Assembly: GCA_030765555.1 (NCBI GenBank)
Contig: JAVCCI010000034.1
Span: forward strand, 1-50,208
Direction of reading: 5' to 3'
Origin: Candidatus Kappaea frigidicola
GTDB lineage: Bacteria; Omnitrophota; Gorgyraeia; JAGLLT01
DNA length: 50,208 nt
Program-made: the position numbers and the translations under genes
Shown here: positions 1 through 50,208 of the stretch, one piece after another
Numbering within the stretch: the stretch's first letter is position 1
How the letters are laid out: each line of letters begins with the position of its first letter
The notes under the pieces: model-generated
What the model saw: the letters and a program-made list of their open reading frames with translations, nothing else
Databases searched by the model: none
What the model was told of the DNA's origin: nothing

Positions 1-45
1 CCACACCCCGACTTACAAAACGTTCAAAAATTTCAAATATACAAT

Positions 46-103
46 GAAGATTAGCCATCCCGCATTTCGCTTACTCCTTAAAACTGCGGGATGGCTAATC
101 TTC
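46..103 (-). terminator. Perfect 19-bp hairpin overlapping the gpsA stop codon (putative terminator)
   Basis: Arms at 46-64 (gaagattagccatcccgca) and 85-103 (tgcgggatggctaatcttc) are exact reverse complements with a 20-nt loop. The downstream minus-strand sequence is moderately U-rich. Confidence 0.5.
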
Positions 104-1093
104 CATCTTCTTCTCTCTTAACATTAAATCACTTACTGCATTAAGAGGAGATTTATTTTTATAGAGAACTTTATAAATTTCTGTAGTAATCGGCATATTT
201 ATCTTATACTTTTTATTTAATTCATAAACGCTTTTTGTGGTTTTAACACCTTCAGCAACCATATCCATATGTTTTATAATATAATTTAGTTTCTTACCCT
301 CACCTATTTTTTGACCAACATAGTGATTGCGGCTATGACCACTCATGCAAGTAGTAACTAAATCACCCATACCACTTAAACCGTTAAAGGTTTCTTTCTT
401 AGCTCCAAGAGCAACCCCAAAACGAGCCATCTCAACTAAACCCCTGGTCACTATAGCTGCCTTGGCATTCATTCCAAAACCAAGACCATCAGAAATACCA
501 GCAGCAATAGCAATAATATTCTTTAATGATCCCCCTAATTCAACACCACAGAGATCGTTACTGGTATAAGCTCTTAACTTCTCGTTAGTAAATATTTTTT
601 GAAGAATTTTTGCCTGACTAATATTCTTTGAGGCAATAACACAAGTTGCCGGATATCCTCTAGCTACTTCATAAGCTATATTGGGGCCCGAAAGAATGCA
701 TAAATCAACTTTACCAAGCTCTTTATAGACTATTTCAGAGACTCTCTTATGAGACTTTTCTTCTATTCCTTTGGAAACACTCAAAAATATATGTTTCCTA
801 TAATCAGTTTTCTTTATTTTTAAAAGTATCTTTCTGATATAACATGAAGGAACTGCTAAAACAATAATCTCTGAGTTTTCGATAGCCTTTTTTATATCAG
901 ATGTAATTTCAACAGCCTTAGGTATTTTAATCCCAGGTAGAAACTTACTATTTTTTCTGCTTCGACTCAGCGCAGCAGCATATGTCTTAAAAGCAGACCA
1001 GAGTATTACATCATGGCCTTTTTTAGACAAATGAATAGCCAATGTTGTTCCCCAACCACCATCACCAATAATAGATATCTTTTTCATCATCAC
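95..1093 (-). CDS. gpsA: NAD(P)H-dependent glycerol-3-phosphate dehydrogenase
   Basis: 332-aa ORF with an N-terminal Rossmann GxGxxG (ISIIGDGGWGTT) and a GpsA-like pattern along its full length. It follows plsY in a lipid operon. The first ORF codon is GTG, followed by ATGs at 1090 and 1087, so the exact start is uncertain. Confidence 0.9.
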   Translation of the reverse strand: MMMKKISIIGDGGWGTTLAIHLSKKGHDVILWSAFKTYAAALSRSRKNSKFLPGIKIPKAVEITSDIKKAIENSEIIVLAVPSCYIRKILLKIKKTDYRKHIFLSVSKGIEEKSHKRVSEIVYKELGKVDLCILSGPNIAYEVARGYPATCVIASKNISQAKILQKIFTNEKLRAYTSNDLCGVELGGSLKNIIAIAAGISDGLGFGMNAKAAIVTRGLVEMARFGVALGAKKETFNGLSGMGDLVTTCMSGHSRNHYVGQKIGEGKKLNYIIKHMDMVAEGVKTTKSVYELNKKYKINMPITTEIYKVLYKNKSPLNAVSDLMLREKKMED

Positions 1094-1138
1094 GTCGTTA
1101 TTTTAACAGATATTTTCTTTTTTATCAATATAATTATA

Positions 1139-1765
1139 CTATAATTTGATCTTTCTTTCAGTATTAGTCAATAATTTATGCACATTCTGCCTGTGACTAT
1201 AAATCACTATAGAGGCAATTAAAATTCCAAAAATTAGCGCCTCTAAACTTTTTATAAAAATAATTAAACCAATGGGCAGAAAAAGAGCTGCTGCAATCGA
1301 ACCTAAAGATACGTATTTTGAAAAAAAGACAATAATAAACCAAATACAAAAAGCTAATAATAATATGAGGCTGAACTTTACATCGTAGACAGTGAGACCA
1401 ACTAAAACACCTAGAGCAGTTGAAACTCCCTTGCCTCCTTTAAATGATAAAAATATTGTCCATATATGAGCGCATATAACAGTTAAACCTATAACATAAA
1501 CATAGGTTAATTGATCAATGTTTGAATTGTATTGATAAAATAATCTTCCTATTAACGTAACAGCAATGAGGCCTTTTAAAAGATCCAAAATCAAAACACT
1601 CAAACCAGCCTTTTTACCCATAGTTCTTAAGGCATTAGTTGCTCCGATATTACCACTACCTTCTTTACGGATATCAATTTTGGCCCAATATTTAGCAATA
1701 AGATAGCCAAAAGGAATAGCTCCTAATAAATAGGCCAAGATAATACCCATTAGCAATAATATCAT
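1139..1765 (-). CDS. plsY: Glycerol-3-phosphate acyltransferase PlsY
   Basis: 208-aa multi-TM protein with the PlsY signature GSGNIGATNALR. Adjacent to gpsA and pgsA. Confidence 0.9.
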   Translation of the reverse strand: MILLLMGIILAYLLGAIPFGYLIAKYWAKIDIRKEGSGNIGATNALRTMGKKAGLSVLILDLLKGLIAVTLIGRLFYQYNSNIDQLTYVYVIGLTVICAHIWTIFLSFKGGKGVSTALGVLVGLTVYDVKFSLILLLAFCIWFIIVFFSKYVSLGSIAAALFLPIGLIIFIKSLEALIFGILIASIVIYSHRQNVHKLLTNTERKIKL

Positions 1766-2311
1766 TTAATTCTCCCTTATAAGCTTCTGGGTTTGCATTG
1801 CATAAATAATCGCTGAAACAACTGCAAATATAGCTGCTATCTGCCAAATTATAAAGCTATATTTAAAAACAAGTAAAATAGAGATCACCATTACCATTTC
1901 CAATGCTATGCCTATTTTACCAAAAATATTCGGCTTAACATAAAACCCCTTTGTCTTAATGCCTAGCCAGACAACAGCAATTATACACAATAGATCACGC
2001 AGAAGAATAACTATTGCCACCCAATAAGGTAAGTGAAGTGGTAAATTTTTTAGAAAAGCCAAAATAATTACTGCACTAATAATTAGAAATTTATCAGCAG
2101 CTATATCTAAAATGCGCCCTAAAGACGATTCCTGATGAAGTTTCCTAGCTAAATAACCATCTAAATAATCAGTTAAGGAAACAGTGATAAAAATACATAA
2201 AGCAATATACTTATAATGCCCCTCTCCTGTAGAAGCACTTAAGCACACCATATAAATAAAAACTGGCGTTAAAGCAATTCTGAATAAAGTTATTATATTG
2301 GGAATTGTCAT
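1766..2311 (-). CDS. pgsA: CDP-alcohol phosphatidyltransferase (PgsA-like)
   Basis: Carries the CDP-alcohol phosphatidyltransferase motif D-G-x2-A-R-x8-G-x3-D-x3-D (DYLDGYLARKLHQESSLGRILDIAADK). The ORF-track start at 2344 is a GTG inside a hairpin stem. The ATG at 2311 gives the canonical N-terminus MTIPNIITLFRI. Confidence 0.8.
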   Translation of the reverse strand: MTIPNIITLFRIALTPVFIYMVCLSASTGEGHYKYIALCIFITVSLTDYLDGYLARKLHQESSLGRILDIAADKFLIISAVIILAFLKNLPLHLPYWVAIVILLRDLLCIIAVVWLGIKTKGFYVKPNIFGKIGIALEMVMVISILLVFKYSFIIWQIAAIFAVVSAIIYAMQTQKLIREN

Positions 2312-2317
2312 AATAGT

Positions 2318-2350
2318 AAAAAGGGTACAACTATTATATTGCACCCTTTT
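2318..2350 (-). terminator. Hairpin plus U-tract after the minor-pilin/lipoprotein operon
   Basis: Minus-strand RNA reads AAAAGGGUGCAA-UAUAAUAG-UUGUACCCUUUUU. The stem has one G-U pair. It ends 6 nt before the pgsA ATG. Confidence 0.5.
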
Positions 2351-2372
2351 ATTGATTTAATGTTATCTTTTT

Positions 2373-2672
2373 TTATTGTTTCCACTGAAGCTCTGTGCCG
2401 TCATAAGGGCAAAACTCTACATCCGACGGAAATGTTTTACCACATGTAGGACAGAATTTTTTATCCATTTGCTCCCCAACTAAAGCACCCGTAAGACCAC
2501 CGGCAGCAGCACCAATAGCGGCACCCTCAACTGCATGACCTGACTGATGTCCAATTATCGCACCTAGACCAGCACCGCCTAGGACACCAACTCCAGCACC
2601 CTTTTGAGTTGTCGTGCATCCATAAAGCCCTACCATACTAATAAGTAAAATAAGTATAAATAATTTTTTCAT
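2373..2672 (-). CDS. Lipoprotein with glycine-zipper segment and C-terminal zinc-ribbon-like motif
   Basis: Signal peptide plus lipobox-like LYGC. Gly/Ala zipper GAGVGVLGGAGLGAIIG...GAAIGAAAGGLTGALVG. C-terminal CPTCG-x10-FCPYDGTEL. Last gene of the minor-pilin operon. Confidence 0.6.
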   Translation of the reverse strand: MKKLFILILLISMVGLYGCTTTQKGAGVGVLGGAGLGAIIGHQSGHAVEGAAIGAAAGGLTGALVGEQMDKKFCPTCGKTFPSDVEFCPYDGTELQWKQ

Positions 2673-2742
2673 AATGTGTATTCACTCCTTTCTATGAACG
2701 AACAAATTATAACATTTTTAATTTATATATGCAATAAAATTA

Positions 2743-3234
2743 CTAATAATCTATGGTTAAAATTTTAGCTGATTTATAACGAATAAAAACCAATCTTTCT
2801 TCCTCACCTACAGTTTCAACTTTTACCTGGCTATATTGCCTTCTTTTTATTTGAGCTGTAATATCAGGTTTAGTTACCCCTGTTTGAGCTTCTGAAACCA
2901 CAGAATATATATCAGGTTGAACTGGTTCATACACTTTAATATTTACAGCAATCCCATTAACAGTAATTGAATCGCTCCAATAGTAAGTACCTGTATCGCC
3001 ATCATATATAAGGTCAACATCTTTAAGTTCATCATCTTTCTCTTTAATTAGATATATTGCCCGCTGAATACCAGATTCTGCATAATAAATACCCTTGGTA
3101 TATTTAATCTGACGACCGTAAAAAGTTGCCATGTCACCAATATATTTACCCATCGCAAAAGTTGCAAATGCCACAGTTCCTGCTAAAATTACCATCATAG
3201 AAATTAGGATTTGACCTTTTCTTAATTTTTTCAT
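2743..3234 (-). CDS. PilX-like pilus assembly protein (PilX_N-type N-terminus)
   Basis: 163 aa with an N-terminal hydrophobic helix (GQILISMMVILAGTVAFATFA) followed by YYAESGIQRA, which resembles the PilX_N AE-x-G motif. Located directly after two prepilin-like genes. Confidence 0.5.
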   Translation of the reverse strand: MKKLRKGQILISMMVILAGTVAFATFAMGKYIGDMATFYGRQIKYTKGIYYAESGIQRAIYLIKEKDDELKDVDLIYDGDTGTYYWSDSITVNGIAVNIKVYEPVQPDIYSVVSEAQTGVTKPDITAQIKRRQYSQVKVETVGEEERLVFIRYKSAKILTIDY

Positions 3235-3237
3235 ATA

Positions 3238-4482
3238 TTAATCTGATAATCCTACTGGTTTTACAGTTACTACAAAGTCTTGATGATCTTCGTCGCCACC
3301 ATCATAAAGGTCTTCCCAGCCAATAACCAAAGTTCCCAGCGCGTCAGAAACATATTCCCAGGCATGATCAAAACCTTCCTCATAATAATCTGACTTTTTA
3401 TCTTTAGCTTCAGGATTTTCTGCCGTCTCACTGTAATAAGTATAACCCGAAGCACCAACATACATATAAAAACCAAAATCCTCACTGGCGGGGGCATCAA
3501 AACTACCAGTCCATTCATCTGCTTCTACAACCTCTGTTAAAACCTTATCTCCCTCACTGTCATATGTATAAATACCAAAAGCTATAGTAGGCGCATAGCC
3601 TCCTATCTTAGCGGCAATGGTAACATCAAAACTATAACCACTCTTAGCTTGATGCAGTTCAATAGGAGTCTGTTCTGGAGGTATAATAGCCACTGAATCA
3701 TTTGTCATAATTATAACTACACCATCAATTACCTGCCGGCCGTCTATTTCAGTTAAAACGCCATCAGCAAATATCAGATTCAAATTATCGCCATCATCAA
3801 CACTCAAATAATCCATAACATCTGCAGATAATACACCTGTTTCTTCTAAAGTCATAGTCCAATCATAACCTTCATCAATGCAATGTAGAGTTCCGTCCTC
3901 TTCATTATATTCCCAGTTATGATCACCATCAAACCAATCGTATTCCATTACATAAATTCTATCACGACAAGCTGCTTGTGTAGAAAAAGTTACATCTTTA
4001 TTAATACTCACATCTTTACTGGTCAAATCAATATCTACTAAAGTAAGACCTTCAGTCTCTGCGCCTTTACCATCAGAAAAAAATAAATCAGATATATTAC
4101 GAGCTACAACTTGATAATTAGAAACAGTATACGGTGGAGGATAATATCTTAAATCAGTTCCATTTAACTCATAGCGTAAGCGCTCAACTTCGCCACCACT
4201 AGTATCTAAATGTACTAACTCAATCTCTGATGATACCCCTGCACTAAAATTGATTAAATCAACACTATCCGCATTTTTTATAGAACGTGATAAATATTTT
4301 AAAGCAAAGTACGCTTCATTATGTATCTTCCAACGATCAACTGCCCGCTTCATAATTGATTGATTATTGATAAATAAATTACAAATGGCAACTACGATAA
4401 AAGAAATTAAAGCTAAGGTAATTACAACTTCAATAATAGTAAATGAATTAATTAAACAATTTTTTTTCATATGCCATTTCAT
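3238..4482 (-). CDS. Minor pilin/pseudopilin with acidic C-terminal DUF4114-like domain
   Basis: Prepilin-type N-terminus LINS|FTIIEVVITLALISFIV with Glu at +5. The C-terminus FGFYMYV...DHAWEYV...LVIGWEDLYDGGDEDHQDFVVTV matches the DUF4114 pattern. ATGA start/stop overlap with the upstream gene suggests translational coupling. Confidence 0.65.
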   Translation of the reverse strand: MKWHMKKNCLINSFTIIEVVITLALISFIVVAICNLFINNQSIMKRAVDRWKIHNEAYFALKYLSRSIKNADSVDLINFSAGVSSEIELVHLDTSGGEVERLRYELNGTDLRYYPPPYTVSNYQVVARNISDLFFSDGKGAETEGLTLVDIDLTSKDVSINKDVTFSTQAACRDRIYVMEYDWFDGDHNWEYNEEDGTLHCIDEGYDWTMTLEETGVLSADVMDYLSVDDGDNLNLIFADGVLTEIDGRQVIDGVVIIMTNDSVAIIPPEQTPIELHQAKSGYSFDVTIAAKIGGYAPTIAFGIYTYDSEGDKVLTEVVEADEWTGSFDAPASEDFGFYMYVGASGYTYYSETAENPEAKDKKSDYYEEGFDHAWEYVSDALGTLVIGWEDLYDGGDEDHQDFVVTVKPVGLSD

Positions 4483-4967
4483 AACACGGTGACCCTGTCA
4501 GCAACATATACTATATATTCATCAGAATATACTATAGGATTACCCGTTTCAGAATCTAAAAAATAATAATCATTCCAAGTTATTTTCACTGTAATTTGCT
4601 TATAATCTACAGTTTCAGTTCCCCAAGTATGCTCATCAACTCTATATTCCCTCTGACCGTTAACTTTATTCAAAAAATCACTTTCAACAGGCAATGCATC
4701 TTCATAAGCAATATAACCATCAGTTGCGCTAAGACTATCATAACCCCTATTAGCCAATTCTTCTAAAACTTCTTTAGCAAAATTCATTGCCATTATACGA
4801 AAGCTAACTTTATTGATAACCCTATGCACATTTACAACGGCAGTTATACTACCAACACTAACTAGAATAACTAAAGCAGCACAAACAAAAACCTCCACCA
4901 GGCTGAAAGCCCTCTGCGAGGTCTTTTTTAAGGGTTTTAAATTAAAATACATAAATCCTTTTAACAT
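4479..4967 (-). CDS. Minor pilin/pseudopilin (prepilin-type N-terminal domain)
   Basis: QRA|FSLVEVFVCAALVILV with Glu at +5 and a hydrophobic helix. First gene after the predicted promoter at 4995-5023. The leader is long if M1 is used; M6 is an alternative start. Confidence 0.6.
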   Translation of the reverse strand: MLKGFMYFNLKPLKKTSQRAFSLVEVFVCAALVILVSVGSITAVVNVHRVINKVSFRIMAMNFAKEVLEELANRGYDSLSATDGYIAYEDALPVESDFLNKVNGQREYRVDEHTWGTETVDYKQITVKITWNDYYFLDSETGNPIVYSDEYIVYVADRVTVL

Positions 4968-4994
4968 AATTTCACTTCTTTTTATTCCCTATCA

Positions 4995-5023
4995 AATGTA
5001 GCATATTTGAGCTAAAAAGTCAA
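4995..5023 (-). promoter_or_regulatory. Sigma70-like promoter of the minor-pilin operon
   Basis: TTGACT, 17 nt, TACATT, with TGC giving an extended -10. Lies 28 nt upstream of the ATG at 4967. Confidence 0.55.
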
Positions 5024-5046
5024 AATATCTCACTATAAATAATCTG

Positions 5047-6036
5047 TTATATTCTCAGCTTGGCTCTCTTATCATTATCAATTGCATCAACCAGCAGCTC
5101 CTTACTGTTCGTGTTTTTGCGTTTAATATATTCTACAATAATTGCACCCTTAGCCTTAGTAAACGATGCTACAATTGAAGCTGCTAACATTATATCCCTT
5201 TTATTAGATGGACCACACAAAATGCCACTGGGACCAACAATATTCTTACATTTTAGCAGTACTTGTGGGGCCTGCCATAAAGCCTCAAGTCTTTTATTAT
5301 CATCTTCACTTCTACCGACAATCAATTTTAATCTTTCATTTAAGCGAAAATGCCTTCCTACTTTTAAAAAAGAAACATTTTTATCATTCAAACTTTTATG
5401 ATCAATTAAATCTTTAACTTTTTTGCAAAATTGTCTTTCAGTCAATAAGCACCCTCCTCCAGGAGTTGGGTAATTATTAATTCCATAGATACTAGCTAGC
5501 TTAAACTGCTCTTTTCTCGAACGACCTTGTATTGACATCATTTTTTCCCGATCAATTATTCCGTCCTTTTCTACTTTTGTTTCATCAAGGCATTTTGCTG
5601 ATAACGGCCTTAATACTCTTTCTGACAAATGAGCTTTTTCATCCATTATATGTAATATATTTTTTCTCTGTGACATGGGCCGCTCTCCCAAAACATCACC
5701 TGTAATAATAACCTCAGCGCCCTCTTCTTTCATAACTTTTTTGGCAATTTTCAACATAAACAAATGGCAATCTATACAAGGGTTAAAATTCTTACCATAA
5801 CCAAATTCGGGCTTTCTAATAATATTATAATATTTTTTTGAATTGCAGAGATCAATTATGCGACACCTAATTTTGAATTTTTTACAAATCTCTTTAGTAG
5901 TTTCCAGAGAACTGTCTGAGGATAAAAAAGGAAGTTTAAAGGTGAGTCCTATTACTTCAAGGCCCTGCTCAAGAATTAGCTTGGTAGCCAGGATACTATC
6001 TAATCCACCACTTATTAATGAAATTGCTTTAGCCAA
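5047..6036 (-). CDS. PP-loop ATP pyrophosphatase, ThiI/MnmA-like (probable tRNA thiolation enzyme lacking THUMP)
   Basis: N-terminal PP-loop SLISGGLDS. NPCIDCH and ITGDVLGERPMSQ resemble the ThiI/MnmA adenylation domain. Confidence 0.6.
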   Translation of the reverse strand: MAKAISLISGGLDSILATKLILEQGLEVIGLTFKLPFLSSDSSLETTKEICKKFKIRCRIIDLCNSKKYYNIIRKPEFGYGKNFNPCIDCHLFMLKIAKKVMKEEGAEVIITGDVLGERPMSQRKNILHIMDEKAHLSERVLRPLSAKCLDETKVEKDGIIDREKMMSIQGRSRKEQFKLASIYGINNYPTPGGGCLLTERQFCKKVKDLIDHKSLNDKNVSFLKVGRHFRLNERLKLIVGRSEDDNKRLEALWQAPQVLLKCKNIVGPSGILCGPSNKRDIMLAASIVASFTKAKGAIIVEYIKRKNTNSKELLVDAIDNDKRAKLRI

Positions 6037-6539
6037 GAGAATCCCTCTGTACCAATCAAATAAATACTTATTGTAATTAATGAAGAAATAATGACACCTA
6101 TAAATATGCTCAAAAAAGCATACTTGGTCTTTAATTTAAAAAGAACTGCCGCTAGAGCCCCTGTCCAGGCACCAGTAATCGGAAGCGGTACGGCTACAAA
6201 CAAAATAAGACCCAAAGACTCATAGCGCTCAACCAGTGCGGCCTTCTTTTTTGTGCGTTCAAAAAGGTTGTCAAAAAATGACCTCCAAAGCCTAAAATGT
6301 CTTAGTTTATCGCAAATCGGTTCAACAAATAGCAATATAGGAATAATTGGCACCATATTAGCCAAAATACATATAAGGAAGGCTTTCTGAAGCCCAATAT
6401 CCATCTGCACGTGCGCTATCAAAATAGCATATCTCGCCTCCACGATAGGTAGCATAGCTAATATAGCCGTAATCAATTCTTTAGAGCCAAGATTACTGGT
6501 TAAATAATTATAAATATATTCAATAATTACTTGTGTCAT
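6015..6539 (-). CDS. Small multidrug-export-like membrane protein (COG2426 family)
   Basis: Four to five TM segments. LPIVEARYAILIA and PLPITGAWTGALAA are typical of this family. The ORF-track start at 6566 is a TTG overlapping pcm, so the ATG at 6539 is preferred. Confidence 0.55.
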   Translation of the reverse strand: MTQVIIEYIYNYLTSNLGSKELITAILAMLPIVEARYAILIAHVQMDIGLQKAFLICILANMVPIIPILLFVEPICDKLRHFRLWRSFFDNLFERTKKKAALVERYESLGLILFVAVPLPITGAWTGALAAVLFKLKTKYAFLSIFIGVIISSLITISIYLIGTEGFSWLKQFH

Positions 6540-6546
6540 AAAAAAC

Positions 6547-7185
6547 TTACCATCCCCATTTCCCAACTAACGGTACAAAAGTACAACTATCATAGTAATC
6601 TTCAATAATTTGCTTACCCTTCTTTTCAAGTCTTAACAAACGTTGCATATGTATTTGCCCAACAGGAATTACCAACCTGCCTCCATCTGATAATTGCTTA
6701 ATAAGTTCTTGAGGCACAGTGGGAGCCGCAGCAGTAACTATAATGGCATCATAGGGCGCATATTCATCCAAACCACAGCTACCATCCCCACAGACCAATT
6801 CAACATTGTTTATATTAACCTTCTCAAGATTAACTTTAGCTTGTTCACGCAATTCTTCAAAGCGTTCCACTGAATAAACTTTGTTAACAATTTTTGATAA
6901 AATTGCAGACTGATACCCGCTTCCCGTGCCAATCTCGAGGACTTTATCATCTTTTTTTAAACATAAAAGCTGTGTCATTAGAGCCACTATATAAGGTTGT
7001 GAAATAGTTTGATCCTTACAAATAGGCAATGGACTATCATTATAAGAAATGTCTTTGAAGTCCAAGGAAACAAACTCTTCTCTGGGAATATCCCTAATGG
7101 CACTTATAACCACTTTATCAGAGATTCCCCTAGCAATGAGTTGCTCATTAATCATAATGTTTCGTAATTGAGAAAAATTTATCAT
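6547..7185 (-). CDS. pcm: Protein-L-isoaspartate O-methyltransferase
   Basis: TISQPYIVALM and the SAM-binding VLEIGTGSGYQSA motifs. 212 aa. Confidence 0.9.
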   Translation of the reverse strand: MINFSQLRNIMINEQLIARGISDKVVISAIRDIPREEFVSLDFKDISYNDSPLPICKDQTISQPYIVALMTQLLCLKKDDKVLEIGTGSGYQSAILSKIVNKVYSVERFEELREQAKVNLEKVNINNVELVCGDGSCGLDEYAPYDAIIVTAAAPTVPQELIKQLSDGGRLVIPVGQIHMQRLLRLEKKGKQIIEDYYDSCTFVPLVGKWGW

Positions 7186-7847
7186 TTATGTAAATAAATA
7201 TTGAAAAGTAGCTTTGTAAACCTAAATGTATCAACAAAGGGATTAATGTAACTTTTTTCTTCACGATATACAGTAGAGATAGGAACAAAATCGATCTTAT
7301 ATCCTTTACGAGAGGCCTTAATAAGTATTTCGGATTCTATTTCATAATTAGAGGACTTTAAATCAATATCATCAAAAACAGTCTTTTTTATCAATCTAAA
7401 CCCACACTGAGAATCAGGAATGCACTGATGGCAAATTTTAGAAATAATTCCTGACATGCATTTGTTTGTAGCTTTACGCAAAAAAGGCATCTGTTCTGTA
7501 TCGGCCATTCTATTACCAACAATAACTGGTGCCTTAGTCTGATTATATCTATTTATAAAATTATTAATTTCTTCGGATTCATGCTGACCATCTGAATCCA
7601 TTATAATAACAAATTCATAATCTAAATTAGTGAGATACTCAATTCCAGTCCTAATTGCTGCTCCCTTACCCTTATTTGAAGCATGTCTAAGCAGCTTAAC
7701 CTTGGTTTTTAAAGCTATTTCAGCTGAAGCATCAGAAGAACCATCATCAACAACTACAACCTCTATATCTAATTTAATAATCTTATCAATAAGCACTTTT
7801 AAGTAGTCTGCGCTATTGTATACTGGCATCAAAACAACATTTTTCAT
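7182..7847 (-). CDS. Family 2 glycosyltransferase (polyprenol-phosphate sugar transferase-like)
   Basis: MPVYNSADYL...VVVDDGSSD...MDSDGQH (DxD) is the classic GT2 fold pattern. 221 aa. Confidence 0.8.
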   Translation of the reverse strand: MKNVVLMPVYNSADYLKVLIDKIIKLDIEVVVVDDGSSDASAEIALKTKVKLLRHASNKGKGAAIRTGIEYLTNLDYEFVIIMDSDGQHESEEINNFINRYNQTKAPVIVGNRMADTEQMPFLRKATNKCMSGIISKICHQCIPDSQCGFRLIKKTVFDDIDLKSSNYEIESEILIKASRKGYKIDFVPISTVYREEKSYINPFVDTFRFTKLLFNIYLHK

Positions 7848-8717
7848 TTAACTATCCCAAACTTCGTGATACATAAGCCACTGCGTTCTATAACGACCAA
7901 CATAATCCTCTATTACCGCTAGCCCTTTCTCCAATAATCTTCTTATTTCAGCATCTTGATCATTAGATATATCTGGCATAATGGGCTTATCAAGACAAAA
8001 AATAAATGTATTGTCTGGCTGCCTTACCAAAAAAGTAGGTACAATTGGAGCATTCATGCGATAACTAAAATATGCAGCACCCCGAGGCATTTCTGCAATC
8101 TTTCCAAAGAATCTTGCTTTCTCTCCACTCCTTGAAAAATTATTATCACCTACTGTTGCTAATATATGATTATTCTTTAATGCAGTAAAACACTTTTTAA
8201 TTCCCATACCAGTGTTAATATTATCAACACCCTTTGCGGCTCTCTTTTTATCAAAGAAATTATTAACTGCCTTAGCTTTATGTTTTAAGCGAATAGCGTC
8301 TAATTTATAACCAAGGGCCGGCAAAATAGCTGCTCCCAACTCCCAGTTGCCTAAGTGCGCACTCAAAGACACAACTCCTCTGCCCAACTTTAGACAATTA
8401 TCAATGTGCTCAAGACCTATTATTTTTACATTTTTTTTAATAAATTCTTCATCTATATTCGTAAATCTAAAAAATTCAACAAGGTATTTACCAAAACTCA
8501 TATATACTTCACGTGTTAACTCAGAAATCTTCCGCTGATCAAAAGTTTCTCTTTTTGATTGCAGAACAGTCCTTAAATTTTCTGCAACAATTTTCTTCCC
8601 TTTCAGAGAAGAATAATATCGCACTAATGCAACCTGCCTGGAAAAGCTATAAGCTTTATCAAGAGGTAACGATCTGGCAATATATTGACCTAAGCGATAA
8701 AAGGAATCTGATATCAT
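7848..8717 (-). CDS. Lysophospholipid/lipid A-type acyltransferase (LpxL/HtrB family)
   Basis: 289 aa with an HLGNWE catalytic-type motif (SAHLGNWELGA), typical of lauroyl/myristoyl acyltransferases. Confidence 0.75.
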   Translation of the reverse strand: MISDSFYRLGQYIARSLPLDKAYSFSRQVALVRYYSSLKGKKIVAENLRTVLQSKRETFDQRKISELTREVYMSFGKYLVEFFRFTNIDEEFIKKNVKIIGLEHIDNCLKLGRGVVSLSAHLGNWELGAAILPALGYKLDAIRLKHKAKAVNNFFDKKRAAKGVDNINTGMGIKKCFTALKNNHILATVGDNNFSRSGEKARFFGKIAEMPRGAAYFSYRMNAPIVPTFLVRQPDNTFIFCLDKPIMPDISNDQDAEIRRLLEKGLAVIEDYVGRYRTQWLMYHEVWDS

Positions 8718-8752
8718 TTTTTTTCTAGATTTTTTTTATTTTATCATATATG

Positions 8753-9937
8753 TTAGTCTTCCATGTCCAAGACTTTTTTAATGCGTTTTAATGCTTCTTT
8801 TAAACGTTTTTCGTCATCAACTAAAGCAATCCTTATGTAACCTTCTCCATATTCTCCAAATCCAGTACCTGGAGCCACTCCCACACCAGCCTCTTTCATC
8901 AGTAGTGTTGCAAACTCCATTGATGTTAAAGCGCTATATTTCAAAGGAATATGAGCCCATATATAAAATGTACTTTTTGGTTTCTTAACATGCCAACCCA
9001 TTTCATTCATACCATCAACAAAAAGATCTCTTCTTTTCTTATAAATCTCAACATATTTTTTTACACAGTCCTGCGGACCGGTTAACGCTTTAATACCTGC
9101 ATACTGCACTGCTCTAAATATGCCAAAGTCCATATAACTTTTAGTCTTTGATATAGATTTAAGTATATCTCTATTACCAACAACAAATCCCAGTCTCCAA
9201 CCAGCCATACTATAAGATTTTGAAAGTGTATGATATTCAATGCACATCTTCTTAGAACCCTTCACACTTAAAATACTTGGGGTCTTATATCCGTCATATA
9301 CAATATCTGAGTATGCTAAATCATTAACAATAATTATATCCTTATCCTTACCCCAATCAACAACTTCTTCAAAAAAATCACTGTCAACAGTTGCTGTTGT
9401 CGGATTATGCGGATATCCTAGTATCAATATCTTAGCCATCTTTACGATATCTTTACTTAGTGACTTCAAGTCAGGTCTAAAATTATTTTCTTCTGTTAGA
9501 GGCAAGTTATATAAAATGCCGCCAGCCATTACAACACCATTAAAATGAACTGGGTAAGCTGGATTAGGCACCAAGACAACATCATCATGATTCAGAAAAG
9601 TAAGGTATAAGTTAGCAATTCCTTCTTTGGAGCCGATAAGTGGTAAAACTTCGTGCTCCGGATCAAGAGTTACCCCAAAGCGTTCATTATACCATTGAGC
9701 AATAGCTTCCTTAAACTTGCGCTCAGCATCACCATGAGGCCTTGAATATCTGTGATTAGCTTCAACCTTAGCCTGCTTGCAAAGCTCATCTACTATATGT
9801 TTCGGCGTAGGCAAGTCTGGGCTACCCATACCTAAGTCTATAACATCAACTCCATTTTCTTGTGCTTCATGTTTTAAATTATCCATTATCGTAAATAAGT
9901 ATAATGGCAATCGTTTAAGTCTATTTGCTTCCTGCAT
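8753..9937 (-). CDS. Class I/II PLP aminotransferase (LL-diaminopimelate aminotransferase / AlaC-like)
   Basis: RLPLYLF...VIDLGMGSPDLPTP N-terminus. PLP-lysine context SKSYSMAGWRLGF. 394 aa. Confidence 0.85.
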   Translation of the reverse strand: MQEANRLKRLPLYLFTIMDNLKHEAQENGVDVIDLGMGSPDLPTPKHIVDELCKQAKVEANHRYSRPHGDAERKFKEAIAQWYNERFGVTLDPEHEVLPLIGSKEGIANLYLTFLNHDDVVLVPNPAYPVHFNGVVMAGGILYNLPLTEENNFRPDLKSLSKDIVKMAKILILGYPHNPTTATVDSDFFEEVVDWGKDKDIIIVNDLAYSDIVYDGYKTPSILSVKGSKKMCIEYHTLSKSYSMAGWRLGFVVGNRDILKSISKTKSYMDFGIFRAVQYAGIKALTGPQDCVKKYVEIYKKRRDLFVDGMNEMGWHVKKPKSTFYIWAHIPLKYSALTSMEFATLLMKEAGVGVAPGTGFGEYGEGYIRIALVDDEKRLKEALKRIKKVLDMED

Positions 9938-9952
9938 TATTTTTCATCCTTC

Positions 9953-10195
9953 TTATTCAGTTTCTAAAACAGCTATAGTTTCTCCAACTTTTATTTCTTC
10001 ACCTTCATCAAATTTTTTCTTAATTAACTTTCCATCAAGTGGAGAAGGCACGTTAAATGTGGCCTTTTCAGTCACCACTTCCAATAGGTCACTATTCTCA
10101 CTAACAACATCTCCTTCTTCCACATGCCAAAAAGAAACATTGGCACTTGTAATCTCTTCGCCTAAGTCAGGTAATTTAACTTCTATCTCTGGCAT
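9953..10195 (-). CDS. Stand-alone lipoyl/biotinyl-attachment domain protein (80 aa)
   Basis: Single hybrid-barrel domain with a candidate modified Lys in VVTEKATFNVPSP (lipoyl-type T-[DE]-K-A) and a hairpin G at DGKL. Strong SD (GGAGG). Downstream of lipB. Confidence 0.7.
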   Translation of the reverse strand: MPEIEVKLPDLGEEITSANVSFWHVEEGDVVSENSDLLEVVTEKATFNVPSPLDGKLIKKKFDEGEEIKVGETIAVLETE

Positions 10196-10235
10196 TAATT
10201 TCCTCCAACAATAATTACTAAGTTCATTTTAGATT

Positions 10236-10264
10236 ATTATACAAATAACCCATTAAAATTTCAA
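10236..10264 (-). promoter_or_regulatory. Sigma70-like promoter upstream of the lipoyl-domain gene
   Basis: TTGAAA, 17 nt, TATAAT. Confidence 0.55.
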
Positions 10265-10277
10265 GTAAAAACTCTAC

Positions 10278-10302
10278 AAGCAGATTCTGAGTTTATCTGC
10301 TT
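10278..10302 (-). terminator. Hairpin after lipB
   Basis: AAGCAGAU-AAACUCAGA-AUCUGCUU, followed by GUAGAGUUUUU. Touches the lipB stop codon. Confidence 0.4.
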
Positions 10303-10925
10303 CAAATCTTGAAATTATCTTTAAATACTTGTTCGAAAATTATCCTAAACTCCTCTAAGCTAACCTCTTGGCGAATAATCTTATCCAAAGAAATCATTAC
10401 ACTTGAATTATAACCACACGGTTTTATCATACCAAAATATTTCAAATCTACATTTAAATTTATAGCAACCCCATGATAAGTTACCCACCGCTTTATTCCA
10501 ATACCAATAGAGGCAATTTTTTTATTATCAACCCAAACTCCCCTTTGACCTTTTATAGAATTTGCTTTAATACCATAAAAAGCTAATGCAGAAATGACAA
10601 TATTTTCTATTCTGTTTAAAAATAAATGAACATCCTTTTTGTGTTTTCTTAAATCAATTATAGGATAGCAGACCAACTGTCCTGGACCATGATAGGTAAC
10701 ACTACCCCCCCTATCAGCCTCTATTACTTTGATGTCATGGTTTTGCAAAACATTCTTATCAGGAATCTCAGTTTTATTAAAAGTTCTTCCTGTAGTTATG
10801 ACATGAGGATGCTCTACTAATAAGATCGTATCGGGAATAGATCCCTCTACTCTAAGACTATGAAGTTGCTTCTGATAGTCATAGCATTGCTTATAGTCAA
10901 TTTTTCCTAAGCTCATAAATTTCAT
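10302..10925 (-). CDS. lipB: Octanoyltransferase LipB
   Basis: 207 aa with RGGSVTYHGPGQLV and a KIASIG lysine context, both typical of LipB. Confidence 0.9.
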   Translation of the reverse strand: MKFMSLGKIDYKQCYDYQKQLHSLRVEGSIPDTILLVEHPHVITTGRTFNKTEIPDKNVLQNHDIKVIEADRGGSVTYHGPGQLVCYPIIDLRKHKKDVHLFLNRIENIVISALAFYGIKANSIKGQRGVWVDNKKIASIGIGIKRWVTYHGVAINLNVDLKYFGMIKPCGYNSSVMISLDKIIRQEVSLEEFRIIFEQVFKDNFKI

Positions 10926-10936
10926 AATATTATTTA

Positions 10937-12613
10937 CTACATGCTTGTAGGTGATGAAACCCCTAGAAGATTAAGGCCGGCATGAAGGATATTTTTAGCC
11001 GCCTTGATAAGCTTTATCCTTGCTGCAGTTTTAGCTAGGTCATCATCAAGCACTCTGTGACTATGGTAAAACGAATGAAATGCCTCTGCAACCTTACGCA
11101 AATAAACTACAATAAAATAAGGCTCTCTAGATAACGCTGCGGATTCAACAGCACCAGGATATTCCACAAGTGCATATATCAAGGCCATCTCCTGCGCATC
11201 ATTTAATTGATTAAAATCACACCGTGGCAATCTTTTAACATCCTCTTTTTGCTTTTGAAGTATACTACAAATACGCGCATGAGCATATTGGATATAATAA
11301 ACAGGATTATCCATTGATTTCTTCTTAGCCAACGCTAAATCAAAATCAAGATGACTATTAGTTTTTCTCATTAGAAAGAAGAATCTCGCTACATCAGGAC
11401 CAACCTCATGGACTAATTGTCTTAAGGTAATATACTGTCCTTTTCTGGTAGACATAGAAACCAGCTTACCATTCTTGAACAAAGTTGCCAGCTGTATAAT
11501 AACCACTTCTAAAAAATCATCAGCTGCCCCTAACGCTCTTACAGCTGCATTAATGCGTGGTATATATCCATGATGATCAGGACCCCATATATTAATTACT
11601 TTTCTAAATTTCCTTTTTATTTTATTCTCATGATAGGCTATATCTGGCGCCAAATAAGTATATTCTCCTGTACTTTTAACAACAACCCTATCTTTATCAT
11701 CTCCGTAAACACTAGACTTAAACCAAACAGCCCCATCTTCTTCAAAAATGAGCTTTTTTTTCTTTAATTTCTTTATTACTCTAGGAACAGCATCAGTTCT
11801 CATCATTTTCTTCTGAGAAAACCACACATCCATAGATACATCGATATCATCTAAATCTTTCTTTATTCCATCCATAATTTGCTTTACCGTATAAACAGAA
11901 AGCATTTTTTTTACGTTTAGATGCTTTTTATCAAAAGATTCCTTACCAAAGCGCTTAATAAAATCCTTTACTATATCAACTAAATACTCGCCTTGATACC
12001 CGTCTTCAGGCAAGGTAAAATCTTTACCCTGTAGCTCAAGACATCTAGCCATTGCTGATTTTCCCAAAGCATCAATTTGATTACCTTCATCATTGATAAA
12101 ATATTCTTTGGTGGTATTATAGCCGCAAGTTTTCAATGTCCGAGATATTACATCTCCTACAACTGCTTGCCTGCCATGAGCTATGCTAAGAGGACCAGTA
12201 GGATTTGCGCTTACAAATTCAATTTGAACCTTTTTCTTTCGCCCTATATTGTGAGGTTTAAACTTTGAAGGTGAATCTGCAATTATCTTAATTAGTTTAT
12301 TAAGAAATTTTCTACTATATGTAATATTTATAAATCCAGGCTTAACTACATCTATAGATTCTATCCATGAATCTTTTTTACTTAATGATAATAAATTCTG
12401 GAGTTCTTTTGTTATTTTTTCAGCTGTATTAAATGGAGAATTTCTTAAGATGGGAGCTACTTGAAATGCAATATTTGTAGACAGATTGCCAAATCGCTTA
12501 TCTTTAGGAAGACTAATTTCTACATTAAACTTCTTCCCTGTAGAAACTGGCAATACAGCAAGGATAGCCTTATTCAGTAATGTTTTGAGTTCGTTTTCTA
12601 GAGTCTTTAGCAC
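10937..12613 (-). CDS. argS: Arginine--tRNA ligase
   Basis: 558 aa. HIGH-region variant SANPTGPLSIAHGR, an ArgS anticodon-binding C-terminus, and a terminal M. Confidence 0.95.
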   Translation of the reverse strand: MLKTLENELKTLLNKAILAVLPVSTGKKFNVEISLPKDKRFGNLSTNIAFQVAPILRNSPFNTAEKITKELQNLLSLSKKDSWIESIDVVKPGFINITYSRKFLNKLIKIIADSPSKFKPHNIGRKKKVQIEFVSANPTGPLSIAHGRQAVVGDVISRTLKTCGYNTTKEYFINDEGNQIDALGKSAMARCLELQGKDFTLPEDGYQGEYLVDIVKDFIKRFGKESFDKKHLNVKKMLSVYTVKQIMDGIKKDLDDIDVSMDVWFSQKKMMRTDAVPRVIKKLKKKKLIFEEDGAVWFKSSVYGDDKDRVVVKSTGEYTYLAPDIAYHENKIKRKFRKVINIWGPDHHGYIPRINAAVRALGAADDFLEVVIIQLATLFKNGKLVSMSTRKGQYITLRQLVHEVGPDVARFFFLMRKTNSHLDFDLALAKKKSMDNPVYYIQYAHARICSILQKQKEDVKRLPRCDFNQLNDAQEMALIYALVEYPGAVESAALSREPYFIVVYLRKVAEAFHSFYHSHRVLDDDLAKTAARIKLIKAAKNILHAGLNLLGVSSPTSM

Positions 12614-12977
12614 GTTCTTCAGTTATTGCGTTTTGAGGTGCATCAGCCCACAGTCGTTCAAGACTGTAAAATTCACGCAGGTCGTTCTTAAAGACGTGAA
12701 CTACAACATCAATATAATCTAGCAATATCCAAGATCCTTCTTTATAACCTTCTATACTAGAAGGCTTTATAGAAACATCTTTAAGCTCCCCTAATATATA
12801 GTCAGCAATAGCTTTATTTTTTCTCTCACTACTACCACCACATATAAGAAAAAAGTCGCATACCGCAGCCACATTGGACATATTCATAATAACTACGTTA
12901 TCGGCTTTTTTCTCAAGGGCAGCTCTTGCTACTAAGAGTGTTTTTTCTTTAGCGCTGAGCTTTTTACTTTGAATCAT
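12570..12977 (-). CDS. rsfS: Ribosome silencing factor RsfS
   Basis: 135 aa. DYIDVVVHVF and the WILLDY pattern are typical of RsfS/YbeB. There is a 44-nt overlap with argS. Confidence 0.85.
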   Translation of the reverse strand: MIQSKKLSAKEKTLLVARAALEKKADNVVIMNMSNVAAVCDFFLICGGSSERKNKAIADYILGELKDVSIKPSSIEGYKEGSWILLDYIDVVVHVFKNDLREFYSLERLWADAPQNAITEERAKDSRKRTQNITE

Positions 12978-12998
12978 TAATTAATTATAAAAGGAATG

Positions 12999-13142
12999 CT
13001 ACTTTTTACCTAAAATCCTATACATGCCTGTTCCACATGTAGGACATTTACCTTTAAGTGCCTTTCGACCATTCTTCATGGTTACTTCTTCAGAATCTGA
13101 CATTTCTTTTTTTGCTTTACACTTCACACAATATGCTTCCAT
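12999..13142 (-). CDS. Small zinc-ribbon protein, DUF5679-like (47 aa; absent from ORF track)
   Basis: My translation is MEAYCVKCKAKKEMSDSEEVTMKNGRKALKGKCPTCGTGMYRILGKK. It has a CxxC...CxxC ribbon and a strong SD (GAGGAGGT) 6 nt upstream of the ATG. A sigma70-like promoter lies at 13171-13199. Confidence 0.75.
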   Translation of the reverse strand: MEAYCVKCKAKKEMSDSEEVTMKNGRKALKGKCPTCGTGMYRILGKK

Positions 13143-13170
13143 GAAATACCTCCTCGTTTATTTGATTATT

Positions 13171-13199
13171 AGTGTACCATAGTCATTACTATTAGTCAA
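13171..13199 (-). promoter_or_regulatory. Sigma70-like promoter upstream of the DUF5679 small ORF, rsfS and argS
   Basis: TTGACT, 17 nt, TACACT, with a TGG extended -10. The -35 overlaps the stop codon of the GT28 gene. Confidence 0.55.
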
Positions 13200-14332
13200 A
13201 TGCTTTTTGAAATAGCTTCAGCGATATCTAAAGCCGCATTGGGTCTTGATATTTTTTTTGCATTTGAAATTATTTTTTGAGAAAAATTGTTATTATCCAA
13301 GAAATTCCTAACAGTAACCCTTATGTCTTTTATTTTTTTAACTCTGTAAATAGCTTCCTGATTTTGAAGATACTCAAGATTCCTTGATTCCTGACCACCA
13401 ACTGAACTATAAATAATCATGGGCAAACCTATGGCTAAAGCTTCAGACGAAGTCAGGCCACCTGGTTTAGTTATTAATAGATTAGCTAACAACATTAAAG
13501 TAATAATATCATCTAAGAATCCGTATATTTCAACTTTATGTTTAAAATTGGCTGATCTTTTATCAAGTTTTTTCTTGAGTCTTTTATTTTTTCCACAGAC
13601 TATTTGAAGCTCAAAATTTAAATCCAGCTTATCAAGCTCAGAAGCAATAATATCAAGTGGCCCTACACCCATACTACCTGCCATTAGCAAAATCCTAGGC
13701 ACAGCAAAATTATGCCCAAGAACAAGTTCCTTCTTAATTAAAGTTGCAGCAGTAGAAAATTTAGGATCAATTGGTATCCCAGATACAATTATTTTGTCAG
13801 CTGGTATGTCATTACTAATTAATTTATCCTTCATTTCATCAGTAGCTACAAAATAACCATCAACATTATCCATTAACCAGAATGGATGCACATCATAATC
13901 AGTAATAACTGCATAAAGCTTAAAAGCTTCTCTGCTTTTTTTTCTAATTGCTGAAAAAACGGCACAGGGCACTACCTGCGTACATATAACGACGCAAGGC
14001 TTATGCTCATCATAATATTTCTTAAACTTTCTATAAGTAGGAGCCAAAAGAATTTTCTTTATAGGGTTGGCTTTTCTATAAAACAGCTGATTACCCCAAA
14101 GGCTATCATGAATTTTTCTAGAATTCTTTATAAACCAAATATATAAGCCATGAGCAAAATTTGCAAAAGTTGGAGAAATAAATTCTAAAGCATTAATTAG
14201 GATTATCTCTAAGGATGGTTCTTTGATTTTAAAACTCTTAGCAAGAGACATAGCAGCCATGCAATGTCCTGAATCAGCAGTAGAATATAATATAAAAGCT
14301 TTTCTAGCAGATTTAGTCGTGCCAGTCATCAA
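13196..14332 (-). CDS. GT28-family glycolipid synthase (monogalactosyldiacylglycerol synthase-like)
   Basis: 378 aa with an MGDG_synth-like N-terminal half and a GT-B C-terminal half containing KPGGLTSSEALA. Confidence 0.75.
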   Translation of the reverse strand: MMTGTTKSARKAFILYSTADSGHCMAAMSLAKSFKIKEPSLEIILINALEFISPTFANFAHGLYIWFIKNSRKIHDSLWGNQLFYRKANPIKKILLAPTYRKFKKYYDEHKPCVVICTQVVPCAVFSAIRKKSREAFKLYAVITDYDVHPFWLMDNVDGYFVATDEMKDKLISNDIPADKIIVSGIPIDPKFSTAATLIKKELVLGHNFAVPRILLMAGSMGVGPLDIIASELDKLDLNFELQIVCGKNKRLKKKLDKRSANFKHKVEIYGFLDDIITLMLLANLLITKPGGLTSSEALAIGLPMIIYSSVGGQESRNLEYLQNQEAIYRVKKIKDIRVTVRNFLDNNNFSQKIISNAKKISRPNAALDIAEAISKSI

Positions 14333-15314
14333 TCTCCCCTACTATCTCCTCTAAAAGATCTTCAAGAGATATGAGACCACTAATCTTATCTTGGCTATCT
14401 GTTACAATAGCTATTTGTATACGCTTGCGTTGAAAATCTTTCAGTAAATCCATAGCAATTTTATCAGATGAAACAAAATAAGCAGGTCTGATTAAATCTC
14501 TTAATACTATTTTTTCCTTTGCCTCCCAGACTTTCAGCAAATCTCTGGCATATAAAACACCTATCATATTATCAAACTCATCCTCATAAATAGGTATTCT
14601 GGCATAACCCTCTTTATTCACTAGAGTTAATAAATCCTCAACTGGGGTATTAACATCAGCTGCAATAATTTCAGAACGAGGAATCATTACCTTTGAAACA
14701 TGGATATCGTTAAACTCAAACACCCTATGCAGCATATCTCTCTCTTCATCTTCAACCGCGCCAACTTCACTACCAACTTCAATAATAGTTTTAATTTCTT
14801 CTTCAGTTATTATAGGCGATTTTCCCTTTGCATTGCCACCGAAGAGTTTTATTATAACGTGGCTGAATTTTGTAAAAACATTCGAAATGGGGCTCAATAA
14901 TCTAATGGTAAAATCCATAATTCCCGCTACTTTAAATGAGTACTTCTCTGCATGCCTAGCTGCAAATATTTTAGGAGTTATTTCACTAAAAACAAGAATA
15001 AGAATCGTCATAACAAATGTGGAAACTATAATACCTATTTTTGGGCCTAAGAAATAATAAAATGCTGCAGCTGATAATGAAGAAATAGCTATATTAACAA
15101 AATTATTACTAATTAATATTGTTGTGATAAGTTGATCAGAGTTACCAATTAATTTCTGAACCAACTTAGCTTTGGGACCTTTTTGTTTAGCTAAATGTCT
15201 TAATCGTAAACGATTAAGTGATAAATAAGCCGTTTCAGATCCTGAAAGAAATGCGGATATTAACAGAAGAACAATAATAGACAAAACCAATAGTATTAAA
15301 GCAAGTAAATTCAT
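14313..15314 (-). CDS. CNNM/DUF21 transmembrane domain plus CBS-pair protein (hemolysin/CorC-like, no CorC_HlyC tail)
   Basis: N-terminal 4-TM DUF21 (SGSETAYLSL) followed by tandem CBS domains. 333 aa. Confidence 0.8.
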   Translation of the reverse strand: MNLLALILLVLSIIVLLLISAFLSGSETAYLSLNRLRLRHLAKQKGPKAKLVQKLIGNSDQLITTILISNNFVNIAISSLSAAAFYYFLGPKIGIIVSTFVMTILILVFSEITPKIFAARHAEKYSFKVAGIMDFTIRLLSPISNVFTKFSHVIIKLFGGNAKGKSPIITEEEIKTIIEVGSEVGAVEDEERDMLHRVFEFNDIHVSKVMIPRSEIIAADVNTPVEDLLTLVNKEGYARIPIYEDEFDNMIGVLYARDLLKVWEAKEKIVLRDLIRPAYFVSSDKIAMDLLKDFQRKRIQIAIVTDSQDKISGLISLEDLLEEIVGEIDDWHD

Positions 15315-15317
15315 CTT

Positions 15318-15887
15318 TTACCTATATAAGTTTTTTTTGTTTATGTATTTGAATACTTCCGGCGGTACCATGAATTGAAAATCATTATTATTTTTAATCA
15401 AATCTCTAATTTTAGAAGACGATGTATCTATTGCCTCAATATCAATATATTCGACCTCATCAATTTTAGATTCCTCATTAAAGCCCGGCCTTCTTGCAAT
15501 AACAAACGTACAAATCTTGCACAATTCGTCAATATCCTTCCATTCATTCAACCTAGCAGTTATATCTCCACCAGCAATAAAATAGAGCTTATCATTCTCT
15601 TTTAAGTTTTTATTGAAATGTTTAATAGTATCAATTGTATACGATGTATTTTTTTTATCCAATTCATAAGTTGATACTTCGAAAAATTTAAAAGCCTTGA
15701 GTGTATTCTCAAGCATAACCAATCTATTCTCAACAGATACAGCATCATCAGTCGAAGCAAAAGGGCTAATATACGCTGGCACAAAAATAACTTTGTCTAG
15801 CGCAAGCTGCCTCATTGCTTCTTCTGCTAATCTTAAATGTCCTAAATGAACAGGATTAAAAGTGCCCCCCAATATACCTAAACGCAT
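15318..15887 (-). CDS. nadD: Nicotinate-nucleotide adenylyltransferase
   Basis: GILGGTFNPVHLGHL (the HxGH motif) and a C-terminal SSSKIR motif. Confidence 0.9.
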   Translation of the reverse strand: MRLGILGGTFNPVHLGHLRLAEEAMRQLALDKVIFVPAYISPFASTDDAVSVENRLVMLENTLKAFKFFEVSTYELDKKNTSYTIDTIKHFNKNLKENDKLYFIAGGDITARLNEWKDIDELCKICTFVIARRPGFNEESKIDEVEYIDIEAIDTSSSKIRDLIKNNNDFQFMVPPEVFKYINKKNLYR

Positions 15888-17150
15888 TTACTTAGTCCTT
15901 ATCTGGCCATTACCGATAATTACATACTTATAACTTGTGAGCTCAGCAACGCCCATAGGGCCTCTAGCATGCATCCTGCCAGTACTAATGCCAATTTCTG
16001 CTCCAAGTCCAAACTGATTTCCATCGGTAAACCTTGTTGAAGCATTCAAGTATACACAAGCAGAATCTACTTTATTCAAAAAATATTCAGCAGATTCACA
16101 ACTGTCAGTAATAATAACTTCAGAAAGACCGGAACTATATTTAGCAATATGATCTATGGCATCATGCATGCTATTAACAACTCTGATTGAAATAATCTTA
16201 TCTAAGTATTCTGTTTCCCAATCTTTACATGTTGCCTTATTAATCTGACCCTTCAAAATATTATACGTCTCGATGCAGCCTCTAACTTCTGCTCCCTTAA
16301 CCTTTAAGCTCCTCACCATTGAAGGCAAAAATCTTCCTGCTACATGCTTATGGACTAATAACGTTTCAATTGCATTACAAACACTTGTTCTCTGTAATTT
16401 AGCATTAAGTATTATTTTCTCTGCCATATTTAAATCAGCATATTCATCAACATAAGCATGACAAAGGCCTTTATAATGTTTTACAACAGGTATTTTTGAA
16501 TACTTTATGACTTCCTTAATAAGACTCTCTCCACCTCTAGGTATAATTAAATCAATATTCTTTTCTTCTTTGAGCAAGTAACGCACTGCTTTGCGATCAG
16601 TAGTTTTAATCATGGAAATAGCGCCTTCAGGCAAACCATTTTTCAAAGCAACTTTACTTAGAACCTCTAATATAGCTAGATTAGAATATATGGCGCTACT
16701 GCCCCCTCTTAAGATAATAGCATTACCAGCTTTTAAACAAAGCCCTATGCAATCACTAGTAACGTTAGGTCTTGATTCATAAATTACGCCAATAACACCT
16801 AAGGGTGCTCTAACTTTCATAATCTGCAAACCATTAGGTCTCTTAATTGAGGATATCACGCTCCCAATAGGATCTTCTTGAGCCGCTACCTCTTTCAGGC
16901 ATGCACTCATTTGTTTGATTCTATCTTTATTCAAAGTTAATCTATCTACAAAACTTTCTTTAAGGCCAGTCTTTCTGGCTATATTAATATCTCGCTTGTT
17001 AGCTTTGATAATATATGCACTATTAACCACTAAAGCCCGAGCCATCTGCTCTAAAGTTCTGTTTTTTACATCAGTTGATAATTGACGCAACTCTGAGGAT
17101 GCCCTTCTTGCTTTTGTGGCTATTAATTTAATTTCCTGACTAATATTCAT
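15888..17150 (-). CDS. proA: Gamma-glutamyl phosphate reductase
   Basis: 420 aa aldehyde-dehydrogenase fold with catalytic Cys context TSVCNAIETLLVH. Follows proB. Confidence 0.95.
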   Translation of the reverse strand: MNISQEIKLIATKARRASSELRQLSTDVKNRTLEQMARALVVNSAYIIKANKRDINIARKTGLKESFVDRLTLNKDRIKQMSACLKEVAAQEDPIGSVISSIKRPNGLQIMKVRAPLGVIGVIYESRPNVTSDCIGLCLKAGNAIILRGGSSAIYSNLAILEVLSKVALKNGLPEGAISMIKTTDRKAVRYLLKEEKNIDLIIPRGGESLIKEVIKYSKIPVVKHYKGLCHAYVDEYADLNMAEKIILNAKLQRTSVCNAIETLLVHKHVAGRFLPSMVRSLKVKGAEVRGCIETYNILKGQINKATCKDWETEYLDKIISIRVVNSMHDAIDHIAKYSSGLSEVIITDSCESAEYFLNKVDSACVYLNASTRFTDGNQFGLGAEIGISTGRMHARGPMGVAELTSYKYVIIGNGQIRTK

Positions 17151-17164
17151 CTAATTCTCCTGTA

Positions 17165-18274
17165 CTATAAAATTACGAGGTTATCTCTATGTATTATCTC
17201 ATCATAATATTTACTACCCAGTTCTTTTTCTATCTCTGAAGTTTTGAGGCCTCTGATTCTATCTATTTCTTTGGCCGCATAATTCGTAAACCCTCTGGCA
17301 AGCTCTTTACCTGATTCACTGACTATTAGTACAAGATCACCATAAGCAAAGCTTCCAGAAACATTAATTATACCGGCTGACAAAAGACTTCTGCCATGCT
17401 CGCATAGTGCCTGCGCAGCTCCTTTATCTACAACTAGCTTGCCCTTAATTTTTTTACTAAAGGCAATCCATTTCTTTCTATCATTTAGTTTAACTTTTTT
17501 TGCTTTAAAAAAAGTTCCTACATTCTTACCCTTTAGAATATCGCTTAAAATGTCAGCCTTTTTACCATTTGCGATAATGCATGTTATGCCAGAGGAAGTA
17601 ACCATGCGAGCCGCTTCTAGCTTAGTTTTCATACCTCCAACACTTAATTCGCAACTAGCCCCTACTGCATGATGTTCAACTCGGCCTATTTCTTCAACAA
17701 TATCAATTTTTTCCTGTTTTCCCTCTGAATTCAAGCAGTATAAACCATCTACATCAGTTAAAATGATGAGTGCTTGAGCAGATACAAAATTGGCTACCAT
17801 AGCTGATAACTGATCATTGTCACCAAATTTAATTTCATCAGTCGAAACTGTGTCATTCTCATTAATTATAGGCAATATGTCCCTTTCAAGAAGAGTTATA
17901 ATTGTATTCTTAGCATTTAAATACCTTTGCCTATTACTTAGATCAGCTCTAGTCAAAAGAACCTGAGCTGTTACTATCTTTTTTTTATGAAAGAAATTAT
18001 CATATATTTTCATTAGGCGACTTTGACCTATAGCTGCAGCAGCTTGAAGAATCCTTAAGGTCTTCGGTCTTCTGGTAAGTTGAAGTTGACTCATACCTTC
18101 AGCAATTGCTCCTGATGAAACTAAAACTACCTCAACTCCACTCTTTAGCAACTTAATTATCTGAGCACACAATAACCCAACTTCCCTCTTATCCAAACAT
18201 GAATCCTTTGAGGTTATAATCTTCGTGCCCACTTTGATGACCACTCTCTTAAATAGTTTCTTTTTCTTTATCAT
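17165..18274 (-). CDS. proB: Glutamate 5-kinase (with PUA domain)
   Basis: 369 aa. VIKVGTKIIT, FGDNDQLSA, and a C-terminal PUA-like region. Confidence 0.95.
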   Translation of the reverse strand: MIKKKKLFKRVVIKVGTKIITSKDSCLDKREVGLLCAQIIKLLKSGVEVVLVSSGAIAEGMSQLQLTRRPKTLRILQAAAAIGQSRLMKIYDNFFHKKKIVTAQVLLTRADLSNRQRYLNAKNTIITLLERDILPIINENDTVSTDEIKFGDNDQLSAMVANFVSAQALIILTDVDGLYCLNSEGKQEKIDIVEEIGRVEHHAVGASCELSVGGMKTKLEAARMVTSSGITCIIANGKKADILSDILKGKNVGTFFKAKKVKLNDRKKWIAFSKKIKGKLVVDKGAAQALCEHGRSLLSAGIINVSGSFAYGDLVLIVSESGKELARGFTNYAAKEIDRIRGLKTSEIEKELGSKYYDEIIHRDNLVIL

Positions 18275-19224
18275 AATAATTTAATTATCTTTTTTTGAAC
18301 TTCATCAAGATTACTTTTATCCTTACACGAAATAGCAATAAATGGTTCCTTGATTTTATTTTTAAAAATTTTAAGGTTCTCTTGAGCTGAAGCTAAATCT
18401 ATTTTATTTGCTATAATCATATATGATTTATCGTTCAATTCTGTATTATATAACATTAACTCATTTTTTAAACTAAAAAAATCATCCCAAGGCTTTCTTC
18501 CATCCACACCTGCTAGATCTATAACAAAGGCAAGAATTCTCGTTCTTTCTATATGACGAAGAAACTTATCACCTAAACCACTACCCGCATGCGCACCTTC
18601 TATCAAACCAGGTATATCAGCTATTTTATATTCCTTTTCATTGAATTCAGCAATACCTAAAACAGGTGTTTTAGTTGTAAATGGATAAGATGCAACTTTG
18701 GGTTTCGCTTTAGAAATACAGCTTATTAAGGAAGATTTACCTGCATTAGGGAATCCTACTAAACCAACCTCAGCAATTAATTTAAGGTCTAAATGCAACC
18801 GTATTGTCTCCCCTGTTTTACCAGGTTCAGCATTAGCGCATTTAGCATTACCACGACCACCCTTGCCTCCGCGCGCAACAATAACTTTTTCATTGATATG
18901 AGTTAGATCTCTTACCACTAAATTATTGTCAGCATTAATAACCAAGGTGCCAGGTGGCACAGAGAGATAAGTCTCTTGACCATCTCTGCCAGTTTTATTG
19001 TTAGAGCCTCCATGTCCACCTCTAGAAGCTTTAATATTTTTTTTATAGTTGAATTCTCTTAAGGTATGAATTCCAGAATCTGCCTTGATGATGACATGAC
19101 CTCCCCGTCCGCCATTACCACCATTGGGTTTTCTTCCCTTAACATCTCTTGTATGGCGGAAGCTCTTGCATCCAGAACCACCGGTACCGGCCTGTACATT
19201 AATATCAGCTTCATCTATAAACAT
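18271..19224 (-). CDS. obg: GTPase Obg
   Basis: MFIDEA...GGNGG glycine-rich Obg fold plus G1 GFPNAGKSS, G3 DIPG and G4 NKID motifs. Conserved rplU-rpmA-obg synteny. Confidence 0.9.
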   Translation of the reverse strand: MFIDEADINVQAGTGGSGCKSFRHTRDVKGRKPNGGNGGRGGHVIIKADSGIHTLREFNYKKNIKASRGGHGGSNNKTGRDGQETYLSVPPGTLVINADNNLVVRDLTHINEKVIVARGGKGGRGNAKCANAEPGKTGETIRLHLDLKLIAEVGLVGFPNAGKSSLISCISKAKPKVASYPFTTKTPVLGIAEFNEKEYKIADIPGLIEGAHAGSGLGDKFLRHIERTRILAFVIDLAGVDGRKPWDDFFSLKNELMLYNTELNDKSYMIIANKIDLASAQENLKIFKNKIKEPFIAISCKDKSNLDEVQKKIIKLL

Positions 19225-19466
19225 TACTGGGGCAAAACGCTAATAAGTCTTGTTTTGCTAAATTTAACTACACCATTTTTTTTAGCGAAAAGGGTATCAT
19301 CAGAGCCACGACCTACATTTGTTCCAGGCTTGAACTTGGCTCCTCTTTGTCTTAGGATAATAGCTCCTGCCTTAACTATTTCGCCGTCATATTTTTTAAG
19401 ACCCAATCTTTTTCCTATAGAATCTCTTCCGTTTCTAGTTGAGCCCATTCCTTTTTTATGCGCCAT
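19224..19466 (-). CDS. rpmA: 50S ribosomal protein L27
   Basis: [17 protein letters not shown]-terminus. 80 aa. Confidence 0.95.
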
Positions 19467-19488
19467 TATTCAAACTCCTTTTATATAA

Positions 19489-19809
19489 TTATTCTTCATC
19501 CAGGACTATATCGTTTACTTTAAGCCTGGTATATTGCTGCCTATGACCTTTTGTTGTTTTGGAACTTTTACGTCTGCGATATTTAAAACTTACCACTTTA
19601 TCAGACTTTTCATTTGATAACACACTACAAGCCACTTTAGCTTTTTTGATATAAGGTGTTCCAATATATATCTTTTTGCCTTTCGAAGCCATCATAACAT
19701 GAGTGAAATTAAAAGCACTGCCTTCTTTCTTTTTCAAATATTCAACCATAAACTCCTGGCCTTTATTGACTTTATACTGTTTCCCACCCGTTTCAATTAT
19801 TGCATACAT
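19489..19809 (-). CDS. rplU: 50S ribosomal protein L21
   Basis: Canonical start MYAIIETGGKQYKV with SD AAAGGAG. The 13 extra codons in the ORF track (to 19848) lie upstream of or within the predicted promoter at 19839-19867. Confidence 0.9.
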   Translation of the reverse strand: MYAIIETGGKQYKVNKGQEFMVEYLKKKEGSAFNFTHVMMASKGKKIYIGTPYIKKAKVACSVLSNEKSDKVVSFKYRRRKSSKTTKGHRQQYTRLKVNDIVLDEE

Positions 19810-19838
19810 TGTTTTTCTCCTTTTTACAATAGACGTAT

Positions 19839-19867
19839 AGAATATCAAAAAAGAAAAAGCTTGTCAA
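19839..19867 (-). promoter_or_regulatory. Sigma70-like promoter of the rplU-rpmA-obg operon
   Basis: TTGACA, 17 nt, TATTCT, with a TGA extended -10. The -35 overlaps the rng stop codon. Confidence 0.55.
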
Positions 19868-21363
19868 GCTTTTGTAATCCTAACGTTTTCAATATGTTCC
19901 TTTGTGTCCGCCTCAATAACTATCTTAGCATTATACTCAGTCTCTAGTAAATTCAGTTCGCAACGAAGCTCATTGAATATGTATGAGGCCACACTAGGAT
20001 GTAAACTAACCCTGATTTTACCTACATTTAAGCTTTTTAACGTTTTTCTAATGCCTCTGAGAGCCTCAATTGCTATCGTGAAATTTGATTTCACTAAACC
20101 TTTACCCTTACAATAGGGGCAAGTTTCAGAAAAAGCACTTTCTAGGCTCTTACCTACCCTTTGCCTAGTCATCTCAACTACACCAAGCTCAGAAATAGGT
20201 AAAACTTTAGTCTTAGCTCTATCTTTTTTAAGAGATGTTAAAAGAATTTTATAAATATCCTGGCGATGCCGTCTTGAATTCATATCAATGAAATCAATTA
20301 TTATTATCCCTCCAAGATCCCTAAGCTTTAATTGTCTCACTATTTCATTGGCAGATTCTTTATTAGTGATATATGCTGTCTCTTCCAGGCTGCCTTTTTT
20401 TACAAAGCTTCCTGTATTTACATCAATTGAAATTAAACTTTCCGTTGGTTCGATAATAATATAACCACCTGATTTCAACTGAACATGCCGTTTAGTTATT
20501 TTTTCAATTTGGTCCTCAAGCTTGTATTCTTCAAACAAAGACTTTTCGCTCTGATGAAACTGTAGTTTTGATTTTAAATCTGGAGTTAAAGAATTCAGAA
20601 ATTTATATATCCTACCGTATTCTTTTTTATTATCAACTATAAGACATTCGACATCCTCTGAAAAATAATCACGTATAACCCGCAGCACTAAATCATACTC
20701 CTCATGCACTAAAGCAGGACAAGCAACTCGGTGAGAAACATAATTAATCCGCTTCATAAGTCTCATAAGATATTTAAAGTCTCTAATAAGCTCTCTTTTG
20801 CTGGCACCTTCTGCAAGTGTTCTTACTATAAGGCCTACGCCTTCTGGCATTCTAAAACCACCAATAATATTTTTTAATCTCTCTCTTTCCTCAGGTTCTC
20901 TTATTCTCTTAGAAATACCTGTACAACTTTGATACGGCATCAAAACCAGATATCTACCAGGCAAACTAATATTTGTAGTTAATCTGGGTCCTTTTGTGCT
21001 AATATTATCCTTTACAATCTGGACAATAACTTCCTGGCCCGGCCGCAATACATCTTTAATGTTTACATTTTCTTTAAAACGAGTAGGCTCAAGCTCCTCA
21101 GCCTCTTCTTCTAGAATTTCTTTATAATCCCCAAAAGGTTTCGTAATGTCTGAGACATAAAGAAAACCGTTCTTTTTCATGCCCAAGTTAACAAAAGCGG
21201 CCTGAATACCACTAACCACCGTATCAACCTTTGCTTTGTAGATATTTCCTACAAAACGTTTATGATCTGGTCTTTCACTAAAATACTGCTCCAAATTACC
21301 GTTCTCCACAACAGCAATTCTCTTTTCCTGCTTTTCAACATTAATAATTATTTTTCTTTTCAT
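19864..21363 (-). CDS. rng: Ribonuclease G/E family endoribonuclease
   Basis: 499 aa with an S1 domain (GNIYKAKVDTVVSGIQAAFVNLG) and an RNase E/G catalytic core (IIIDFIDM). Confidence 0.85.
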   Translation of the reverse strand: MKRKIIINVEKQEKRIAVVENGNLEQYFSERPDHKRFVGNIYKAKVDTVVSGIQAAFVNLGMKKNGFLYVSDITKPFGDYKEILEEEAEELEPTRFKENVNIKDVLRPGQEVIVQIVKDNISTKGPRLTTNISLPGRYLVLMPYQSCTGISKRIREPEERERLKNIIGGFRMPEGVGLIVRTLAEGASKRELIRDFKYLMRLMKRINYVSHRVACPALVHEEYDLVLRVIRDYFSEDVECLIVDNKKEYGRIYKFLNSLTPDLKSKLQFHQSEKSLFEEYKLEDQIEKITKRHVQLKSGGYIIIEPTESLISIDVNTGSFVKKGSLEETAYITNKESANEIVRQLKLRDLGGIIIIDFIDMNSRRHRQDIYKILLTSLKKDRAKTKVLPISELGVVEMTRQRVGKSLESAFSETCPYCKGKGLVKSNFTIAIEALRGIRKTLKSLNVGKIRVSLHPSVASYIFNELRCELNLLETEYNAKIVIEADTKEHIENVRITKA

Positions 21364-21388
21364 CTAAAAATTAAACTCCTTTAAATTG

Positions 21389-21416
21389 AAAAAAGACAGG
21401 ATCTAAACCCGTCTTT
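21389..21416 (-). terminator. Rho-independent terminator after pilQ
   Basis: AAAGACGGG-UUUAGAU-CCUGUCUUU with one G-U pair, followed by a run of U. Confidence 0.7.
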
Positions 21417-21442
21417 ATTTTTAACATATTTAATCAAACTCA

Positions 21443-22981
21443 TTAGAAAACTGTTTCCTGTTCAAAGGCAACAGTAGAAACTGAATCAATATGACCATTT
21501 TCCTTTAGTACATGAGGAGTTAAAAATATTAAAAGATCTCTCTTTTCTATTTCTGTACCTCTTTGTGAAAATAAATAACCTAAAATTGGAATATCACCAA
21601 GAAAAGGTATTTTGTTATTAGTATTAACAACTTTATCCTTAATCATACCGCCAATCACCAATGTCTCACCATCTTTGATCATGACTTCTACTTCTGCCTG
21701 CTTCGTAGATATTATTGGCACCTCTGCACCTTCAAATGTAACACTTCCAGTTAAATCACTAACCTCGGGCACGACACTTAATGTTATATAGCCATCTTTA
21801 TTAACTGTGGGAGTTACTGTCATAATTATGCCATACTCTATATATTCCCATCCAGAAACATTCCATCGTCCGGTCTCATCAGAATAGGAATAATTAGCCA
21901 CTGGCCATTTTGTACCTACTGTTATCTTGGCCTCTTTATTATTCAGAGTAGTAATTCTAGGATTTGACAAAACATTTGTATCTGTTCTAGTAGATAAAGC
22001 TTCTAACGTTGCTTGCAAACCAGTAAAATCAAGCGTTCCGTATTGAAAATACTCCTCTTCACCTGTATCTCCAGCAACAGCTGGTAAAGAACTCCATTGT
22101 ATAGCATCCTTACTAGACACAGGTAAATCGTTTTTGATTGCAAAGTCTGAAACAATATCTGTAATTTGACCGCTTGCATCATAGGTATAATCAGCATCTG
22201 GTGTTGGATACAGCCTGCCATCAGTACTCCAGTTAGAAAAAGGAAGAGTCGTTGCCCTTTTAGCACCATCAGCAACAATTTCGGTTTGCCAATCAACACC
22301 TAAGGTTTCATCTTTACCCAAAGTTGTTTCAATAACACGTGCTTCAATTTGAATCTGGGGCGTTCTGCCATCTAATTGCTCAATTACGCTTGCAAGCTTT
22401 TTAATATTAGTTCCTATGTCAGTGACAATAACTTGATTCGTTCTGGCGTCAAATTGAATATTACCACGCGCAGACAACATATCTGCAAGGGAAGTTGTTA
22501 GGCTTTCAGCATCAGCATAACTAAGTGAAAAAAGAGTTGTTTCTAAATCCTCCATAGAAAGATTTTCACGCGTTGTAACCCGAATTATATTGCCATCTTG
22601 CTCGTAAACATATCCTTGAGTTTTCAAAATAATATCTAAAGCCTTATCCCAAGGCACACTTTCTAACTTCATAGTAACCACACCCTGAACTTCTCCTCCA
22701 GCAATAATATTAATACCACTTTTATCAGAAACAATACGCAGAACGTCTTTTATATCTGCATCTTTAAAGTCCATACTAATTTTTTTATCATTATCATTAC
22801 TGTTAGAGTCTGTTTTGTTGCCTAAAATAGAGGATATTTGATTAGCCTCAATCTGCTGCGGCGTAATTTGTTTTGCCTGTGGATCTTCAGCCTTTACTTC
22901 CTGCGCAAGGCAAATTCCACTATAGCACAAAATTATTAAAGCTATAAGAAAACAAGATAGAATACTTTTTTTATTCTTCAT
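21443..22981 (-). CDS. pilQ: Type IV pilus secretin PilQ
   Basis: Signal peptide, a secretin N-domain (DFKDADIKDVLRIVS), and a C-terminal secretin core (NPRITTLNNKEAKITVG ... IPFLGDIPILGYLF). Follows pilMNOP. Confidence 0.85.
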   Translation of the reverse strand: MKNKKSILSCFLIALIILCYSGICLAQEVKAEDPQAKQITPQQIEANQISSILGNKTDSNSNDNDKKISMDFKDADIKDVLRIVSDKSGINIIAGGEVQGVVTMKLESVPWDKALDIILKTQGYVYEQDGNIIRVTTRENLSMEDLETTLFSLSYADAESLTTSLADMLSARGNIQFDARTNQVIVTDIGTNIKKLASVIEQLDGRTPQIQIEARVIETTLGKDETLGVDWQTEIVADGAKRATTLPFSNWSTDGRLYPTPDADYTYDASGQITDIVSDFAIKNDLPVSSKDAIQWSSLPAVAGDTGEEEYFQYGTLDFTGLQATLEALSTRTDTNVLSNPRITTLNNKEAKITVGTKWPVANYSYSDETGRWNVSGWEYIEYGIIMTVTPTVNKDGYITLSVVPEVSDLTGSVTFEGAEVPIISTKQAEVEVMIKDGETLVIGGMIKDKVVNTNNKIPFLGDIPILGYLFSQRGTEIEKRDLLIFLTPHVLKENGHIDSVSTVAFEQETVF

Positions 22982-23384
22982 CGTTAATATTATTTTTTTC
23001 TTCTCTTAATTTAAAAACTTTTCTTTCTCCAAGAACTTCAACTACAGCTCCATCACGCATAATGTCTTTTATAACAAAAAAGTCTGTTTCATCATTAATT
23101 TTCATAATTTGACCATTGATTATTACGGCTGATTCTCCAGTTGGATCATATACAACAGCCTGAAGTGTTATAGAACTGAAATCTACGATAGTTTTAGTGC
23201 TTACGTCTTTTGGTTTTTTTTCAACCTGATCCTTCAAATATGGAGGAACAAAGGGATCCCGCCTCTCATGATTATTATACACGAAATCTGCAGCATATGC
23301 AAAAGTATTTAAATACAATATTGCGAATATAATGTGCAAAAATCCTAAGAATAATCTATTCATTCTCCTGCGGCTCCAAGACAT
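22971..23384 (-). CDS. PilP-like pilus assembly protein
   Basis: 137 aa with a signal/anchor helix, an RDPF motif and a beta-rich C-terminus. Positioned between pilO and pilQ. Start is ambiguous (M1 or M8). Confidence 0.5.
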   Translation of the reverse strand: MSWSRRRMNRLFLGFLHIIFAILYLNTFAYAADFVYNNHERRDPFVPPYLKDQVEKKPKDVSTKTIVDFSSITLQAVVYDPTGESAVIINGQIMKINDETDFFVIKDIMRDGAVVEVLGERKVFKLREEKNNINDEE

Positions 23385-23946
23385 CTAATATATAAGTATA
23401 AACCATTATTTCACCCATATGCTCAAAAGGATTCTTCTTGTCTTCCTCAACCTTAAGATATTCAATCTTCATAAATCTGTCAGCATTTTCAAGTTTACTT
23501 ACAAAAGAACCAATATTATGATAGCCCCCTTTAAGGATTAGCTTAAAAGGAACTGTAACATATAGAGTCTGCTCTTGCCTAACCTCTTGTTTTTTTTCAA
23601 TTTCGAGCAATGTTACGTCGGCAGAAGTAGCAATATTGGATAGATATTGTAATAAGTCCGGGATATCTTTTTCGGTCGGCAATTTTTTTTCATAATAACT
23701 AATATTTTCCTTAAGTTTTTCGATCTTGACTTTTGCTTCCTCAATTTTCTCTCTCTGCTTCTCCATTGAGCCTGCTTTCAATAAAAAAGACTGCTTCTCT
23801 ACAATTTTAGCTTTTAATTCACTAGACATGCTAACCTTAGGAGCTATCGCAATAAAATAAAACATAACCGTGCAAACTATATACGCAGCTATAACCCCGG
23901 CAACTATTTGATATGCTTTATTTTCCTTTAAGTCTTCAAGATTCAT
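23356..23946 (-). CDS. pilO: Type IV pilus assembly protein PilO
   Basis: 196 aa. Single N-terminal TM, a coiled coil, and a ferredoxin-like C-terminus (LKGGYHNIGSFVSKLEN). Synteny. Confidence 0.7.
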   Translation of the reverse strand: MNLEDLKENKAYQIVAGVIAAYIVCTVMFYFIAIAPKVSMSSELKAKIVEKQSFLLKAGSMEKQREKIEEAKVKIEKLKENISYYEKKLPTEKDIPDLLQYLSNIATSADVTLLEIEKKQEVRQEQTLYVTVPFKLILKGGYHNIGSFVSKLENADRFMKIEYLKVEEDKKNPFEHMGEIMVYTYILDVLEPQENE

Positions 23947-24523
23947 CTTTTTTATCCGGTAGATCTTTTTGTTTTAAATGGCAAAAAATAACAAAACTAA
24001 TATGTTCTACATCTTGTATTTTTCTTTTGATAATTTTTAGTTCAACATCGCTGAAATCCTTAAAAAATGATTCATGATACTTAATATTGTTCATAAAATT
24101 TCCAACAATTGCTTCTTCCTTGCCTTCTTTAGAATAAACCTTACCTTCAATAATTAACATACTATTATTTAATTCGAGAGCATTAAGCCAAATACCATCA
24201 GTTAACAGGTCACTCAACTCATTAAGTTTCTGCGAATAATAAATTCTATCTGCCATTAAATAATTTACAACGACTGCTCTTTCTTCTAACGTCTTAAGCT
24301 CTTTTTTATATATTCCATACTCACTTTTTACTTTTAAAATTTTCTGCCATTGACTCTCAAGATTATCTGCTTTAAGCGTTGCTGCAGTCAAACCTTTATT
24401 TGCAATAGCCATCCACATTACAAGCATTGATACAAGAATAACTCCAATAAGGATAAATAACCCCTTTGGCAGTATTACTCTTTGCTTTTTTAAATCATCT
24501 GGAAGTAAATTAATCTTTATCAT
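23936..24523 (-). CDS. pilN: Type IV pilus assembly protein PilN
   Basis: The conserved N-terminal INLLP motif (MIKINLLPDD) followed by a TM helix. Synteny. Confidence 0.7.
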   Translation of the reverse strand: MIKINLLPDDLKKQRVILPKGLFILIGVILVSMLVMWMAIANKGLTAATLKADNLESQWQKILKVKSEYGIYKKELKTLEERAVVVNYLMADRIYYSQKLNELSDLLTDGIWLNALELNNSMLIIEGKVYSKEGKEEAIVGNFMNNIKYHESFFKDFSDVELKIIKRKIQDVEHISFVIFCHLKQKDLPDKKDES

Positions 24524-24526
24524 AAT

Positions 24527-25519
24527 TTATAACTTGCGTAAGGCTAATCCAGTAGCTACAGCAAAATAATCCCGAATAGGACTAATTTTATCTCCTAAAG
24601 ACTTATTACCCAAAATAAGCCTATCTAAAATGCTCCACCTTTTAACCTCTAAATCCATATTCTCAGATAAAAAATTAGCCATATTTTCATTAATGGCTAC
24701 TCCTCCACTAATATATATTTTAGTAACACCTTCCTCATACTGACTTTCATAATAATCAAACGATGATTTAATCTCTATTGCCATTTCTCTCATGGCATTT
24801 AAGCAAATTTCATCTACAGCCTCTTTTTTATCACCGGGATTTTTTTTAAGCTCTTCCGCTTGAGTCAAATCAACTTTAAAATTCTCAGCCAAAACCTCAG
24901 TTACACGCTTACCACCCACTGGAATATTACGAGTAAAATTAAGTAAATCTCCACGAATAATATTCACACTTGTTGCTTCGCTTCCAATATTTAGTAAAGC
25001 AATTGTTTTTTCGCTTTCATCATTATTTAAATTAAAGGCATTAATAAGAGCAAACGAATCTATATCCACAACCCATGGGCATAAGCCCGCTTTTTGGACT
25101 AGTTGAATTTTATCGTTAATACTATCTTTTTTAGCGGCTACTAAAAGAACTCCCATATTATTTTCAGCTTCAGAGATTATCTGACAATCAACAATAACCT
25201 CATTAACATTATAAGGAATATACTTCTCAGCTTCATATTTAATTGCATTTTTAAGATCTGCTTCACTCATTTTTGGCAACTGAATATTGCGGATAATTAC
25301 GGAAGGTCCTTCAATAGAAATGTTAACTTCTTTTTCAGAAATTTTCGCTCGCTTAAAAAGCTGCTTAAGCGCACTTAGCTTATCTTTTTCTTCGGCATTA
25401 AACTTAAGTTCCTCAATAGAAGCTTTAACTAAACTAAACTGCTCTTTAGTCTTAAGGAGTTGCACCACCTTAATCGTTGATGTACCTATGTCTAAACCGA
25501 CAATATTTTCTTTTGTCAT
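24527..25519 (-). CDS. pilM: Type IV pilus assembly ATPase-fold protein PilM
   Basis: Actin-like fold with VGLDIGTSTIKVV and IYISGGVA. 330 aa. Confidence 0.85.
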   Translation of the reverse strand: MTKENIVGLDIGTSTIKVVQLLKTKEQFSLVKASIEELKFNAEEKDKLSALKQLFKRAKISEKEVNISIEGPSVIIRNIQLPKMSEADLKNAIKYEAEKYIPYNVNEVIVDCQIISEAENNMGVLLVAAKKDSINDKIQLVQKAGLCPWVVDIDSFALINAFNLNNDESEKTIALLNIGSEATSVNIIRGDLLNFTRNIPVGGKRVTEVLAENFKVDLTQAEELKKNPGDKKEAVDEICLNAMREMAIEIKSSFDYYESQYEEGVTKIYISGGVAINENMANFLSENMDLEVKRWSILDRLILGNKSLGDKISPIRDYFAVATGLALRKL

Positions 25520-25543
25520 AATATTAATAGTAAGATATACGCC

Positions 25544-25996
25544 CTACTCTAATGGATTTGCTGATGTCATATTACCATTTTGATCAAGTTGAATAACTGA
25601 TTCAACGCCATCACCGTCTAAATCTCCACGAGCAATTATAATATAACTAGTACCTATACCAGAAGCTCCCGCCTGCACTTCATATGAATACCTAATTTGA
25701 CCAACAGGCTTAAAACCAATATCAATCCAACTTTGTGGAACAGCAGTATCTTCCCAGAAAACTCTAGCTGCGCTTGGTACAGTAGCTGGATGCAAAGTAC
25801 ATAACACATAAGATTCATTCTCCATCTCATATACCTCCAGACATCCACGGATCGCCCCTAAATTATGATTAGCCTCAGCTACCTTAGCTCTTAATTGAAA
25901 TCTTTGATAGTTAGGAACGGCAATAGTTACCAAAATACTAATGAGAGCTACTACTACCATAAGCTCTATGAGCGTAAATGACCTCGCCCTGCGCAT
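25544..25996 (-). CDS. Type IV pilin paralog 2 (prepilin, Ser at -1)
   Basis: MRRARS|FTLIELMVVVALISILVTIAVPNY. Paralogous to the upstream pilin, sharing a Cys pair and the GDLDGD...LDQxGN...NPLE tail. ATG start with its own promoter at 26037-26065. Confidence 0.8.
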   Translation of the reverse strand: MRRARSFTLIELMVVVALISILVTIAVPNYQRFQLRAKVAEANHNLGAIRGCLEVYEMENESYVLCTLHPATVPSAARVFWEDTAVPQSWIDIGFKPVGQIRYSYEVQAGASGIGTSYIIIARGDLDGDGVESVIQLDQNGNMTSANPLE

Positions 25997-26036
25997 ATCT
26001 TTTCCCCTTTTTAGTGAATATATCTATATTGATATA

Positions 26037-26065
26037 AATATATCATATATATAAACTTTTGTCAA
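26037..26065 (-). promoter_or_regulatory. Sigma70-like promoter of pilin 2-pilMNOPQ
   Basis: TTGACA, 17 nt, TATATT, with a TGA extended -10. Confidence 0.6.
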
Positions 26066-26152
26066 TTTAAAGTATATTAATAACTACATTACCTAGGTAT
26101 GATCATATATTCTGAAATACAATATATGGTATTTAAGGCATTCCTCACATAT

Positions 26153-26193
26153 AAAAAAAAGAGCCATCTTAAATTTCGTTAAAATGGCTCTTT
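26153..26193 (-). terminator. Rho-independent terminator after pilin 1
   Basis: AGAGCCAU-16 nt loop-AUGGCUCU followed by U8 (A8 at 26153-26160 on the plus strand). Confidence 0.8.
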
Positions 26194-26225
26194 AAAATAC
26201 TCAAACTTGTCAGTCTCAAAGATGT

Positions 26226-26666
26226 CTATTCAAGTGGATTAGTGGATGTTAAGTTACCATCCTGGTCAAGCGTATAGACTGACGTACTTGCATCACCGTC
26301 AAGGTCACCAGTTGCTGTAGCAGCAAATGTAGTACCGCCGTCGGCAACCGTTACAGCATACTGATAATAAATTAGGCCTTTAGGCTCAAATCCTATATCA
26401 GTCCAACCAGCTGAAGTGCTTACCCAAGTAGCTTTAACACCCGCTGGAACTGTAGCAGGATTGGCTCCACAAGCTAAATACACATCATTTTCAGCCTTAT
26501 ATGCTTCTTCGCATGTCCTAATAGCACCCAAGCTAGATTTTGCTTCAGAGGTTTTTGCTCTAAGTTGAAAATTAATATAATTAGGTATTGCGATAGTGGC
26601 TAATAAGGCTATAATTGCGACAACAATCATCATTTCAATAAGTGTAAATCCTCTTCGCCTTTTCAT
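26226..26666 (-). CDS. pilA: Type IV major pilin candidate (prepilin)
   Basis: MKRRRG|[36 protein letters not shown] lies 5 nt before the ATG at 26666. An in-frame upstream ATG at 26684 also has an SD. The gene has a near-consensus promoter and a strong terminator. Confidence 0.85.
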
Positions 26667-26706
26667 CTTATTCACCTCCTTCATTTAGATTACCCTCCTT
26701 TAACCT

Positions 26707-26738
26707 ACTTTCAGTATACCATATGCTCTACTGAAAGT
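26707..26738. promoter_or_regulatory. 10-bp perfect inverted repeat straddling the pilin 1 promoter (candidate operator)
   Basis: actttcagta (26707-26716) and tactgaaagt (26729-26738) are exact reverse complements separated by a 12-nt spacer. One arm abuts the -35 and the other abuts the -10. Confidence 0.4.
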
Positions 26739-26741
26739 CAA
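26713..26741 (-). promoter_or_regulatory. Sigma70-like promoter of pilin 1
   Basis: TTGACT, 17 nt, TATACT, with a TGG extended -10. Confidence 0.65.
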
Positions 26742-26766
26742 ATTACCGCAAGTCTCGTATCTTATT

Positions 26767-27984
26767 TTAACTAAATAAATCAGCCATATTAAATATCGGT
26801 AAATAAAGTGCCAAAACTATTCCTCCAATAACCACTCCCAAAACAACAATAACTAAGGGTTCAATCAGCGAAGTCAAACTTTCCACTGTTGTACTCACTT
26901 CATCATCATAAAAATTTGCTACTTTAACAAGCATTTCTTCCAACGAACCAGTTTGTTCTCCGACCGCCACCATTTTAACAACTAATGGTGGAAATATAGG
27001 ACTCTTGGACAGCGGCTGAGCAATGGTCTCTCCTCCTTTAACGCTCTCAAGAACATCCCTAATTACATTCTCAATAACTCTATTGCCGCATGTTTTTGCC
27101 ACAATATCTAGAGAAGTTAATATTGAAACACCACTTTTTGCAAGCGTTGCCAGAGTTCTTGAAAATCTTGATATGGCAACTTTTTTTATTAATTTCCCAG
27201 CTATTGGTAATTTAAGTATTGATCTATCAATTATTTCCCTTCCCTTGTTAGTTTTTCCAATCATTACAAAACCCACGACCAATACAACCATTGATAATAA
27301 AACCAAAATTAAATATTTTGTTACAATAGCACTTGCAGTCATCAATACTTGTGTTGGCCCAGGAAGATCTGCACCAAAACCTGAATAGATTTCAGCAAAA
27401 GAAGGCACCACACTAACCAGCATAAATATAGTTATTCCTACTACAGCTACCATTATAGTAATTGGATAAACTAAAGCAGCTTTAACTTTCTTTTGAAGCT
27501 TACTACTATCTTCAAAGTATGATGCCATACGCATCAAGATATCATCCAACATACCTGAAGCCTCTCCAGCGGAGATCATATTAATGAATAGACTAGAAAA
27601 GGCTTTAGGATACTTACCTAGGGCCTCAGAAAGACTACTTCCTCCCTCAACTGATTCCTTTACTTTTGTGATAAGAAGCTTTAAAGATTTATTTTCAGAT
27701 TGTTCAGATAAAATCTCTAAGCCCTGAACCAAAGGTAAGCCAGCATTAACCATTGTAGCTAATTGTCTAGAGAATACAGCTAGCTCATCAATAGAAATTT
27801 TTACACTTGATAAAGAGGGCATCAAATTAAAAGAAAAAGAAGATTTTTTAAGAGGAGTAATATTGATTATGATTGAAGCTCTGTCTCTCAATAAGCTTGC
27901 AACAACATCCTGATTCGGAGCTTCAATAGAGCCCGTCAGCGTTTTTCCTTGCTTGTCTTTTATAATATATTTAAATTCAGACAT
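26767..27984 (-). CDS. pilC: Type IV pilus platform protein PilC
   Basis: 405 aa with two GspF/T2SSF repeats and three TM segments. Follows the pilB genes. Confidence 0.9.
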   Translation of the reverse strand: MSEFKYIIKDKQGKTLTGSIEAPNQDVVASLLRDRASIIINITPLKKSSFSFNLMPSLSSVKISIDELAVFSRQLATMVNAGLPLVQGLEILSEQSENKSLKLLITKVKESVEGGSSLSEALGKYPKAFSSLFINMISAGEASGMLDDILMRMASYFEDSSKLQKKVKAALVYPITIMVAVVGITIFMLVSVVPSFAEIYSGFGADLPGPTQVLMTASAIVTKYLILVLLSMVVLVVGFVMIGKTNKGREIIDRSILKLPIAGKLIKKVAISRFSRTLATLAKSGVSILTSLDIVAKTCGNRVIENVIRDVLESVKGGETIAQPLSKSPIFPPLVVKMVAVGEQTGSLEEMLVKVANFYDDEVSTTVESLTSLIEPLVIVVLGVVIGGIVLALYLPIFNMADLFS

Positions 27985-27988
27985 AGTT

Positions 27989-29683
27989 TTATTCAGACGT
28001 TATACGAATAACTTCTTCAACAGTAGTAAGACCCATAAGAAACTTTTGAATTGCATTTTCTCGTAAGGTTTTCATACCTTTAGAACGAGCATATTCCTTT
28101 ATATCATCACTTGATGATCTCTTCAATATCATCTCTCTGATAGTGTCATCTATCTCAAGCACTTCTAACGTACCCATTCTTCCACGATAACCTGTCTGAT
28201 TACAATGCTTACATCCAATTGCCTGATAGCCCATAACATCCTTGTCAGTATTAATATCAAGTTTTTCTAATACCTCTTTTGGAACTTTGTACTGCTGGCG
28301 ACATTCAGAACAGACTTTCCTACATAATCTTTGAGCAACCGTTAATATCAAACTTGAAGATATAAGAAATGGCTCAATGCCCATGTCAATTAAGCGAGTT
28401 ATAGCACCCGCTGCATCATTTGTATGCAAAGTGCTAAAAATCAACAAACCTGTCAGAGAAGATTTAATTGCAATATCTGCAGTCTCAGAATCTCTAATTT
28501 CACCCACCATGATTACATCAGGACTTTGCCTTAAAATCGAACGAAGACCTACGGAAAAAGTAAGGCTAATCTCGGGCTTAACTTGAACTTGAGTTATACC
28601 CTCAACTTGATATTCCACCGGATCTTCGATAGTCATCAAATTAACATCTGGTTTATTAATCCTATTCAATATCGAATAAAGAGTTGTAGATTTACCGGAA
28701 CCAGTCGGACCTGTCACTAAAATCATTCCATAAGGATGGGCAATTGCTCTATTAAACGCCGCTAAAGGCTCAGGTAAAAACCCCAGCTTTTCAAGTCCGA
28801 CGCTCAAATTAGATTTATCTAATGCTCTTAAAACTATTTTTTCACCATATGTAATCGGCAAACAGGAAACTCTAAAATCTATATCTTTCTTTTCGAATTC
28901 AATCTTAAACCTGCCATCCTGTGGCATTCTTCTTTCGGTTATATCCATATTGGACATAATTTTTAAGCGTGCTATTAAAGCATTTTGATATTTTTTAGGA
29001 ACTTCAAAGGCCTCTTGCAATTCACCATCAACACGATATCTAATCCTTAAGATATCTTCATATGGCTCTAAATGAATATCACTAGCTCTTCTTTTTAAGC
29101 CTTCAGTAATTATCTTGTTAACTATATTTATAACTGGAATCTTTTCATCAATTTCCAGTTTTTGAACCTGGCTTCTCGCTGGGCCAATCTCTACATCAAC
29201 ACTTCCACTGGACTCTTGAAGCATATCAACTACTTCAGCACCTACTCCTCCGTAATTACGGCTTATAGCACTTTTCATTTCGCTTTCAGATACTATAATT
29301 GGCTTTATTGTCATATTAGTAAGAGTCTTTAAATCATCTAAAGCAAAGATATTTAAAGGATCAGACATAGCTAATGTTAAATTATTACCAATTTTAGACA
29401 CTGGTAAAACATAATAATGTCCAGCTACTTGCTGAGGAATTATTTTTAAAATCTCTGGTGAGATTTTCATCTTAGATAGCTTAATGACCGGCATATCTAA
29501 TTGTTTCGCCAGACAACCCATAAGATGTTCTTCGCTTATCACTCCTTGATGAATAAGAATTTTACTTAAGTGTCCTCCTTCATTCTTTTGGACCTGAATG
29601 GCTTTATCAAGCGCTTCTTGCGATATCAGCTGACTATCAACTAATATCTTTTTTAATTTATCTTCAAAATTTGTACCTGTCAT
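27989..29683 (-). CDS. pilB: Type IV pilus assembly ATPase PilB/GspE family, paralog 2
   Basis: T2SSE_N domain, Walker A GPTGSGKST, Asp/His boxes, and tetra-Cys CSEC...CKHC. 564 aa. Confidence 0.9.
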   Translation of the reverse strand: MTGTNFEDKLKKILVDSQLISQEALDKAIQVQKNEGGHLSKILIHQGVISEEHLMGCLAKQLDMPVIKLSKMKISPEILKIIPQQVAGHYYVLPVSKIGNNLTLAMSDPLNIFALDDLKTLTNMTIKPIIVSESEMKSAISRNYGGVGAEVVDMLQESSGSVDVEIGPARSQVQKLEIDEKIPVINIVNKIITEGLKRRASDIHLEPYEDILRIRYRVDGELQEAFEVPKKYQNALIARLKIMSNMDITERRMPQDGRFKIEFEKKDIDFRVSCLPITYGEKIVLRALDKSNLSVGLEKLGFLPEPLAAFNRAIAHPYGMILVTGPTGSGKSTTLYSILNRINKPDVNLMTIEDPVEYQVEGITQVQVKPEISLTFSVGLRSILRQSPDVIMVGEIRDSETADIAIKSSLTGLLIFSTLHTNDAAGAITRLIDMGIEPFLISSSLILTVAQRLCRKVCSECRQQYKVPKEVLEKLDINTDKDVMGYQAIGCKHCNQTGYRGRMGTLEVLEIDDTIREMILKRSSSDDIKEYARSKGMKTLRENAIQKFLMGLTTVEEVIRITSE

Positions 29684-29686
29684 CTT

Positions 29687-31414
29687 CTAATCAACCGTCA
29701 CTCTCAATATCTCTTCTAAACTTGTTATGCCTCTCATAGCTTTTAATAAACTATTTTCGCGTAAGTTATGCATGCCCTCTTTTCTGGCTTGCTCAGCTAT
29801 TAACGATTCAGCCTCTTTCTTAATAATCATATCTTTAATAGTAGGTGATAAAATAAAAGCTTCACTAATTACTGTTCGACCTTTATATCCTGTATTTTTA
29901 CAATTAGGGCATCCCTTACCTTTAAAAAATTCACCTATGGTAATATTCATTTTTTTTTCAAATTCCACAAGACCCAAATCTTTACGCATAGCCTCAGTTA
30001 CTTTATAAGATTCCTTGCACTCTGGACATATCTTCCTAACTAATCTTTGAGCTAAAAACAAAAGGCAAGATGAAGTAATTAAAAAAGGTTCAACACCCAT
30101 ATCCACCAATCTAATAACTGAACCTGCAGCAGAAGTTGTATGTAGAGTGCTCAAAACTAAATGCCCCGTAAGAGCTGATTTAATAGCTACATCTACCGTT
30201 TCAAAGTCTCTAATTTCACCAACCATAATCACATCGGGATCTTGTCTCAATATAGATCTTAAAGCGCTGGCAAAAGTTAACCCGGACTCCGGCAAAGATG
30301 TTACCTGATTAATTCCATAAAGCTCATATTCAACTGGATCTTCAACTGTCACTAAGTTTTTTGTAGGTTTATCAATAAATTGAAGTATAGAATAAAGTGT
30401 TGTTGTTTTTCCGCAACCCGTAGGACCACAGGCTATTATCATGCCATGCGGTTTTAAAGCATTTGATTTAATCTTCTCTAATGCATCATCTTCAAATCCA
30501 AGCTTATCAATTTCTAATGAGGCAGTAGACTTATCTAATACGCGCAAAGCAATTTTCTCACCAAAGATCGAAGGCAAAACTGATACTCTATAATCAACAT
30601 CTCGTTTAGAAACTTTTGCTTTAAACCTACCATCTTGGGGTAATCTATGCTCAGAAATATTGAGGTTGCTCATAACTTTAATTCTTGAAACTAAAGCATT
30701 GTGAAGTGATTTAGGAACAGGAGGACTATCCTCTAAAATACCATCTATTCTATATCTAACCGAGGTTTTCTTTTCCTGTGGCTCTATTAAAACATCACTT
30801 GCTCCTCTATTTACAGCTTCAGTAAGAATAAAGTTAGTTAATCTAACAACAGGCTTTTCACCCATTTTTTCTAGTAGCGCCTCAGCATCATGTACTACGT
30901 CTTCTTTAGTCACTTTAACATTCTTTAAAAGCGCAGTCTCATTTTCTTTTAGAAACGAATCAAATTTATCAGCCGCTGCAGGTTCATAATACTTATCTAA
31001 AGCACTCATAATCTCATCTTCAGTGCTTATAATCGGTTGTATTGTAAATTTAGTTAAAGTTTTAATATCGTCGATAGCAAAAACGTTGAGAGGGTCAGCC
31101 ATGGCAATGGTAAGCGTATTACCTATCTTAGATACCGGCATGAAAATATAGCGCCTGGCCAGGTCCTCAGGAATTAAACTAACTACATCTTTATTAATCC
31201 TTACTTTTTTTAGAGAAATAGGTGGAATCCCCAACTTTTGGCTAAGCGCAGCCATTAGATCATCTTGATTAACAAACTTATTAGTTATTAATATATCACG
31301 TAATTTACCCTTTTTTTCTTTTTGAATTTTAAGAGCTTCATCAAGCTGCTCTTGGGATAACAGCTTTGTATCAATTAAAATTTGGACTAACTCTTCTTTT
31401 AAACTTTTAGACAT
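29687..31414 (-). CDS. pilB: Type IV pilus assembly ATPase PilB/GspE family, paralog 1
   Basis: T2SSE_N domain, Walker A variant GPTGCGKTT, and tetra-Cys CPEC...CPNC. 575 aa. Confidence 0.9.
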   Translation of the reverse strand: MSKSLKEELVQILIDTKLLSQEQLDEALKIQKEKKGKLRDILITNKFVNQDDLMAALSQKLGIPPISLKKVRINKDVVSLIPEDLARRYIFMPVSKIGNTLTIAMADPLNVFAIDDIKTLTKFTIQPIISTEDEIMSALDKYYEPAAADKFDSFLKENETALLKNVKVTKEDVVHDAEALLEKMGEKPVVRLTNFILTEAVNRGASDVLIEPQEKKTSVRYRIDGILEDSPPVPKSLHNALVSRIKVMSNLNISEHRLPQDGRFKAKVSKRDVDYRVSVLPSIFGEKIALRVLDKSTASLEIDKLGFEDDALEKIKSNALKPHGMIIACGPTGCGKTTTLYSILQFIDKPTKNLVTVEDPVEYELYGINQVTSLPESGLTFASALRSILRQDPDVIMVGEIRDFETVDVAIKSALTGHLVLSTLHTTSAAGSVIRLVDMGVEPFLITSSCLLFLAQRLVRKICPECKESYKVTEAMRKDLGLVEFEKKMNITIGEFFKGKGCPNCKNTGYKGRTVISEAFILSPTIKDMIIKKEAESLIAEQARKEGMHNLRENSLLKAMRGITSLEEILRVTVD

Positions 31415-31422
31415 TATTTATT

Positions 31423-31938
31423 TTATTCTTTCTTTTCCCTATCAGCACTATCAACTTGTCTGGGAGCATTACCAAAGTTGAATTTTGAAACATCCGTTTG
31501 TTCTGCTTGTTGATGTTTGCCATAAAAACGATCCAGGGCTCTACTTATATCACTTGCAGTACTAACAAAGGGAGTAACCTTACACCCCGTTAAATATTCG
31601 ATATCCCTAATGGCAAAGTCGTTCAAAGGATCAGCCATTACAGCAGTTAAGATATTACCAATTTTATCAATTGGTACTAAAAAGTACTGCCTAGCTACAT
31701 GTTCGGGCACCATTTTAACTGCTTCTGGATTAACATCATAATTTTCCAGCGGCATATAAGGAAAACCATATTGATCTGCCAAAGACATAACAAGATCTTG
31801 CTCACTCATGAATTTAAGTTCAATTAGAATTTGACCAATAAGACCGCCCTTTTCTTTTTGATACTTCAAAGCGTTCTCTAATTGATCAGAAGTAATTATT
31901 TTTTTATCAATTAGAAGTTGGCCAAGTTGTTTTTTCAT
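31423..31938 (-). CDS. Stand-alone T2SSE_N / MshEN-like domain protein (no ATPase domain)
   Basis: 171 aa that aligns by eye with the N-termini of both PilB paralogs (KIGNILTAVMADPLNDFAIRDIEYLTG vs KIGNTLTIAMADPLNVFAIDDIKTLT). Tandem 24-residue xLGxxLI...L...L..Q motifs are separated by a 5-residue spacer. Confidence 0.75.
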   Translation of the reverse strand: MKKQLGQLLIDKKIITSDQLENALKYQKEKGGLIGQILIELKFMSEQDLVMSLADQYGFPYMPLENYDVNPEAVKMVPEHVARQYFLVPIDKIGNILTAVMADPLNDFAIRDIEYLTGCKVTPFVSTASDISRALDRFYGKHQQAEQTDVSKFNFGNAPRQVDSADREKKE

Positions 31939-31956
31939 AATCTTATCCCCTTATAC

Positions 31957-34900
31957 TCAACCATTATTATTCTGATGGCGTTCAATAGACTCATATGCTT
32001 TTTTTGCTTTCCTTCTGACTTCTTGATTACTATATTCCATATATGATTTCAAACTAGGTAAACAAGATGGGTCTTTAATAAAACCCATTATTTCAATAAT
32101 ATTGCTAATCTCTTCAGCTTCTTTAGTTGCTGAGATTCTATATCTTAGTATCTCAGAAGTTTTCTTAGGATATTTTTTTAAAAAAACACTAACATATTGA
32201 CGGTTAAAATAAGCATCAAAGGGATCTATCTTCTTATTAACAGACAAAATAACATCTAGAAGAGGTTCAACTGTAGCCTCTTGTGCTAATTCTAAAATAT
32301 GCATAGCACCAGTCAATATTTTTTTATCTACCTTACCACCAAATATAGCAACTACATTTTCCAAGGCTTGCTTATCAGTTGCTGTTTTTAATACTTTCTG
32401 AAGTAATGCTTTGTGGGGCTCTGATAAATCATTCTTCTCATCTAGAATTTTTTTTACTTTATCAAGCAATTGCCCTGCATTAACAAAACTTTTATTGTTT
32501 AAATACCCGGCAACCAACTTAATCAAGGCTTTAATGTATTCTTCATAAATTTCTGGATCTTGCTCCTGCTCCATTACACCTAAAATAAAATCTACGATAA
32601 ATTTCAGAGTTTTAATTGCCTCATTAGAAGCCAATATATCAATAACACTCATTAAATTAGATGAGATATAACCTCTTACTTGTTTTTTTTCTGATTTTAA
32701 ATTGTTTAATATCTTCCCAAGCACACCTATAACTTCACCTTCTCTAGAATCAGCTAACAAATCATAAAAAACTTGCTTTGTGCTTTCTAAAACATCCTGA
32801 TCAAGAAAAGCTTCAGACCCCAGCTCTTTAATTTTTACAATTTTCTCATCCGAACTTAATTCTCTCCACAAATCAGGCTTTAATAGGTTGAGAATTTGCT
32901 CATCCGATAGGCCACTTTTATGGAAATCCGGCTTAATCAAATTCAACACTTTGCCCCTTTTCTCTTCCTCAGGAAGAAAGCGTCGAACATAATCCTTGAG
33001 ATCATCAAAAGTTAGCTTTTGTTCCTTAAAACGTACGGCTTCTTGTTTTAAGAAAGTTGAAATTTCATCATCAGACATATTGATAAAAGCATTACTTACA
33101 TCTTCAGGAGAAATACCTATGTTTTTTAAATTTTTCTGGCGCAAAATTTTAGAACGTAGATCAGGCTGCAAACTTAAAATAAACTTAGGAAGATTTTCCT
33201 CATATTTACGTTTAGCTTCTTCATCCTCAGTAGATACCTCTTCATTAATTTTCTTTAAACCCTGCCCAACCATATTTACTTTTTCATCTAAATCCATCTT
33301 GCTGTAATCAACATCCTGTGAACTTCCTTCATTTTCACTAGGACCCTCTGATATAATCTTTGCTAAATAATTAGGGTCTTGACTAAATAAATCCAACATA
33401 GACACTTGAGATCCAGCATCCGCTTGTGGCCTTCCTAACATATAATTAATTAACATAACCTCATTAATTTTCCTCTTTTTATCCTGAGTTCTACCAAGCT
33501 GTTTTTTAAGCATTTTTTCATAATGAACCATGTTGACTTTTATCTTATTAATATTATTAGCATTAAATATTTCTGGCAGGCTGCCTAAATCTTCAATTTC
33601 AGAAGTTTTTTTAGATAAAGATGAAAATAATGTATCCAGCTCTCTCAAAACTATTCCTTTTTCAAAAGAAAGTGATTGTATTCTGTAGTCTTTAAGAAGT
33701 TTTCCCAAGCTGTCCGCGATTGTATTTTTTATTTCGCGGCTTTTCAATTCTCTGCCATTAACCAAGAGAAAACCTTCAACTTCTGAAAAAGAAATAACAC
33801 CATATTTATTAAATAATTGAGCCAGTAAATTATAAAATTCATTAGTTGAATCAGACCTCACCTTACTACCGGCTGGATAAAGGCTAAAATTAACAATTCC
33901 AGTTTTAAGAGATACTATTAATTGTGAAACAATACCAAAATCTTCATTTTTTAATGGTTCTACTGCTAATGCTAATTCTTCCTCTTCTTCATCTTTTAGA
34001 CCCGCCAATTCCTGAGATAACACTTGTTGTAAATATTGATTAGCTTCAACTGGATTAAAGCTTTTATCCGCTTTAGCTTGAGCTATCTTAGAATAATTAT
34101 TAGCTTTAGTGCTATCCTTTGCTTTCTTAAAATGATATGCCAAAAGACTTGCAATAGCTTGGGGATTAGCCGAACTTGTTTCTTCTGCAATTTGGGCAAA
34201 CTTTCCATGAAGTTTATCACGCTCTTCTTCCTTAATCTGAGCATAAACAACTTCCCAGAGTAATTTATTCCTAAAAGCATGTATGACTTGACCATCAGCT
34301 TCTCTTGATTCTATTAGTCTTTCATTAACAGCTCTATCTATCATCTCCTCAATGTAGCCAGGATTCTTACCGATCATTTTTTGCAAAGGCTCTAAAGTGA
34401 ACTCTTGTCCAAGGATTGCCGCATTAGACAAGAACTGCCTAGTCTCCTCATCCATATTCTTAACTTTTTGCTCAAGTATCTGCTTAATACCCGAAGAAAG
34501 ATCTTCATCCTTAACTTCCTTGTGCTGCCAAGATCCATCTTTAAAAAAGACCACTTCCTTTTCAACAAAATGTTTTAATGATTCTTCAATGAAATAAGGA
34601 TTACCCTCTGTTCTAGTGCAAAACTTCTGAAGCAATTCTGGGTCAAACTGCATCCCCTCAAATATTGCCATCACCATAGACTGGGTTTCTTCAGAATTAA
34701 ACGGTTTTAATTCAATATTGATAGTATTTTCATCTTTTTGCAATTTCTCAAATTGCTCTTTTAGTTCAGATTCATGCTCTAATCTTCTTTGTAATTCAGA
34801 TGGCCTTAAAGCCCCCATAAAAGCAATTTTTTTATCTTTACGATTAACCAACATGTAATTTATCAAAGAAGCTGTGGCCATATCGACCCACTGAAAATTA

Positions 34901-35982
34901 TCGAAACTAACTAAAAATTGTTTAACATCAGATATCTTACATAATAAATTTACTAAACCATTGAATAGGTTAAATCTAGAATTTTTATCATCAACTTTAT
35001 TTATATCAATTTTTTTTGAAGTGTATTCTGATAGGGCAGGCTCTAAATCGAAAAGCTGCGCAACTTCTTCATCCGCCAAGGAATCCATAATCACTTTAGC
35101 ATCACCTTTAAGCGATTTTAAAAATCTTTCAAGATTAGCTGATAAAACCTGATATGGTTGATCGGAAATTGCCTCTGTGCATCTAGCCGTAAAACACAAA
35201 CTTTCTTTTTCGAAAGCATATTTTCTGATCTCCGATTGCAATCGTGTCTTACCTAAACCTGCCTCTGCAGATAAAAAAACGGCCTTTGAAATACTCTCAT
35301 TAAAACATACATCTAAAACTTGCTTTATTTTAGATAATTCTACTGATCTAGCTATAATTCTCTGGCATGGAAAAATTTCTAAAATTTTATTTTTATTTAA
35401 AATGTCTTCAGGAACATCAGCAAAAACAGAAACCTGATTACGTCCACTACGCTTTGACAAATATAAGGCTTCATCAGCTCTATATATTAATTTTTCAGCG
35501 TCCTGAGCATCGCGCGGAAAAACTGCCATTCCTAAACTCAGCGTTAAGGTTAAATCCGGCTGCCCCTCATCACCAACAAACGAATATTGAGAAACTTTAC
35601 CAATGAGTCTCTTAGCAATTTTTAGAGAATCACCTTCTTCTGCTGTAGGAAGCATAACAACGAATTCATCTCCTGCATACCTAATAATCTCATCTGAATC
35701 TCTAAAACTTTCTCTTAGCAAGTTAGATACTTCCGTCAAAACCTTGTCCCCTCTTTGATGTCCATATGTATCATTGACATCTTTAAATTTATCAACGTCA
35801 ATCATAAATAATGATAGAGGATAATCGCTCCTCACAGCCTGCCTGATAATCTCCGGCAAACGCTTATTCAGATATCTGCGATTATGTAGTTTGGTTAAAT
35901 CGTCTTTATATATTAACTCTTGCGCTTCAAGCGCATCATGCTCTATCTGTGATTGATCTTGTTTGCGACGTTCTTCCTGCAT
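31957..35982 (-). CDS. Giant multidomain signalling protein: GGDEF (AGDEF active site plus RxxD I-site), AAA_16/STAND P-loop NTPase, helical repeats, C-terminal HEAT-like repeats
   Basis: aa 25-187 form a GGDEF domain (RDSDEIIRYAGDEFVV). aa 205-470 form a STAND/AAA_16-like module (AEAGLGKTRL Walker A, LVSFDNFQWVD Walker B, TEGNPYFIEE). The C-terminus carries a PSCLPSLKSYMEYSNQEVRRKA HEAT/PBS-lyase-like repeat. Confidence 0.8.
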   Translation of the reverse strand: MQEERRKQDQSQIEHDALEAQELIYKDDLTKLHNRRYLNKRLPEIIRQAVRSDYPLSLFMIDVDKFKDVNDTYGHQRGDKVLTEVSNLLRESFRDSDEIIRYAGDEFVVMLPTAEEGDSLKIAKRLIGKVSQYSFVGDEGQPDLTLTLSLGMAVFPRDAQDAEKLIYRADEALYLSKRSGRNQVSVFADVPEDILNKNKILEIFPCQRIIARSVELSKIKQVLDVCFNESISKAVFLSAEAGLGKTRLQSEIRKYAFEKESLCFTARCTEAISDQPYQVLSANLERFLKSLKGDAKVIMDSLADEEVAQLFDLEPALSEYTSKKIDINKVDDKNSRFNLFNGLVNLLCKISDVKQFLVSFDNFQWVDMATASLINYMLVNRKDKKIAFMGALRPSELQRRLEHESELKEQFEKLQKDENTINIELKPFNSEETQSMVMAIFEGMQFDPELLQKFCTRTEGNPYFIEESLKHFVEKEVVFFKDGSWQHKEVKDEDLSSGIKQILEQKVKNMDEETRQFLSNAAILGQEFTLEPLQKMIGKNPGYIEEMIDRAVNERLIESREADGQVIHAFRNKLLWEVVYAQIKEEERDKLHGKFAQIAEETSSANPQAIASLLAYHFKKAKDSTKANNYSKIAQAKADKSFNPVEANQYLQQVLSQELAGLKDEEEEELALAVEPLKNEDFGIVSQLIVSLKTGIVNFSLYPAGSKVRSDSTNEFYNLLAQLFNKYGVISFSEVEGFLLVNGRELKSREIKNTIADSLGKLLKDYRIQSLSFEKGIVLRELDTLFSSLSKKTSEIEDLGSLPEIFNANNINKIKVNMVHYEKMLKKQLGRTQDKKRKINEVMLINYMLGRPQADAGSQVSMLDLFSQDPNYLAKIISEGPSENEGSSQDVDYSKMDLDEKVNMVGQGLKKINEEVSTEDEEAKRKYEENLPKFILSLQPDLRSKILRQKNLKNIGISPEDVSNAFINMSDDEISTFLKQEAVRFKEQKLTFDDLKDYVRRFLPEEEKRGKVLNLIKPDFHKSGLSDEQILNLLKPDLWRELSSDEKIVKIKELGSEAFLDQDVLESTKQVFYDLLADSREGEVIGVLGKILNNLKSEKKQVRGYISSNLMSVIDILASNEAIKTLKFIVDFILGVMEQEQDPEIYEEYIKALIKLVAGYLNNKSFVNAGQLLDKVKKILDEKNDLSEPHKALLQKVLKTATDKQALENVVAIFGGKVDKKILTGAMHILELAQEATVEPLLDVILSVNKKIDPFDAYFNRQYVSVFLKKYPKKTSEILRYRISATKEAEEISNIIEIMGFIKDPSCLPSLKSYMEYSNQEVRRKAKKAYESIERHQNNNG

Positions 35983-35990
35983 TTATAATA

Positions 35991-37067
35991 CTAAACTCCT
36001 GATTTCAACATTCTTTTTAAATCATCTATTTCACTTGTTCTGGCAATTGCATCTTCGTAAGTTATTTTTTGGGTTTGATATAATTCATACAAACTTTGAT
36101 TCATTGTCTTCATACCTTCTTTTTGCGAAGTTTGAATTACAGAATATATTTGATGAACCTTCCGGTCTCTTACCAAGCTTCTTACAGCAGCTGTTAATTT
36201 CAAAACCTCTAATGCCAATACTCTACCAGTAGTTTCCGTTTTAGGAACTAATTGCTGAGCTAAAACAGCATTTAGAACAAATGATAACTGCACCCTTGCC
36301 TGTTCCTGCTGGTGTTGAGGAAATACGTCAATAATCCTGTTAATTGTCTGAGCGGAATCTGATGTATGCAAAGTAGCTAAAACGAGATGTCCTGTTTCAG
36401 CAGCATTCAAAGCCAATTCTATACTTTCTAAATCTCTCATTTCACCAACTAGAATCACATCGGGATCCTGCCTAAGAACATGCTTAAGAGCTGTTGCAAA
36501 AGAATGCGTATCATGACCAACTTCTCGTTGATCAATTACAGCTTTTTTACCCTCATATATATACTCAATAGGATCTTCAATCGTTACAATATGAACCGGC
36601 CTATCATTATTAATGAACTCAACCATTGAAGCTAATGTAGTTGATTTTCCACTACCAGTAGCTCCAGTCACTAATACTAACCCCTTATTTTTCTTACACA
36701 AATCCACCAAAACATTTACCGGTAATCCACATTCTTCAAAAGACATTATATGGGCTGGCAGCACCCTAAGGGCCATACCTAAATTACCTCTTTGATAAAA
36801 CATATTTGCTCTAAAACGAGCCTCATCCCCTAACCCAAAAGACATATCAAGCTCTAAATCTTTTTCTAATTTTTGCTTTTGATCCTCACTAAGCAAGGTA
36901 TAAATCAAAGATTTAATTTCTTCATTTGAAAGCTTATCGTACTCACATGGGATTAGTTTTTCATCAATTCTTATGTGCGGGGGGGAACCTACGGATAAAT
37001 GTAAATCTGACGCACCTTTTTTTATAAGTAAATTTAAGAGTTCTTTTAAATCTGTTAACTTTGCCAA
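35991..37067 (-). CDS. pilT: Type IV pilus retraction ATPase PilT
   Basis: 358 aa. GASDLHLSVGSPP, Walker A GATGSGKST, and no N-terminal T2SSE_N domain. TTG start codon 5 nt after SD AAGGAGGT. Confidence 0.9.
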   Translation of the reverse strand: MAKLTDLKELLNLLIKKGASDLHLSVGSPPHIRIDEKLIPCEYDKLSNEEIKSLIYTLLSEDQKQKLEKDLELDMSFGLGDEARFRANMFYQRGNLGMALRVLPAHIMSFEECGLPVNVLVDLCKKNKGLVLVTGATGSGKSTTLASMVEFINNDRPVHIVTIEDPIEYIYEGKKAVIDQREVGHDTHSFATALKHVLRQDPDVILVGEMRDLESIELALNAAETGHLVLATLHTSDSAQTINRIIDVFPQHQQEQARVQLSFVLNAVLAQQLVPKTETTGRVLALEVLKLTAAVRSLVRDRKVHQIYSVIQTSQKEGMKTMNQSLYELYQTQKITYEDAIARTSEIDDLKRMLKSGV

Positions 37068-37099
37068 TTTTAACCTCCTTTGAAAAAAAGACGAGCCAC

Positions 37100-38524
37100 T
37101 TAAGCGTATATTTTATTGCCTTCTTCAGACTGACCTTTTGTTAAAAGCATTTTTGCCTTACTAATCAGCTCTTCGCCCCTCATACCATCAATCGGATTTG
37201 ATGTTACCGCACCACTAATACTAATCTTTTTATTAGGCATTTCCTCTTGATTAGCAAATTCAAATTCCTCGATCATTTGCCTAACTTTATCAGCTATCAG
37301 ATGCGCCTCGCGCTTATTCCTTTCTGGAAGTATCATTGCAAATTGACTATGATCAAAGCGGGCTACTTTATCAATTTGGTCAGCGCTAGTTTTCAAGATT
37401 GAAGCAACTCTTTTTAAAATATCTTCAGCAGAGGCTTTTCCAAATTTATCTTCATACAAATCAAAATTATCAATATCAAACAAGATAAATGAACAAGGTC
37501 TTTGATAGGTTATCGATCTCTCAATTTCTTCATTCAGTCTCTCTTTAGCAAATTTAACATTAAAGAGACCGGTTAGCTCATCACTCACGGATAATTCTTC
37601 TGTTCTTTTCATTAGCCAATTATTTTCTAAGGCAATGGAAACCTGCTTACTAAATACACTCATTAGATCAATGTCATCATCTGTAAATGAAAAACTTTCT
37701 TTATTGTTTCCTAATATTAAAGCACATTGAACTTCACCGTGAAGAATAACGGGAAATTCAATCACATTCTTTAGTGCTAATTTATTTGATAATACCTTAG
37801 TAACATTTGTAATTTTGTGCTGAGCATCAAATATGAGAGTTTCTCGCTGCTTAGATATCCTTGACAAAACCCCCTCGGAAAAATCTTTTTCAAGACTTTC
37901 AATCTCTTCAGGCTTGAGATTACTAGTCGCCTTAAGCCTAACAGTTGCATTCTTATCATCAAAAATAGCCAGAAAACTTTTCTCACAATCCATAACGTCT
38001 GGTAAACGCTCGATAACAGTTTGAAGGATTATATTTAAATCCTTGGCGCTTGACATAATACTACTAACCTGAAAAAGCGTCGAAAGAGCGGTCATCTTTT
38101 GATTTATTTCAAGATTAATACCCCTAATCCTCTCTTCATATCCCTTTAAAGTATCAACGTTACTTGTAAGCCTAGAAGCCATCTTATTAATCGAATAGCT
38201 CAAATCTCCAATTTCATCCTCCCTGTTAACTGGAATTTCCTGGAAATCATTGCCATCATTATAAAGCCTAACCTTTTCAGCTATTTCAATAACTGGCTCT
38301 ACAATGCTCTTAGCTATCAACAAACCCAAAACAGTTATTACGATAGTTATTAAGAGTATTAAGGATATATCTCCCATAACAAAAAATTCATTTTTATAAA
38401 CATATACGCTAATAATTACACCGCAGACTAATAGCGGCACGACAGACATGAGGCTAAAGGCAAGAATAAGTTTGTACCTTAAACCCTTAGGCATAAGAGA
38501 TATGCTCTTAAATATATTACCCAT
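37100..38524 (-). CDS. Membrane sensor: 2 TM, HAMP, GAF, degenerate GGDEF domain
   Basis: HAMP (EDEIGDLSYSINKMASRL), a GAF-like middle region, and a GGDEF-fold C-terminus. The signature is replaced by DHSQF (37340-37354) and the I-site position reads DQID. Confidence 0.75.
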   Translation of the reverse strand: MGNIFKSISLMPKGLRYKLILAFSLMSVVPLLVCGVIISVYVYKNEFFVMGDISLILLITIVITVLGLLIAKSIVEPVIEIAEKVRLYNDGNDFQEIPVNREDEIGDLSYSINKMASRLTSNVDTLKGYEERIRGINLEINQKMTALSTLFQVSSIMSSAKDLNIILQTVIERLPDVMDCEKSFLAIFDDKNATVRLKATSNLKPEEIESLEKDFSEGVLSRISKQRETLIFDAQHKITNVTKVLSNKLALKNVIEFPVILHGEVQCALILGNNKESFSFTDDDIDLMSVFSKQVSIALENNWLMKRTEELSVSDELTGLFNVKFAKERLNEEIERSITYQRPCSFILFDIDNFDLYEDKFGKASAEDILKRVASILKTSADQIDKVARFDHSQFAMILPERNKREAHLIADKVRQMIEEFEFANQEEMPNKKISISGAVTSNPIDGMRGEELISKAKMLLTKGQSEEGNKIYA

Positions 38525-38583
38525 TTTAATTCCTCCCTGAAAAAGGTAAGTCTATATACGTCAAACAGTTAATGCGTATTTAA

Positions 38584-38612
38584 AGTATACAATATAAAGT
38601 ATTAAGAGTCAA
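38584..38612 (-). promoter_or_regulatory. Sigma70-like promoter of the sensor-pilT-...-pilC operon
   Basis: TTGACT, 17 nt, TATACT. Located between the rodA stop and the sensor gene. Confidence 0.55.
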
Positions 38613-38624
38613 GAAAGCTAATTA

Positions 38625-39704
38625 CTACGCTTCAAATTTGATATTAAAAAGAATGCCTATTAGCACAGAAAAAACAATCATAGCTGACCCACCATAACTA
38701 ATATAGGGCAAAGGCAAACCCACTACTGGCATCAAACCAATACACATACATATATTAATAATAACTTGCATTGCGATTAAAACACATACTCCTGTAGCTA
38801 GCAACCTCTTTGACATACTGGATGCATGTGTAGCAATATCTAAACCTTGAATGATTAAAAAATAGAAAAGGAATAAAATTAACAACGCACCTAAAAATCC
38901 CCATTCTTCACCAATTCCAGAAAATATAAAATCAGTGTGATGCTCTGGTAAAAAGTTAAGTTGACTTTGAGTCCCGCTTAACCATCCTTTACCAAAAAAC
39001 CCTCCTGAACCAATAGCAATTTTAGATTGGATAATGGTATAACCCGAACCTAAGGGATCAGCATTTGGATTAATAAAAACCATGAGTCTAGATTTTTGAT
39101 AATCTTTTAATAAAAACCAAAGAAATGGTGATGCTGCTATTGCTGAAATAAACATCACAATTATATAACGCAATCTAAAACCCCAGACATAAAGCATCGA
39201 AAAAGCCACGGGTATAAAAACCAAGGCTGTGCCAAGATCTGGCTGCATTATAATAAGCAAAACAGGTAATCCTGTCAACGCCAAAACAATAAACACACAT
39301 TTAATTCCATTTTCCTGATATTTGTACGCAGATAGAAAACGAGCTAAAGTCAAAATGAATATTAACTTCATTAATTCAGAGGGCTGTATGTTTATACCAA
39401 CAAAGCTAACCCACCTTCCAGCCCCCAGTCGGGGTTGAGCTACTAATATAACATAGATTAACAAAAGAATACCAAAGGCATAGAGAACATATGAGAAATC
39501 CAACAATCTTCTGTAGCCTATAATAAGCATAGAAACTATTGCAACCAAACTAAGAATTATCCAAACAAGTTGATGGCTTATATATTCAGCGTTATCAATT
39601 TTTCCTTTACCAAACGAAGCGCTGTATAAAGCTAAGAACCCAACGATAACTATTAAAAAATAAGTTAGTGGCAAGCTTATATTAGTATTTCTGAAATTCT
39701 TCAT
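38625..39704 (-). CDS. rodA: Peptidoglycan glycosyltransferase RodA (SEDS family)
   Basis: 359-aa polytopic FtsW/RodA/SpoVE pattern (EHHTDFIF, PLPYISYGGS). Follows mrdA. Confidence 0.85.
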   Translation of the reverse strand: MKNFRNTNISLPLTYFLIVIVGFLALYSASFGKGKIDNAEYISHQLVWIILSLVAIVSMLIIGYRRLLDFSYVLYAFGILLLIYVILVAQPRLGAGRWVSFVGINIQPSELMKLIFILTLARFLSAYKYQENGIKCVFIVLALTGLPVLLIIMQPDLGTALVFIPVAFSMLYVWGFRLRYIIVMFISAIAASPFLWFLLKDYQKSRLMVFINPNADPLGSGYTIIQSKIAIGSGGFFGKGWLSGTQSQLNFLPEHHTDFIFSGIGEEWGFLGALLILFLFYFLIIQGLDIATHASSMSKRLLATGVCVLIAMQVIINICMCIGLMPVVGLPLPYISYGGSAMIVFSVLIGILFNIKFEA

Positions 39705-39707
39705 TCT

Positions 39708-41435
39708 TTAAATAATACTCTCTTCTTTCATATGAAAAATGATCTTTTGAGCTATACCAGCCGCTTCATATCCACCACTACCGCCATGCTCGATGAAAAC
39801 AACAATAGCATACATAGGAAAATCAACCGGGAAAAAACAAACAAACCCGGCGTGAGTCTTTCCGTGTGAATTTTGAACAGTAGCTGTCTTACCAGCAATG
39901 TTGATACCTTTTACCTGAGCCCTTTTTCCTGTTCCAGTTTCAGAAACGACTAAATCCATACCTTCGTTTATTGCATTTAAATTATCTGTTTTAAAATTAC
40001 ATGATTCGATTTTGCCAACTCCGACATCAACATCTTCTATTTGATTAACTAAAGTAGGCGTTACAAGATATCCCCCATTAGCAATAACAGATGCCATTTT
40101 CAATATTTGTAATGGCGTAACTTGCAAATAACTCTGGCCAATTGCTAGGGAAACCGTATCTCCATCATACCAACGATCATTATAAAGCTTTTGCTTCCAA
40201 TGACGATCAGGAACCAAACCTGCCTGCTCCGAAGGCAAATCAATTCCCGTGCGTACTCCATACCCAAATTTCCGAGCATAGCTGCTAAGATTATCAATCC
40301 CAACTTTCAAACCAACTCTATAACAAAAGACATTGCACGAATTCTTAAGTGCCAAAACAACATTTTGATTTCCGTGACCATTTCTATACCAGCATTTAAA
40401 TTCCTTCTTACCAAGCCTTAAGTATCCCGGACAGTTAAACTCACTCTTCCTATTTATAGCTTCAGTTTCAAGTCCTGACATAAGAGTCACAATCTTAAAG
40501 ACTGAACCTGATGGATAGACGGCTTGAATATTACGATTTAGAAGAGGACTATTTTCTGGAGGAGTGTTAAAAATGGCTCTAATTTCTTTATTTTTTTGAG
40601 AATTTGGATTTATAAATATATTCGGGTTGTAACTTGGAGCACTGACCATAGCTAATATTTTGCCATCGCTTGGATTCCAAACACAAACAGCTCCTTTTTT
40701 ATCTTTAATAAGTGAATATATATAATTCTGCAAATCTAAATCTATTGATAGAAATATGTCTTTGCCTTTTTGAGGTTTCTTATATCCAATTAATCGCAAA
40801 CGACGTCCGCGATTATCTACCTCCATCTGAAATCCACCGTCTTCGCCTTTTAGATAACTATTATAACTACTTTCGATACCTGCTCGGCCAACTAAATCAA
40901 TAGATTTATATCCGTAATACTTTAGCCTTTTATACTCCTGGGCATTGAGTTTACTAACATATCCCAATATGTGCGCTAAAGATTCTTCATATAAATATTC
41001 TCTAAGTGGTGCTGTTTGAATAAGAACTCCGCTATAATCAAGATTATTTTCTTCAATATATAATGCCTGATCCCGGGGAATATCTTCAGCAATAATCGCT
41101 GGCACAAAATAATTAATTGTGTTGCGCTCTAAATTGCTACGTAATTTTCTTTCACTAATTCCTACGACAGAAGAAAGGTCAGCCAATAAAGTTTCGTTCT
41201 TCTTTGCCTCCTGAGGAATCACAGCCAGATTAAACGATAGTCGGCTTTTAGCTAAAATATTGCCATTTCTATCATATATATCCCCTCGCGAGGCAACAAT
41301 GGGATTTATTCTAATCCTGTTTTCCTTACTCAAACTATTATAATATTGATAATTAAGGACTTGCAATCTAAATAGACCGATAGCAACTATTAGAAATAAA
41401 AGAGAAAGGACTATTTTTAAATTTCTTACTTTCAT
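39708..41435 (-). CDS. mrdA: Penicillin-binding protein 2 (elongasome transpeptidase)
   Basis: PBP dimerisation domain plus a transpeptidase domain with SxxK (PSGSVFK), SxN (KNSCN) and KTG (AGKTAT). mreBCD-mrdA-rodA synteny. Confidence 0.85.
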   Translation of the reverse strand: MKVRNLKIVLSLLFLIVAIGLFRLQVLNYQYYNSLSKENRIRINPIVASRGDIYDRNGNILAKSRLSFNLAVIPQEAKKNETLLADLSSVVGISERKLRSNLERNTINYFVPAIIAEDIPRDQALYIEENNLDYSGVLIQTAPLREYLYEESLAHILGYVSKLNAQEYKRLKYYGYKSIDLVGRAGIESSYNSYLKGEDGGFQMEVDNRGRRLRLIGYKKPQKGKDIFLSIDLDLQNYIYSLIKDKKGAVCVWNPSDGKILAMVSAPSYNPNIFINPNSQKNKEIRAIFNTPPENSPLLNRNIQAVYPSGSVFKIVTLMSGLETEAINRKSEFNCPGYLRLGKKEFKCWYRNGHGNQNVVLALKNSCNVFCYRVGLKVGIDNLSSYARKFGYGVRTGIDLPSEQAGLVPDRHWKQKLYNDRWYDGDTVSLAIGQSYLQVTPLQILKMASVIANGGYLVTPTLVNQIEDVDVGVGKIESCNFKTDNLNAINEGMDLVVSETGTGKRAQVKGINIAGKTATVQNSHGKTHAGFVCFFPVDFPMYAIVVFIEHGGSGGYEAAGIAQKIIFHMKEESII

Positions 41436-41438
41436 AAT

Positions 41439-41927
41439 CTAAATCATCTTCAATGGTTTACCAACAACAAAATAGAGTATATAAAAAGGTACTAGTGTAT
41501 AAAGCGCTGCTGGAATGATAAGACTTTTAAGCGTTAAATAAAATCCAGGAAGTTGAAGATCTGCTCTGGCAAAAAGGTAGTAAAGAATGTAGGATAAAAT
41601 AAACATTGCGAAACTAACTAAAAAAAGAGTCCATTTATCTTGCGTATCAATTATTTTTTTATTGAATAAAATTACCATATAAATACATAAGAAAATAAAA
41701 ATATTTAGACCAAATGGGCCAGCAGAAAAAATATCACAGGCCAGGCCTGCAAAAAGAGCAATAAGAAAAGCTGAAAACGTATCAGAAAAAAGACTGAAAA
41801 ATACAACTAATGCAAGTACCAAATCGGGCTTTATACCAAAAATAGCAAAGTAATTTAAAAAACTTATCTGAGCTAATACGCTTCCCACTGTTAAAATGAT
41901 AACGATTATTGTCTTTTTTTTAGACAT
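41439..41927 (-). CDS. mreD: Rod shape-determining protein MreD
   Basis: 162-aa polytopic membrane protein immediately after mreC. The call rests mainly on synteny. Confidence 0.7.
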   Translation of the reverse strand: MSKKKTIIVIILTVGSVLAQISFLNYFAIFGIKPDLVLALVVFFSLFSDTFSAFLIALFAGLACDIFSAGPFGLNIFIFLCIYMVILFNKKIIDTQDKWTLFLVSFAMFILSYILYYLFARADLQLPGFYLTLKSLIIPAALYTLVPFYILYFVVGKPLKMI

Positions 41928-42691
41928 AGAACATCTTCTAGGTTAATTAAGTTATATTCTGGTTTTACGATAGATGTTTTATAAGTGTAAGAAGGATCAT
42001 AATCAATACTTACAACTTTACCGACATATATACCTTCAGGATAAATTGAGCTATTTGCAGAAGTTATAACGCGATCACCAATAATAATCTTACTATCTAG
42101 AGGTAAATATTTTAACCTACACAAACCATCGTAGAAACCCTCTAAAATAGCCTCATCCCTTGTTCTCTGGACCTTAACAGCAACTTTGCTTGCTGGATCA
42201 GTAATTAACATAACTCTTGCATATCCTGCATGAGCACTAATAACCTTACCAGCTAAACCTCCAAAATATATTACACCCACTGCATCTTTTATCCCCGCCT
42301 TTGAACCCTTATCAAGTAATAGCGTGTTTCTCCAGTTAGAAGGATCTCTACCAATAACATGGCAAGCAACAGTATCAAAAGTCAAACTCTTTTTATAATC
42401 GAGCAAGTCCTTGAGTCTTTGGTTTTCAAGACGTAATTCATCAGAAGTTTTAACGTCGTAATGAATTTTGGTTAATTTATCCTTGATATCTTTATTCTCT
42501 TTGAGAAGTTTTTTATACTGAAGCATGCCTATCATATCCTTAGAAGAAACATCAGATATATAAAGCGGATATTGTGAAAGATAAATTATGGGTAATTTAA
42601 TTTTTGAAGATATAGTATCGGGAAGGAAGATAATAGAAATTATTAAAAAAAATAATATTATAACTAACCACTTATGAGTTCGCGCTGTCAC
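41906..42691 (-). CDS. mreC: Rod shape-determining protein MreC
   Basis: N-terminal TM, a coiled coil (ENQRLKDLL), and two beta-barrel regions (GLAGKVISAHAGYARVMLITD). Confidence 0.85.
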   Translation of the reverse strand: MTARTHKWLVIILFFLIISIIFLPDTISSKIKLPIIYLSQYPLYISDVSSKDMIGMLQYKKLLKENKDIKDKLTKIHYDVKTSDELRLENQRLKDLLDYKKSLTFDTVACHVIGRDPSNWRNTLLLDKGSKAGIKDAVGVIYFGGLAGKVISAHAGYARVMLITDPASKVAVKVQRTRDEAILEGFYDGLCRLKYLPLDSKIIIGDRVITSANSSIYPEGIYVGKVVSIDYDPSYTYKTSIVKPEYNLINLEDVLCLKKRQ

Positions 42692-42702
42692 ATTCCATTA
42701 TC

Positions 42703-43770
42703 CTATGTTTCGTATTTACCAAGCTCAGCTATTTTTTTAAGATATTTTATTTCTTCTAACATCTTACCAGTGCCCAAGCAAACTGCCGTGAGCGGATCAT
42801 CAGCCACAGTTACCGGCAAACCTGTCTCTTCCGACAGTAGTTTATCTAAATTACGCAACAAAGCACCGCCACCAGCTAAAATAAGTCCTCTATCAACTAA
42901 ATCAGCTGATAGCTCTGGGGGTGTCCTTTCAAGCGTTTGCCTAACAGATTCAACAATAAGAGCTATAGGCTCTGACAAAGCTTCCCTAACTTCTTCAGAA
43001 GTAATTGTTAAAGTCTTAGGAAGTCCCGCCACTAAATCACGCCCTTTTACTTCCATGCTCAACTCTTCCTCCAGAGGATAAGCTGAACCAATTCTAATTT
43101 TAATCTCTTCTGCAGTCCTTTCACCAATCATTAAGTTGTAAACTTTTTTCAAATGGCTGATAATGGAATTATCCATTTCATTACCGCCAATTCTTAATGA
43201 TTTGGCACAAACTATTCCGCCTAAAGAAATGACTGCTATCTCAGTAGTACCTCCACCTATATCAACTATCATGTTGCCAGTCGGATCTTGAATAGGCAAC
43301 CCAGCACCTATAGCAGCTGCTAGTGGCTGCTCAACCAAGTAAACCTGCCTTGCACCAGCATGCTCAGCAGAATCCTTGACAGCACGCCTCTCGACTTCAG
43401 TGATACCTGATGGAATAGCAACAACTATACACGGCCTGATAAATGTCCTGCTTTTATGAGCCTTTCTTATAAAATAACGTAACATACTCTCTGATATCTC
43501 AAAATCAGCAATTACGCCATCCTTCATTGGCCTAATAGGAACTATGCTTCCAGGGGTTCTTCCCAGCATTCTCTTTGCTTCTTCCCCTACTGCTAAAACC
43601 TTAGATGTCCCTTTTTGAATAGTAACTACAGATGGCTCACACAAAACAATACCCTGGTTTTTTACATATACCAGAGTATTAGCAGTACCTAAATCTATGC
43701 CGATATCATTTGAAAAGAAACCAGCTAAATTATAATAAACATCTCTAATAAAAATAAATATTTTTTTCAT
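42703..43770 (-). CDS. mreB: Rod shape-determining actin homolog MreB
   Basis: [22 protein letters not shown] and other actin-fold motifs. The start is moved to the ATG at 43770 because a consensus promoter (43798-43827) lies inside the longer ORF-track version. Confidence 0.95.
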
Positions 43771-43797
43771 TTTTTCCCTGCCTTTACTCGCTTTAAA

Positions 43798-43827
43798 ATT
43801 ATAACAAAAAGGGGTGTTAAATGTCAA
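43798..43827 (-). promoter_or_regulatory. Consensus sigma70 promoter of the mreBCD-mrdA-rodA operon
   Basis: TTGACA, 18 nt, TATAAT, with a TGT extended -10. Confidence 0.65.
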
Positions 43828-43861
43828 ACAGTTTTTATATACTGTAATAAGCATTCATGGG

Positions 43862-45151
43862 TTACATAATTACCTGCATTAGATTTTTAAAAAAATCAGG
43901 AAACGAAGTTTCGATACAATCAGTATCAATAACTTCTGTTGTTCCCCTAGAAACCAAACCGGCAATTAAAAAACTCATGGCTGTGCGATGATCAGAATAA
44001 CTATCAATTTCAGCCCCCCGCAAAGATGTAGGACCAGTTATATAAATATCATTTCCTTGAACATCAATCTTAGCTCCCATTTTACTTAACCCAACAGTCA
44101 TAGATTCAATTCTATCAGTTTCTTTAACTCTAAGTTCAGCAGCATCTTTTATCTGGCTAGTTCCGTGAGCTTGCGTAGCAGCTACCATCAATATGGGAAT
44201 TTCATCAATTAATCTAGGTATCATATTCTTTTCTATTATAAAGGGCTTAAGCTCAGACGACTTAACGCATATGTCAGCTAATGGCTCAATGGCCTCAGGT
44301 GCTTTATTTATGATACTTAAATCAGCTTCCATTCGTTGCAAGATGTCCAATAAGCCTGTCCTAGTTTTATTAACACCCACATTTTTAATCATAATTTCAG
44401 AATTCTCTGTAATTAATGCAGCTATAATAAAAAAAGCCGCGCTTGAAATATCAGCTGGTATTTTAATGTCTCGAGCTTTCAACTTATCAATCGGATTTAC
44501 AGTTACCTTCAAACCGTCAATTTCAATATCCGCACCAAATGCTTTGAGCATATTTTCAGTATGGTCTCTAGACTTAAATGGTTCAGTAATTGAAGTTGGC
44601 CCAGAGGCATTTAATCCCGCTAACAATAAGGATGATTTTACCTGAGCACTCGATACTGGACTAACATAATTTATTCCTTTTAATTTCTTACCTTTTATAG
44701 TTAATGGTAAATGTCCAGCATCCTCAGGCCCTTGAATATCAGCACCCATCATTCTTAACGGTTGAGTTATTCTTTTCAAAGGCCTTAAAGACAAAGAATC
44801 ATCACCAGTTAAAACACTAGACAAAAAACTTCCAGCTAAAATTCCAGAAGTTAGCCTTAAACCAGTACCTGAATTGCCAAAATATAAATCATCTTCCGGC
44901 TGCTTGAGAGAATCGTAACCATTTGAATTTATATGATAAGAATTTTGATCTTTCTGGATAATCTCAATTCCTAACTTGCGAAATACATCTATAGTCCAAA
45001 GGCAATCTTCGCTTTTCAAAAAATTACTTACAAAGGTTGTGCCATTACTGATGCTTGCAATCATCACCGCTCTATGAGATATAGATTTATCAGCAGGTAC
45101 TATAGCTTCGCCCTTAAGTTGATTGTGTTTTTCTATTTTTATTTTTTTCAT
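43862..45151 (-). CDS. aroA: 3-phosphoshikimate 1-carboxyvinyltransferase (EPSP synthase)
   Basis: 429 aa with PADKSISHRAVM, LFGNSGTGLR-type (YFGNSGTGLR) and other EPSP synthase motifs. Confidence 0.95.
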   Translation of the reverse strand: MKKIKIEKHNQLKGEAIVPADKSISHRAVMIASISNGTTFVSNFLKSEDCLWTIDVFRKLGIEIIQKDQNSYHINSNGYDSLKQPEDDLYFGNSGTGLRLTSGILAGSFLSSVLTGDDSLSLRPLKRITQPLRMMGADIQGPEDAGHLPLTIKGKKLKGINYVSPVSSAQVKSSLLLAGLNASGPTSITEPFKSRDHTENMLKAFGADIEIDGLKVTVNPIDKLKARDIKIPADISSAAFFIIAALITENSEIMIKNVGVNKTRTGLLDILQRMEADLSIINKAPEAIEPLADICVKSSELKPFIIEKNMIPRLIDEIPILMVAATQAHGTSQIKDAAELRVKETDRIESMTVGLSKMGAKIDVQGNDIYITGPTSLRGAEIDSYSDHRTAMSFLIAGLVSRGTTEVIDTDCIETSFPDFFKNLMQVIM

Positions 45152-45154
45152 TTC

Positions 45155-45184
45155 AAAAAAAAGGGGCTAGATTAATCTAACCCC
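45155..45184 (-). terminator. Rho-independent terminator after the coiled-coil gene
   Basis: GGGGUUAGAU-UA-AUCUAGCCCC with one G-U pair, followed by U8. The U-tract ends 3 nt before the aroA ATG. Confidence 0.8.
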
Positions 45185-45215
45185 ATAAGAGCGCAAATTT
45201 AATGCTCCATATATT

Positions 45216-45995
45216 TCAAAGTTTTTTTACCTCATCATCTTCCTGAATTTCACCACTGAGATCCTCTGGTAAAATTTTAGCTGACGACATATCTTTATAT
45301 ACTTGCTCAACCTCAACTTTAGCTAATAATTCACCATCTCTATAAACACCAAACTGCGCACCAACACCTACTCCATTCTGTTCACCCAAATCAATAACTA
45401 TGAAATTAAACTCTTTATTAACAACTAAGACTCTTCCATCACTAATCATTTCATCGGCCTTGACAATAACAGTTCCCAACTCCACTTCATCTTCAGAATC
45501 TGAAGATATAACATTTCCAGAACTAATCTTAGCCTCTAAAGCTTTTTTTGCTAACCTAATTTGATTAAGTTTATTAAGAAGCTCTTCATTCTCTGATTCA
45601 AGACCTGAATATTTACTCTTAAGCCCAGAGAGGCTGCTTTCATGATCACTCATTTTTGTTTTAAGAGTGGCAATTTCAGAATCTTTATTTTTTAAATTTG
45701 ATTCCGCTGCTTGCCTTTTACTCTTCTCAGAACCTACCTGAACTTCTAATTGCTCTGCCTCTTGCTTCAAAGAATCTAAATCAGATTGAACACTTGCTAT
45801 TTGAGCCTTTATTTCATCGCGTTCCTTCTGAAGATCATTTTTAGCAGTTTGAAGTTGTGAAATCTGCGAACAAAGCTCCACATTTTTTGCTTTTTCCTTC
45901 ATTTGCAAAAATAATAACCCACCTGCTAAAGCCGCAAATATCACACAAAATATAATTAGAATTATTAATCCTGTTTTTGGACTCTGAGCCATCAT
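45216..45995 (-). CDS. Membrane-anchored coiled-coil protein of unknown function
   Basis: N-terminal TM (GLIILIIFCVIFAALAGGLLF), roughly 120 aa of heptad-like Q/E/K/L-rich coiled coil, and a small beta-rich C-terminal domain (VLVVNKEFNFIVIDLGEQNGVGVGAQFGVYRDGELLAKVEV). It has its own promoter and terminator. Confidence 0.5.
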   Translation of the reverse strand: MMAQSPKTGLIILIIFCVIFAALAGGLLFLQMKEKAKNVELCSQISQLQTAKNDLQKERDEIKAQIASVQSDLDSLKQEAEQLEVQVGSEKSKRQAAESNLKNKDSEIATLKTKMSDHESSLSGLKSKYSGLESENEELLNKLNQIRLAKKALEAKISSGNVISSDSEDEVELGTVIVKADEMISDGRVLVVNKEFNFIVIDLGEQNGVGVGAQFGVYRDGELLAKVEVEQVYKDMSSAKILPEDLSGEIQEDDEVKKL

Positions 45996-46025
45996 TGCCC
46001 TCCCTTTTTTTATCTATTGTAAATT

Positions 46026-46054
46026 AGTATAACATACTATCATTTCTTTTTCAA
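46026..46054 (-). promoter_or_regulatory. Sigma70-like promoter of the coiled-coil gene
   Basis: TTGAAA, 17 nt, TATACT, with a TGT extended -10. Confidence 0.5.
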
Positions 46055-46079
46055 GATGCAATTGATTATTAAAAAACTT

Positions 46080-46979
46080 TTATAAAGACTCTATATAAAC
46101 GTGCATCTCTTCCGGCATTTTAGCCTCAAAGATTCTAAAATCATCAAAGGCCGGATGATTAAAACCTAATCTAATAGCATGCAACATCTGCCTTGAAGCA
46201 TCACCGCCAACTCCATAACTTCTATCCCCCATTATAGGGTGATTTATGTGCTTCAGATGAACTCTTATCTGGTGGGTTCTGCCAGTTTTCAAACTAAGCT
46301 TAAGAACAGTCTTCTTTTTGTAACGTTTAATGACATTATAATTAGTAATTGCATCTCTATCAGAATTATAATCAATGACTCTCTTAAGCCTCATGTTTAA
46401 TGAGCGACCTATAGGAGCATCAATTACTCCCTGATCAAATTCAACAACCCCCATAACTACTGCGATGTATTCCCTGAGAACAGTTCTCTCTTTAAATTGC
46501 AGAGCTAGTTTTTCATGTGTATTATTGTCCTTGGCAATCACCATCAAACCAGAAGTATCTTTATCAAGTCGATGAACGATGCCAGGTTTAAGCGGACCAG
46601 CAATATCAGAAAGTTTATCAATATGAAAAAGTAAAGCATTCACCATGGTATGCTCGACACCAAATGATGGAGGATGCACCGTTAAACCTACTGGCTTATT
46701 AACAACTACTAGATAATCATCTTGATAAACAACGTCCAATTTAATATCTTCTGCCAATAATACTTGCTCATCCTTCGCCTCAATGGAAACATAAACTTCT
46801 TCATCAGCTTTAATAATATAACGTGGTTTTATCTGTGCACCTTTTATTATAATCGCTCCAGCATCAATCATTTTGCGAATCTCACTTCGCGAAACACAAT
46901 CAGAAAGTTTATCAGCCAGATATTTATCTAAACGAATTCCAGCATCTTCTTGAGTAATTTTAAATACTTTTTTTTGCAT
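46080..46979 (-). CDS. rluD: 23S rRNA pseudouridine synthase, RluD/RluA family
   Basis: S4 domain (RLDKYL) and catalytic HRLDKDTSG. 299 aa. Confidence 0.9.
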   Translation of the reverse strand: MQKKVFKITQEDAGIRLDKYLADKLSDCVSRSEIRKMIDAGAIIIKGAQIKPRYIIKADEEVYVSIEAKDEQVLLAEDIKLDVVYQDDYLVVVNKPVGLTVHPPSFGVEHTMVNALLFHIDKLSDIAGPLKPGIVHRLDKDTSGLMVIAKDNNTHEKLALQFKERTVLREYIAVVMGVVEFDQGVIDAPIGRSLNMRLKRVIDYNSDRDAITNYNVIKRYKKKTVLKLSLKTGRTHQIRVHLKHINHPIMGDRSYGVGGDASRQMLHAIRLGFNHPAFDDFRIFEAKMPEEMHVYIESL

Positions 46980-47706
46980 TTTTTCTTAACCATAAATATA
47001 AACATATTGAAATTACTATAAAAAATAAACTAATTATTTGAGTTAGATTCAAGCCTAACCATATGCGATTCAAATCACCCCTAAGAAAATCAATTAGGTA
47101 TCTTAATAAAGCATAAAAAATAAAGTACAGACAAAATATCTGACCAGCAAAATGTCGCTTTTCATATAATAAATTCAAAGTGATAAATATTATTAACCAG
47201 GCAAATGAATAAAATAACTGTGTTGGATACACAGAATAAGATAATTGTGGAAATTTCATTCCAATTATTGAACTAGTCATTTTACCGTAGCAACATCCAT
47301 TTAAAAAACATCCTATTCGCCCTATAGATTGAGCTAAAGCAAGATAAGGTATAAATAAATCAGCTAAAGGCAAAAAAGATATTTTTTTCTTCTTCAGGAA
47401 TAACCAGCCAAAAATTACTGCCAAAACTAATCCCCCTTGATAAGCTAAACCTCCATGTTGAATCATGATGATCTCCAGGGGGCTATCTAAATAATATCGC
47501 AAGTTCACAATCACGTGTAACAAGCGACCACCAACAACACCACCGATTAAAAGCCAAATACTTAAATCGATAATCAATTGAGAATCAATATTTAACTCTT
47601 TACATTTTCTTATTATTAAAAAAATTGCTACTGAAAACCCAGTAGCCAAAAGTAAACCATATGAATATACTGTTATAGGACCTAATTCACACACTGTCGG
47701 ATGCAT
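46960..47706 (-). CDS. lgt: Prolipoprotein diacylglyceryl transferase
   Basis: Polytopic protein with GRIGCFLNGCCYG and the YPTQLF signature. The ATG at 47706 forms a TAATG overlap with the lspA stop. The ORF-track start at 47721 is a TTG. Confidence 0.85.
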   Translation of the reverse strand: MHPTVCELGPITVYSYGLLLATGFSVAIFLIIRKCKELNIDSQLIIDLSIWLLIGGVVGGRLLHVIVNLRYYLDSPLEIIMIQHGGLAYQGGLVLAVIFGWLFLKKKKISFLPLADLFIPYLALAQSIGRIGCFLNGCCYGKMTSSIIGMKFPQLSYSVYPTQLFYSFAWLIIFITLNLLYEKRHFAGQIFCLYFIFYALLRYLIDFLRGDLNRIWLGLNLTQIISLFFIVISICLYLWLRKNAKKSI

Positions 47707-48206
47707 TAATTCACTCCGCAACCTTTCTGATTCTGATTAAATATCGCAATAAAGAGAAGTATAATACCGCAGGTTATTGATGTATCAGCCAGATTAAAAA
47801 CCGGCCAAAACCTAAAATCTATAAAATCAATTACATACCCAACTCGCAACCTATCCACTAAATTGCTTAAAGCTCCAGCTAATATCATTGAATATGCAGA
47901 TCTGCTAAGAATATCCCTTGTTGGAGTTTTAAAAATTAAAATAAAAATAAGGATGATAGCTAGAAGACTAATATAAACAAAAAAACTATTGTTACCCGCA
48001 AACAAACCAAAAGCTGTACCAGTATTGTAAACAAGACGCATATCACATATGCCACAGTCTATATAATTACCATCACTTAATTTTGTGATAAAAATGCGCT
48101 TGAGTATCTGATCCAATCCAACTATACTCAATCCCACCAAAAAAGGTATGATTTTAAAAATTATCGTTTTCTTTTTCTTTTTGGTGCTCAATGCATAAAT
48201 CTGCAT
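47706..48206 (-). CDS. lspA: Lipoprotein signal peptidase II
   Basis: LVYNTGTAFG and FNLADTSI catalytic Asp contexts. 166 aa. Overlaps the upstream gene by 53 nt, so the true start may be further downstream. Confidence 0.85.
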   Translation of the reverse strand: MQIYALSTKKKKKTIIFKIIPFLVGLSIVGLDQILKRIFITKLSDGNYIDCGICDMRLVYNTGTAFGLFAGNNSFFVYISLLAIILIFILIFKTPTRDILSRSAYSMILAGALSNLVDRLRVGYVIDFIDFRFWPVFNLADTSITCGIILLFIAIFNQNQKGCGVN

Positions 48207-48546
48207 AAGGCATAGCCTTTAGTCTTTTCTCTGGTAATTTTTTTTGGCACTCAGAGCAATATCCATAAGTACCCTCCTTAATCCTCTTGAGAGCGTCGTT
48301 AATCTGTCTCAAAAGGTCTTCTTCACTACTAACTAAACCAATAGAAAAATCTCGATTATAATTATCAGTAGCTAAATCGGCTATGTGCAAAGTATGACTT
48401 GATAAATCACCGGATGATTCTTGAATATTCTTAAGTGCATCATCTTCCAAATGTTGTATTTGACTTATCAAAATTTCTCTTTGCTTTTCGAGAAGATTCT
48501 TAAAAAAATTTAGCTTTTCTTTTTTTATTTTTTTGACTTTGACCAT
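48154..48546 (-). CDS. DksA/TraR-family zinc-finger regulator
   Basis: 130 aa with an N-terminal coiled coil. The C-terminal finger CSEC-x17-CIEH is a C-x2-C-x17-C-x2-H variant. SD GAGGAG. Confidence 0.8.
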   Translation of the reverse strand: MVKVKKIKKEKLNFFKNLLEKQREILISQIQHLEDDALKNIQESSGDLSSHTLHIADLATDNYNRDFSIGLVSSEEDLLRQINDALKRIKEGTYGYCSECQKKLPEKRLKAMPYADLCIEHQKEKENDNF

Positions 48547-48585
48547 TTAAACTCTCCTCGTATAATATGTTTATTAAAGACGTTC

Positions 48586-48793
48586 GCTTTTGCTCACTCT
48601 AAGGATTAAGACGCTCATTTTATTTGCTCTAAGAATTAAGTTTTTTTACTTAATTCCTTGTACAAAACTTAAATTCTAAACTTTAGATGCTATTGTTTTT
48701 TGTATGCTCTACGCTAATATTTCTTGTTAGTTTTTTGCTCTTCACTCTAAATTCTTAGCTATTATTTCTTGCTTCTAACTTAATCCTTAATCC
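48586..48793. repeat. Degenerate ~30-40 nt direct repeats with interlocking inverted repeats in the ileS-dksA spacer
   Basis: About five copies of ttgctc(n)ctctaa(g)(g/a)att(a/c)(t)tag-like units on the plus strand, starting near 48590, 48624, 48705, 48735 and 48769. Complementary blocks are taaggattaag (48600-48610) with cttaatcctta (48779-48789), and ctaagaatt (48629-48637) with aattcttag (48749-48757). Confidence 0.5.
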
Positions 48794-50208
48794 CTAATCC
48801 TGTTTTAATTTGGTTGTTCGAATTGCTTCTACACACCTAGAGCATACCTCGCTTAGCCCTTCGCGATCATCAAATTTTTCAACATAGCGCCAGCAACGTG
48901 GACACTTAACTCCATTAATCTTTTCGACCATAACACCCAAATTTTTGTATTCTTGAGAACACTCCGATTCATCTGGTATTTTATCAACCATGGCTAGCCT
49001 AACCTTTGAAACAATAAATACATCAGCTAGGACTACTTCATGCTTTTTTAATAATTCAAAAATTTCTTGGCTGTTTGTAAAAAGAGTAACTTGCGCCTCA
49101 AGAGCATTACCAATTTCTTTATTCATACGTTTTTGCTCCAAGGCTTTTAAGACAACATTTCTTATGCCCGATATCTCATTCCAGTCACTTCTTATTTTTT
49201 CATTAATCCATTCATTTGGTGTCGCTTCTTGATTAAAGTTATCAACAAAGATTGTCTTCTTCTTCTCAGTTATGGGCAGATAGCCATATACCTCCTCTGC
49301 AGTAAAAGCCAGGATGGGTGCAATAATCTTATTTAATAAAACAGCAGTATGATAAAGAACCGTTTGAGCTGAGCGTCTAGCATCTGAATCAGTGGCCCAA
49401 GTATATAACCTGTCCTTCAATACGTCAAGATAAAAAGATGACATATCCACTGTACAAAAATTATATATCTTCTGAATAACTTTGTGTAATTCATAAGAAT
49501 CATAAAGTTTTATACAATCATCATAAGTCCGTTTCAAACAATCCAGAGCCCATTTATCAATTTCCAACATATTATCATAATCAATCTTATTCATCGAGAA
49601 ATCATAATCGTACAGATTACCAATAATGAATCTCAAAGTATTTCTTATCTTCCGATAAGCATCACTAACCCTCTGCAAAATTTCATCAGAAATGCCAATA
49701 TCATGATTGTAATCACTAAAAGCTACCCAGAGTCTTAGGATATCTGCCCCCATTTGATTAATAATCTTCTCAGGAGACACAGCATTCCCTGAAGACTTTG
49801 ACATTTTTTTACCCTGACCATCCACAATAAAACCATGAGTCAAAACCTGCTTATAACTGGGCTTTTCCTCTATTGCCATAGCAGTAATTAGTGATGTCTG
49901 AAACCAACCTCTATGCTGATCACTGCCTTCCAAATAAAGGTCGGCTGGATAACCTAGTTCATCACGTTCTCGCAAAACCGCTTGATGGCTTACCCCTGAA
50001 TCAAACCAGACATCTAATATATCATCTTCCTTACTAAATTCAGATGCAGAACATTTAGGACATTTATAACTGTCTGGTAAAAAATATGTGGCTTCTTTTT
50101 CAAACCAGACACTTAAACCCTCTTTTTCAACTATATCAGCCGTAGCTGAAATGATTTCATAATCTAAGAAAACATGTTTACATTTATTACAAGAAATAAC
50201 GGGCACAG
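48794..50208 (-). CDS. ileS: Isoleucine--tRNA ligase, C-terminal ~470 aa (5' end outside window)
   Basis: KMSKS loop (GKKMSKSSGN), an anticodon-binding domain, and a C-terminal zinc finger CPRC...CSRC. The ORF stays open to the window edge. Confidence 0.95.
   Translation of the reverse strand, partial: VPVISCNKCKHVFLDYEIISATADIVEKEGLSVWFEKEATYFLPDSYKCPKCSASEFSKEDDILDVWFDSGVSHQAVLRERDELGYPADLYLEGSDQHRGWFQTSLITAMAIEEKPSYKQVLTHGFIVDGQGKKMSKSSGNAVSPEKIINQMGADILRLWVAFSDYNHDIGISDEILQRVSDAYRKIRNTLRFIIGNLYDYDFSMNKIDYDNMLEIDKWALDCLKRTYDDCIKLYDSYELHKVIQKIYNFCTVDMSSFYLDVLKDRLYTWATDSDARRSAQTVLYHTAVLLNKIIAPILAFTAEEVYGYLPITEKKKTIFVDNFNQEATPNEWINEKIRSDWNEISGIRNVVLKALEQKRMNKEIGNALEAQVTLFTNSQEIFELLKKHEVVLADVFIVSKVRLAMVDKIPDESECSQEYKNLGVMVEKINGVKCPRCWRYVEKFDDREGLSEVCSRCVEAIRTTKLKQD

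Follow-up and report, generated by a model that had tools for sequence, protein, structure and literature searches.

A type IVa pilus locus of Omnitrophota with a candidate c-di-GMP signalling module amid its motor genes

In several type IV pilus systems, including those of MshE (MSHA pilus, Vibrio cholerae), Myxococcus PilB, Clostridium perfringens PilB2 and Thermus PilF, c-di-GMP is bound in cis by an MshEN domain fused to the extension ATPase; the domain has two 24-residue motifs separated by 5 spacer residues. The motif definition and mutagenesis of its glycines have been published (PMC5013675; PMC11731258). The substitutions G11L, G11I and G40I each abolish c-di-GMP binding by V. cholerae MshE, and XpsE, a non-binder, has G11V and G40L (PMC5013675). 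A hydrophobic residue at motif II position 1 in Thermus PilF GSPII-B confers very high affinity (PMC11731258).

In the FimX-PilZ-PilB systems of Xanthomonas and Pseudomonas, PilB does not bind c-di-GMP; a separate protein senses it and acts on the PilB N-terminal domain. The receptor there is FimX, a degenerate GGDEF-EAL protein, with a non-binding PilZ protein as the bridge. Acinetobacter baylyi uses two extension-type ATPases, PilB and TfpB, for one pilus system, and a review covering TfpB describes no link to c-di-GMP. A preprint on Omnitrophota (West-Roberts et al., 2023, 10.1101/2023.11.21.568195) describes small PilZ genes 3' of GGDEF-containing giant genes whose products run to tens of thousands of residues; T2SS/T4P-like genes and a Rotamase_2 gene lie nearby.

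The window analysed here, a stretch of 50,208 nt from an uncultured Candidatus Omnitrophota bacterium, holds a type IVa pilus locus. The explanation that we consider moderately probable as a whole is that a local c-di-GMP signalling module lies amid its motor genes. A preliminary description had placed the genes listed below on the minus strand with very short gaps; positions and gaps were all reproduced exactly, and its domain calls were upheld by Pfam and NCBIfam HMM searches. Within the gene run that it called PilMNOPQ, M, N, O and Q were recognized by Pfam, and PilP gave only a weak match. The features, in the direction of transcription, are:

38584-38612, minus strand, promoter-like site TTGACT-17-TATACT between rodA and the sensor gene, which lie 100 nt apart (consensus match only)
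37100-38524, minus strand, HAMP-GAF-degenerate GGDEF sensor (Pfam HAMP 25.7 bits, GAF_2 46 bits, GGDEF 100 bits)
35991-37067, minus strand, PilT/PilU family retraction ATPase (TIGR01420 475 bits, cut-off 319)
31957-35982, minus strand, 1341-aa GGDEF-STAND-HEAT giant (Pfam GGDEF 148 bits, AAA_16 47.9 bits)
35434-35907, minus strand, GGDEF domain of the giant, residues 26-183 (Pfam 148 bits, alignment)
34840-35355, minus strand, AAA_16 STAND NTPase core of the giant, residues 210-381 (Pfam 47.9 bits; TIGR03903 STAND region E 5.7e-34)
33526-33948, minus strand, conserved alpha/beta domain of the giant, residues ~679-819 (alignments; AlphaFold2 pLDDT 90.7, pTM 0.85)
31960-33288, minus strand, C-terminal ARM/HEAT-like alpha-solenoid of the giant, residues ~899-1341 (AlphaFold2, Foldseek)
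31423-31938, minus strand, 171-aa stand-alone MshEN protein (Pfam MshEN 74 bits, sole domain)
31771-31929, minus strand, predicted 53-residue c-di-GMP-binding unit, MshEN residues 4-56 (motif comparison)
29687-31414, minus strand, PilB paralog 1, 575 aa (Pfam MshEN and T2SSE)
27989-29683, minus strand, PilB paralog 2, 564 aa (Pfam MshEN and T2SSE)
26767-27984, minus strand, PilC platform protein (Pfam T2SSF 219 bits)
26713-26741, minus strand, promoter-like site 5' of pilin 1, TTGACT-17-TATACT with extended TG (consensus match)
26226-26684, minus strand, pilin 1, a prepilin (Pfam, NCBIfam)
26158-26193, minus strand, terminator-like hairpin 3' of pilin 1, 15-bp stem then T-run
26037-26065, minus strand, promoter-like site 5' of pilin 2, TTGACA-17-TATATT with TG (11/12 consensus matches)
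25544-25996, minus strand, pilin 2, a prepilin (Pfam, NCBIfam)
24527-25519, minus strand, pilM (Pfam)
23936-24523, minus strand, pilN (Pfam)
23356-23946, minus strand, pilO (Pfam)
22971-23384, minus strand, pilP-like gene (weak PilP/T2SSB-like match only)
21443-22981, minus strand, secretin gene pilQ (Pfam)
21392-21416, minus strand, terminator-like hairpin 3' of pilQ

The sensor has two transmembrane segments followed by HAMP, GAF and GGDEF domains, as judged by Pfam, sequence and ortholog alignment. Its GGDEF domain is degenerate, since FDHSQF stands where GGDEF would; the NRR motif is absent, and the RxxD I-site position reads DQID. PilT carries Walker A GATGSGKST, Walker B DPDVILVGEMRD and AVRSLVRD, and both PilB paralogs have intact ATPase motifs and Cys4 zinc sites. 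PilC scored about 406-408 bits with NCBIfam PilC models (cut-off 700) and 390.6 with the GspF model (cut-off 424), below the cut-off in each case. The real start of pilin 1 is likely to be the ATG at 26666, preceded by AAGGAGG, yielding MKRRRG|FTLIEMM; in its paralog pilin 2, the residue at -1 relative to the prepilin cleavage site is Ser, not Gly. As first described, pilD and PilZ genes were not visible: a domain search of window ORFs of at least 100 aa gave no Peptidase_A24 (PilD), PilZ, EAL or HD-GYP, and no phosphodiesterase was found in the window.

The gaps from sensor to pilC, computed from gene coordinates, are 32, 8, 18, 8, 3 and 4 nt, and no terminator-like site lies in them; these 3-32-nt, terminator-free junctions make one common transcript plausible. 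The three promoter-like sites and two terminator-like hairpins lie where they had been placed. Promoter-like matches in the region number 74, compared to 69.6 in shuffled sequence, i.e. no excess overall, and support for the promoters is limited to three of the best matches landing in the three intergenic gaps.

The order sensor, PilT, giant, MshEN-only, PilB, PilB, PilC recurs in relatives in which the giant is 50%, 30% and 29% identical. Rearranged versions, which keep the giant, the MshEN-only gene, two pilB and pilC, are found at 22-27% giant identity, some with REC-GGDEF and REC-HD-GYP genes. The MshEN-only gene comes immediately after the giant gene (spacing -1 to 73 nt), beside two pilB and pilC, in the window and in the related loci L001, L012, L014, L016, L018, L019, L020 and L108, with giant identities from 87% down to 22%. 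The signalling genes might have fallen into the pilus cluster by accident, functionally unlinked to it; the preliminary description had named a neighbourhood not conserved in relatives as the sign of such random juxtaposition. The giant family does occur in unrelated surroundings, both in other phyla and in some Omnitrophota. However, nine or more distinct lineages among the relatives retain the adjacency, at 22-30% identity and with tight or overlapping junctions. The arrangement is therefore not due to chance; the synteny data effectively refute that explanation, which we consider very improbable.

The conservation also delimits the module. The sensor gene is conserved at the head of the block in L012, L014, L016, L104 and L108. 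PilT is in the block only within the window-like clade, being absent from it in L016, L018, L019, L020 and L104, so that the conserved core is linked to the extension ATPases and platform, and not to retraction. The block of L016 adds a canonical REC-GGDEF gene, adjoining the giant, and a REC-HD-GYP gene; that of L104 adds REC-HD-GYP. These additions in relatives, and the binding residues retained by the stand-alone MshEN, bear out the description of a c-di-GMP-type module within the ATPase block. The further suggestion of a self-contained extension/retraction switch is only partly supported, because PilT is not in the conserved core and there is no phosphodiesterase in the window.

The commonest form in Omnitrophota, seen in L104, has the MshEN-PilB-PilB core and no giant cyclase. 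In Desulfatibacillaceae, Planctomycetota and other Omnitrophota, members of the giant family, likewise with AGDEF, have no pilus genes around them. The giant thus appears to be an optional input rather than a defining part, and its family as a whole is not specific to pili, contrary to the earlier description of a dedicated STAND-type cyclase. Across the phylum the stand-alone MshEN is 58-60% identical, compared to 22-30% for the giant, which fits its status as a core component.

The output machine in the window, a type IV pilus extension ATPase, and the receptor domain are those of the MshE/PilB systems. Unlike in those systems, the intact MshEN is a separate protein (150-180 aa), two PilB paralogs are adjacent, and the fused copies lack the essential glycines. 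The 171-aa protein is a predicted c-di-GMP receptor: it scored 64.1 bits with the NCBIfam c-di-GMP motif model NF053729 (cut-off 38), and its PDB sequence matches are the N-domains of PilF, PilB and MshE. Its unit reads QLGQLLIDKKIITSDQLENALKYQ, spacer KEKGG, then LIGQILIELKFMSEQDLVMSLADQ; the two 24-residue motifs, each with Gly in third and Gln in 24th place, are thus kept along with the 5-residue spacer. The pattern is present in 114/114 MshEN-only homologues that could be scored by regular expression (120 in total) and in 10/10 locus copies. The ligand-contacting residues L2, G3, L17, L21 and Q24 of both motifs, and the spacer, are invariant in the 114. Motif II begins with Leu, a hydrophobic residue.

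The three MshEN-like domains had been grouped together as possible receptors; their residues do not support treating them as equivalent. Position 3 is V and R in the two motifs of PilB paralog 1 and K and S in those of paralog 2; Gly is found at this position in either motif in 0/116 Omnitrophota PilB homologues and 0/17 locus PilB copies. Since the PilB domains retain R1, L2, L17 and L21 and also pass the NCBIfam model (45.2 and 48.7 bits), they may still bind a nucleotide. Only the detached MshEN looks like a classical c-di-GMP binder.

One alternative is that the stand-alone MshEN is a ligand-independent structural adaptor or decoy, in effect a detached PilB N1 domain docking on PilM or PilC or capping PilB hexamers; the GGDEF proteins of the block would then signal to other targets. 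PilB N1 domains are thought to touch the inner-membrane platform (review PMC11656802). Motif I of the protein starts with Q, beyond the published (R/K/L) set, and at position 10 the window copy has K in place of the turn glycine. In L020 a PilB paralog that lacks an MshEN domain lies directly behind the free MshEN gene and resembles a split PilB. We consider this alternative unlikely: the invariance of the ligand-contacting positions in stand-alone homologues and their drift in PilB N-domains is the pattern expected of purifying selection on a binding site, and cyclase and phosphodiesterase genes recur beside the stand-alone MshEN.

STAND signalling NTPases whose N-terminal effector is a nucleotide cyclase combine AAA_16 with TPR, WD40 or HEAT repeats, as in MalT-like proteins and mycobacterial cyclase fusions. 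Their layout of effector, P-loop STAND core and helical repeat sensor is that of the giant, and oligomerisation as the activation step suits GGDEF, which must dimerise to act. Unlike those fusions, the giant has a GGDEF (AGDEF) effector and an extra conserved alpha/beta domain with no fold match in the PDB (best E 0.54). Apart from the GGDEF and STAND regions, invariant residues (L-Y-P and an Asn) occur in this domain only. GGDEF and AAA_16 were found by Pfam. HEAT in the window protein is weak by Pfam (E 0.019), although HEAT_2 is significant in homologues and AlphaFold2 modelled residues 640-1341 as an ARM/HEAT solenoid (mean pLDDT 80.6) that matched armadillo and HEAT proteins in the PDB by Foldseek (E 6e-6 to 1e-4). 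A literature search found no paper on a GGDEF-STAND protein.

The giant is predicted to be an oligomerisation-controlled diguanylate cyclase. Its Walker A (GLGKT) is intact; Walker B is SFDNF (D-N) in the window clade and D-D in most relatives. In alignment its GGDEF domain reads RYAGDEF, in which the first Gly is replaced, and it retains NRR, the DVDKFKxxND metal/base-binding residues, the K/R of ...SKRSGRN and the I-site RDSD. As AGDEF is non-canonical, the protein might instead be an inactive c-di-GMP/GTP receptor and scaffold, organising the ATPases through its I-site and STAND oligomer, with c-di-GMP coming from other genomic cyclases. Its solenoid is typical of protein-binding scaffolds, RxxD is retained in the pilus-linked clade nearest the window, and the additional REC-GGDEF of L016 is canonical; in Pseudomonas aeruginosa NbdA, AGDEF is regarded as degenerate. 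In contrast, the other catalytic residues are conserved family-wide, including members without a pilus link, and an AGDEF cyclase of V. cholerae, VCA0965, is reported to be active (PMC3974145). Moreover, the I-site is lost in L018, L019, L005 and L021, and AGDEF persists in all of them but L005, which has GGDEF, pointing to selection on the active site, not the I-site. An inactive giant is accordingly given a low probability.

Returning to an active cyclase, the full mechanism, from STAND cyclase through c-di-GMP and stand-alone MshEN to PilB/PilC in trans, seems to us somewhat favoured. The alpha/beta domain and solenoid of the giant would receive a signal, probably a protein partner; nucleotide-dependent oligomerisation would join the N-terminal AGDEF domains for c-di-GMP synthesis, and the I-site would cap output. 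The neighbouring MshEN protein, and not the PilB1 and PilB2 N-domains, would read the c-di-GMP. Once loaded it would act in trans, on what we infer to be PilB1, PilB2 and PilC, with a putative regulatory sign of licensing or tuning pilus assembly. PilT would supply retraction, and the membrane-bound sensor may be a non-catalytic input or scaffold.

This proposal resembles the FimX-PilZ-PilB systems in having a separate sensor act on a non-binding PilB; in the window, PilZ and EAL are absent and the trans-acting receptor would be an MshEN domain. The two extension-type ATPases recall A. baylyi, but the window PilBs scored 424 and 458 bits against a TfpB model cut-off of 850, and both are PilB-like and adjacent. 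The published Omnitrophota giants share the logic of pairing a GGDEF protein with a small c-di-GMP receptor encoded behind it; the window differs from them in the 1341-aa size of its giant, in its predicted MshEN receptor and in the place of the pair inside a type IVa pilus ATPase block. L005 matches the published form, with giant, PilZ and Rotamase_2. Its homologous giant gene overlaps a gene for a 133-aa PilZ-only protein, a receptor swap, PilZ being the other classical c-di-GMP receptor.

What is new here is the clean residue split at motif position 3 between the stand-alone MshEN and the PilB N-domains. Judged from sequence, the extension ATPases would have passed c-di-GMP reception on to a protein acting in trans, and the c-di-GMP would probably come from a STAND-type cyclase whose active site is AGDEF and whose I-site is intact. 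The signal receptor thus appears to have split off from the pilus motor proteins, in an arrangement conserved across Omnitrophota.

Each gene and domain call made for the pilus supercluster in the preliminary description was borne out by Pfam and NCBIfam, and the gaps it had given from the sensor gene to pilC (32, 8, 18, 8, 3 and 4 nt) are the same when taken from the gene coordinates. The cluster is flanked on both sides by housekeeping blocks.

Genes of the pilus cluster and its flanking blocks (positions in the window)
38625-43854, minus strand: mreB-mreC-mreD-pbp2-rodA, upstream of the cluster
37100-38524, minus strand: sensor, HAMP-GAF-GGDEF (Pfam/NCBIfam)
35991-37067, minus strand: PilT (475 bits with TIGR01420, cut-off 319)
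31957-35982, minus strand: giant protein of 1341 aa, GGDEF and AAA_16 (Pfam/NCBIfam)
31423-31938, minus strand: MshEN-only protein of 171 aa (Pfam/NCBIfam)
29687-31414, minus strand: PilB1, PilB-type ATPase (Pfam/NCBIfam)
27989-29683, minus strand: PilB2, PilB-type ATPase (Pfam/NCBIfam)
26767-27984, minus strand: PilC (Pfam/NCBIfam)
26226-26684 and 25544-25996, minus strand: two prepilins (Pfam/NCBIfam)
down to 21443, minus strand: PilM, PilN, PilO, a weak PilP-like protein and the secretin PilQ (Pfam/NCBIfam)
18271-21363, minus strand: RNase G, L21 and Obg, downstream of the cluster

All ORFs assigned as genes in the 50-kb window lie on the minus strand, and the G+C content of the window is 33-36%. 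GC skew is strong and of one sign over 1-50208, at about -0.13 to -0.30. The window genes have their nearest relatives in metagenome-assembled genomes assigned to Candidatus Omnitrophota; the top single match (87%) carries the label "uncultured Planctomycetia". Identical proteins are present in JGI, ENA and Logan assemblies. The promoters and terminators proposed for the cluster stood as to position: three of the region's best sigma-70-like matches lie in the intergenic gaps named for them (38612-38584, 26741-26713 and 26065-26037), and, of the terminator-like hairpins, the two strongest come after pilin 1 (26193-26158) and after pilQ (21416-21392). The total of promoter-like matches in the region, however, was not above that in shuffled sequence, and the three sites are consensus matches only. 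No tRNA or other Rfam family reached its gathering score in the window, and the idea that a c-di-GMP riboswitch precedes the pilin genes was rejected, 25400-26900 giving chance-level Rfam matches only.

The machinery is of type IVa, with PilB, PilT, PilC, PilM, PilN, PilO, PilQ and a prepilin bearing a G|FTLIE-type leader; PilP is weakly supported by Pfam. As had been remarked from the sequence, no pilD or PilZ gene is visible: the 50-kb window, searched over ORFs of 100 aa or more, gave no Peptidase_A24 match for the prepilin peptidase PilD, and no PilZ, EAL or HD-GYP domain. pilD may be encoded elsewhere in the genome. Pilin 1 (26226-26684) and pilin 2 (25544-25996) are paralogs. The probable start of pilin 1 is an internal ATG at 26666 (MKRRRG|FTLIEMM), with an AAGGAGG ribosome-binding site just upstream, and in pilin 2 a Ser replaces the usual Gly just before FTLIE (RRARS|FTLIEL). 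About 17 kb from the main cluster, at 2743-4967 on the minus strand, three consecutive ORFs (4479-4967, 3238-4482 and 2743-3234) have prepilin-like, hydrophobic N-termini (…AFSLVEV…, …SFTIIEV… and …GQILISMMV…). The middle product, of 414 aa, ends in a DUF4114 domain, and in sequence the three resemble minor pilins or a tip adhesin.

The c-di-GMP-binding unit of MshE-type domains consists of two copies of (R/K/L)LGxx(L/V/I)(L/V/I)xxG(L/V/I)(L/V/I)xxxxLxxxLxxQ separated by five residues, and the backbone amide of the position-3 glycine is hydrogen-bonded to guanine (PMC5013675; PMC11731258). In V. cholerae MshE, binding is abolished by G11L, G11I or G40I, and XpsE, which does not bind, has G11V and G40L (PMC5013675). 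The 171-aa free MshEN protein scores 74.3 bits with PF05157 (MshEN / T2SSE_N) and 64.1 bits with the 53-residue c-di-GMP motif model NF053729 (cut-off 38), over model positions 1-53; its PDB sequence matches are 5HTL and the N-domains of PilF and PilB. It reads QLGQLLIDKKIITSDQLENALKYQ, the spacer KEKGG and LIGQILIELKFMSEQDLVMSLADQ, the motifs starting QLG and LIG and each ending in Q. Both position-3 glycines, both position-24 glutamines, the leucine clusters and the five-residue spacer are thus kept. The 120 closest homologues were taken, and 114 could be scored by regular expression. Position 3 is G and G, and position 24 Q and Q, in 114/114; the spacer is of five residues in 113/114; and the pattern is the same in all ten of the copies from related loci. 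Motif II begins with L, an allowed residue, in the window copy and in 114/114 homologues. In Thermus PilF GSPII-B, L at this position is tied to very high affinity (PMC11731258).

A rival explanation is that the MshEN protein is a ligand-independent adaptor. It has to be weighed with this conservation and with two departures from the motif: position 1 of motif I is Q, outside the published R/K/L set, in the window copy and in 110/114 homologues, and the turn position 10 is K in both motifs of the window copy, where 81/114 and 93/114 homologues have G. Free MshEN appears to fall into two subfamilies, one of KQLG type whose genes precede pilB and one of LLGQ type whose genes follow the giant gene; both are present in L016, a related locus. 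Some free MshEN proteins (P0130-P0141) are of 204-221 aa, with the N-subdomain duplicated to give four copies of the 24-residue motif, and these could bind two c-di-GMP molecules.

The preliminary description had counted three MshEN-like domains as possible c-di-GMP binders. All three pass NF053729, those of the PilB paralogs at 45.2 and 48.7 bits against the cut-off of 38, but the two PilB N-domains, unlike the free protein, have no Gly at position 3, where the residues are V and R in PilB1 and K and S in PilB2. Gly is found at either position 3 in none of 17 PilB N-domains from the loci compared and none of 116 database PilB homologues; in these homologues motif I carries T, V, I, N or K there, and motif II S or R. 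The PilB N-domains retain R1, L2, L17 and L21. As NF053729 is still passed, the fold and most of the motif are kept, but the classical binding determinant is missing. Because these residues are retained and NF053729 is passed, it is from the Vibrio mutants that we infer that the PilB N-domains no longer bind c-di-GMP.

Walker A, Walker B and a four-cysteine zinc site can be read in both PilB1 and PilB2, which look like working ATPases. Acinetobacter likewise has two extension ATPases in one system, PilB and TfpB (PMC11656802); neither window paralog is a TfpB, since with NF053534, whose cut-off is 850 bits, they score 424.2 and 458.2. On the 1.8-Mb Omnitrophota contig CP070807.1 (L020:14038-17514), a 420-aa PilB-type ATPase without MshEN directly follows a free MshEN gene, and the second PilB is without the four-helix N-subdomain. 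The pair resembles a PilB that has been split or has eroded, and is relevant to the origin of free MshEN genes. Four proteins of about 1005-1010 aa (P0241, P0243, P0255 and P0286) have very high PilB-profile scores, many P-loop Pfam matches and N-termini without the c-di-GMP motif; PilB-type ATPases may have been fused or duplicated in them.

The active-site signature of the giant protein is RYAGDEF, with Ala in place of the first Gly of GG(D/E)EF. This Ala is found in 11 of 12 aligned family members, other phyla included, the exception being the Omnitrophota locus L005 with GGDEF. The giant retains HNRR, DVDKFKDVND and ...SKRSGRN, and an I-site, RDSD, lies five residues before AGDEF; we take the substrate, metal, transition-state and I-site roles of these residues to be those of PleD and WspR. 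In the window's clade the RxxD I-site has the canonical spacing; it is gone in L018, L019, L005 and L021. The giant could instead be an inactive scaffold, a rival reading on which the retained residues and the precedents for the Ala bear together: the AGDEF site is reported as active for VCA0965 (PMC3974145) and counted as degenerate for NbdA.

The rest of the giant has the arrangement of a STAND NTPase, with a P-loop core between the N-terminal GGDEF domain and a C-terminal ARM/HEAT solenoid. The core matches AAA_16 at 47.9 bits (cut-off 32.6); Walker A is GLGKT, and Walker B is D-N in the window's clade and D-D in most relatives. An AlphaFold2 model of residues 640-1341, built from 27 sequences, has a mean pLDDT of 80.6, and residues about 899-1341 are modelled as an alpha-solenoid with PDB matches to armadillo/HEAT proteins (E 6e-6 to 1e-4). 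Between the STAND part and the solenoid is a 140-residue alpha/beta domain (residues about 679-819, window 33526-33948) bearing the sole invariant residues outside the enzymatic parts, L-Y-P and an Asn. Modelled alone it reached pLDDT 90.7 and pTM 0.85, and Foldseek against the PDB found no significant fold match; it may be an undescribed sensor common to the GGDEF-STAND-HEAT family. That family comprises 632 database matches at E <=1e-5 among 8000 candidates scored, the top-scoring of which are full-length GGDEF-AAA_16(-HEAT) proteins. An effector followed by a STAND core and a repeat sensor is a layout well suited to a protein switched on by oligomerisation, which a GGDEF domain needs because it functions as a dimer.

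The sensor (37100-38524) has two hydrophobic segments ahead of HAMP and is predicted to be membrane-anchored. Its GGDEF domain has FDHSQF for GGDEF, DQID for the RxxD I-site and no NRR, which predicts neither cyclase activity nor an I-site receptor role like that of PelD; the second was rejected for the window copy because RxxD is absent. Similar motif loss is seen in four sensor orthologs, and RxxD is retained in the ortholog from L104, an Omnitrophota locus without the giant. At most, a role as non-catalytic input or scaffold can be assigned.

Conservation of the neighbourhood was surveyed on contigs encoding giant homologues. The order mreBCD-pbp2-rodA, sensor, PilT, giant, MshEN-only, PilB, PilB, PilC, pilins is repeated at giant identities of 50% (L012/L013), 29% (L014/L015) and 30% (L108), and pilM-pilQ genes are also reached in L012 and L014/L015. 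The closer relatives L001 (87%) and L002 (79%) match the window order to the contig limits, and L004 (55%), whose contig carries no more than the sensor and PilT genes and the beginning of the giant gene, agrees with it. At identities of 22-27% the block is rearranged, yet the giant gene followed by the MshEN-only gene still adjoins two pilB and pilC. The order is sensor, MshEN, PilB, PilB, REC-GGDEF, REC-HD-GYP, giant, MshEN, PilC in L016; PilB, PilB, giant, MshEN, PilC in L018 and L019; and giant, MshEN, PilB without N-domain, PilB, PilC in L020. This synteny contradicts a chance juxtaposition of signalling and pilus genes, which is effectively excluded.

The commonest MshEN-only form (L104), of 149 aa and 58-60% identical to the window copy, occurs in the order sensor, MshEN, PilB, PilB, REC-HD-GYP, PilC, with neither giant nor PilT. 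This leaves sensor, free MshEN, two PilB and PilC as the conserved core; almost every variable insert is a c-di-GMP enzyme, and the window's clade has PilT in addition. The proposal of a self-contained extension/retraction switch was right in that the module is real and conserved; it was overstated because PilT and the giant are optional and the window holds no phosphodiesterase. The pilus block lies directly 3' of mreB-mreC-mreD-pbp2-rodA in the window (38625-43854), L012, L016, L104 and L108, a link between cell-shape and pilus genes that is kept into distant Omnitrophota relatives.

The giant family also occurs without pilus genes, in L021 (Desulfatibacillaceae), L023 (Planctomycetota), L022, L024, L026 and L109. 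A metagenome scan with the giant alignment ran on generic GGDEF patterns, 78 of its 80 loci being ordinary GGDEF proteins; a local HMM screen found two STAND-type relatives only, neither pilus-linked. In L005 the giant homologue overlaps a downstream PilZ-only gene in place of the MshEN-only gene, an exchange of one c-di-GMP receptor type for another. There (L005:3633-9339) the homologue is of 1148 aa with a canonical GGDEF, the PilZ-only product is of 133 aa, and two PpiC/SurA-type rotamase genes follow.

Searches of the literature on Omnitrophota pili and c-di-GMP, stand-alone MshEN, GGDEF with STAND or AAA_16, and Velamenicoccus/Omnitrophica GGDEF found no description of the module. To our knowledge, nothing is known of the control of type IVa pili in Omnitrophota, which are uncultured, ultra-small bacteria. 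The main survey of the phylum reports these pili in nearly all classes, with no mention of c-di-GMP (PMC10066038). The nearest published idea is the remark in a 2023 preprint (West-Roberts et al., 10.1101/2023.11.21.568195) that small PilZ genes follow GGDEF-containing giant genes in Omnitrophota, which fits L005. The surroundings of L005 resemble those the preprint gives for such genes.

From the gene content, synteny and motif status observed here, a mechanism can be proposed in which the giant cyclase would produce c-di-GMP locally and the free MshEN would bind it and then act in trans on the PilB1/PilB2/PilC extension machinery, with retraction by PilT; enzyme activity, c-di-GMP binding, the MshEN partner and the sign of regulation are here predictions. 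The working would be similar to that of MshE-type pilus control, except that the receptor is detached from the ATPase. With FimX-PilZ-PilB the scheme would share the logic of a separate receptor acting on a PilB N-domain that does not bind the ligand itself, though with different domains: neither a PilZ adaptor nor the EAL of a GGDEF-EAL receptor is found in the window. Tentatively, and with considerable doubt, one may go further and suppose that the receptor has been split from the motor, so that free MshEN would be the sole c-di-GMP input to the PilB1/PilB2 motor, charged locally by a STAND cyclase that oligomerises when the alpha/beta and HEAT sensor detects a cue such as host-cell contact.

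The predicted c-di-GMP control of type IV pili described here is a real, conserved, phylum-wide variant. The locus offers a concrete circuit with an unusually clear, testable sequence prediction: free MshEN, small and soluble and hence easy to purify, is expected to bind c-di-GMP, unlike the PilB N-domains. An MshEN acting in trans would be a natural experiment that could clarify the poorly understood N1 domain of PilB in all type IV pilus systems, and the locus points to a large, unstudied GGDEF-STAND-HEAT family in which the AGDEF site is conserved and one domain has no known fold. Omnitrophota are believed to use their type IVa pili to attach to host or prey cells (PMC10066038). If the tentative reading is true, the giant would be the first diguanylate cyclase activated via STAND, and the locus a pilus deployment circuit triggered by contact in predatory or symbiotic nanobacteria.

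Follow-up and report, generated by a model that had tools for sequence, protein, structure and literature searches.

STAND proteins in which a class III nucleotide cyclase precedes AAA_16 and TPR modules (the TIGR03903 TOMM kinase/cyclase fusions and the mycobacterial Rv0386-type cyclases) are among the nearest known types to the protein described here. Both carry a dimer-requiring cyclase N-terminal to an AAA_16 NOD, a lid, a winged helix, an arm and repeats. Unlike the class III cyclase-STANDs, however, our 1341-residue protein has a GGDEF effector, which would yield a cyclic dinucleotide in place of cAMP or cGMP, and a putative sensor made of an alpha/beta insert and an ARM/HEAT solenoid instead of TPRs. 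It lacks a kinase or LuxR domain and belongs to a clade encoded in a pilus operon. E. coli MalT, the archetype of the MalT-clade STAND proteins, shares the NOD-to-winged-helix order, whereas its effector is a C-terminal LuxR helix-turn-helix domain and its sensor is SUPR/TPR-like, and the similarity between the two proteins is weak. MalT-type STAND proteins convert from an ADP-closed monomer to an ATP-open multimer, and the same logic would be expected here.

With respect to the effector, PleD, WspR and DgcR have the same catalytic and I-site residues, pair their GGDEF domains by induced oligomerization and are subject to product inhibition through RxxD. They are switched on when an N-terminal REC domain is phosphorylated and a stalk helix relays the signal, whereas in our protein GGDEF is the most N-terminal domain and is followed in the chain by the P-loop NOD that presumably serves as the switch. 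The AGDEF A-site also occurs together with an RxxD I-site in Vibrio cholerae VCA0965, which is enzymatically active (PMC3974145). That protein, however, is small, sits in the membrane with five transmembrane helices and lacks a STAND module; the two AGDEF motifs probably arose independently.

MshEN domains of pilus extension ATPases, such as V. cholerae MshE and T. thermophilus PilF, are c-di-GMP receptors, as we propose here, and local signalling by E. coli DgcJ-NfrB illustrates that a dedicated cyclase can pair with an MshEN effector. Our locus differs from these in having an extra free-standing MshEN gene right after the cyclase, and from known receptors in the replacement of the position-1 arginine in both motifs, c-di-GMP binding being predicted. 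Finally, a study of the predatory Bdellovibrio reportedly linked a repeat scaffold and a GGDEF-family protein (MglA-Bd2492(TPR)-CdgA) to type IV pilus function. That pilus-pole hub consists of separate proteins with a degenerate GGDEF domain and no NOD; a relative of the C-terminal module of our protein adjoins mglA/mglB-like genes, which recalls the hub.

Overall architecture

The gene lies in a window of 50,208 nucleotides from an uncultured Omnitrophota-type bacterium, the whole stretch analysed here (Table 1), and its product matches a 100%-identical database cluster (P0001). AlphaFold models (pLDDT 87) resolve four parts in series: an AGDEF-type GGDEF domain; a P-loop STAND NOD, which carries a helical lid and a winged helix; a helical arm, after which comes the LYP alpha/beta insert of ~120 residues; and an ARM/HEAT-like solenoid of ~500 residues. 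The preliminary description, which had called a GGDEF domain, an AAA_16/STAND-type NOD and a HEAT-like C-terminus, is borne out, and a script run on the open reading frame recovered all of its motif positions.

Table 1. Positions in the window of the 1341-residue protein gene, its parts and the neighbouring genes
Feature	Coordinates	Strand	Basis
HAMP-GAF protein with degenerate GGDEF, first gene of the tight block	37100..38524	minus	Pfam
PilT retraction ATPase, 8 bp upstream of the 1341-aa gene	35991..37067	minus	T2SSE; TIGR01420
GGDEF-STAND-solenoid gene, 1341 aa	31957..35982	minus	ORF, ATG start, Pfam, full-length relatives
GGDEF domain, aa 26-183	35434..35907	minus	Pfam E 2.7e-43
Primary I-site RDSD, aa 94-97	35692..35703	minus	script and alignment to PleD R359xxD362
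A-site AGDEF, aa 103-107	35662..35676	minus	script-checked motif
NOD, P-loop alpha/beta core aa 210-424 and helical lid aa 430-474	34561..35355	minus	
Walker A AEAGLGKT, aa 239-246	35245..35268	minus	conserved P-loop motif
Walker B region LVSFDNFQWVD, aa 357-367	34882..34914	minus	
Lid motif GNPYFIEE (GxP signature), aa 460-467	34582..34605	minus	
Beta-hairpin and winged-helix domain, aa 478-570	34273..34551	minus	AlphaFold, pLDDT 82-93
Helical arm, aa 573-700	33883..34266	minus	AlphaFold helices 573-699
Conserved alpha/beta insert, aa ~700-820	33523..33885	minus	AlphaFold and alignment
All-alpha ARM/HEAT-like solenoid, aa ~837-1341	31960..33474	minus	AlphaFold, pLDDT mostly >85
Stand-alone MshEN protein, 171 aa, 18 bp downstream of the 1341-aa gene	31423..31938	minus	Pfam MshEN
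PilB-type extension ATPase 1, N-terminal MshEN	29687..31414	minus	T2SSE and MshEN
PilB-type extension ATPase 2, N-terminal MshEN	27989..29683	minus	T2SSE and MshEN
PilC platform protein	26767..27984	minus	T2SSF E 1.5e-65

The GGDEF domain is apparently catalytic

A helix (aa 2-23) precedes the GGDEF domain, which matches DosC (E 3e-36) and PleD (E 5.5e-32) among PDB sequences and superimposes on the DosC GGDEF domain with a target-normalised TM-score of 0.90 and an rmsd of 1.5 Å (Foldseek). The AGDEF signature and the intact RxxD I-site noted previously are both in place, exactly five residues (EIIRY) apart. Residues D62, K67, N70, D79 and R101 align with PleD D327, K332, N335, D344 and R366, and D105, E106, K177 and R181 with E370, E371, K442 and R446; at the I-site, R94, D97 and R125 (the secondary I-site arginine) align with R359, D362 and R390. 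Each PleD residue involved in catalysis, guanine specificity or the I-site has a counterpart here. The catalytic and guanine-specificity residues are invariant over 36-60 relatives, the A-site residues A103, G104, D105 and E106 are so in both the 36- and the 60-sequence alignments, and the I-site residues are less conserved. Moreover, D79 (PleD D344) argues for GTP as substrate and therefore for c-di-GMP rather than a Hypr-type product. VCA0965, itself an AGDEF enzyme, makes c-di-GMP in vitro, and the first A-site position tolerates A, G, M or H (PMC3974145). On these residue matches, the domain is apparently an active c-di-GMP synthase, and the case for the catalytic competence that had been thought plausible is stronger than first put.

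A STAND-type NOD with winged helix and arm

An AAA_16/STAND module had been placed at aa ~205-470, and the Pfam AAA_16 model indeed matches aa 210-381 above its gathering score (E 2.7e-12, 47.9 bits versus 32.6). The region spanning aa 209-673 also matches TIGR03903 over its NOD-to-arm part (E 5.7e-34). The NOD core is built on strands 233-238, 262-267, 356-361, 386-392 and 420-424 in the AlphaFold model. All three motifs proposed from the sequence, AEAGLGKTRL (aa 239-248), LVSFDNFQWVD and GNPYFIEE, fall within this module. Walker A residues G242, G244 and K245 are invariant in the alignments of 36 and 60 relatives, while its first position is alanine in the query subclade and glycine in most relatives. 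In the Walker B region, conservation of D361 is at least 90%; D367 does not vary among the 36 close relatives and stays at 90% conservation or above in the 60; and the second acidic position is occupied by N362. Since the query subclade combines N362 with an alanine at the first glycine position of Walker A, ATP turnover may be slow or absent. In the lid, G460 is invariant, P462 and F464 reach at least 90% conservation, and E467 reaches at least 90% or is invariant.

The winged-helix region comprises helices within 499-553 with hairpins 478-487 and 557-570 on either side, and conserves W485, G525 and F570 in the 36-sequence alignment. Comparison with MalT using hhalign runs collinearly between Walker B and the winged helix (227 columns, E 1.6e-4), with a probability of only 50%, and aligns the Walker B region with MalT LYLVIDDYHLI. 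Recorded annotations of relatives include faint matches to nSTAND, NB-ARC and TPR_MalT (the MalT-type repeat sensor), and a search of the NOD profile against PDB sequences returned generic P-loop proteins only. At this level of similarity, the protein can be placed in the MalT clade only tentatively.

The C-terminal half comprises an alpha/beta insert and a solenoid

The ~800 residues of helical repeats described initially correspond to the arm and the solenoid, but these two are separated by the alpha/beta insert and by short disordered linkers. The insert contains strands at aa ~729-735, 738-741, 768-774 and 814-818, and L701, Y702, P703 and N742 within it do not vary across the 36 aligned sequences; it has no Pfam match and no PDB match by profile search. 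The model of aa 640-1341 (pLDDT 86.5) resembles a designed ARM protein, SF3B1, PP2A-A and importins (Foldseek E 8e-6 to 5e-4). HEAT repeats are weak by sequence in this protein, with HEAT_2 at aa 1293-1329 (E 0.046) below the Pfam gathering score, but the assignment is upheld by these solenoid matches and by the HEAT_2, HEAT or Arm matches on record for most relatives. The C-terminal ~620-residue module is also found free-standing and joined to cNMP-binding and PilZ domains, and its relatives occur beside pilD and mglA/mglB-like genes.

The gene lies in a pilus operon next to MshEN proteins

As the preliminary description held, the gene sits inside a pilus ATPase operon. It follows pilT and precedes the small MshEN gene, pilB1, pilB2 and pilC, with gaps of 3-18 bp; from the degenerate-GGDEF gene through pilC the gaps are 3-32 bp, and the block lies within a full T4aP cluster. 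PilT scores 475 bits against TIGR01420 (cut-off 319), and PilB1 and PilB2 score 632.7 and 643.4 bits against TIGR02538. NF053729 ("c-di-GMP motif, MshE-related"), a curated NCBI model of a 53-residue c-di-GMP-binding motif, is passed by the MshEN neighbours, with 64.1 bits for the 171-residue protein (NCBIfam cut-off 38), 45.2 for PilB1 and 48.7 for PilB2. The small MshEN proteins nevertheless lack the position-1 arginine in both 24-residue motifs, and the MshEN domains of PilB1 and PilB2 also lack the position-3 glycine. Motif-like sequences can fail to bind, as for PilF GSPII-A (PMC12002112). We regard the 171-residue protein as a candidate c-di-GMP receptor.

The only other GGDEF protein of the block, the HAMP-GAF-GGDEF neighbour, is degenerate, with DHSQF at its A-site and no RxxD; its gene is conserved in loci L001-L004 and L012. 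In the window and in five independent loci (L001, L012, L013/L014, L015 and L019; 26-87% identity), the large gene is followed at once by a gene for a stand-alone MshEN protein of 148-171 residues, amid pilB, pilB and pilC.

A widespread GGDEF-AAA_16 cassette

The architecture had been thought unusual. It is not rare: a GGDEF domain lies directly upstream of the AAA_16 P-loop in 109 of the best 120 clusters (90% identity), mostly from Omnitrophota and with several phyla represented. Common as it is, we found no paper in the literature characterising it, and public automatic annotation labels these proteins "diguanylate cyclase". Across differing C-terminal architectures, AGDEF is present in 108 of the 109 cassette GGDEF domains and a steady 118-139 residues separate the A-site from Walker A, with an RxxD I-site in 48 of the members. 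Pilus genes are absent from the surroundings of distant members from Planctomycetota, Desulfatibacillaceae and a metagenome contig (L018), and also from those of the member on one Omnitrophota contig (L005), which indicates that the pilus link is clade-specific and not a property of the architecture.

A proposed ATP-gated local cyclase and its alternatives

A cyclase-STAND-solenoid fusion directly before a candidate c-di-GMP receptor in a pilus operon looks like a local pilus-signalling switch. With confidence a little above even, we propose that the protein is an ATP- and oligomerization-gated local c-di-GMP source for the pilus motor, the gating by oligomerization being suggested by analogy with the STAND family. 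It would be a cytoplasmic STAND-type signalling ATPase with an AAA_16/MalT-like NOD and a product-inhibited AGDEF cyclase as its N-terminal effector. At rest, the NOD would be bound to ADP and the protein monomeric, so that the GGDEF reaction, which takes two GTP and two domains, would be impossible. The C-terminal sensor (LYP insert and ARM/HEAT solenoid) would bind a ligand, most likely a pilus-machinery protein or the adjacent small MshEN protein, upon which the NOD would open, exchange ADP for ATP and multimerize. The clustered GGDEF domains would pair to make c-di-GMP, with the RxxD I-site capping output. The c-di-GMP may then act locally on the co-encoded MshEN domains of the 171-residue protein and of both PilB N-termini, the response of which would tune type IV pilus extension versus PilT retraction. 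If true, this would be an uncharacterised way of locally turning on pilus signalling.

Alternatively, the solenoid and the LYP insert could dock the AGDEF cyclase at the pilus base as a scaffolded, essentially constitutive local enzyme, with the NOD a static nucleotide-binding module and regulation confined to I-site feedback and expression. Such a role fits the loss of the second Walker B acidic residue, the altered Walker A of the query subclade, the intact I-site and the independence of the C-terminal module, whose occurrence near pilD and mglA/mglB-like genes suggests protein docking tied to pili and polarity. We consider it unlikely, since G242, G244, K245, D361, D367, G460 and P462 stay invariant or reach at least 90% conservation in relatives at ~25% identity, a pattern that points to selection for nucleotide binding and switching beyond the fold. 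Furthermore, a single GGDEF domain that lacks a partner for dimerisation normally shows no activity (PleD, WspR, DgcZ).

The non-canonical first A-site residue and the presence of RxxD would also suit a GGDEF domain acting as a nucleotide sensor, its input being the binding of c-di-GMP (I-site) or GTP (A-site) and its output being exerted by the STAND-HEAT part on the pilus motor via protein contacts. Many A-site variants elsewhere are receptors, and the degenerate neighbour indicates that this genome keeps non-catalytic GGDEF domains. This reading is distinctly improbable in our view, because D62, K67, N70, D79, D105, E106 and K177, which are catalytic and not just binding residues, are invariant family-wide and AGDEF is active in VCA0965. 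The cassette also combines a fixed A-site with an RxxD in fewer than half of its members (48/109), where a pure I-site receptor would be expected to show the reverse, and the effector of STAND proteins is the terminal non-repeat domain. STAND NTPases with an N-terminal effector and a C-terminal repeat sensor form one of the major classes of immune receptors in bacteria. GGDEF domains are known, rarely, from other NTP-dependent conflict systems (PMC7159879). An Avs-like anti-phage sensor, with c-di-GMP or GTP depletion as an alarm or abortive output and a pilus neighbourhood that is incidental or related to pilus-dependent phages, nonetheless seems to us very improbable. The protein and its neighbour match no PADLOC family, the content of the 50-kb window is all housekeeping, with no mobile or defence genes, and, unlike in defence islands, gene order is vertically conserved in the core pilus/mre cluster over deep divergence.

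Domain architecture of the giant protein

The giant gene is an ORF of 1341 codons on the minus strand (31957-35982), and a chance origin is excluded by its length of 4 kb at a DNA G+C content of 34% together with two domain matches above threshold. The motifs quoted in the preliminary description, which had proposed a GGDEF domain fused to a STAND-type AAA_16 module and a long helical tail, all lie where it had placed them: RDSD at aa 94-97, AGDEF at aa 103-107 (35662-35676), AEAGLGKTRL at aa 239-248, LVSFDNFQWVD at aa 357-367 and GNPYFIEE at aa 460-467. Its domain calls are borne out by Pfam matches above threshold for GGDEF and AAA_16 and by a solenoid in the AlphaFold model. The '800 aa of helical repeats' that it described is broadly right and misses an alpha/beta insert at aa ~700-820, which is apparent in the AlphaFold model. 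The models, computed with a 60-sequence family alignment, have a pLDDT of 87.4 for aa 1-700 and 86.5 for aa 640-1341.

Features of the giant protein, of its chromosomal neighborhood and of loci holding its relatives (P numbers denote the relative proteins, with identity to the giant protein)
Feature	Position, counterpart or content	Strand	Basis or remark
Short N-terminal helix	aa 2-23		AlphaFold
GGDEF domain	aa 26-183		Pfam E 2.7e-43; Foldseek
P-loop alpha/beta core, five strands	Walker A after strand 1; Walker B on strand aa 356-361		AlphaFold
Helical lid with conserved G460-N-P462	aa 430-474		AlphaFold
Hairpin and winged helix	aa 478-570		AlphaFold
Helical arm	aa 573-700		AlphaFold
Alpha/beta insert (LYP insert), ~120 aa	aa ~700-820; 33523-33885	-	AlphaFold
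Short disordered linkers	between insert and solenoid		AlphaFold
All-alpha solenoid	aa ~837-1341		AlphaFold, Foldseek
D62	PleD D327		alignment
K67	PleD K332		alignment
N70	PleD N335		alignment
D79	PleD D344		alignment
R94xxD97	PleD R359xxD362		alignment
R101	PleD R366		alignment
A103-G-D-E-F107 (D105, E106)	PleD G368-G-E-E-F372 (E370, E371)		alignment
R125	PleD R390		alignment
K177	PleD K442		alignment
R181	PleD R446		alignment
Gene order, part 1	ileS, lspA, lgt, rluD	-	
Gene order, part 2	murA, mreB, mreC, mreD, pbp2, rodA	-	
Gene order, part 3	HAMP-GAF-GGDEF gene, pilT, giant, small MshEN, pilB1, pilB2, pilC	-	
Gene order, part 4	two pilin genes, pilM, pilN, pilO, pilP-like, pilQ	-	
Gene order, part 5	RNase G, L21, obg, proB, proA	-	
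Promoter-like site, 10/12	100-bp gap after rodA, upstream of HAMP-GAF-GGDEF gene		scan at chance level overall
Terminator-like hairpin, 15 pairs then T-run	26158-26193	-	scan at chance level overall
L001	87% identity		window arrangement up to contig end within pilB2
L012	P0017, 30% identity		mreB-pilQ order as in window; extra 108-aa ORF after rodA
L013/L014	P0036, 26% identity		pilB, pilB, giant, MshEN (155 aa), pilC
L019	P0033, 26% identity		pilB, pilB, giant, MshEN (153 aa), pilC
L015 (closed 1.8-Mb Omnitrophota genome CP070807)	P0045, 27% identity		histidine kinase, response regulator, giant, MshEN (148 aa), T2SSE, pilB, pilC

A conserved pilus operon surrounds the giant gene

The window is housekeeping chromosome, in which all ORFs with an assigned function lie on the minus strand across 50 kb and the plus-strand GC skew is uniformly negative (-0.13 to -0.30). 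Gaps of 3-32 bp separate the genes from the HAMP-GAF-GGDEF gene to pilC. A promoter and terminator scan of the window returned counts at chance level; the strong terminator-like hairpin that it detected lies shortly behind the first pilin gene (26226-26684), and after it a gap of 229 bp precedes the second pilin gene. Such hairpins are common at major pilin genes.

Context look-ups of the loci holding relatives, combined with a local phmmer map, reveal that a stand-alone MshEN gene (148-171 aa) directly follows the giant gene in the window and in L001, L012, L013/L014, L015 and L019. A conserved operon that unites the giant gene with a free-standing MshEN gene and twin pilB genes in Omnitrophota is the chief addition of this work. 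The pilus link is a property of one clade and not of the architecture as such, since no pilus genes occur within 8-10 kb of the relatives at L016 (Planctomycetota), L017 (Desulfatibacillaceae), L018 and L005 (Omnitrophota), the first three of which align over 57-60% of the query.

Two tandem full-length PilB-type extension ATPases, each with an MshEN N-domain, are a shared feature of the clade beside the free-standing MshEN protein, and are encoded in the window (27989-31414, minus strand), L012, L013 and L019. At L015 the first ATPase (420 aa) is devoid of an MshEN domain, so the small MshEN protein of this locus could be a split-off PilB N-domain. Most named relatives are from Omnitrophota, and the closest ones reside on MAG contigs assigned to Omnitrophota or 'Planctomycetia' (identities of 79-87%). 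L001 (CAYQKA010000001.1, 87%) carries the label 'uncultured Planctomycetia' and L002 (DAOVJY010000010.1, 79%) 'Candidatus Omnitrophota'; one of these two labels is probably wrong.

The block holds a further GGDEF gene, encoding a 473-474-aa HAMP-GAF-GGDEF protein and kept upstream of pilT in L001-L004 and L012. The window protein (37100-38524, minus strand; sequence …VARFDHSQFAMILPE…) has DHSQF at its A-site and no RxxD, and is probably a membrane-anchored, non-catalytic GGDEF protein. We rejected it as a second cyclase on account of this A-site; as it has neither a GGDEF motif nor an I-site, the giant protein is the only plausible source of c-di-GMP in the block. No EAL or HD-GYP phosphodiesterase was found among the window ORFs scanned.

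MshEN neighbors as candidate c-di-GMP receptors

The published MshEN motif consists of two copies of RLGxx(L/V/I)(L/V/I)xxG(L/V/I)(L/V/I)xxxxLxxxLxxQ with a five-residue separation (PMC5013675). The 53-position NCBIfam motif model NF053729 (cut-off 38 bits) matches the window small MshEN protein with 64.1 bits, PilB2 with 48.7 and PilB1 with 45.2. The small MshEN proteins, PilB1 and PilB2 all fall outside both residue patterns, the strict one and the relaxed one from the literature. Each half of the window small MshEN protein agrees with the relaxed motif at 9 of 11 positions (8-10 in its relatives), and the five-residue spacer is kept in this protein and at L012, L013 and L019, with seven residues at L015. 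Position 1 is Q, L or M in the MshEN proteins examined, none of which has R, K, P or N there, and PilB1 and PilB2 additionally have no glycine at position 3. Escherichia coli NfrB, which RefSeq describes as a c-di-GMP-activated glycosyltransferase, has a proline at position 1 of motif I, and the GSPII-A domain of PilF illustrates that a near-consensus sequence can fail to bind (PMC12002112). Judged by these motifs, c-di-GMP binding by the small MshEN protein is plausible, and binding by PilB1 and PilB2 is less certain.

A very probable diguanylate cyclase with product inhibition at the N-terminus

The giant GGDEF domain scores 159.5 bits against TIGR00254 (cut-off 37.4), and Foldseek matches it to the DosC GGDEF domain with a TM-score of 0.90 (target-normalized) and an r.m.s.d. 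of 1.5 Å. The first glycine of the A-site is replaced (AGDEF), with G104, D105, E106 and F107 intact, and the I-site RxxD (R94-D-S-D97), five residues ahead of AGDEF, is accompanied by R125. The alignment with PleD, in the residue numbering and with the residue roles of the PleD literature, has a constant offset of 265, and the metal, phosphate and guanine contacts of PleD are all matched (D62, K67, N70, D79, D105, E106, K177, R181). Across the 36- and 60-sequence family alignments, every catalytic and guanine-specificity residue is invariant except R181, which was compared with PleD only.

The AG(D/E)EF signature accounts for 1.56% of GGDEF domains, and the AGDEF protein VCA0965 of Vibrio cholerae is active, position 1 tolerating A, G, M or H (PMC3974145). 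Since the PleD residues are kept and AGDEF supports activity in VCA0965, the giant GGDEF domain very probably acts as a diguanylate cyclase subject to product inhibition. The conserved aspartate that corresponds to PleD D344 speaks for GTP as the substrate and c-di-GMP as the product, and we rejected a Hypr-GGDEF assignment (cGAMP synthase) because this aspartate is invariant.

Support for a STAND assignment of the P-loop module

The Pfam AAA_16 match spans aa 210-381 with 47.9 bits against a gathering score of 32.6. The Walker A motif AEAGLGKT fits [AG]x4GK[ST], with G242, G244 and K245 invariant and the first glycine changed to alanine in the query subclade. In Walker B (LVSFD361-N362) the first aspartate is conserved, and the second acidic residue is an asparagine in the query subclade and D/E in most relatives. 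The lid with its conserved G460-N-P462, followed by a winged helix (aa 499-570) with hairpins, is seen in the AlphaFold model alone. The overall layout places an effector (GGDEF) at the N-terminus and a sensor (ARM/HEAT solenoid) at the C-terminus, as in STAND proteins, and between aa 209 and 673 the protein matches TIGR03903, a TOMM kinase/cyclase fusion representing class III cyclase STANDs, from its NOD to its arm (E 5.7e-34; NOD, P-loop core plus lid). Assignment of the giant protein to the STAND ATPases of AAA_16 type is well supported.

Membership in the MalT clade specifically is only suggested. Aligning the family profile with E. coli MalT using hhalign yielded 227 collinear columns (E 1.6e-4, probability 50%), from Walker B (LYLVIDDYHLI versus LVSFDNFQWVD) through the winged helix, and relatives have faint recorded matches to nSTAND, NB-ARC and TPR_MalT (the MalT-type repeat sensor). 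Searched against PDB sequences, the NOD profile (A4) retrieved generic P-loop proteins only (Cdc6/ORC, ClpC, an archaeal ATPase and a plant NLR at E 0.045) and neither MalT nor AfsR. The 50 best Foldseek PDB matches listed for the aa 1-700 model are all GGDEF domains; the list is saturated by this domain and bears on the NOD in neither direction.

The insert and solenoid form a mobile module

HEAT_2 matches the giant protein below threshold (aa 1293-1329, E 0.046; 14.4 bits, with a threshold of 27.7), and HEAT repeat profiles score above threshold in its relatives. Foldseek matches of the solenoid comprise a designed armadillo protein, SF3B1, PP2A-A and importins (E 8e-6 to 5e-4), with a probability of 1.00 but low TM-scores of 0.2-0.3. 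No Pfam family matches the insert, whose residues L701-Y702-P703 and N742 do not vary across the 36 aligned sequences, and the insert profile (A5) retrieved no relative from the PDB, only designed proteins and EF-hand noise.

A search with aa 690-1341 alone against 1.84 billion representatives returned 293 matches at E <= 1e-3, of which 80 reach E <= 1e-10. Besides the giant family itself (1300-1450 aa), these comprise two groups. In the first, of 640-770 aa, the module begins at residue ~15-50 and Pfam sees HEAT_2 only; its member P0148 is a free-standing module and a complete gene on its contigs. In the second, cNMP_binding follows the module, either alone or together with PilZ (P0254, P0230). 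The insert and solenoid travel together as a unit of ~620 aa, and its free-standing and cNMP_binding/PilZ-fused forms establish that this unit is mobile between architectures. The gene for P0230, which has both cNMP_binding and PilZ (L023, 7001-10276), lies between those for a prepilin peptidase (PilD) and for mglB-like (Roadblock/LC7) and mglA-like (small GTPase) proteins, a context that hints that in another lineage the module is linked with the control of pili and polarity. Its mobility and its recurrence near pilus and polarity genes favor a protein-docking or protein-sensing role.

A putative STAND switch with a diguanylate cyclase effector

The best-supported reading makes the giant protein a STAND switch whose effector is a diguanylate cyclase, and we infer the individual steps from the STAND paradigm (MalT, Apaf-1) and from cyclase enzymology (PleD, WspR). 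Binding of a trigger to the insert and solenoid would release the NOD, ADP would be exchanged for ATP, and the ensuing multimerization would cluster the N-terminal GGDEF domains, which, as known from PleD and WspR, must pair for condensation of two GTP. Output would be capped by RxxD feedback, and the co-encoded MshEN proteins would sense the signal at the pilus motor. The position of the GGDEF domain at the extreme N-terminus is an unusual topology that makes upstream stalk-helix input unavailable, and hence control must come from the C-terminal side. In characterized diguanylate cyclases, N-terminal sensors (REC, PAS, GAF, globin or membrane domains) pair C-terminal GGDEF domains via a stalk helix, whereas the giant cyclase sits N-terminal to a STAND NOD. 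A cyclase on such a NOD would bring a different principle, namely nucleotide-exchange-driven, all-or-none multimerization, which is the logic of NLRs, Apaf-1 and MalT and would here serve the production of c-di-GMP. Were its activity ATP-independent, the protein would simply join the multidomain diguanylate cyclases that carry a repeat scaffold.

Less likely alternatives are a constitutive cyclase that is merely scaffolded by the rest of the protein and a GGDEF domain that serves as a sensor. An anti-phage function, as in Avs-like STAND proteins, is disfavored: PADLOC defence models did not match, and the context, made up of housekeeping genes and the pilus cluster, is vertically conserved. 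Returning to the STAND-cyclase switch, we put forward tentatively, as a joint proposal that is on balance doubtful, a self-contained local c-di-GMP circuit in the Omnitrophota T4P operon, in which the LYP/HEAT sensor would engage a pilus-machine or contact-dependent partner, the ATP-driven STAND switch would assemble the AGDEF cyclase domains, and a dedicated MshEN reader would act alongside the twin PilBs. If true, this would be the first NOD-type oligomerization gating of a diguanylate cyclase and possibly a contact sensor by which ultra-small and perhaps host-dependent bacteria decide whether to extend or retract their pili. Omnitrophota, to our knowledge a phylum without genetics, have pili that are thought important for host or surface attachment, and the kept adjacency of the giant gene, the free-standing MshEN gene and two pilB genes makes for a clear case in which local c-di-GMP signaling can be put to the test.

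The AGDEF-NOD pair is an old and widespread cassette

A word-indexed search returned 658 matches to the giant protein. Among the best 120 clusters (90% identity), 109 have the GGDEF A-site 118-139 residues upstream of Walker A, and the motif is AGDEF in 108 of these 109 cassette proteins. The near-universal motif and the constant spacing identify the AGDEF-NOD pair as a cassette of two domains that is old and fixed rather than an isolated fusion, and provide a large natural data set on the dispensability of the first glycine. The architecture is common in metagenomes; the initial interpretation stands for the domains and the likely activity, and fails where it regarded the fusion as unusual in the sense of rare. 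A literature search found no paper characterizing or discussing a STAND-type diguanylate cyclase, and named source records nearly always read 'diguanylate cyclase'. The giant protein combines known kinds, STAND signaling ATPases and diguanylate cyclases, in a sizeable, uncharacterized family.

The majority of cassette proteins are of the GGDEF-AAA_16-HEAT type and 1170-1450 aa long; they stem from Candidatus Omnitrophota, with further members in Planctomycetota and Thermodesulfobacteriota. In the six proteins whose GGDEF domain is C-terminal (Pkinase-AAA_16-GAF-GGDEF), the A-site reads GGDEF or GGEEF. The second cassette architecture, HD-GYP-GGDEF-AAA_16-TPR (~1600 aa; P0097-P0120, for example from Gemmatimonadaceae), unites a predicted c-di-GMP phosphodiesterase and a cyclase on a single STAND scaffold.
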